Source of the DNA: a virus
Lineage: Duplodnaviria; Caudoviricetes
Reading direction: 5' to 3' (one strand)
Length of the DNA stretch: 31,646 bases
IMG/VR virus record: IMGVR_UViG_3300025698_000029
Coordinates: 1 to 31,646 of that record
Shown here: positions 1 to 31,646 of the stretch, in pieces
How the letters are laid out: every line of letters starts with the position of its first letter
How positions within the stretch are numbered: position 1 is the stretch's first letter
Notes under the pieces: model-generated
Database searches by the model: none
What the model saw: only the letters and a program-made list of their open reading frames with translations
Told to the model about the DNA's origin: nothing
Position numbers and translations under genes: made by a program

Positions 1-1
1 A

Positions 2-3000
2 TAAGAATATATTTTTTAATTCATCTTTCAGCATACCAAACAATATAATATATAATATTGATCTTATAGATTTTAATGTTGCTACAGGTGCTGAATATGT
101 TTCATAATTCTTCTTGATCATATTTAATACATAATCAGTCTGCTTAATTGCAAAAGTTTTCAGAGTGTATAAATATCTCATTCCTCATGGATGATCCCAA
201 TATGCTTTTGTCATCTCTGTCTGACTTTGTGGCTGGATCTTACATAATTGAGCATATACATATTGTCTAGTATTTTTATTCTTTCTCTTATTTTTGAAAT
301 CATCTACAAGTTTTTCTACATGTTCTTCTGAATAATATTTGTTTAGAAAGTTCATAAACTTCTTATCTCATTTTTTTGTTAATTTTACTGCTTCATCAAA
401 TGCACTATTTAATATAACTTCTTTACCATATCTATCCATTTTTGTAAATCATGTTATAGTCAATAACCTAGTCAATAACTGCTCTGTGCTAGATTTTCAC
501 ATTGGAACATCTGATGATATAGAGTGTACAACATCTGATTTTTTGAATATAGATTTTCAAAGCATAGCTCTTGTGAAATTCTTTGTGGCTGGCTTTACTC
601 AATATTCTGATGCTCCCAATCATACGTCTCATAATTGTGTCATTGTACTAGCAAAATTACATATCTTTACTGTATATGTAAGTGCTTTTAATTTTTGTAC
701 CAGTTCTGTAGTAACATCTGAACCTATACGAGATACCATATATTTAATAACAATTTCTTCTTGTCATTTATCTACCAATCCATCTTTTACATAAGACTTA
801 ACTTTTTTAACTACCAATGAATTTAGTTCATCTTTTGTATCCCAATTTGATTCAAGGAATTTTACCATTGTTACCTTAGAAACATATTGATTCATATATT
901 TAGACATACTTTCTCTCATGTTGAAGTAGAATTTTGCTGTCTCCTTTGTTAGAGTCTCCAAAACCCTCTTTTGAGTGAACGATAATTTTAGATCTGATCA
1001 TTCAGGTCTTGCTCATGATATAAGTGCTATCCTTAGATCTTCTTTCTCCGCATCAGACATTTTCCCCCTGATCCTCTCTACTCTTTCTACTGCATTTTCT
1101 ATGTGTCCTCGTAATTCTTTATCTGTTTTAAAGTGTTCTAATAATCATTGCCTATCTTTGATCATAGATGCCCAATAATTTTCTTTATATCAAACTTCTA
1201 TTCCAGCTTCGATAAGATCCATATATGCTTCATCAAAGAATTTTAGAGCTTTATCAAACCCTGCTGGTGCTAATCCATATGATTTTAATATCTCTTTAGA
1301 TGTCTTGAAATCTTGTCATCTTGCTGATAACCATAATTTTAAGAAATCTGCCTTTTCTCTATCTTCTAATACTCATAAGAATTCTAGAATATTCTCAGTC
1401 TTTGCTAGAGCTTTTCTAGTTCATCTTTTTAATTTCTTTGTAGGTTCTATTTTATCTTCTCTAATATCTATAGTTTCATATAATTTCATAACTTTATCTT
1501 CTTCCTCAAAATCTACTTGATCTTTGAAGTCTTGTCGTAATTTTGGAGATCTATTTTCTATAATTGTTCCTCATGGTCTAAAAGTTCATCTCATATATTG
1601 TAGAACTTCTTTCATAACCTTAAATCTACCATGTCATAAGATCATAGTAGCTTCGTCCTCATTTACTGCATTATCATCATAATATGTTTCGTTTATCTCT
1701 TTATTAGGAATCAATAATTCTTTGTTGATGAAATCTTCTGATTTACCATATCAATCTTTAAGTATCTGTGATTTTTTTAATAGATCTTTTCATCTCAATA
1801 TATTCTCTACTTCTGATATTTCATTTCATCTAGCTCTAGATTTTAGCATTGCTCAACCAAATATAGATACTCATTTCTTTTGCTGTTCTGTTAGATTTGC
1901 TCATTTAAGATCTCAAAGATTTACTCAAAATACTGTGTCAAATTCTTCTTTCTCTTTTTTTGGTAGAGATTCAAAAAATTCTGCTGTCTCTAATATATCG
2001 TTATTTAATATTGTATTTATCTCTTTTACATCCATAGGATTAAGATCCTGAGTCAATGGATCTGCATTTGCTTCTGATCTTTTTGTATATTCTTCAAATT
2101 GTTTATCGAAAGATTTTCTTGAATCTGATTTCATTTGTCTATCATCAACCATTTTATCATACATATCTACTGCTTCGTTTGCATCTAATTCAAATTCTTG
2201 TCATATAGATTCTATAAGACTTTCTTGGTCTTTTCTCCATGATTTGCTTTGTTTATCAGAGTGTGCTTTATCAACTTTCTTTCATGCAACAGTTCATATC
2301 AACTGCTCCCTAGCTTCCATTTTTTGTACTCTCTCAACATAATTATTGTATGATCTTGTGTATGGATCTGTTTGAAGTTTATAATATGTTTTAGCAGAGC
2401 TAGGTATCTTTGAGCTACTGAATCATTTTACATCTTTGAATTTTCCTTCGATCATATCATCAAATAATTGGTTGATTGATGCTCTATCAATTTTCATTGC
2501 TTGAAAGAACTCAAAAACTTGTTGAAAGAAATCCATAACTTTCTCAATAAATCAATCTACTCATGTTGATCTTTTTAATTCAAAAGCTTTTATTTGTCAT
2601 CTTCTAGCATATACTCAAAAAGATTCAGCAAGTCGCTCCTCAGCAATAAGTTGATTATCTGTATCTAAATATATCATTGCTTCTGCCAATAACTCTTTTC
2701 TTGTTTTTGTATCTGTTAATCTAAATAATCCATGAAATAACTCATGTTGTGCTGTAGTGTCAGTAATATCTTTTGCTAATGTAATTGTATTTTTGAAAAA
2801 TGATCCTAGAGCTTCCTGTCAATCATCAGTAAATATCTTGTCAGTGAATTCAGCAACAAATCAAGCATTTTTTGCTTGTTTTTCTATTAGTTTTCGCCCT
2901 TCTGTTTGTGATATTTCCTTTGCTAATGGACTCTTAAAGACATAAGCTTTGTCTACCGCTTCAAAATATTTCTCATCGTCTTTTAATTCTTTTTTCTTGT

Positions 3001-6000
3001 CTGTAGTTGATTTTTTAAATGCTACTACTGGTCATTTATCTTCTTCTTTTAGATCAAATTGTATCCATTCAGCTCAGTCTGACTCTACTATTTCTGCATC
3101 TTTTCTTGTTTTTTGTATATATGGTATTAATTTTCTATCATAGAAATCTACTACTGTTTTTTGTTCATCAGATAGGTTTTCATATTGCTCATCTCGATCT
3201 GATCATTCAGTATCTCATGATGATTGAAATTCCTCATATGCTCATTCTTTGAATACTGTAATATTTCAATCATTATTTGCTACAACCATTCAATATCACA
3301 TATTTTCAAGTGTATCTAATACTCTCATTTTTCTATCATGATCATCTTTCGTATATCTATCTTCTTCTACCCACTCCTCAAATTCATTTTGTAGATTTTC
3401 AGTTACATATTCTGATTCAGTTAAATCTCATAGATCTGTATCAGGATATTGAGCTTTCAAAAACTCTGTAGCATCATAATCGTCAAGATTCTCAAACAAA
3501 TTATCAACTTCTTCCTTTATAAATTCTTCAACAGTTGTCTCAAATGCAAACTCTGAGTCAGAAATTACTCCATATCAAGATCAATCTCAATAAACTGTTG
3601 TAACAATTACATTTCATAAATCTCATTCATGCTCATCTCATACCTCTAATCATTCAGGCATTTGTCATCCTGTTTCTAAGTATCATTGAATTTTTGCTAC
3701 TGTCTTTCAAACTGGTATTTGTACTGATTCTGCTCCTTTGCTTTTAGATTCTCTTATAAATTCTTTTACTAATCTTTCATGTCGTTTACTTTTATAATCT
3801 TCAAATTGTTGCAATTTAGTTATTTCTTCTTCTGATGCATTGTCTATATTATCCTGCTCGTTTTTAATTTCTTTCTTGAAATATATAATCTTTGCTTCTA
3901 TATTAGCTTCAACAAAATCAATTAGTTGGTCAATCGTCTTCTCAACATGAACACTTCCTTTTTGATGTTCTAAAAGATCTGATGCTAATGATCTTAATAT
4001 ATATGTCTCAACTCTTAGTTCCTTTGCAGATTCTATCATTATATTTTCTGATACCTCTCTTTCCTCTAAAGATCTATTGAATAACTGATGTTTCTCATCT
4101 ATAATCTCCTCTGCTATTTCTTTATTGTCTCTAAGCTTTTGTAATGTATCTATTTCAATATCTAATCTTTTTAATTGCTTTGTCGTTTCCTTAACATAAA
4201 ATTTTGAATCATGGAGTTTACTATCTCATTCATATCTTCTTCATTGCATTAGATCTGACTGCAACTCAATTAATCTTATCATATTATCCTCCTCTATTTC
4301 TTCTATCCTTACATGTCAAAAATATGACTCCGTATCATTTCCAAAGTGAGATCATGATGCTTTTGTTTCATATGGAGATTCTAATAGCCATGTTGTCTGA
4401 GCTTTTGTTTCATATGGAGATTCTAATAGCCATGTTGTCTGAGCTTTTGCTTCTACATATCTACCTGATTCTTTATATTCTTTGCTGTTTCCATCTATTA
4501 AATAATTATAGTCTGCAAATTTTCTAGATTCCTTTACGTTTAATGGCAATAATTTATCTTTAAATTTCTTTATAAATTCTATTTTACTAACCTTTTCTCA
4601 TTCCATAGAATCCAATATTTCTTTTGCTATCCTAATTTCAGGTCATTTATATCATCTGTTAAGCATTCACTCTAACATCTGTCTTGATACAATATCCTTT
4701 TTACTTGATGTCTTTAGATCTTCTATAAATTTTGTTGTTAGTTCTTTTTTTGAATTATCTCGTCTTTTAGTTTCTAGATCTTGGTATATTTTATCATATT
4801 CTTTATTAACATTATTATATTTATCAAAAACTTCTATCTGTCTATTTATTATATCTTTTGATCTTTTTGGTAATCTATCAAAGAAATCAAAGTCTGTTAA
4901 ATTTCTTGCAATAACCTCATTGAATTTTCATTCTTCTAATACATCAGTTAAAGTAGATATTCAAGGTCAATATCATTTCTTATCAATATTTAGAGCTTTC
5001 AGATCATCATATACAACAGAAATCTCCTCGTCTTTTACTTTATATTCATCATATAGATCTGTTCTTTTTTGTCTTTTTTCTTGATGAGTCTTCTCTAATT
5101 CTTCTTTATAATTGAATGTTTTTTCATTTGCTTCTCATTCTTTTATTTGGTATTTTTGTTCCTCTACTCTTTTTCCATCTATCTTTTTAATTGCTTCATC
5201 TCTTTTATTTTGTTTGTTTATTTGAGATTGATTTACTCATGCTTGTATAGATCATGGTAATCATATTCAGAAACTTGTTAATCATGCTTCAACAAATAGA
5301 TCCCAATTTTCTTTTAATGTACTCCAATCTCTATCTGATCACATAATTATAGCAATCGCATCTTGTAGATTTGATTGTGCTACTTCTTCTGCTCATTCAA
5401 ATCACATTGTTTCAGCTAATTGTTTTACTGCACTTAATAATGCAGGTCATGATTTTCATGTTATAGCTTTCTTTATAGTTAATGGAGATAGAGCTATTTC
5501 CATACCTTTTCATTCTATGAAAGATGATATTAATCAATACATATTTGCTAATATATCTTTTGTTCATGGATCTAGATCTTTTGTTGCTGGATCAGTATTT
5601 AGATCTTCTAACATTGAATTTGATTCTAATGGAAGAAATGCCATTCCTCATGCTGTAGGACTCTTTGTTAAAAGAGTTACAAGGACTGGTCAAATATTTT
5701 GTCATATAACTGATACAAGCTTATTTCAGACTGTGTTTATATCTCATTCATATAATGCTTTTAGCATAGATTTCTGATCTGTTTTAGATTGAAGATCATC
5801 CAATCGTGGTCTATTATCAAAAAACTTTGTTTCTTGTTCTTTTATTGCATCAACCACTGTATTTGATCATTTATTTATAAGTGATTCTACAGTTTTTTGC
5901 ATACTAGAACTTAATGAAGCATTTAATATTGATCATACAGGATTAATACTAGATCATATATATTTTCATATAATTCATCATTTTAATGAATCGGGTAAAT

Positions 6001-6496
6001 ATTTATCTATAAATCATGCTGGATCTGTAATTAGATTTCATGCAGATCTTATATTTGGTCATGCAAGTCATTTTGCAGTATCAAATCACATACGAGCTAC
6101 TGAACCTTTTAATATTTGTGCTTTTTGTTCTGCTGATCATGCTAGATTTCAATACTCTTTAAATTCTTCTTGTTTTTCTGCTCTAACTTCTTCTTGTGGT
6201 CTAGCCATATCTTGTACTGGATTCCATCGTTTATTTGTGAAAGAGTTTTTGGTTTTTTCAAAAAAGCTAGGTGCTTCTGTTATTGAAGCAAGTCCACCTC
6301 TATCCTTAGTACCTCTAACATATCATTTTCATTCAGTTCAAACTAATGATTGTTTTGGTTGTGTAGGATTAGATCATAACATAGCATTCACTCATCATTG
6401 CTGTACTTGTGATGTCTGTGTAGGTACATCATTTTCTCAATCAAAAATATCTATTACTTTATCTTTAGCTTTATTGAAGAAATCAAATAATCACAT
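2..6496 (-). CDS. Giant virion DNA-injection / large polyvalent protein (>2,160 aa, runs off window end) with a zincin-like HExxH metallopeptidase motif
   Basis: ATG at 6496 (MGLFDFFNKAK...). The track fragments 4352-4549, 3707-4039, 1925-2164 and 764-961 share this frame and are joined by TGA=Gly. Contains TTAQHELFHGLFRL...EEWLAESF (2620-2760) and HVR..ELQSD..W..FYD motifs. Not every codon was checked by hand. Confidence 0.8.
4359..4449. repeat. Exact 42-bp tandem duplication (2 copies + 7 bp), in frame
   Basis: gcttttgtttcatatggagattctaatagccatgttgtctga at 4359-4400 and 4401-4442; encodes AQTTWLLESPYETK twice. Confidence 0.95.
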
Positions 6497-6507
6497 ATAT
6501 ATTTGTT

Positions 6508-8094
6508 TTAGCTATCTAAAATTTCTCATCTTCTTCCTCGTAATCAGAAGAACCATGATCATTTAATTCATGCTTTTTTTAACAATTGTTTTTGAACCTT
6601 CTCAGGTATTCATCATAATAAACCTAGAATTTTTGTATTTTGTTCTTCTTCTGTACCTCATCATGACATAACTGCTTTTATTTCAGATATTACATCTCTA
6701 CCCATATTTGTAATCATTTCTTCAATATCTCATTCTGTGAAATAAGAACTTCATGCTAGATTTAATATTTCTTCATATGATTTATTATTTCATATCCATT
6801 CTTTTATACCTGTTTTTGTAGTAGGTCATAGCCCATATGTTTTCATTGCTGTTTGGCTATATGATCCTCAAAATGATCAACTCGCCATTGCTTCAAATAG
6901 ATTATTATATCATGACGAATCAGCTCAACCTCATCTTGATCATCATCCTGATCATCCTGAACCTTTTTTAGCTTTAAGTTCTGCTTCTGCAAGATCAGCA
7001 TCCATTTTCATACCTTTATAGAAAGCATCTAATATTGTATCTACTTCTTCCATTTGACTACTTAATTTTCATTGTTCAACTAATAACTCATTATCTATAG
7101 TTCTCAACTGTGTTTGTAGGTTTCTAGTTTGTTGAGATATATAAGCACTTGTTAATGAATCAGGTGCTGATGATCATAATATTGCTTTAGCATCTGCTGG
7201 CAAATTGTATATATTTTCTTGCATTTGCATTCTTTGTTTGTCTAATTCTCATACTACATCTTTTTGTAATTGTATCTCAGGATTCTGCATAATTTGTTGT
7301 GTCATTGTGAACATCTCAGCTGAATTCTCTCAGAATTGTGCAGTAATTTTGTCAAATAATTTCTTATTATATTTCTCCAAAGTTGTAGGAGGTGTTATTT
7401 TATCAGTCTTTATTTTATAATTTGCATATGGATCTCCATCTTTTTTTGTTGTATTTAGTGAATCATATATACTTTCTCAAACTGCATTTATATCATCCAA
7501 TCATTGCTTTGCTTCTATATAAGCACTTATTCATGCAAATAATTCAGGATTTACATTCTTAATGTCTATAATTGAAGGATCAAATTGTTCTAATGTTCCT
7601 GCAATTATACTATCTCAGATCTGTTTAGGAGATAGAGATGATATAGAATTGAAGTTATTTCGTCTTTTTCTTGCTTTCTCAGTTGCTACTCATTGACCTT
7701 GTATTACCTCTCAATTCAGCATTTGTTTGAATAAAAAGTCAGTATTATTTACATCATCATAATCAATTTGTACTTGATCAGGATCTGTTGGATCTCAGCT
7801 ATTTATTTCTGTTTCAGGTACATTATTTGGATTTGTTTCATCATTAATATTTGGATTCACATCTTCTACTTTTGGAGTTCATGCAGGTGCTATAGCATTT
7901 CTAACGTTAGTTAAAGCTCATGCTGTACCATTAGGATTGGCAGGAGTTTCTATTTTTGGATTTATATCGTTAGATATATCAGATCAATCAATGATTTTTT
8001 GTCATTGTTTTAAGACACTATCTTCTGTTTGTTTTCAGGCATTGTAGTCATTATTTAGATTTCTCATTTTACCCCTTTCTCCAAAAGTTACCAT
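6508..8094 (-). CDS. Putative DNA-injection (internal virion) protein, 528 aa
   Basis: ATG 8094 to TAA 6508 with TGA=Gly. P/N/D-rich N-terminus, helical middle, GSGGSGG linker. Lies between the tail proteins and the giant protein, as P22-like ejection proteins do; function inferred from position. Confidence 0.65.
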
Positions 8095-8097
8095 GAT

Positions 8098-8901
8098 TTA
8101 TCGGTTAGATTTTAAATATTGTACACTCAAATCTGTATAATCCTCTAATAGTTTTATTTCTCATGAGAACGTTGCTTCATATTCTGCTAACATTACGAAC
8201 TCTAGAGTATCTCATTTTTTCAGTTCCATAAACGATTCTCTATATCCTCAATTAAATTGTCTAGTCATCCTCAGATCATCTAGATATATTGTTCATGATG
8301 CTGTACATGACCCACTTACTGATCATCAATCTGAACATGATCAACTTATAGATCCTGATACATTTATTTGTATTCCTGTGTTACTTGCATACTCTTTATG
8401 GAACAATGTTTGCCCATCAGAACAGGCTATTCATAATATATATCATGTGATATGTGATACAAAATTCACTCAAAAGTTGTAGCTTACTTTATATATCCCA
8501 TCTCTTTGGATAGTAATGATGTTTCAGGTATTTTCAATAGCTGATATATTATCTGATGCATTATTTAGTGCAAATCAGAAATCATCGTATATTTGAGTTC
8601 ATGATCAACTTCTTGATTCGTCTCATCCCAGTCTCATATTTAATATATCTGCTGGTATCATTTCAATTGATTTACCTTTTGATCATACCATAACATTCCA
8701 ATTTTTTCTACCCTGATATGTTTTCATTCCTTCATTTGAAAAATCTCCCATATCGAATAATCTTAGATTATCTACTGGCTGATTCAATCATGGTGTATCT
8801 TCTTGGATTGGATCATCGAAATCATTATTGACTTCAACTGGATCATCGTAGAACCCCGTATCCACATCCATGTTAGGATTTAATTCTTCTTGTGAGGTCA
8901 T
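8098..8901 (-). CDS. Virion/tail protein with a beta-sandwich (C1q/BclA-like) C-terminal domain, 267 aa
   Basis: ATG 8901 overlaps the nozzle gene end, TAA 8098. Motif ITIQRDGIYKVSYNF resembles the C1q/BclA 'I...G.Y.V.Y' pattern. Confidence 0.55.
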
Positions 8902-10399
8902 AGTTTAAATTGAGTTCATAAAATCTTGGTGTTACTGTTTCGTCTGTTCATCTTGTTAAAAGTATTTGATACTCCATAACATTCCATTCTTTATTGAAGT
9001 CAGGATCTGTTGTTGGAAATAGATCAGCATACATCTTATCAACATCTGTTACAGTTTTTATAGTGTAGAAGTTACCAAATCATGTACTTTCTCTATCACG
9101 TCTTATTTTGATTGTTATGCTTCAAGCAGAAGCACTATCTTTAGACAATAAATATCATATTGTTGATTTTAAATTAGTTTTTCCTTCTCACATAATTCAT
9201 CAATCGTATATTCTTCAAATTAGGAATCCACTAGGTTGATATGTATTACTAATCCATTCTGTATTCGCTCTAAGTTCTCTATAAGCTCATCAAAATTGAT
9301 ATTGGCAACTTACATAAAAATAATCTCCAAATATATAACAATTATATGGATAATAATTTCACAAAAAATCATCTAGAGTCCATTCTAGTAATCAACTCCA
9401 TATTCAATCTACTTTCTTAAATGTTCGTATTCAATCTGCCATAGGACAATATAGAACTCCATCTTTAATATCCATATTATTTCATGGAGATCATATAAAT
9501 GTTGTCATATCTCATCCATCATTTGGAAGTCTAGTTCTTTGCATCTCCATCCTACTATATCATTTTATTTCGTATAATATATATTCTGTTGAATCTGCTG
9601 AATTTCTAAATAATGCATAATCTGATGTTCAATCAGTTGTTACACTTTCTAGATATAATCTATCAAAACTTACAGTTTGTACTAATCATGTATCTTCTAC
9701 ATCGAAAGTACCTTTTGCATAATGAATTTTTGTATCTAAATTATTATTTACTAGATATATTTTTAGATAATTTCCCTCCATAGTTAAACCTTTGATCTCA
9801 GAATCATCTTCAAATTCTCTTATAACTTTCCATCAAATAGGAAGTTCAGGAGTTGCTATTGGTATATATCTCCATAATTTATTATGATCAGCTACTAATA
9901 ACATTGTGTTAGAGTAGTCTAGAACTGCTGTTGCAGATCAAAATGTATGTACAGTACCACTAAATGGATCTGTATATGTTGGAGATGCTATTGGTGCTAT
10001 AGCTCATTGTCATAACGTTGTATCAAATACTGTTATATCATTTCAAAATGCCCATATATCTTCTTGAAATTTTAATACAAAATCATCTGAATCTCATGTA
10101 AGATTTCAGATTAATTGTGTTGTAGTAGGTCGTTGTGAATTATTTTGTAATAAAGCTCTTTGAAATCATCATGTCTCAATTTTTACTAGCTGTGAGTGAT
10201 TATTTCAGACATACATGAATCTTGATGTCGGATTATTTCCTGTGTCATTCGTATTTTCTAATAAAGAGCTTAGACAAATTCAGTTAGAAATATCTCTAAC
10301 ATTTACATTTCTAGCATATTGGAATTGTCCTTTGTGTCATACAAAAGGATCTTTCGACTCTCATCTATTCCATTGTTTTTCTAGATATTTTTTTGCCAT
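8873..10399 (-). CDS. Tail nozzle / DNA-stabilisation protein (P22 gp10 / T7 gp12-like position), 508 aa
   Basis: ATG 10399 (TAATG overlap with the adaptor stop) to TAA 8873. Beta-rich; N-terminal 'G..DP....GQFQYARNVNV'; directly follows the adaptor. Confidence 0.6.
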
Positions 10400-11121
10400 T
10401 ATAATCGCATAAGATTAGTTAAAACAGGATTTCTATATTGTCATGGTTGCATGTATCTATCTCATATAGCAGTTAGCATTTCTAATAATGCTTCATTCCA
10501 TTCCTCTTTATAAAACTTAGCATCAACACTTTTATTTGTTTTCTTTAATTGGTACGACATTCCTTCTAAAATTACCCATATATAATCTCGAGGTATTGAT
10601 AGAGCTGATTCTACTGTAGTCAATGCAACATCTACATTTGTTCTAGCATATCTTAATACTAATCAATTTGTAACATTTATTGTAGGTGCTGGATATATTC
10701 TTAGTTTTTTATTATCAAATCTAAAATATGGAGCATCTACTGATTGATTGTCTGTATATCGTGCAACTGGATTAGGTAGATTTCCTGCTGGCATCTCTGT
10801 AGCTTTTACTCAACTTCCTTCTCATGATGTAGTTGAATATTTAACTGTACATTCTAACAATGCCTTTAATTCAGGTATTGTAGGTACTGCTGGAGATCCT
10901 GAATCTCATAATGGAAGATCGTATTCTGTTTGACCAGCAACAAGACTAATTGTTAATCATTCATCAAAAAATCATTCCATAACAAAATGAGCTATTTGAT
11001 TTTCAGCTCTATGTAAATATCTATTGAATCGAATTAATGCTTTCGCAGGAGTAAGATCTGTTGCATTCTTTGCATTATCAAATAATCGTTCTGTAATATA
11101 ATCGTTTATTGTTCTAGCCAT
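10399..11121 (-). CDS. Head-tail adaptor protein, 240 aa
   Basis: ATG 11121 to TAA 10399. Motifs ISLVAGQTEYDLP and LRIYPAP are typical of podovirus adaptor proteins. Confidence 0.75.
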
Positions 11122-11157
11122 GATCTATATAAAATAATAAAATAAACTATCATTTTA

Positions 11158-11184
11158 TTGGAGATCATGAAGATCTCCATAATA
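11158..11184 (-). terminator. Intergenic hairpin after the decoration gene (terminator or processing site)
   Basis: TGGAGATC-ttcat-GATCTCCA inverted repeat directly after the TAA at 11186; no clear U-tract. Confidence 0.5.
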
Positions 11185-11185
11185 T

Positions 11186-11632
11186 TTATGAACCCACGAA
11201 TCCAAAGTAATCTACAAATACTGTAGTGATTCCAGTAGCAGTCAATTCAGTTGTACCTCATACGAAGTCTGCTCAACTTTCATTAATTACTAACATAAAT
11301 CACAATATTGCATATTCATTATTTAACTTTTTAATTTCTCATGTATTCATTTTTAATGTTTTTGCTTTATCGTCAGATTTTTCTACAGTATATTCATTAA
11401 GTCCTGTAGTTGCGTTATATTTTACTCAGAAAGTAAATATAGCTTGAAAATCATCTGATATTGTTCCTACTAAAGCTGTAAGATCTGTATCAGCTACAAT
11501 TGGTCGAGATAAGTCTCATCCAATTTTTACTAAACACGTTGCTCAAACTTTAGCTTTTGTCGCATCTACTGCTGATACTGCCAAAGCAGGATCTAGTACA
11601 GGACAATTCACTTCATGGTCTAAAAATGCCAT
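11186..11632 (-). CDS. Putative capsid decoration/cement protein, 148 aa
   Basis: ATG 11632 to TAA 11186, immediately downstream of the major capsid gene; C-terminal DFVGGTTELTATGITTVFVD. Confidence 0.55.
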
Positions 11633-11654
11633 TTTTTAAGTTTGTAATAAAGTA

Positions 11655-11691
11655 AAATAAGAAAATAGGAGAAGGTTTGATCCCTCTCCTA
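11655..11691 (-). terminator. Rho-independent terminator after the major capsid gene
   Basis: Minus strand TAGGAGAGGG-atcaaa-CCTTCTCCTA followed by TTTTCTTATTT. Confidence 0.8.
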
Positions 11692-11698
11692 AGTTATC

Positions 11699-12643
11699 TT
11701 AACTAAATGTATATGCTAATGTAGAAGCTGACTCAACTCTAGTCATTGCGTCTTGTTGCAATATAATAGAATTAAATGCTACTTTACAACCCACCTTTTG
11801 TCTTTGTGCCAAAGGATCTGAATCAGATGCAGATCTAGGAGTGATGTATGTTCTCAAAGCTTGCAAATCAGCAACTCCGTATGCTCCTTCTCACATTACA
11901 TAAGTTGGATAAACAGTAACTGTTGATGTGAAAGATTGAACCCATGCAGATTTTACTACTCTTACGTTGTACAACATACCAATTTCTCAGTTCATGATGT
12001 CTTTCGCATTAGCATCAGTGTATTTTTTAAGATCTAAGAAAGCTCATGCTGATGCTCCTGTTTGAAGATCGTAAATAACATTAGGATGCATAACTGCTAC
12101 GTAAGCATCTCCCATTGTAGGAGCTGATTTTGTAGACAAAAATGCGTTTGCTTTTGCTAGAAGGGTTGGAGTCATCAGGTCAGTAGCTCCCAAAGTTGCT
12201 CTAGAAGTTGCTGATCCTGCATAGATAACGTTTGTTCAGTTTGTTTCAAGATTAGCTTGGATAACTGAATCCATTACTCTAGCCATATCTTTTCCTAAAA
12301 CCTTTGCAGATTCCTTAATCATTTGGATTGGAGAAGAATCCTCTAGAATATCTGTGATAGTTGCAAATTCTCCGTATTGGTTTGCAGTTACAGATATAGT
12401 AGTAGTAGTTATATTAGTAGCAGTTGGAGTAACTCCTTCTGTCAATAATACAGATGCAGGTGTAGATATTTTTCTATCTACCTTTGTTCGAGACAAAGTG
12501 TTGTACCCTTTTTTCCATGCTGATTTTTTACCCATAGAGTAAAATCTCAAATTTGGCTCGAAGTTTTCTAATACAGTGCGGTTTAATCGAATTTGTAACA
12601 ATTGTCATGAGGTATTGACGTTTCCTTTAGTTGTCATTCCCAT
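11699..12643 (-). CDS. Major capsid protein (HK97 fold, N4-gp56-like family), 314 aa
   Basis: ATG 12643 to TAA 11699. Motifs LTEGVTP, QYG, YVAVMHP..YDL, NGEIGMLYNVRVV (TGA=Gly) and SDPLAQR..VG.K. Confidence 0.92.
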
Positions 12644-12671
12644 GATTTAAATAGTTGCAAATAAAATGGTT

Positions 12672-13463
12672 TTATCCAAATTGACTTTCTAATTCCGCTT
12701 CCATTTGGTCAGTGTTCATAGTGTCAATGGATGGTTTACTCGTAGTCGTTTTGTTATCTCTACCTCAAACTTTTAACCCTCATTTAAGTTTGTTGATTTG
12801 TTGTTCATCCAATAATCTAGTAGGATCAGTCTCAGCTATTACTAACTTTGACACATTATCCATAGATAGATTTGGATTTTCCTTAGCAAATTTCGTAATG
12901 TCGTCTTTTAGATCGTCTAAGTCAGGATTGGCAGTCATGAAATCTTCTAGTTCAGAAGTTCTTGTCTTATCAATACCCTTTTCCACTTTGTTGATGTCTC
13001 TTTGAACCAGCTTAACATCTTGTTTAGCATCAATTAGTGCTAAGTCCTTGTCAGCATCGTCATCGAAATCATCATCAAGTTCTCACTTCTTAATCTTTTC
13101 TAATCTTTCGTTGGCTTCCGCTAATTCTTCTTTCAAAGCTTTAGCTTCTTCTCTAGATTCATTTCTTTGAGATAGAAGTTTTTTGACTCATGTTTTCTTA
13201 TCCTCTTTTTTCTGTTCTTCATCCTTGTCAGGATTAGGATCGTCTCATTTGTCATCATCTTCTCAATCATCGTCAGATTTATCGTCATCAGACTTATCGT
13301 CAGGATTAGTGTCGTCAGCTTTGTCATCTGCATTGCTGTCGTCTTCATCTTCCTTTGATGAATCGTCATCCTTCTTAGTCTCAGTGTGTAAATCATTCGG
13401 ATCTAGATCGTTTAGATTTTGTTCCATCTCATCTAGAGTTTTGTCGTCTTCGGTGTGTGTCAT
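12672..13463 (-). CDS. Capsid scaffolding protein, 263 aa, with Asp-rich low-complexity N-terminus
   Basis: ATG 13463 (MTHTEDDK) to TAA 12672; joins track fragments 13263-13550 and 12780-12986; acidic and coiled-coil; directly upstream of the capsid gene. Confidence 0.75.
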
Positions 13464-13547
13464 CGTGCATAACATTAAAAGATAAATATTCCTTCTCAGG
13501 ATACGGTTTTGATATATGGTGTCGCAAACCATTATAACAGTACAAAC

Positions 13548-13608
13548 CATTATATTGGATAGTTTATAGGAAACTACACACGTAAACCTACAAACTACCC
13601 ATATAATG
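13548..13608 (-). ncRNA. 22-bp RNA hairpin whose 16-nt loop is antisense to the recurrent gene-leader motif
   Basis: Minus strand CATTATATGGGTAGTTTGTAGG-[TTTACGTGTGTAGTTT]-CCTATAAACTATCCAATATAATG. Two G.U pairs on the minus strand would be A.C mismatches on the plus strand. Confidence 0.55.
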
Positions 13609-13630
13609 AATTACATTTAAGTAATTGATT

Positions 13631-13924
13631 CTAACTCATTGATTCTATCAGTTCATCCATAAAGTTCTCATGTCTTGATGCTAGATCTTTTACAGTCAAT
13701 TCTGCATTAACATCTTCTTTAAGTGTAGCTATCTCATTGAATACCTCACGTCTTCTAATTAAAACTGTAGATCCATTTGCTTTATAAGAGTCTAATTGTA
13801 ACGATCGAATAGTATCTTCTACCTCTTGCCTTCTAATCTCCAAATATTCTTTGAATCAGGCTCGATGTTCACTCTTAGTTATTCCTATTAATGCCTTTAG
13901 ATGTTTATCCTCTATATTAACCAT
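13631..13924 (-). CDS. Small head-module protein, 97 aa
   Basis: ATG 13924 to TAG 13631; extends track ORF 13631-13843 through TGA; SEHWAGFKEYL with CGA=Trp. Confidence 0.7.
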
Positions 13925-14510
13925 TGGTTTTAAGTTCAAGATCTAAAACTGTTAGTTGTGCATTATACAGTTTAATTTTTTCTTTATCTTGTTCAGTTTC
14001 AATAAGTTTCAATAGATTCTCCCTTTCAGTAGTTTTCATTTGTTTTAATATCTTTTCTTCTCAAAGGTCTTGATCAACATGAGCTTGTGATGTTGGAATA
14101 TCCTCGTCTGATATATCATTACTATGTATTGATCAATCAGAGTGATCTGCTTCCTCTCATGTGTATTGTCTTTTAAAGTTCCTGTAAGCTACTCAAATAT
14201 CAGAGTGTTGCAGAATTGTATCTAGATGGTTTGGTTTTACTCAATATCTTTCAACAATATCCGTTCATTTCTCTAGCTCCCGTAGTTTTACTCAATAAAA
14301 TTCTATGATTTTGTCCACTACTGCCATCATTGCTGGTTTTAAATTTGCCTGCAATACTCAGAATTCTATAAGCTTTTCTGTTGTAAGATCTATTGGATTC
14401 ATATTCTTTTCTGTTGCAAATTGAACTATAACCTTACCCCATTGTAATTTGTCTTGATGTGTTTTGGCAAAATCAGTGTAACCTGATCATTGCATTCGAT
14501 CGTTTGACAT
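13917..14510 (-). CDS. Hypothetical protein, 197 aa
   Basis: ATG 14510 preceded by the leader TTTATTATTTAAAACTACACACAC; TAA 13917. Confidence 0.75.
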
Positions 14511-14536
14511 GTGTGTGTAGTTTTAAATAATAAATA

Positions 14537-15214
14537 TTACAGATAAGTATCTGCATAGTCTCCACTTTTTACTGTGTTTTCTTTTACTAATTTTAGGTAG
14601 TATTCATTTAATTGATGTATTTTCTTATCCAATTTTGCATCTGCTTTTGTAGCTTTTCCATATACAACTGCCTTAATTAATTTCTCAGATTTAAGATCTG
14701 CTATAGTTATACCATAGAATCTTATAATCTCTTGGATGTAATCAGGTGCTGAATTTATGTCTAATACAATATCGTTTACTTCATAAGAATCAGCTCTCCA
14801 TTTTTTGATAGCTGTCATCTCTGCTTTTGTGATTTCATGTGCTTTAAGTTTATCGTCTTCGTATAGATCTACAGTATTTATTCCGTAGAACTGTTGAATT
14901 TTTCTGATCTTTAGATTTACTGATCCTTCTTCAACTTCTTCTTCTACTGGTGCAACTGGTTCAGCATCAGGTTCTCCTTGATCAATAGTCTCATCAGAAG
15001 GTGCATCAGGTGCATCTACTTCTTCAGTTTTAGTCTCATCTACTGAACTAACTTCTTCTTTAGTTCAATTTTCTGTGTTTTCTGAACTAACTACTCTTGC
15101 TTTCTCAATTTCTTTTTGCATTGCTTCAATATTGTTTTTGATTTGATTTCTTGGTTCTTTTCCTAGAACTTCAAGATATTGTTTTCTTACTTCTTCTAGT
15201 GTCATTTCAGTCAT
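14537..15214 (-). CDS. Hypothetical protein, 225 aa, with an acidic Pro-rich linker
   Basis: ATG 15214 to TAA 14537; includes track ORF 14537-14818; two FYGI..DL repeats. Confidence 0.75.
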
Positions 15215-15225
15215 TTGTGTGTAAA

Positions 15226-15618
15226 TTAATTAGTTAAAAGTTTTTTTAAGTCTGCCAATACTATTCATGATTTTGCTATTTCTTTTTCTAATACAACTCA
15301 GCTTGCCAGTTCTTCTTGAAGTTTATAATACTTAGTTGTGTAGGTTGTTTTGATCAATTCTCATTGTTTTACTAATTCCATTGGATCTTTTACATCAGGG
15401 AATTTTTTGATAGTTTCTTCTTTAAATTCTTCGTTAGAATAAAGATGATTGTAATCATAACCTTCATCTGTAAACCAATCTTCTAGTTTTTTAATAGTTT
15501 CAGGAAGTTGAGTTTGTTTGATCTTATTTACCAAAAATGCTCTTGTAAATTCATCAATAAGTGCTTTAACTCCTTCTTGTCATAATAAGTCTTTTTCTTC
15601 TTGTGTAAGTATTAACAT
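15226..15618 (-). CDS. Hypothetical protein, 130 aa
   Basis: ATG 15618 with AAAACTACAC leader; TAA 15226. Confidence 0.75.
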
Positions 15619-15626
15619 GTGTAGTT

Positions 15627-17519
15627 TTAGTAATTATTTAAAAGTGGTTGTGGTCAATTTTGTGGTTGTTGAGATAGTGATTGTCTTGAAGCATGGTTCT
15701 GCATTGCTTGATTTGGTCATGCTTGATTCATCAATTCTTGTTGTCAGCTCTGTATATATGCCATCTTTCTCATTTCTATTGCTGACTTTGTTGCAGGTGT
15801 AGATAATGCTGATTGATAAATACAAAGATATGTGTAATGATCTTCATTAGGATCTTCTATTATCACAGGCATATTGTTATTCAATAATATAACATGATCT
15901 TTCGCATCCAATTCTTCTGGAGTATACGGACATCATTGCTCGATCTCTCTTAAACTCATTCATTGCATAGCATAAAGTTTACGTTTCATAAACCTTCTTG
16001 CAACTGGTGGAGTAGTAGGATCGTTTAAAGTCAATGTATATATTCTCTCAAAAGTAGCTAATTCTGATTTATTCTTAGACTCTAATTCTCATTTGTTTTG
16101 GATTTGTAGTCTTGGATCGTTTGCTCCTATGATATTCTTACGTGAGAATATGTCTCATGATTGTCATATACCTCTATTAAGCTCTGTATATTTCTCATCT
16201 TTAGCAGAGAAGTAGAATTTATAATAAAGATACCATAGCTCCCAAAAGTCTTTTTCTCATCGTGAGTTTATTTTGTTTCAGAGTATCAAATTAATGTTGG
16301 CATTCATCTGTGCTATCTGAGCTTCACGTGCTGTGTCTGCATTTGGATCTGCTACTCATCTAGTCAAACTACTCAATCCTGTATCATCTTGAACTTGTTG
16401 ATCTAATAATTGTGGGAAGTTATATACATCCTGAGTCATTCCTTGTACTGGCTCATTATACATCATATTTCCTATATTTGCGTTATTTTTAATATCAACA
16501 GGTATATATTGTGGTCATTGTACTCATTGCTCTAATATCTTTTTAGATTTGAAGTATATTGATTTATCTAAGAATACTTTACCTCATAATGCTTGTTTGA
16601 TGGCTTGTACTCTGATAAGATTATACATCAATGTCTTTAATTTCTGTTTATCTTCTGCTATATCGTATAGACAAATTCCTCGTGGATCTCAATCTACAGG
16701 TTCGTAGTAATTCAAAGATACAGGAATCCATTTTAGGACTTCTGTTTTTCCTTTTACCTTTCTAATCAATGGTTCTACAACTCTAACATCCAATAGTTCT
16801 GATGCTCCTCGCATGGTTACTTGTATTGGAAGTCCTTTATATCTTGAATAATGTACATAAATTACTGTATTTGATCATCATAATTCTTTTTCTAATGCTG
16901 TCATATCTCTAGGACTTGCATCTGATTCAATCTTTTCCTGCATATCAGGAGAAAGTCATGCTTCTACTTTTCATGTATTCATCCAAATATCTGAGTTTGC
17001 TTTAACTTCTTGCACTGACATAATTCTTTCAAATCCCATGTATTGGAAGTTCTCAGCTGATGTATGTCCACTTGGATCAGGATACCATGATTCAGGTGCT
17101 ACTACTTTGTAGCTAGGATTCTTATAGTCTTGACGATCATCCCATCCGTCTAATAATCTGATTCATACTCATTTTGTGAACCTATTTTTTTGATTAGTAT
17201 AATCTGCTTTTTCCATAGAAAGATTATCATAATCATACTCACATACTGATTGAAAATTACTAGCTTCAATAAAATGATACAAGTCTCTACTTGTCCATTT
17301 AATACTCAATTTGTCTTGATAATATAATGCTAATAATGAATTTGTTAGACTTCTGATAAGATTTACTTTAACTTTTTCGTCCGCAACGTTAGAAACATTA
17401 TAGAGCCATGTCCTGTCTCTCATGGTTTGTCTCTTTTGTGATGAAGCATTTTTACTGGTTGTGAACTCCGATATAGTTAGCTCTTTAATCTTTTTTAAAT
17501 CTTTTCCTTTGAATTCCAT
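15627..17519 (-). CDS. Portal protein (P22-like), 630 aa
   Basis: ATG 17519 to TAA 15627. Follows TerL; W.PDP, P.G..L.D...DKQ and TAREAQIAQMNAN motifs; Gln-rich C-terminus. Confidence 0.85.
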
Positions 17520-17550
17520 AAAATAGATTGTTGGAATTAAAACTTATTTT

Positions 17551-17578
17551 CTTATATTCGTTTATTTTAAAAAATCAA
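17551..17578 (-). promoter_or_regulatory. Possible sigma70-type promoter for the portal/head operon
   Basis: TTGATT-N16-TATAAG in the TerL-portal gap; the -10 box is imperfect. Confidence 0.3.
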
Positions 17579-17580
17579 GC

Positions 17581-19248
17581 CTAATTTAATAAAGTTGAAT
17601 TAACGACAACTCATCAATCGCTTGGATCTTCTAAATGATTTGGTTCATTATCTGCAAAATATTCTGTAGCTGTTCTGTAGTGAGAGTTCTCATCATGTAC
17701 TGGTTTATCCTTCTCTGATGTACTTTCAGATCATTCTTTTATTTGTGGATAATGCGATTGAATTATTGCCTGTTCTCGATCATGACATTCGCTATCATAA
17801 AATACTCTATTCAACATTAATTGAGTTTTATTGATTCTTTCTCTCAATGTAGATTTTCTATTTGTTGTTAAATTTATTCACATTTCTCTCAATGCTTCTC
17901 TAATTGTCTCAGTTTGTACTGTGGTCTTAGTATCAGAATTGTATGGATCTCAGAAATGATCACTAAATCTGATCATTCTCATATACTCCATCAACTCATA
18001 GTCCTCAGTAGTATATGCTCGATTATTTCATTGATATGGTTTTCATATTACTAATCATGCAAAGTCTTTTATATGCCATCATACTCTTTCAAATGTTTTT
18101 ATCACAAATAACATTCATGTTTTATAATCCTTTTGCCATAATATAAAAGCATTTGAATCTCTACCAAAATCCCATGATCAATATGTTTTTCTCTTTATGT
18201 CATATACAAATGTTCCTTTTGATGCCATCCTTGTAAATAGTGGATAAACTGCTCATGATACTGATGTTTCATAACTTATATCTATCTCTTTTGCTAGATC
18301 TAATGTTGTTCTAGTAGCTTTCTGCATATCATACCATGCTTGTGTTTTTAGTGGATGATCACGCCAATGTAATCTGATCTTTTTACATAAATAATGTTTA
18401 TAATCTTTATGGTTGGTCATTACTTTTCAATATACGTTGTTGGTTCATTCAGGAGTTCATCAGAATATTCTGCAATCTGTAACATCCTTTGTCTTTCTAA
18501 ATGCAGTAGAGTCTCTAGTCCATAATGCAAACTCATCTAACCATACACTTTTTCTACGTCATCATGTTCAAAAGTTAGGTCATGAATCTCCTGCTATCTC
18601 TTTGTCTCAATCTTCTTTTGATGATATACTCATATATTTTGATGCCATATCGTCAGGTAGCATCCACTCAGGAAGCCTAGACAATACGTATCTATATCTT
18701 TCAAAGTTACTATCCATATTTCATTGCTCATCTACATAATCCTCTTTATATGATCATGATAATGTACTCCATCAGTGAAATAACCATCATCGTGTATATA
18801 TTCAGATCATCTGCCATGAGAATCATACGTCTCTAGTTTTCTCTACAAATACTTCTTCTCATTTCTCAATACTATTAACTATTGATAATATAAAATCGTT
18901 TTGAAATGGATATGGTATGAACGGTAGATGCGGTTTATCTAGTCTAGGATTATATGTCCATAAGAATAATGCAAAGAACATTAATGGACTCTTTTTACAT
19001 TGTTCTAAATAAAACTCTTGGAATTTTTTATCTCATTCAGCACGTCTCATTATAGATATTCTTTTTTTCAGATTGTTGTGCTGTACTTGTTTTATATATT
19101 CGTCTCTTTGTTCTGTTGAATATTTTACGTTTGATCTCCACTTCTCCAATGTTTCTTCTCTAGATAATCAAGAAAAATCTAACATTTCTTCTATCAAAAA
19201 GTTCTCAGGTACATCCATAACATTATTTAAAGTGTAATCTTGTGTCAT
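17581..19248 (-). CDS. terL: Terminase large subunit, 555 aa
   Basis: ATG 19248 to TAG 17581. Motifs PFIPYPFQ, EKTRDVGFSW (Walker A variant), VWLDEF (Walker B), GTPEG, LHWRDHP, WDFGRD and HDENSH. Confidence 0.92.
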
Positions 19249-19926
19249 TTATTTCTTTCAATTTGCAAAAAATTCTCCTAATTCCTCCATTAGGTCTTTC
19301 TCATTAAGTTCTTGTTTCTTCTTTCAATCTGATGTTGATTGTTGATCTTCTCTTAGATCAAATATACTATGCTCTGCACTTAGTAATAATTTAGCTATGC
19401 TTGAATTGTATTGTCAGGTTATACCTAGATCTTTAAGCATTCTTAGTTGGATACTCAAACATCTCTTGTACGATAGAAAAAAAGACGGATATAATAATTT
19501 ACCTTCATTTCTGTCAGTAGCCCAGTTCCTAAGTGTTCTAACATCAACTCATATTTTCATTGCAAATCACTCAAATCGTGGTGGAGCTTTTGGTCTAGTG
19601 TTGATTCTCTCCCTCATCACTCAATTTTTTCATACAAATTCTTCTGTAATATATTCTTCATAGTATCATCATTTTACATGATTCTCAAAATATTCAAGCA
19701 TCTCTTTTACATATTTAGGTTTATATTTTGAAGGCGATCATTTTCATATGTTGGTATTTACTTTAATTCATTTCTTATTATTTATTTCAATTTCTAAGAT
19801 TCTTTCGTCTCTAGATTGTTTCTTCTTAACTATTTGTTTCTTAATCTTTGTGGTTTTTGCTGTACTTGTTCACGTTTTTTTGGCACGTTTTGCTAGATCT
19901 TTCATTGTTCAAGTCTTTTTTACCAT
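19249..19926 (-). CDS. terS: Terminase small subunit (P22 gp3-like), 225 aa
   Basis: ATG 19926 to TAA 19249, abutting terL. Motifs G.PSKYKP.Y, FEGFA..IGV...TL.NW and GQYNSSIAKLLLS. Confidence 0.8.
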
Positions 19927-19930
19927 GCTT

Positions 19931-20152
19931 CTATTTGTTACGGATAAATTTTCCTAATTGATCTTTAACATGAGCATCTAGTTGTTTTCATAAATTATCT
20001 CTTAAAGCTTTCTCAGCTAATTTTAGATCTTTAGTCCATAGCATTCATGATTCTTCGATCTTTTTTCTTAGCTTATTTGAAATAATACTTTGTCATTGAA
20101 TTGTATCTCATTCAATGTAATAAACAACGTCTCCCATTTCTAATTTCTCCAT
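19931..20152 (-). CDS. Hypothetical protein, 73 aa
   Basis: ATG 20152 with the full leader motif; TAG 19931. Confidence 0.7.
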
Positions 20153-20177
20153 GTGTAGTTTTAAATAATAAATAAGT

Positions 20178-20249
20178 TTGCAGAGTGTCGAATCGAACGA
20201 CCGTAACCTCGCTTATGAGACGAGATCGAGAACCAGCACTCTCCCTGCA
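20178..20249 (-). tRNA. tRNA with CAU anticodon (Met/fMet-like or Ile2), atypical D arm
   Basis: Acceptor TGCAGGG/CTCTGCA+A; anticodon arm CTCGT-CTCATAA-GCGAG; T arm GTCG-TTCGATT-CGAC; no encoded CCA. Confidence 0.75.
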
Positions 20250-20376
20250 TTATATGGGAGGAAAATGTTTAATAAACCTCCCAAATCGAATCGTATGACA
20301 TGATTCAGTATCCGTAGCCCCACCTTGCTAGAGATCATGATAGCCCTCTCTTTGTGCTACCAAGCCGTGTGTAGTT

Positions 20377-21090
20377 TTATTTATAGAAGTCGATTTGACC
20401 ATCATAACTGATTCCATTATCCATTGCATGGTATATGGCAATTCTTGCTCAGTTTTTTAGATCTTCCATAACATTCACTATTCATTTTGTACAGTTTAAT
20501 TCTGATAAATCAACAATTCTTTTTGCGGGAAAAGAATTTCTATCAAGAACTCCTGCGATTTTACAATCAGTATATCATACCGTAACATTCCATGTATGCA
20601 TTGGATATGCAGAATATGCAACTCCATCAACATCTAATGTTACTACTAATTTTCATCCAATAGCATCTTGCGGTGCTTTAACAAATGTAGCATTTAGTCA
20701 ATCCATGTAAGAAACTTTTGTAAGATTTCTGAATACATTTTTTGATGTGCTAGATTTTAAACTCCAATTCCATTCAGCATCTTTAGTTGTATAAGTTACT
20801 GCTGGTCTTTCTGATATTGCTACAATATCTTCTATCATATCAATTGCTCCTTCTGCTTCTTCTTCTACTACTATAACTGGTGTTTCTTTCAATGTTGTAA
20901 TTTCTGTTAATAACATGTTTGATCTTTTTACTGCATTTGCTAGATCTGTTTCTAATACTTCATTTTGTTCTACTGCTAGTTCTAACTTAGCTGAATCGTC
21001 TCATGCTCCTCCAAAGATTACTAATCAAATTAGGAATCCTAGTCATAGTATAGCCAATACTGTAAGTCAGTTTTGTAATGCTCTTTTCAT
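20377..21090 (-). CDS. Membrane-anchored/exported protein, 237 aa
   Basis: ATG 21090 to TAA 20377; N-terminal hydrophobic helix LTVLAILGLGFLIGLVIFGG, then a coiled coil and a beta-rich domain. Confidence 0.7.
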
Positions 21091-21121
21091 TTTGTTTAAA
21101 TGTAATAATATATAAAAAAGT

Positions 21122-21388
21122 TTAATCACTTCGTGTTTGTGCCTTTACTGCTCGCATTTGTGCAGATTGTGCTTCTGTAATAGCAATACTTGCTAGTCTT
21201 TTAGTCTCTTTTCATGCTCATTCTGAATTTCTTAATGCATCCATTTTATCAATAATTGTAGCATATAGTTGTTTAAGTTTTCATACCTGATCATCTCAAC
21301 TAGGATTAAATCTTAATCAAACTGACTTTTGTCAGAAAGATAATTCAGGCATTTTTTCCACTGATGGTCATAGTCATGTAGAGTTCAT
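21122..21388 (-). CDS. Acb2/Tad1-like helical-hairpin protein (candidate anti-defence nucleotide sponge), 88 aa
   Basis: LSFGQKSVGLRFNPSGDDQVGKLKQLYATIID...KRLASIAITEAQSAQMWAVKAQTW; family assigned from recalled motif similarity only. Confidence 0.6.
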
Positions 21389-21415
21389 TTTTTTTAATAT
21401 AATTAATATAAAAGG

Positions 21416-21865
21416 TTATTTCTCTAGGTTTCTTGTTCAAAATCTACTAACAAGGTATGTTAATCAATCTTTTGATAATTCTATATTTTTTCATTCTACC
21501 TCGATCGTCATCTCTATTTCGTCTATCTCCTTACCTTCAATAACAATATATAATGTACTGTTTGAGTCGATTTTTAGTCTTGTTTCTTCTAGCAAATATT
21601 TTATAGCATAGAAATAAAAGAATTTATCTGTATCATCTGCAAGATCTTCTATTTCTTCTTCATGACTCTCTAATTCACTTTTGAAATGCTCCATATCTCC
21701 CTGAACTTTTCTAAATGAATTATTTGTATCTAATACATAATCAGATGCATTTTTTCTAATTTTTATATTATCTGCTTCTCATTTTTCTAGTCTATCAATC
21801 AGTCATAATACCGCACAGAATAATACTGCTATAAGTACAAATAATATTATAATTACTGTTATCAT
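21416..21865 (-). CDS. Membrane-anchored hypothetical protein, 149 aa
   Basis: ATG 21865 to TAA 21416; N-terminal MITVIIIIIVLIAVLFCAVLGLI; includes track ORF 21491-21694. Confidence 0.7.
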
Positions 21866-21866
21866 C

Positions 21867-22676
21867 TTATTTTTTCTTTAACTCAGATAAAATCTTTTTT
21901 GATTCTACATCCCCAAATACTTTTTTAATATAATCAGCATCAGGTTTATGTTCTCCAGAGATTATACTACCTCTGAACTGCTTTTTGAACTTTGCTATAT
22001 AATCCTCTGCTTCTCAATAACATGTAGGTTTTGTCATAGCAAACTCAGGTATAATACCCATAAGTTCATTGATGATACCTTTCTGATCTTTTGAAATAGC
22101 AAATACCTCTAATTTGTCAATATTTCCTTTGGCAATTTGATCTAATTTGTCTTTAGCTGATTGCAATAACTCAGTAGTTACTGGTACTACATCATAGATC
22201 TTCTCAGGCAAATCAACCTTACCTTGCATGAAGTTATCATTACAATGATTTGATAGATCAATAGGATTCTTCAAAGATTCTCAACCAAATACTGCATGTC
22301 CGTAATTTCAAACTTTCTTGTAATCTAGATATTGGTTAGGTATATCATAAGTAAATTTACCAATACCTCGCTTTACTCCTGCTCTTTTAAATGCTCATGA
22401 TGATGTAGTCTTCTCTTTTCATTCCTTTGTGTCTCCCATATCAGATCTTCGTAATCGTTCTCCATCTACTCTAATTCAGATACTACATACAGTTTTTCCT
22501 GCAACTGTAGTAATTTTGTCTTGCCAGTTGTTTATACCAATAAGATTGTTTAATTGATCCATAGTATCTCTAGCATCAAAGTATGCTACACAGATACATT
22601 TTGTATCGTTTTTGTAAGTTGTTTGTACCATTCGTTTTACCTCAAATGGCTTAAATAAATCAGTTAATCATGTCAT
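21867..22676 (-). CDS. Rad52/Rad22-family single-strand annealing protein (Sak-like), 269 aa
   Basis: PFEVKW.VQ, AYFDARD..D.L...G..NWQD, DGEWLWRSD.G and AFKRAGVKWGIGKF.YD, reading CGA as Trp. Confidence 0.9.
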
Positions 22677-22713
22677 ACGTGTGATTTTTAAATATAAAAG
22701 ATAGTTCTTCTTT

Positions 22714-22745
22714 ACAATAGAGATTATTTCTACTAATACAAGTAG
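22714..22745 (-). promoter_or_regulatory. Promoter with a palindromic operator over the -35 box, upstream of the Rad52-like gene
   Basis: TTGTAT-N16-TATTGT; CTACT-N6-AGTAG palindrome at 22730-22745; 19 nt identical to 27039-27057. Confidence 0.65.
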
Positions 22746-22793
22746 TAATTATACCTTTTCTGCTAACTTATCGTTATCATCTCATGGGAAGCA

Positions 22794-23039
22794 CTACAAA
22801 ACTTCTTTTGCAGTAACAATAAATCCATCAGGTTTCCTTTTCCACAATCTAATCAATCTCTCTGTAAACGGAATCCTAATATATCTATAAAATAGCTGAG
22901 TTTTAAGCCTTCTACCTGATAATTTCCATTTAGATAAAGGTTTACCTCGAGGATCTCATGGTTCTGTGTATGGATATGGTGCTTTCATATGATCCATTGC
23001 ATTTTGTAATATCTCTGCGGTCATCTTTACTTTTTCCAT
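22794..23039 (-). CDS. Hypothetical basic protein, 81 aa
   Basis: ATG 23039 to TAG 22794 with TGA=Gly. Confidence 0.6.
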
Positions 23040-23061
23040 GATCTCTAATAATATAATAAAA

Positions 23062-23226
23062 CTAATCATCTCATGGTCAAACAACAGTACCTTTTCAACA
23101 ACTAGGACATTTTGCTTTCTTTTTTAATATCTTAGCAAATAAAGTTAGTGAATAATCTCAATATATGTATTCCTTATATTCACAATCTTTGCATCTTATA
23201 TAACATATTGCTTTATCTAATTTCAT
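23062..23226 (-). CDS. Zinc-ribbon protein, 54 aa
   Basis: CKDC...CPSCG; ATG 23226, TAG 23062. Confidence 0.7.
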
Positions 23227-23603
23227 GTTGTTTTTTCGCTAAAAGGTTTAAAACATCTTAAAAGATCGTATTCAGTATATGTAAATACTTCTTCTTCTAA
23301 TTCTTCCCAAACCATCATCATTATATATCTATTGTGTATATCTATTGCAACAACCTGATATAAGTTATCATCTCCATGATCATCCCTATGCTCGAAATTC
23401 TTTCACAAAAATTTCTGTTTGTGTTCAATACTTGTTTCTGTTACGTCTATTCGATCAGAGGAATTTTCGATTGTTGTTGCTGGTATTAGCAGAGATTCAG
23501 CTGGATTAGAGTAATCCCCAAAATATACACGATAATGTGTTTTAGAGAATTCATTTGCTTTCCAGTTATTTGTTTTATGCATGTATTTTTTAATAATTTT
23601 CAT
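23217..23603 (-). CDS. Hypothetical protein, 128 aa
   Basis: Leader motif plus ATG 23603; extends track ORF 23403-23603 through TGA to TAG 23217; IPATTIENSSDWI. Confidence 0.7.
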
Positions 23604-23627
23604 GTGTAGTTATTTAATATAATAAAA

Positions 23628-24119
23628 CTATTTTCATCTACCTCTATTTAATGCTTCTCTAGCTTTGTCTTTATCTATAATAGGTTTTGGACTTGTATCT
23701 ACTTCGTATTTCTTTGTGATCTTCTTTTTTGCTTTAATATATTTTGTATCTTTGCTTACAGGTATTTGTATATCTATCTCTTTCAGAAACCATTTAGGAA
23801 TCATATCAATTTCTTTTACAATACCTTGTATAATAGAAGGATTCTTAGATTGATATTTGATAAAATTCTTAATGTAAACCCAGTTCTTCTTATATACTAT
23901 TTTTCAATCTTCTTCAAACTTTTTCAATATGGATATGATCTGCCACTCTAATAACTTTGTATCTATTATCATTTCATCTATCCCTATTTCATATACTCCT
24001 GCTATATTTGTAAATGAATTCGTCAAAAGATATACAAACAATAATTTCTCTGTTGCTTTCAAACTTTTGATATATGTATCTTTTCGCAGTCTTGTTTCAA
24101 TTTGTCTTTTTGTTGCCAT
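23628..24119 (-). CDS. Phage replication initiator-like protein (N-terminal winged-helix, DnaD/replisome-organiser type), 163 aa
   Basis: RQIETRLWKD..I..L...EKLLFVYLLTN..TNIAGVYEI...NWVYIKNFIKYQ..NP; TAG 23628. Confidence 0.75.
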
Positions 24120-24206
24120 ACGATTTATAATATAATATAATATAACATAATATAAGCCAGTCTGTATACAGGCTGTTACCTTCCTGTTATCTTCTTAGTT
24201 CTAGTC

Positions 24207-24422
24207 TTAGTCTTCCTCCATATCCAAAGAATCCATAAGACTGTGGATTCACATTGTCAGATTTTCTTGTTCTTTTTTATTCAATGATTGTTTAATTGTT
24301 GCTCAAATACCAATCCCCGCAATGGTTATTAATATCGTTTCTATATTTCCTAATTTTCTTTTCATAAAAGATATATCATTTTCATATCTTTCTAAGATTT
24401 GTAGTAATTCTGTTTTATCCAT
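24207..24422 (-). CDS. Hypothetical protein, 71 aa
   Basis: Leader TTTATTATTTAAAACCACACGAA plus ATG 24422; TAA 24207. Confidence 0.65.
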
Positions 24423-24484
24423 TTCGTGTGGTTTTAAATAATAAATATATACTCTATTTGGTTTGGTTCATACTGTTATAGGTT

Positions 24485-24919
24485 TTATTTGGTTAAAAGG
24501 TTATATATTAAGTCTATACATTCTTCGCTTTGGTCTTCTATTGGTCCACGTTTATTGTTCCAGTATAACATAGTTCAAGCCTCTATTCTTTCTTGCTTGC
24601 GAACACTTCATCATACATCATTCTGCTCTATCCGGTCCAGACAATCTCATATCATTACTGGGTGTCAGATTATTTTATATTTTCTATCTATTATCATAAT
24701 ATCTCCAAAGTTTCATATAACCTCTATTCAATTTTCTGTTCAATCAAATTCAAATCTTTCTGTTATAAATTCAATATATCATTCTAAAGCCTTGTTTATC
24801 ATATCTGCATTTTTATTTTTAATCTTTGATACCGATATTCTACATCAAAAACTAAGTGTCTTATCTGCTATCACTTCATAAATTTTATCTATCTTCTTTT
24901 GTTTATCTCATTTCTTCAT
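24485..24919 (-). CDS. Hypothetical phage protein, 144 aa
   Basis: ATG 24919 to TAA 24485; DKTLSFGC...IIGHPVMIGDCLD(CGG)IE...PIEDQSEECID. Confidence 0.7.
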
Positions 24920-25001
24920 CCTCTAATATCTTATATTTTATATACATATATATATCTCTAATATTCCATCGTTTTCATGTATATTTTATATTTAATTTCA
25001 T
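24903..25001 (-). CDS. Very small ORF, 32 aa
   Basis: AAAAACTACAC leader directly before ATG 25001; TAA 24903; supported mainly by the leader. Confidence 0.45.
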
Positions 25002-25028
25002 GTGTAGTTTTTAGACATAATAAAATAC

Positions 25029-25163
25029 TTAGCATTTCTTTTTGGTTGCTAGTTTTGTATAGCATGATATGCAATAGGTTCACTCATATCATCTTTTCTT
25101 ATATACCTTGTTTGCTTCTAATCAACATAAATTGCATTTCTTTTTTTCACAAGTTTTTCACAT
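25029..25163 (-). CDS. Small zinc-finger protein, 44 aa
   Basis: MGKTCEKKKCNLCG...YCISCYTKL; leader motif present. Confidence 0.7.
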
Positions 25164-25181
25164 TTTGTGTGTAGTTTTTAT

Positions 25182-25478
25182 TTATCTAAAATTATGTTTA
25201 TTGCGTTCTGTTTGTTCCGCAGTTGCTACCATTCACATTCTAATATCTAATTCTCTCATAGCATAATTAGATCATCAATTTGCAATAATAGTAGCTTCTC
25301 TGAATCAGTAATACTGTCATTCAAATTTTATAGCTTTATCAAACGATTGTTGTAATCAGTCATTTATTTCTTTTAATCTAGAATTCTTTAGGTTTAATTC
25401 ATCTATATTATATTCTCTAGTATCTAATTTTTTTACTAGGTTTTCTATTCTTCTTTCTAGTTCAATTTTTGTAGCCAT
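25182..25478 (-). CDS. Coiled-coil hypothetical protein, 98 aa
   Basis: Leader motif plus ATG 25478; TAA 25182. Confidence 0.65.
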
Positions 25479-25506
25479 AATGTGTGTAGTTATTTAATAT
25501 AAAATG

Positions 25507-25911
25507 TTATATATTTAATCGTATTGTTAATTTTTTCCAAATATTAAGTTTTATATTTTGTATGTTTAAAATATATCTTTTATATAGGTTTGCTTTCCAA
25601 AGTCTTGTAGCCCTACCAGCACTATTCATATAAGATCTACTATAACGATCTTTATTTGTTTTCCACCATTCTCTCCTAGCTTTAAGATGCTTTTGATAAA
25701 TATCAGGATGTATAACACAAAATATAGTAGAAATTACTACACCATATCTAAATGCTAGATGTTTATAAGTATACGATCAGGTTTTGTAAAGTTTTCTGAT
25801 CTCTACTTTGTCATCTTTTGATAGTCTTACCCTTCTGTCTTTACCCTTTTCCTTGTCCATTGATTTTTTCATAAAGCTTCTTCTTGTTAGTGTTTTTTTA
25901 ATCATTGTCAT
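25507..25911 (-). CDS. Basic helix-turn-helix DNA-binding protein, 134 aa
   Basis: RLSKDDKVEIRKLYKTGSYTYKHLAFRYGVVISTIFCVI HTH pattern. Confidence 0.7.
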
Positions 25912-25931
25912 ACGATTTATAATTTAAAAGG

Positions 25932-26147
25932 TTATTTTAATAGGTTATGATCTTTAAGTAGTTTAAGTATTTTCTTCTTCTTTATATATCCATCGAACTC
26001 TCAAAATTTGCTTTCTATAAGATCTAGGTCTAATGGATCTATTTTTGGTCTATGATAATCTAATAATTCTTCCATTGTCATTGTTATTTCTTGCTTTATA
26101 TGTGTAATATTTCAATTCTGATCAAATGTATATGTTGGTTTTCACAT
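25932..26147 (-). CDS. Hypothetical protein, 71 aa
   Basis: TACACACA leader plus ATG 26147; TAA 25932. Confidence 0.65.
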
Positions 26148-26156
26148 TGTGTGTAT

Positions 26157-26687
26157 TTATTCTAAATAAAATCTTCTAGGTGCATAACTCATACATTTCT
26201 CTCAATTCTCTCAGTCAGCACGATCAGGTCAATAAAATAGAGATCCTCAATTTCTTTTTTCAAAGCAATACTTAATTTGGAATCTTCGGTCTGTATAGTA
26301 TTGATCAGGTATATCATGGAATCTATCATTCATCTGACATAGTCAATATGCATGTCATCCATCTCATACTTTATTTGGATCTCGATCATACCATTCACAT
26401 TCATTTAATACAACTTTGTTCATTCATCATAATTTATACGTTTCATTGATATATTCTTGTCTTGGATCATCTTTTGGTCGCCATGTTTTGTATAATTTCT
26501 TCTCTTTTACCAGTTCTCTTTGGACTGGTTTTTCTAAAATAACTGTTTGTACATTCGTTGTAGTAGTTACTATCATCTGTGATTCTCAATACACTAAATT
26601 CCATCGAGCGATCACTAATATGATCAAAATAAATACTAATCCTAAAATAATCTTAGTGTTCAGATTTTTCGGGTCATGTAACATCAT
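26157..26687 (-). CDS. Membrane-anchored lysozyme-like / lytic transglycosylase (SLT-type) protein, about 176 aa
   Basis: N-terminal TM IILGLVFILIILVIA; NECE..W.PNKVGDGGHAYGLCQMN matches the SLT 'E......GD.G...GL.Q' pattern; start could be 26684. Confidence 0.65.
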
Positions 26688-26991
26688 CTAATTTAGATTC
26701 TAAAGTATCCTCTGTGGATACAGGTATTTTATTCTCCCCCAAAGAGCAGTCTAATTTACTTTCTGCCATCCATTCAATAACCATCTCATCTATATCTACC
26801 TCCTTTAGTACAGTTACTAATTTGGAGTATACATGCACAGATAGTCTTTCTTCTTGGTATGCATATAGATATGTTTTATCATATCCTACATATTCCATAA
26901 CTTTTGTGCGGTTTATTTTCATAAATGGATATGCTAATTTTACTTCTGCTATAATGTTTTGTACTATAGCTATACACAGTTCTTTGTTCAT
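26653..26991 (-). CDS. Putative HTH transcriptional regulator (Cro-like), 112 aa
   Basis: Track ORF 26674-26991 extended through TGA to TAA 26653; NRTKVMEYVGYDKTYLYAYQ is HTH-like; first gene after the operator-bearing promoter. Confidence 0.5.
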
Positions 26992-27025
26992 ACAATTTAT
27001 AATGAATTAAATCTATTTCAACTCC

Positions 27026-27059
27026 AATATATTATTTGTTTCTACTAATACAAGTAGAA
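27026..27059 (-). promoter_or_regulatory. Early promoter with palindromic operator
   Basis: TTGTAT-N16-TATATT; TTCTACT-N6-AGTAGAA inverted repeat at 27040-27059. Confidence 0.7.
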
Positions 27060-27093
27060 TATTACTTTTTCTGATAACCAAAAGTTTCCATAT

Positions 27094-27132
27094 AAAGAAA
27101 AACCTACCTTCCCTTAGGAAGATAGGTCTTCA
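27094..27132 (-). terminator. Rho-independent terminator
   Basis: AGACCTATCTTCC-taag-GGAAGGTAGGTTT followed by TTCTTT. Confidence 0.8.
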
Positions 27133-27197
27133 ATCATGACTATTGTCAAATCGAAGTTTCCGCACCTATTTGATATATTAATAGGATTTAATTGCAA

Positions 27198-27231
27198 GAG
27201 AAAAAGAGCAGATATAAAATCCACTCTTTCT
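27198..27231 (-). terminator. Rho-independent terminator (end of lysis operon or of small RNA 1)
   Basis: AGAAAGAGTGGAT-tttat-ATCTGCTCTTTTT-CTC with G.U pairs on the minus strand. Confidence 0.7.
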
Positions 27232-27294
27232 AGATGTAACACCTCCTTTTCTATTAGTTAATACTAATAATAGTTCAATATACGAACTAATTAC

Positions 27295-27322
27295 AATATA
27301 TTAGTCTAATCTTTAATTGCAA
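27295..27322 (-). promoter_or_regulatory. Putative promoter overlapping the peptidase 3' end
   Basis: TTGCAA-N16-TATATT; the 15-nt tttaattgcaagaga occurs at both 27312-27326 and 27187-27201. Confidence 0.5.
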
Positions 27323-28109
27323 GAGATCTATAAATCATCACTGCTGTCTCTTTTCTAGTAGCAGGCTCATTTGGTCTTTCTCAATTAGTGATTCCAGCTT
27401 CGATAGCTTTTTGGAACTCTCTATCAAAACTTAATCTACTAATTATTCATGTATCATCTTTATCTATTATAACATTTTTAGAGAACATTTTATCAAAGTA
27501 TTCATATGGTACAGTGAAATATCATCCATCTCATCGATCTTCTCAGAAAGAATTAGGACATGTAAATCATCTGTTATTATATCAATCAATTATAAATGCA
27601 TGTCATCCTCAATTTCATAGCTCTGCTACTCATGAAGCTCATGATTTTCTCCAATCAAATTTAGATGATCAGGTATATATTATGAATCAGTTATCTATAG
27701 CATTCTTACATCATTCCATAGTATCCGCTCTCATATATCCTTCAATCCAATTGTTTTTAATAAAGAATTTCATCATCTTTTGGAGTGTAGATCCTGTATT
27801 TGGTCGTCATCTAGTATTTTGATAAACGTGCCATCTATACATTGGATTTAGCTGTTTGAATTCTAGATCTTTTTCTAGATATTCTGCTACGTTGTTTGCA
27901 TTATATGCACTACATAATGAATATTCTGTACATGCTTTATATGTACTTGTTTGATCAAATTGATCTCGTATCTTCATTACCTTTCTATCTCGAATAGGCT
28001 TTTGTGATTTTCACATTCAATATTCTTTCATATATAGATCCTCATATGAATAATCTCTTGAATCTGCTTGATCTACTGCATCTAAATACAGTTCTAGGTT
28101 TTCTAACAT
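27306..28109 (-). CDS. Papain-like (C1) cysteine peptidase with a C-terminal SLH-like domain; putative endolysin, 267 aa
   Basis: DQ......AC, GGHAFIIDGY, NSFGEDWGDGGYF.VPY; C-terminal GITNGERPNEPATRKETAVMIYR; directly after the holin. Confidence 0.85.
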
Positions 28110-28135
28110 TTCGTGTGGTTTTTAGAAAATTAAAA

Positions 28136-28363
28136 TTATTTAATTTTGTGGCTTGCCTTAAATCTTCCTATAATAACAATTATTGCTGATGCAGTTGTTA
28201 CCATACTCATAATTGCTTGCATAATCTGTGCTTGGAATTCTGCTGAAATAGATAGATCAGGATTTCCTGTTACTGTTGCAACAAAACCCATTATACTAAC
28301 CAATCCTGCTACAACTCCTGCCCATACTGTTTTACTTTTCCATCGGTTTTTATTAGTTTTCAT
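28136..28363 (-). CDS. Holin-like protein, 75 aa, two TM helices
   Basis: KNWWKSKTVWAGVVAGLVS...IVIIGRFKA (K.W..SKT.W and GR.KA pattern); adjacent to the peptidase. Confidence 0.75.
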   Translation of the reverse strand: MKTNKNRWKSKTVWAGVVAGLVSIMGFVATVTGNPDLSISAEFQAQIMQAIMSMVTTASAIIVIIGRFKASHKIK

Positions 28364-28388
28364 GTGTAATTATATCAAAGATTAAAAA

Positions 28389-28658
28389 TTATACTTTTGG
28401 ATTTGCATCTAATATTTTAACTAATTCGTGTCTTTTTGTACAATCTGGGAATCTTTTACATCCCAAACATTCACGTATAAGTCTATGTGTTTCTACTATT
28501 ACATCTTCTGTAGATGTTCACATAAGCATATTGAAATCGCCTACTGTTTCTACATCAAAGTTTTCGCATCATTTATTCATATTATTTTCATCGCTATTAA
28601 AATCTTTAGGACTGTAGTGTTTACTTAATCATGGACTAAAATGCATCTTTTCTGACAT
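28389..28658 (-). CDS. Hypothetical protein, 89 aa, with Cys cluster (CLGC....C)
   Basis: TAATG-coupled start at 28658; TAA 28389. Confidence 0.6.
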
Positions 28659-28909
28659 TATCTTTTCTTAGCTAGATCAACTAGGAATTCAACTCATGCA
28701 CTTGTTTCAATAATAGTTTTTGAAATTTCCTTAACTTCTAGAGTTAATTCTTTTCTTTCAATAGATTCTTTTTCAATATTAATTGCATTTACTGTTACCT
28801 GTCTTGATAATGATCAAGCCTGAACTCCGTAGAATATGGCTCATCAAACAACAGTTACAAGTATTGAAATGATCCCTAATGCATTGAATTTTCTTTTTCT
28901 TTCTGTCAT
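28658..28909 (-). CDS. Single-TM coiled-coil membrane protein of the lysis module, 83 aa
   Basis: ALGIISILVTVVGGAIFYGV TM followed by a coiled coil. Confidence 0.65.
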
Positions 28910-28936
28910 TGTTATGAAAGATATAAAATGAGTTTC

Positions 28937-29119
28937 TTATTCTTTGTCTAATATCTTGATAGCTCTTTTTGCTGTTTTTGCAAGTTGTAGTTTTGGCATC
29001 TTTCTTTTTCATAGTTCTTTGTTTACTTTATCTAATTCAACAGATGCTGTATCTATAGTATCTATTGCTGTTGCCCCTAGAGAATTCAATTCTGCTAGAG
29101 GAGTGTCTGTATATTTCAT
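28937..29119 (-). CDS. Hypothetical protein, 60 aa
   Basis: ATG 29119 to TAA 28937. Confidence 0.6.
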
Positions 29120-29144
29120 AATGATAGATCTTTAATAATATAAA

Positions 29145-29810
29145 TTAAGAGTATACTGATAATATGTTTACATATACTGGTACTGCTAATGTGTCAGCAT
29201 TTCATCCTGTTGTGTTTCTATATACCATAGCAGATACTGTATCTCATGGTCCATAACCTGTTCCATCAAATACAAATTCATGTTTCTCAGCTTCAAAATC
29301 TGTATGTATTCAAGCTGAGAATACTGTTTCATCAAATTCAGATGGTCAACCGTCTCATTCATACCCATCTGTATCATTTACCCTTTGTAGTCCTAACCCT
29401 CGAAGTATATCTCATCCTGATGCACTAGAATATGTGAAATGGATCTCAACTTTAATATCTCTACCTGCTATATAGTTTTTTGGTAGCTCAAAGTTTGTGA
29501 AAGCCATAGCATTTATATCATTTGCATCATCGAATCATAAGAAAGATCGTCTTCCACTCAATGAAGCTCATGTCGCCGCCGTTGTGGTTATCCCGTTTAC
29601 GGTGCTGGCTCATCAAGGCATATTATAAGCATATGCTTGATATAATGTTTGGTATGTTGTATCTAATATTAGCTCCTCTCTTTTTGCTCCATCTCAGATC
29701 TTATATAATAGATCATCTGATTTTGCGTATGTTTTAACATATCAAGATTGAGCATTTGCTAGAGCTACTGCATTTGCTAGTAATTCTAGTTCATTGGTTC
29801 TTTGTCCCAT
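29145..29810 (-). CDS. Putative virion structural (beta-sandwich) protein, 221 aa
   Basis: Fully hand-translated; FELPKNY..G..IKVEIHF......GDILWGL...VYR...DTL pattern; follows the tail fibre. Confidence 0.65.
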
Positions 29811-29821
29811 TTTTTAAAAGA

Positions 29822-31645
29822 TTATTTTGTAAAAGTTGAAGCAGTTTCTCGAGTAGATCACGATAGGAATTGAACATCTAACTCTCAGCTAATATTTATT
29901 GCAAATTGTCGTGAGCTTCCATTATCTGTCATCCTCATAACTCAACCAGTCAATTCCATTATTGGAGTTTCAATTGTTATATCTGTATTTGCACTCATAT
30001 ATATTTCATCTGTATCAGGTGTTGGTACTCATCACATACTATATCACATGTATATAGGTAGATTTCCTCAATCTAATAGTAATCAAACATTGTTTCTAGC
30101 TTGCACTGATACTTGATCACTTCATATTGCTACAACTCATGATGTTACCAATAATCTTTCTCAGAATCCTACACTTGCAACTTTAAGATTAATCTCTGTA
30201 TTTGCTCATATATTTACTTCATCTGTATCTGGTACTGTTTGACTGTCATAATAACCAATAAATACCGGTCATTCTTTTGATGATATATACACTCATTCAG
30301 CTCACGGACTATCTGCGATTGCTATATAACTATCGTTTATACTTGATTGTATTAGTGTTGGAGACATAAGTATTTCAGCTCATTGTGTTGTCAAAGTTAC
30401 TCAACTTTGCCCTCTAACTGTTGCTATTTTTGTCGTAGTATCATATCCTATTTCGTTTCTAGTTGCTGGTAGTCATGGAGTATACATAGCAAATCAATTG
30501 CTATTGAAAAACATTTCTCCAGCTCATCCTGCATAAGAGAAAGCTCAATTAGACATTGATAATAGATCACTAGCTCAATTCAAAGATACTTTTCGATCTT
30601 TATTTAGAACATCCATCTCCATATAAGATTCATCAAATCATGCATCGTATATATCTCAAATTATTATTTCGTTTGCAGTATCTCATACTGTTATATTATC
30701 TGATGAGTTGATAGATACATCATCTGTTGTTACTGTTACAAAAGTGTTTGCATCAGTTGAAGATTTAATCCTTGTATATGTACTATCTATCAAAGTATTT
30801 AATCATCATGTTATAGTAAGACTGTTTCCTCCTGCACTTATTGTTCTATCAGAAGTTAAAGTTCAATCAATATTATATATATTTTCGTCAGCAGGTACTT
30901 CTGCTAAAGTTATATAATTTAAAGGATTTGTTGTATAGTAATCTCAACTGTTTGCTAACAATAAGTAAGGAGATAGAGAACTAGCAATGTTTGCATCATA
31001 ATAAGTTCAGCTATCTATAGCAAAGTTAGTATCGTAGTAATTTCCACTATTTGCTATTGTTAAGTATGGCAATAATGAACTTGCTATAGTATTATTATAA
31101 TAAGTTCAACTATCTGCTACTAATAGATAATCAGCAGAAACTGCACTCCATACTGGATCTGTTTCTGTTGTTAAATATCATAATCAATATACGAATCCAC
31201 TTATTGCATTTTGTGTTGCTCCAAGTGTTGTACTATTTGCAACAGTGCTTGCTAAAATATTTACATCATTTATTCTATATTCTGCTCAGTTTGTTACATT
31301 TAAGTTATCTGTTTCTATATCAAAACTATCATTAGCATTGTCGAAAGTTCGTCAATGTTGATTGTCTCAACTCAATAAAGTACCACCTCAATTTGCAGTT
31401 ATATCAGTCGCCCCTGTTATTACTCACAAGAAGATATTTTTATCTTCTACATCTAAATTTGTTGAATTTATATATGTTGCAGTTCCATTGAAAAATGTGT
31501 TTCAATTAAATACTGTATTGTCGGAAAAAGTCTTTATTCAATTTATTTCTTCGTCTCATTCTAGATGTACATAGAATCAACTTGCTGTCTCAATTTCTCA
31601 ATCTACATAATCTTTGTTTACTAAAGATAATCCTGTATAAAAAGA
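29822..31645 (-). CDS. Tail fibre protein (5'-truncated, at least 607 aa)
   Basis: VNKDYVD, VHLEGDEEINGIKTF, STNLDVEDKNIFLG..TDITANGGG and internal repeats; TAA 29822. Confidence 0.8.
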
Positions 31646-31646
31646 A

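Follow-up and report, generated by a model that had tools for sequence, protein, structure and literature searches.

The tailed phage described here and most of its close relatives are likely, on the evidence of codon columns and codon exchange, to write tryptophan with CGA and CGG in addition to TGG and glycine with UGA. The code is a known one, whereas the class of carrier is new, and within it the code is spread over a phage clade. With high probability, TGA occupies glycine positions and CGA and CGG occupy tryptophan positions in all gene classes, the reading of these codons likely relying on tRNAs supplied by a host of the Absconditabacterales type. The ribosome would insert tryptophan at CGA and CGG. 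The central claim of a preliminary description of this DNA, that CGA is read as tryptophan on top of UGA as glycine, is supported by four tests with internal controls.

Genome and codon usage

The window, which is the whole stretch of 31,646 nt that was analysed, belongs to a tailed-phage genome (record G001) that is complete at 39,984 bp and carries direct terminal repeats. Positions 1-20000 and 26000-31646 of the window are 100% identical to this record, and the remaining 8.3 kb of the record make up locus L148. Pfam and PHROG profile matches identify the Caudoviricetes hallmarks in the window, namely capsid, portal and terminase genes. More broadly, the identity of a tailed phage is marked by its capsid, portal and adaptor proteins, both terminase subunits, a Rad52/Erf-like and a DnaD-like protein, an Acb2/Tad1-domain protein, a papain-like peptidase and a holin (Table 1). 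Matches to cultured phages are distant, with about 28-37% identity among the matches listed (15 of 131 and 15 of 41). The genes at 24485-24919 and 26157-26687 gave no Pfam match, and neither did 11 of their homologues.

Every long gene lies on the minus strand and is open only with TGA as a sense codon. Coverage of the window by open reading frames rises from 21% under table 11 to 87% when TGA is read through, while read-through of TAG, with a coverage of 33%, was rejected. In addition, a likelihood call assigns glycine to TGA genome-wide, over 128 sites and with a margin of 173. Both results bear out the earlier claim that UGA encodes glycine.

The 37 genes of the window comprise 9,986 codons, including 453 TGA, 79 TGG, 57 CGA and 2 CGG; the arginine codons counted with them are 302 AGA, 33 AGG, 19 CGT and 4 CGC. 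Under the recoded reading, CGA and CGG account for 59 of the 138 tryptophan codons. It was also correct that table 25 mistranslates this genome, since it would leave 59 residues of the window wrong.

Table 1. Annotated features of the window, with the basis of each assignment and the recoded codons that they contain
Feature	Position	Strand	Basis and remarks
Giant virion-associated protein, likely ejection/internal protein	2..6496	-	Inferred from position; 3′ end beyond window, continues in G001; 108 TGA, 9 CGA
Tail-region protein	8873..10399	-	Inferred from position
SU10-like adaptor protein	10399..11121	-	Pfam PF24175; 5 CGA
Major capsid protein	11699..12643	-	phrog_1357, E 6.7e-50
Gene carrying CGG 14280-82	13917-14510	-	
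Portal protein	15627..17519	-	PF23899; 3 CGA, in W/Y/F columns
Terminase large subunit (TerL)	17581..19248	-	PHROG match and homologues; 30 TGA, 3 CGA (18790-92, 18019-21, 17776-78)
Terminase small subunit (TerS)	19249..19926	-	Pfam and PHROG; CGA 19576-78
tRNA-like gene, anticodon CAT, degenerate	20178..20249	-	ARAGORN, default settings
Acb2/Tad1 hairpin-domain protein	21122..21388	-	PF24729; two CGA
Rad52/Erf-like single-strand annealing protein	21867..22676	-	phrog_1097; 4 CGA
DnaD-like replication protein	23628..24119	-	phrog_1701; CGA 24084-86
Gene carrying CGG 24632-34	24485-24919	-	W/Y column
Papain-like cysteine peptidase	27306..28109	-	4 CGA, in aromatic columns
Holin-like protein	28136..28363	-	Pfam and PHROG; one CGA

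Residues and codons that replace CGA and CGG

Of 172 terminase homologues found, 120 were examined, 35 of them from standard-code and 85 from recoded genomes. Raw counts of tryptophan in database homologues are misleading because the recoded ones had been translated with TGA as tryptophan; hence, the homologues were split into standard and recoded sets, and DNA loci with TGA, CGA and CGG masked were then used. At this DNA level, the window genes were aligned with 147 terminase-anchored loci, two peptidase loci and six whole records, and matches of at least 90% identity were dropped. These relatives cover 27 of the 57 CGA sites, the other 30 being without a DNA-level relative.

At the covered sites, 201 of 415 aligned cells hold tryptophan, 132 phenylalanine or tyrosine, and 3 arginine. 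The same alignment gives tryptophan 939 and arginine 1 of 1,544 cells for TGG, arginine 1,687 and tryptophan 21 of 3,490 for AGA, and arginine 180 and tryptophan 9 of 397 for CGT. The column profile of CGA resembles that of TGG, not that of AGA or CGT. Site by site (n=27), the commonest residue is tryptophan at 14, tyrosine or phenylalanine at 5 and another non-arginine residue at 6; two sites are covered by masked codons alone, and arginine leads at none. Among the 60 codons with data, the likelihood call departs from table 11 by a margin above 2 only for TGA (glycine), CGA (tryptophan) and CGG (tryptophan); TCC (1 site) and GTC (5 sites) differ from it by about 1. In both the alignment and the likelihood call, CGT, CGC, AGA and AGG stay arginine, although CGC is represented by one site, and AGG has a margin of 8.6; for CGT and CGC, this is what had been proposed.

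Codon exchange among relatives was counted in 417 pairs of TGA=Gly relatives of 70-99.5% identity and in 141 standard-code pairs; these counts are cells from pairs and not independent events. Where CGA differs between TGA=Gly relatives (n=536), it is replaced by TGG in 448 cells and by CGG in 61, that is, in 509 of 536, and by AGA, AGG, CGT or CGC in none. In the standard-code pairs, by contrast, 252 of 386 differences at CGA are to AGA, AGG, CGT or CGC and none to TGG. The contrast between the two sets is complete. CGA and TGG are two bases apart, and CGG is the intermediate, which exchanges with both: in relatives, 205 of 210 differing CGG cells hold TGG or CGA.

Both CGG codons of the window align to tryptophan, in keeping with the suggestion that CGG is probably read in the same way. 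The evidence at 24632-34 had been called weak, but it is better than that: the column holds W 65, Y 24, F 4 and R 4 among 104 homologues, and the second codon, at 14280-82, which had not been cited, faces TGG in 10 of 10 relatives.

All nine codons cited in the preliminary description stand where it placed them, in frame on the minus strand, as CGA or, at 24632-34, as CGG, and most of the positions that it took for invariant tryptophans are well supported. In the capsid protein, CGA 12488-90 aligns to tryptophan in 14 of 16 relatives and to CGA in the other 2, and CGA 12587-89 aligns to tryptophan in 11 of 16. In TerL, CGA 18790-92 faces tryptophan in 72 of 109 homologues, and in the standard-code ones the count is 30 of 35 with arginine in 0 of 35; over all three TerL columns, phenylalanine, tryptophan or tyrosine fills 92% of 105 cells from these 35 homologues and arginine none. 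Tryptophan is likewise found at the papain-like CGA 27534-36 (2/2 DNA relatives) and at the replication-protein CGA 24084-86 (1/1). Cultured phages with the standard code have tryptophan at the Acb2-like CGA 21152-54 (3/3) and at the second CGA of this gene (1/1). In the Rad52/Erf-like protein, three of the four CGA fall in tryptophan columns, each with W 4/5 in such phages; these include 22368-70, where the fifth residue is phenylalanine, and 22455-57. The claim of invariance was overstated for two sites. One is the other CGA of the same Rad52 motif, 22449-51 (residue 76), with W 0/5 and R 0/5. The other is the holin CGA, which is not diagnostic: with tryptophan, the Pfam score and one PHROG score fall and two PHROG scores rise.

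Among the other sites, CGA 9425-27 in the tail region aligns to tryptophan in 8 of 10 cases, and three of the five CGA of the adaptor lie in columns with a tryptophan majority. The giant protein has only weak homologues, which give W 2/2 at 2633-35 and Q2/R1/L1 at 1109-11 (residue 1796), where tryptophan is not favoured; TerS CGA 19576-78 (residue 117), with M 3 and T 2, is uninformative. A PDB search with the peptidase (E<=1) returned 24 sequences when CGA was written as tryptophan against 4 with arginine, with best scores of 22.3 and 22.6, respectively, and valine at the cited site, which is weak support for tryptophan. Family scores (Pfam, PHROG) under CGA as tryptophan instead of arginine rise in 20 of 32 comparisons, stay unchanged in 4 and fall in 8. 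For instance, the score rises from 77 to 97.1 bits for Rad52/Erf-like phrog_1097, from 27.8 to 31.5 for Acb2/Tad1 PF24729 and from 46.5 to 54.4 for DnaD-like phrog_1701. The falls occur chiefly in the holin and include holin Pfam (21.4 to 17.4), phrog_297 (23.4 to 17.1) and TerL phrog_10250 (28.5 to 26.5).

In the protein-only sets, many recoded homologues show arginine at the CGA and CGG columns of the window; in line with the DNA loci, this arginine is taken to stand for their own, probably mistranslated, CGR codons. At the TGG columns of the window, arginine stands in 0 of 418 standard-code terminase cells vs 222 of 1,077 TGA-recoded cells. The protein collection reads TGA as tryptophan and shows arginine at conserved tryptophan columns in the clade, and the proteins of the clade are thus mistranslated in current resources.

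Decoding and alternative explanations

No tRNA for UCG, CCG or UCA was found in the complete genome (ARAGORN at default and relaxed settings; Rfam RF00005) or in six whole related records. The single tRNA-like gene called at default settings cannot decode CGA, CGG or TGA, and RF00005 misses it. The relaxed ARAGORN search added just one 99-nt Ile-like call, likely spurious, which runs antisense within the capsid gene. Since the genome is without tRNAs for these three anticodons, decoding would fall to the host, and the code, taken alone, points to Absconditabacterales. By extension from PMC8629427, where this cellular code is treated, a host tRNA(UCG) and a host tRNA(CCG) with tryptophan identity would read CGA and CGG, and a host tRNA-Gly(UCA) would read TGA. 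The likely history is one of passive adaptation to the host code: inside such a host, arginine CGR codons would first have been purged, and CGA and CGG would then have re-entered as synonyms of TGG.

Ambiguous decoding, in which the host reads CGA and CGG mostly as tryptophan and partly as arginine, is improbable, although it is the least improbable of the alternatives. A few CGA sites do lie in polar columns, minority misreading is beyond what sequence alone can measure, and the passage of PMC8629427 on ambiguity holds that experiment alone can exclude it. Nevertheless, CGA never exchanges with the four remaining arginine codons in the 536 differences among close relatives, and it stands in columns that are tryptophan in 30-35 of 35 standard-code terminases, which argues for reliable insertion of tryptophan.

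Somewhat less probable still is a code switch driven by the phage, whose own tRNA would recode late genes, as in stop-recoded gut phages, inside a host with code 11 or plain code 25. For stop codons, a switch of this kind is on record (PMC10746230), and the Absconditicoccaceae phage RSA-ATP1 carries a tRNA-Gly(TCA), as listed in PMC13059738. However, the tRNA searches of the complete genome, relaxed ARAGORN threshold included, found neither a relevant tRNA nor the phage-encoded suppressor tRNA of stop-recoded code-switch phages. Moreover, genes for replication and recombination are as rich in the recoded codons as structural genes: tryptophan is written with CGR at 39 of its 92 codons in morphogenesis genes and at 20 of 46 in the others (p=1.0). 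This equal share argues against a late-gene switch, and across the 37 window genes the recoded codons show no bias towards late genes.

C-to-U editing of RNA, as known from plant mitochondria, could make tryptophan codons with the code unchanged, and editing of CGG to UGG would indeed yield tryptophan. It is very unlikely here, as editing of CGA would yield UGA, which is glycine in the code of this phage, whereas the conserved columns under CGA in TGA=Gly loci hold W 69, F 16 and Y 7, with glycine absent from the eight commonest residues.

That CGA simply means arginine and the tryptophan columns stem from chance or sequencing error has next to no probability and is already refuted by the alignment, codon-exchange and likelihood tests: tryptophan has no advantage at the holin and TerS sites, but arginine fills 3 of 415 cells at CGA sites, the same pipeline does call CGA as arginine in standard-code relatives and in the related genome G004, and four other assemblies carry identical CGA codons, which rules out a sequencing artefact.

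The cellular code, other phages and the clade

For Absconditabacteria (SR1), UGA as glycine with CGA and CGG as tryptophan has been predicted (Shulgina & Eddy 2021, PMC8629427), and the pages on this code describe CGG as variable in Gracilibacteria. The code is restated in portions of PMC13092985 and of two 2026 bioRxiv preprints. Among the reassignments presented in PMC8629427 and two 2026 bioRxiv preprints, as far as those accounts extend, Absconditabacteria alone combine UGA=Gly with CGA=Trp, and PMC13695967 treats arginine-codon reassignments in cells as experimentally unverified. The link to this code drawn in the preliminary description is well founded, for the phage shares the three reassignments of PMC8629427, AGA as the main arginine codon, the retention of CGT and CGC as arginine, a low GC content (about 0.30) and a CGG rarer than CGA. 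Unlike theirs, its genome is that of a virus, with none of the decoding tRNAs. Over all phage genes, CGA amounts to 57 per 10,000 codons, compared with less than 37 in the Pfam-aligned counts given in PMC8629427, the denominators being different.

Liu et al. 2023 (PMC10746230) and PMC13059738 treat phages of Absconditabacteria and Gracilibacteria under table 25 without further changes, and neither main text contains "CGA". A search of the full-text literature, with most subscription journals and supplements outside it, found no report of CGR as tryptophan in phages. The phage is like these code-25 phages (PMC10746230; RSA-ATP1) in its dense in-frame TGA and predicted Absconditabacteria host, and its size is similar to that of RSA-ATP1 (39 kb); RSA-ATP1 has a tRNA-Gly(TCA), whereas the window phage has none. 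That a phage with a reassigned sense codon is rarely documented was overstated, as the phage results in PMC8629427 include a precedent: AGG as methionine, without the tRNA, in two phage assemblies of reassigned Bacilli. In both cases, the phage conforms to a sense-codon reassignment of its host without a tRNA of its own. Unlike the AGG=Met phages, the present one involves another codon, amino acid and host, combines the change with a stop reassignment, and belongs to at least 21 non-redundant loci instead of two assemblies.

Phage genes lend support to a reassignment of sense codons that in bacteria has so far only been predicted, and do so independently of the cellular genes that predicted it. 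For mass spectrometry, the best target is the abundant capsid protein, whose two diagnostic sites could be read by metaproteomics. These phages also offer a natural case of viral adaptation to a refactored sense code, a barrier that is engineered in synthetic biology to confer virus resistance. Furthermore, the meaning of CGA splits TGA=Gly phages into those with likely Absconditabacterales hosts and those with likely Gracilibacteria-like hosts, where spacers are scarce.

Of 97 non-redundant terminase loci, 24 have TGA as glycine and 73 do not. The call for CGR is tryptophan in 21 of the 24, arginine in 2 and absent in 1; among the 73, it is arginine in 63, absent in 10 and never tryptophan. 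One of the two arginine calls is solid: in the complete TGA=Gly genome G004 (locus L029), CGA aligns to arginine in 204 and to tryptophan in 1 of 766 cells. The other, L131, was set aside as uninformative, with one CGG and 0 CGA in 6,329 codons. The tryptophan call of L109 comes from weak CGG columns, and this locus has almost no CGA. The whole records G002, G003, G005 and G007 read CGA as tryptophan, and G006 leans aromatic over 14 cells.

In a quick terminase tree of 71 of the 97 rows (>=330 aa), made without a root test, the window falls in an 18-row group with CGR as tryptophan (SH-aLRT 95). This group is sister to L029 and L109 (96 together) and nested among standard-code rows, and L129 and L131 fall far from it. 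Possibly, though with the odds somewhat against it, one lineage climbed through the successive codes of its hosts with the steps preserved: standard-code phages outside, G004 with TGA as glycine and CGA as arginine, L109 with almost no CGA and a CGG leaning to tryptophan, and the 18-member clade with the full code; the distant L129 and L131 would have reached the code separately. The order of code changes suggested by the clade would follow this series. If so, the sense-codon "genetic firewall" has been crossed naturally and repeatedly, and codon meaning would be a host marker within Patescibacteria.

A TerL scan of species genomes returned five loci, none of them labelled Absconditabacteria, and gave no prophage link to such a host. 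L081 is a 2.3-kb contig with TGA as glycine and CGA as tryptophan that lies within a MAG of another phylum, where it is likely misbinned.

Choice between the tryptophan codons

In the window, the choice of tryptophan codon varies with the base that follows. Across all of its genes, the next base is A after 41 of 79 TGG codons and after 13 of 57 CGA codons (p=0.0007), and in the relatives the corresponding counts are 117/311 and 24/138. Genome-wide, there is no depletion of CGAA. Over eight aligned genes, the share of tryptophan codons written as CGA or CGG (CGR) ranges from 0.07 to 0.62 in 18 relatives that read TGA as glycine, with the window at 0.34; possibly, this fraction follows the extent to which each host uses the new codons.

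Codes of related phages

A complete 47-kb relative, G004 (terminase locus L029), reads TGA as glycine and CGA as arginine: over the whole record, its CGA columns hold 204 arginines and one tryptophan in 766 aligned residues. G004 is a plain code-25 phage adjoining the clade in which CGR encodes tryptophan, and its host is likely Gracilibacteria-like. Further off, at about 30% identity, lies a terminase lineage represented by L129 (478-1990) and L131, where TGA is glycine as well. CGR is read as tryptophan in L129, and the 6,329 codons of L131 include no CGA and one CGG. Both TGA as glycine and CGA as tryptophan are also found in a 2.3-kb contig with a terminase (L081:1-2340) that was binned in a Neomarinimicrobiota MAG and is likely a misbinned phage fragment.

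Other features of the window

The Acb2/Tad1-domain protein shares 61% identity with a protein from an Enterobacter phage, and the presence of its gene suggests that the host of this phage may possess cyclic-nucleotide immunity. The 42-bp duplication is also found in the complete genome, G001, and the giant protein ends at its C-terminus in a run of Asp-Leu dipeptides (L148:1840-1907, in the part of G001 beyond the window). The 5-bp repeat array could possibly be an origin or promoter element.

Additional features, in window coordinates
Feature	Position	Remarks
Tandem duplication, 42-bp unit	4359-4453	2.3 copies, 98%; within giant protein gene
Degenerate tRNA, CAT anticodon	20178-20249	ARAGORN call; under Rfam threshold
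Acb2/Tad1 hairpin-domain gene	21122-21388	PF24729, above cut-off
AT-rich 5-bp unit, six copies	24126-24155	Directly upstream of replication gene

Follow-up and report, generated by a model that had tools for sequence, protein, structure and literature searches.

A hairpin before the scaffold gene of code-25 tailed phages, with a loop that co-varies with head-module gene starts and is a likely antisense RNA guide

The phage genome and the hairpin locus

The window (the whole stretch of 31,646 nucleotides that was analysed) comes from a tailed phage with genetic code 25, in which TGA encodes Gly, and its genes lie on the minus strand. With translation table 11 the window has no ORF longer than 151 aa, and with table 25 the minus strand is tiled with genes. 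Opposite the TGA codons of the capsid protein, most aligned residues are Gly (72 of the 93 listed for the window), which indicates code 25. From this code, the host is probably an ultra-small bacterium of the Absconditabacteria or Gracilibacteria; phages of such code-25 hosts are among those described (PMC10746230). Recognisable in the window are the capsid, the portal, both terminase subunits, an SU10-type adaptor, an Erf-like annealing protein, a replication protein, a peptidase, a holin-like gene and an HTH gene. A near-identical complete genome of 39,984 bp with terminal repeats (G001) shows the same one-strand layout. No integrase, repressor or antirepressor match was obtained for the 39 window proteins and 8 further G001 proteins. 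To our knowledge, gene control in the phages of code-25 CPR bacteria is almost unexplored.

Three side observations concern the setting. An 88-aa protein encoded at 21122-21388 on the minus strand contains the Acb2/Tad1 hairpin domain (PF24729, above the cut-off), and may act in this CPR phage as a sponge for nucleotides of anti-phage signalling. At 4359-4442, an exact tandem duplication of 42 nt lies within a giant gene of at least 2,165 aa. A code-25-looking phage contig (L162; contig C8 of G011) was found inside a genome titled Peribacteria, and is possibly mis-binned.

The features of the locus are listed in Table 1. The hairpin under study lies between gene D and the scaffold leader, and is identical in L001 and G001. 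On the minus strand, which is the coding strand, it has a fold z-score of −6.9, none of 200 shuffles being as good, and its energy is −26.9 kcal/mol versus −17.1 kcal/mol on the other strand. The initial annotation had placed the hairpin on the transcribed strand because of its G-U pairs and had noted that the loop can partly pair with itself. Both points are borne out: the stem includes G-U pairs and folds better on the coding strand, and a weak internal stem of 4 bp in the loop costs 2.6 kcal/mol to open.

Table 1. Positions of the genes, the RNA elements and the complements of the loop in the window
Feature	Position	Strand	Remark
Major capsid protein	11699..12643	-	phrog_1357, E 6.7e-50
Scaffold-like acidic protein	12672..13463	-	start placed by alignment of the relatives' leaders; role suggested by position
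Scaffold-leader element	13490..13532	-	predicted H-type pseudoknot and small hairpin; conserved, separate from the guide hairpin
Guide hairpin	13548..13608	-	26 bp with 3 G-U; between gene D and the scaffold leader
Loop (guide)	13571..13586	-	UUUACGUGUGUAGUUU, letters as first quoted
Gene D, 97 aa	13631..13924	-	directly before the hairpin; predicted target in the L004 and L016 lineages, not in the window
Gene C, 197 aa	13917..14510	-	all-helical, conserved EFYG motif, no family or fold match
Core target 2, leader of gene C	14513..14523	-	predicted duplex of 11 bp
Weak match, leader of gene B	15217..15223	-	gene B is no target in relatives
Gene A, 130 aa	15226..15618	-	predicted helical coiled-coil hairpin, no family
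Core target 1, start of gene A (after the portal)	15615..15627	-	predicted 13-bp duplex through AUG, one G-U; 10 nt exact
Portal	15627..17519	-	PF23899
Large terminase	17581..19248	-	predicted target in the rumen-type clade, not in the window phage
Target, start of a 73-aa gene before TerS	20152..20161	-	10 nt exact
Best complement, 12 nt	20366..20377	-	no AUG after; start of a non-coding stretch with tRNA-Met
Weaker target, start of the Erf/Rad52-like annealing protein gene	22676..22683	-	8 nt exact
Target, start of a 128-aa early-region gene	23603..23611	-	9 nt exact
Weak variant before a 71-aa gene	24426..24434	-	AAACCACAC; like variants at 28113-28121 (peptidase) and 26149-26155
Target, start of a 32-aa ORF	25001..25010	-	10 nt exact
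Target, leader of a 44-aa ORF	25167..25177	-	11 nt exact
Target, leader of a 98-aa gene	25482..25491	-	10 nt exact
Target, start of the holin-like gene	28363..28368	-	6 nt exact, −12.6 kcal/mol with G-U

No Rfam family was matched over the hairpin at E <= 1 in a scan of the whole window, a local Rfam scan of the hairpin gave sub-threshold miRNA-like hairpin matches only, and the six relatives gave no gathering-level match. A full-text literature search, thin in subscription papers, returned no description of such an element. The hairpin is not among the 6 terminator-like sites of the window and is not flanked by one; an intrinsic terminator, that is, a G+C stem followed by a U run, was rejected on this ground. 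Among the promoter-like sites listed by a consensus scan, which rank above 39 weaker ones, none lies on the minus strand at the hairpin. Since no listed promoter-like site and no terminator-like site delimits it, the hairpin is probably carried on the late message.

A second structure lies beside the hairpin, in the scaffold leader. This element is found at the same place in L002, L005, L007, L009, L011, L015, L016, L017, L024 and L127, includes a TATTTA word, and is present with or without the guide hairpin. In its predicted pseudoknot 90.5% of the cells are paired, and 6 of the 10 pairs are changed on both sides. It had no Rfam match. Scaffold autoregulation is known from analogous cases, and the element is possibly an operator for it.

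Genes A and C, located between the portal and the scaffold genes, belong to no Pfam or PHROG family. The structure model of gene A (pLDDT 91) resembles generic coiled coils only (best Z 9.2), and that of gene C (pLDDT 72) gave no match at E <= 0.001 in the PDB or viral libraries. Gene B (14537-15214, minus strand) has two FYG repeats that look, by eye, like the motif EFYG in gene C; the two genes may share a paralogous domain.

Complements of the loop at gene starts

The 9-nt core AAACTACAC occurs in 7 exact copies, 6 on the minus strand and 1 on the plus strand, and the plus-strand copy is the loop. Under an energy threshold of <= −12 kcal/mol the loop pairs with 8 of the 39 starts in the window, and at <= −10 kcal/mol with 11 of 39; the corresponding rates in background windows are 1.0% and 2.6%. 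The mean for shuffled loops was 0.3 starts, and a value of 8 was reached once in 500 shuffles. With G-U pairs allowed, the starts of the AAACUACAC-AUG class pair through the start codon (13 bp at 15618), and a single G of the loop reads both ACACAC and ACAUG through wobble.

Much of what the initial annotation had reported on these matches was reproduced. The loop is indeed the sole copy in the opposite orientation, the leaders of scaffold and capsid are free of the motif (the longest complements there are 4-5 nt), and the match lengths are 11 nt at the genes starting at 14510 and 25163, 10 nt each at 15618, 20152, 25001 and 25478, and 8 nt at 22676. Several starts are matched as proposed, but the dozen comes to 8 or 11 under the two thresholds. 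The 12-nt match at 20366-20377 exists, but it opens a non-coding stretch instead of preceding an ATG. In that stretch, the tRNA-Met(CAT) gene occupies 20178-20249 on the minus strand, and 20250-20377 ahead of it forms several small hairpins and holds the loop complement, with no start codon.

The coding strand of G001 has 8 matches of >= 9 nt: 7 at starts, including those of two small ORFs, 1 at the site with no AUG, and 0 within genes. The starts pairing at <= −12 kcal/mol are concentrated in the arc from holin to gene D (8/27) versus 0/22 in the arc from scaffold to the gene preceding holin, which includes the tail genes (p 0.006). Some leaders are duplicated as blocks: 23 nt are identical at 14514 and 20152, and a 44-nt family is present at 23584, 24982 and 28344. 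Leader duplication probably helped the tag spread in the window phage.

Tags sit between an upstream TTTA word and the first codons. The TTTA word is present in 29/33, 34/40 and 37/41 leaders of three phage sets and in 85/123 leaders of code-25 hosts, and Shine-Dalgarno (SD)-like words in 0/33, 2/40 and 1/41 phage leaders and 5/123 host leaders. The code-25 genomes L239-L246, L250 and L252 have SD-less leaders, and within the scope of L209-L238 many 16S tails of the class are without CCUCC.

Loops and start motifs in related phages

Code-25 relatives were collected from scans for capsid, portal and terminase, and the gap before scaffold was folded in 67 loci, duplicates included. In six lineages a hairpin of 16-43 bp lies in the same place, between a gene of ~100 aa and the scaffold leader. 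The stems are dissimilar and the loops differ; by eye, a YUNR U-turn motif is not common to all of them. Each loop corresponds to a start motif of its own phage. The loop UUUACGUGUGUAGUUU of the window lineage is accompanied by AAACUACAC(AC)-AUG, the loop AUGGGUUUGU of the L004 lineage by ACAAACCC-AU, and the loop GGUGGUCGGUCUCC of the rumen-type clade by AGACCGAY. L002, a sister in the rumen-type clade, has the loop UUCGGUCU and the motif AGACCGAA. The remaining combinations are AAUAGGGUC with UGACCC(U) in the L011 lineage, GACUUCCAUGUC with GAC-AUG-G in the L016 lineage, and GGGACAU with AUGUCCC in the L127 lineage. According to the alignments, orthologues of A and C are among the tagged genes in all six lineages.

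The correspondence was quantified with predicted duplex energies. At the start of gene A, the phage's own loop pairs at −15.2 kcal/mol versus −7.0 kcal/mol for foreign loops, and at the start of gene C at −14.6 versus −6.8 kcal/mol; for each gene 1 of 720 permutations of the six lineages reached this value, a figure uncorrected for the fact that genes A and C and the representative loci were chosen after matches seen by eye. L002, the sister of L007, is excluded from this six-way permutation. Preference for the own loop is absent at the control genes, namely gene B (153/720), scaffold (149/720) and capsid (438/720). A seven-way test gave 2/5040 for gene A and 1/5040 for gene C, even with a wrong stem for L016; the L016 hairpin was chosen by hand, as the automatic picker had taken another stem. 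For gene A, the own loop is the best entry of its row in 4 of 7 cases: L002 and L007 cross-react, and the L016 loop is slightly better on L007.

A blind scan for shared complements of the starts of A and C, made on the coding strand over 80-439 sites, placed the loop first in 5/7 sequences and second in 2/7. Over both strands its rank was between 1 and 7, and what outranked it was mostly the reverse complement of another tag-like copy. For each of the 7 hairpins the coding strand gives the better fold, and the number of G-U pairs is 2-5. In the rumen-type stem 92% of cells are paired versus 40-52% in slid controls, and 3 pairs are changed on both sides, relatedness being uncorrected. The target base opposite a loop G is C in 15 of 23 sites and T in 8, never a purine (0/23), and at gene C the difference between L002 and L007 is a one-base compensatory change. 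In L002 the tag of gene A lies within the first codons (4036-4050; ATG AAG ACC GAC), as if the start had shifted upstream and the target had been kept.

Co-variation of loop and leader motif in related phages, which the initial annotation had named as one of its checks, is thus found in six lineages, each own loop matching its own gene starts. Pairing of the loop with start codons, by a real and previously uncatalogued phage RNA element, is very probable on this comparative evidence.

The breadth of the target set varies. The conserved core of predicted targets is genes A and C, with the large terminase added in the rumen-type clade. In a complete genome of this clade (G003), only these three starts bear the motif, and three other ORF starts equal them by energy. 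L016-type phages and L004 add gene D, and the three best-scoring of the 65 ORFs in G002 are genes A, C and D. L004 has seven exact copies of its 10-nt tag in 15.9 kb, including one at an exonuclease gene. In L193, whose own hairpin would lie beyond the contig end, the tag is on the replication initiator. One-to-many targeting, as first proposed, is supported in the window phage and the L004 phage, and in these two the wide predicted regulon is real; it is not the conserved state. The description of the targets as mostly early or accessory does not fit, as the conserved ones are the two orthologues between portal and scaffold and the terminase of the rumen-type clade.

Of 19 phages that share one poorly resolved region of the capsid tree, 7 are without the hairpin, and genes A and C are confirmed in three of these; the hairpin is hence dispensable. 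More distant phages often carry a TTGACA-type promoter-like site at the position of the hairpin (labelled by eye). A blind scan for a relocated guide in the hairpin-less G004, L024 and L005 gave no strongly folded complement among the top four hits of each. Two leader-pattern scans and the portal and terminase scans yielded the known types and L193, and no new loop type. The exact loop has 25 matches in viral contigs, 2 of which are from the phage type of the window.

Proposed function, alternatives and comparison with known systems

The co-evolved hairpin is likely an antisense RNA guide that blocks ribosome loading on two head-module genes once the scaffold and capsid region is transcribed, a reading to which we assign a probability of about 0.6; translational repression in trans is its most likely function, at the same rough probability. 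Read directly from the sequences are the fold and its preference for the coding strand, and likewise a complementarity that co-varies by lineage and is absent at the scaffold and capsid starts. The wording of the initial annotation that the RNA is late, abundant and acts in trans is suggested by the position of the hairpin, and cis pairing on one long mRNA is possible for the nearest targets.

The hairpin would be transcribed within a long late message and act either from the intact mRNA or after excision by RNase III. Among the sequencing runs listed for the rumen-type relative L007, none is recorded as RNA, and four that were compared consist of contigs, probably of DNA, a result that is neutral as to expression. 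Its loop would nucleate a duplex of 7-13 bp without Hfq. In SD-less leaders this duplex would cover the stretch from the TTTA element to the first codons and block initiation, and less A and C protein (in one clade also less terminase) would be made relative to scaffold and capsid. In the window phage the tag has spread to at least six more genes, probably in part through leader duplication; the same RNA would also damp early-region genes and holin, which requires action in trans. In five code-25 genomes, perhaps incomplete and of unproven link to the host, Hfq was found in 0/5 and RNase III in 5/5, which fits the two proposed steps of a seed displayed by the loop and a possible release from the stem.

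The pairing falls between −14 and +12 relative to the start with no fixed spacing to the AUG, is often over the AUG, and tolerates G-U. In L016, L127 and L002 gene A it covers the AUG or falls inside the coding start. The variable position, the coverage of the AUG and the tolerance of G-U favour a block of initiation through RNA-RNA pairing over recruitment of the ribosome or a DNA site. Such a duplex should hinder loading of the 30S subunit, and a recruiting adaptor is not expected over the AUG, so repression is the best guess, and recruitment, which the initial annotation had left as an option, is disfavoured.

An unlikely alternative is long-range fold-back in cis, in which the loop pairs only with upstream starts on its own polycistronic mRNA (1-2.5 kb to C and A) as a timer or stoichiometry control, the distant copies being by-products of leader duplication. 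Three observations agree with fold-back: every core target is upstream of the hairpin and on its strand, the hairpin is not bounded by a listed promoter-like site or by a terminator-like site, and leaders are duplicated as blocks (14514/20152; 23584/24982/28344). Against it, a loop holds one target at once, and the window has 8 strong targets up to 14.8 kb away, one of them beyond the terminator-like site at 27098-27131; moreover, a second lineage (L420) has independently put its own, different tag on early-region genes, and the tag of L193 is on the replication initiator.

Less probable again is an activator or dual switch, in which pairing opens target leaders or helps ribosome loading and so replaces SD pairing. 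It would suit hosts and phages without SD leaders, in a class where many 16S tails are degenerate. In L084, one copy of the target forms the loop of a stem that spans the portal leader, and a second copy lies in a strand predicted to pair with the capsid start (4560-4609 and 9955-10015 for the portal and capsid-start copies), where guide binding could activate. L188 and L193 likewise have a target displayed in the loop of a hairpin ahead of TerS; pairing at that loop might open the leader. However, the leaders of the core targets are open as they stand (cost of opening 0.4-2.1 kcal/mol), the spacing between the duplex and the AUG it often covers varies, and the proteins most needed, scaffold and capsid, are untagged in five of six lineages.

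The hairpin before TerS is conserved (L188 1845-1900, L193 3400-3490, L408 near 733) and displays the sense target GACCCUA in its loop, beside a CCAGCUGG palindrome. It may serve the guide as a receiver or as a decoy.

A short motif found in the leaders of many genes of a phage is often a promoter or a repressor site, and the window phage has an HTH gene. The motif could accordingly act as a site on the DNA or as an RNA operator that a protein binds, and the hairpin would then hold one more such site, inverted, and no RNA guide. This is improbable: there are six unrelated motifs, each mirrored by its own loop and some located inside coding sequence, their variation is compatible with wobble, and the stems favour the coding strand. 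That the tag is a general initiation signal of the host and the loop a mimic of the 16S tail, to which the variability of CPR 16S tails (PMC9297842) would lend itself, is the least credible reading and was rejected as largely refuted, as the 12-nt tag occurs 0-3 times per genome in 251 class genomes, the level of controls, ACTACAC is in 0/123 leaders of code-25 candidate hosts, and none of the 29 tails listed resembles the loop.

Beyond repression of A and C, a broader and more speculative picture can be drawn, in which the leader of the capsid message carries a re-addressable guide. Each lineage would write a private address of 7-12 nt at chosen start codons and carry the matching loop. One Hfq-free RNA could then switch a gene set at the transition from early to late, repressing open leaders, opening folded ones and telling self from non-self among co-infecting phages. 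If true, control of this kind could be general among phages in hosts without SD pairing. Co-variation of a loop with targets at distant, non-overlapping sites is rare and strong sequence-only evidence for an RNA-RNA circuit. It shows a possible translation control without SD pairing or Hfq, in which address and guide are free to drift. The six natural and largely orthogonal guide-target pairs might serve as compact riboregulators. Two uncharacterised head-module proteins, A and C, are also flagged as proteins whose dosage apparently matters.

Among known systems, the C4 and CI RNAs determine specificity and heteroimmunity through loop and target, and this specificity differs among related phages. 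C4 (P1/P7, Rfam RF01695) and P4 CI are described as antisense RNAs of phages (PMC8198154, PMC5499578, PMC2864571). As in these, the RNA proposed here would be cut from or embedded in a phage transcript and pair through short exposed segments with its own mRNA, and the short complementary segments found here co-vary between related phages. Unlike them, the element is a single long hairpin without Rfam match, and its predicted targets are starts in the head module, the packaging genes and the early genes, where C4 and CI act on an antirepressor or an immunity operon; it also belongs to a phage with no integrase or repressor match.

GcvB is a chromosomal, Hfq-dependent sRNA with a conserved seed. 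It acts on C/A-rich (ACA) translation enhancers (PMC3879156). The likeness lies in one G/U-rich seed that pairs with many initiation regions, and the tags of the window and L004 are C/A-rich; the seed described here, in contrast, differs from lineage to lineage, only two of the six tags are ACA repeats, and none of the five code-25 genomes gave Hfq. Like a trans-acting sRNA, the loop is a short seed complementary to several initiation regions encoded elsewhere (8/39 starts). CpxQ, SroC and DapZ represent trans-acting sRNAs derived from 3'-UTRs; here too the hairpin stands right behind a stop codon and is probably made from mRNA, but it has no terminator U-tract, lies between cistrons before the scaffold leader, and bears its seed in the loop of a 16-43-bp stem.

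The phage antisense RNAs sar (P22), OOP and aQ (lambda) and STnc6030 (BTP1), the last of which mediates RNA-based superinfection exclusion (PMC12197685), serve post-transcriptional control of phage genes, as is proposed here. They are cis-encoded on the opposite strand with one target each, unlike the present hairpin, which lies on the strand of its targets, about 0.9-15 kb away from 2 to 8 or more of them, with exact complements of only 6-12 nt.

The Min Jou long-distance pairing of MS2 and the kissing loops of RNAI/RNAII and CopA/CopT have one target each, and the plasmid pairs overlap. Pairing initiated by a loop without a chaperone, or long-range masking of a start, is common to these and to the element proposed here, and changes in the loop define specificity groups. 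In the plasmid pairs overlap makes co-variation automatic, whereas the loop and the several distant targets described here must mutate separately.
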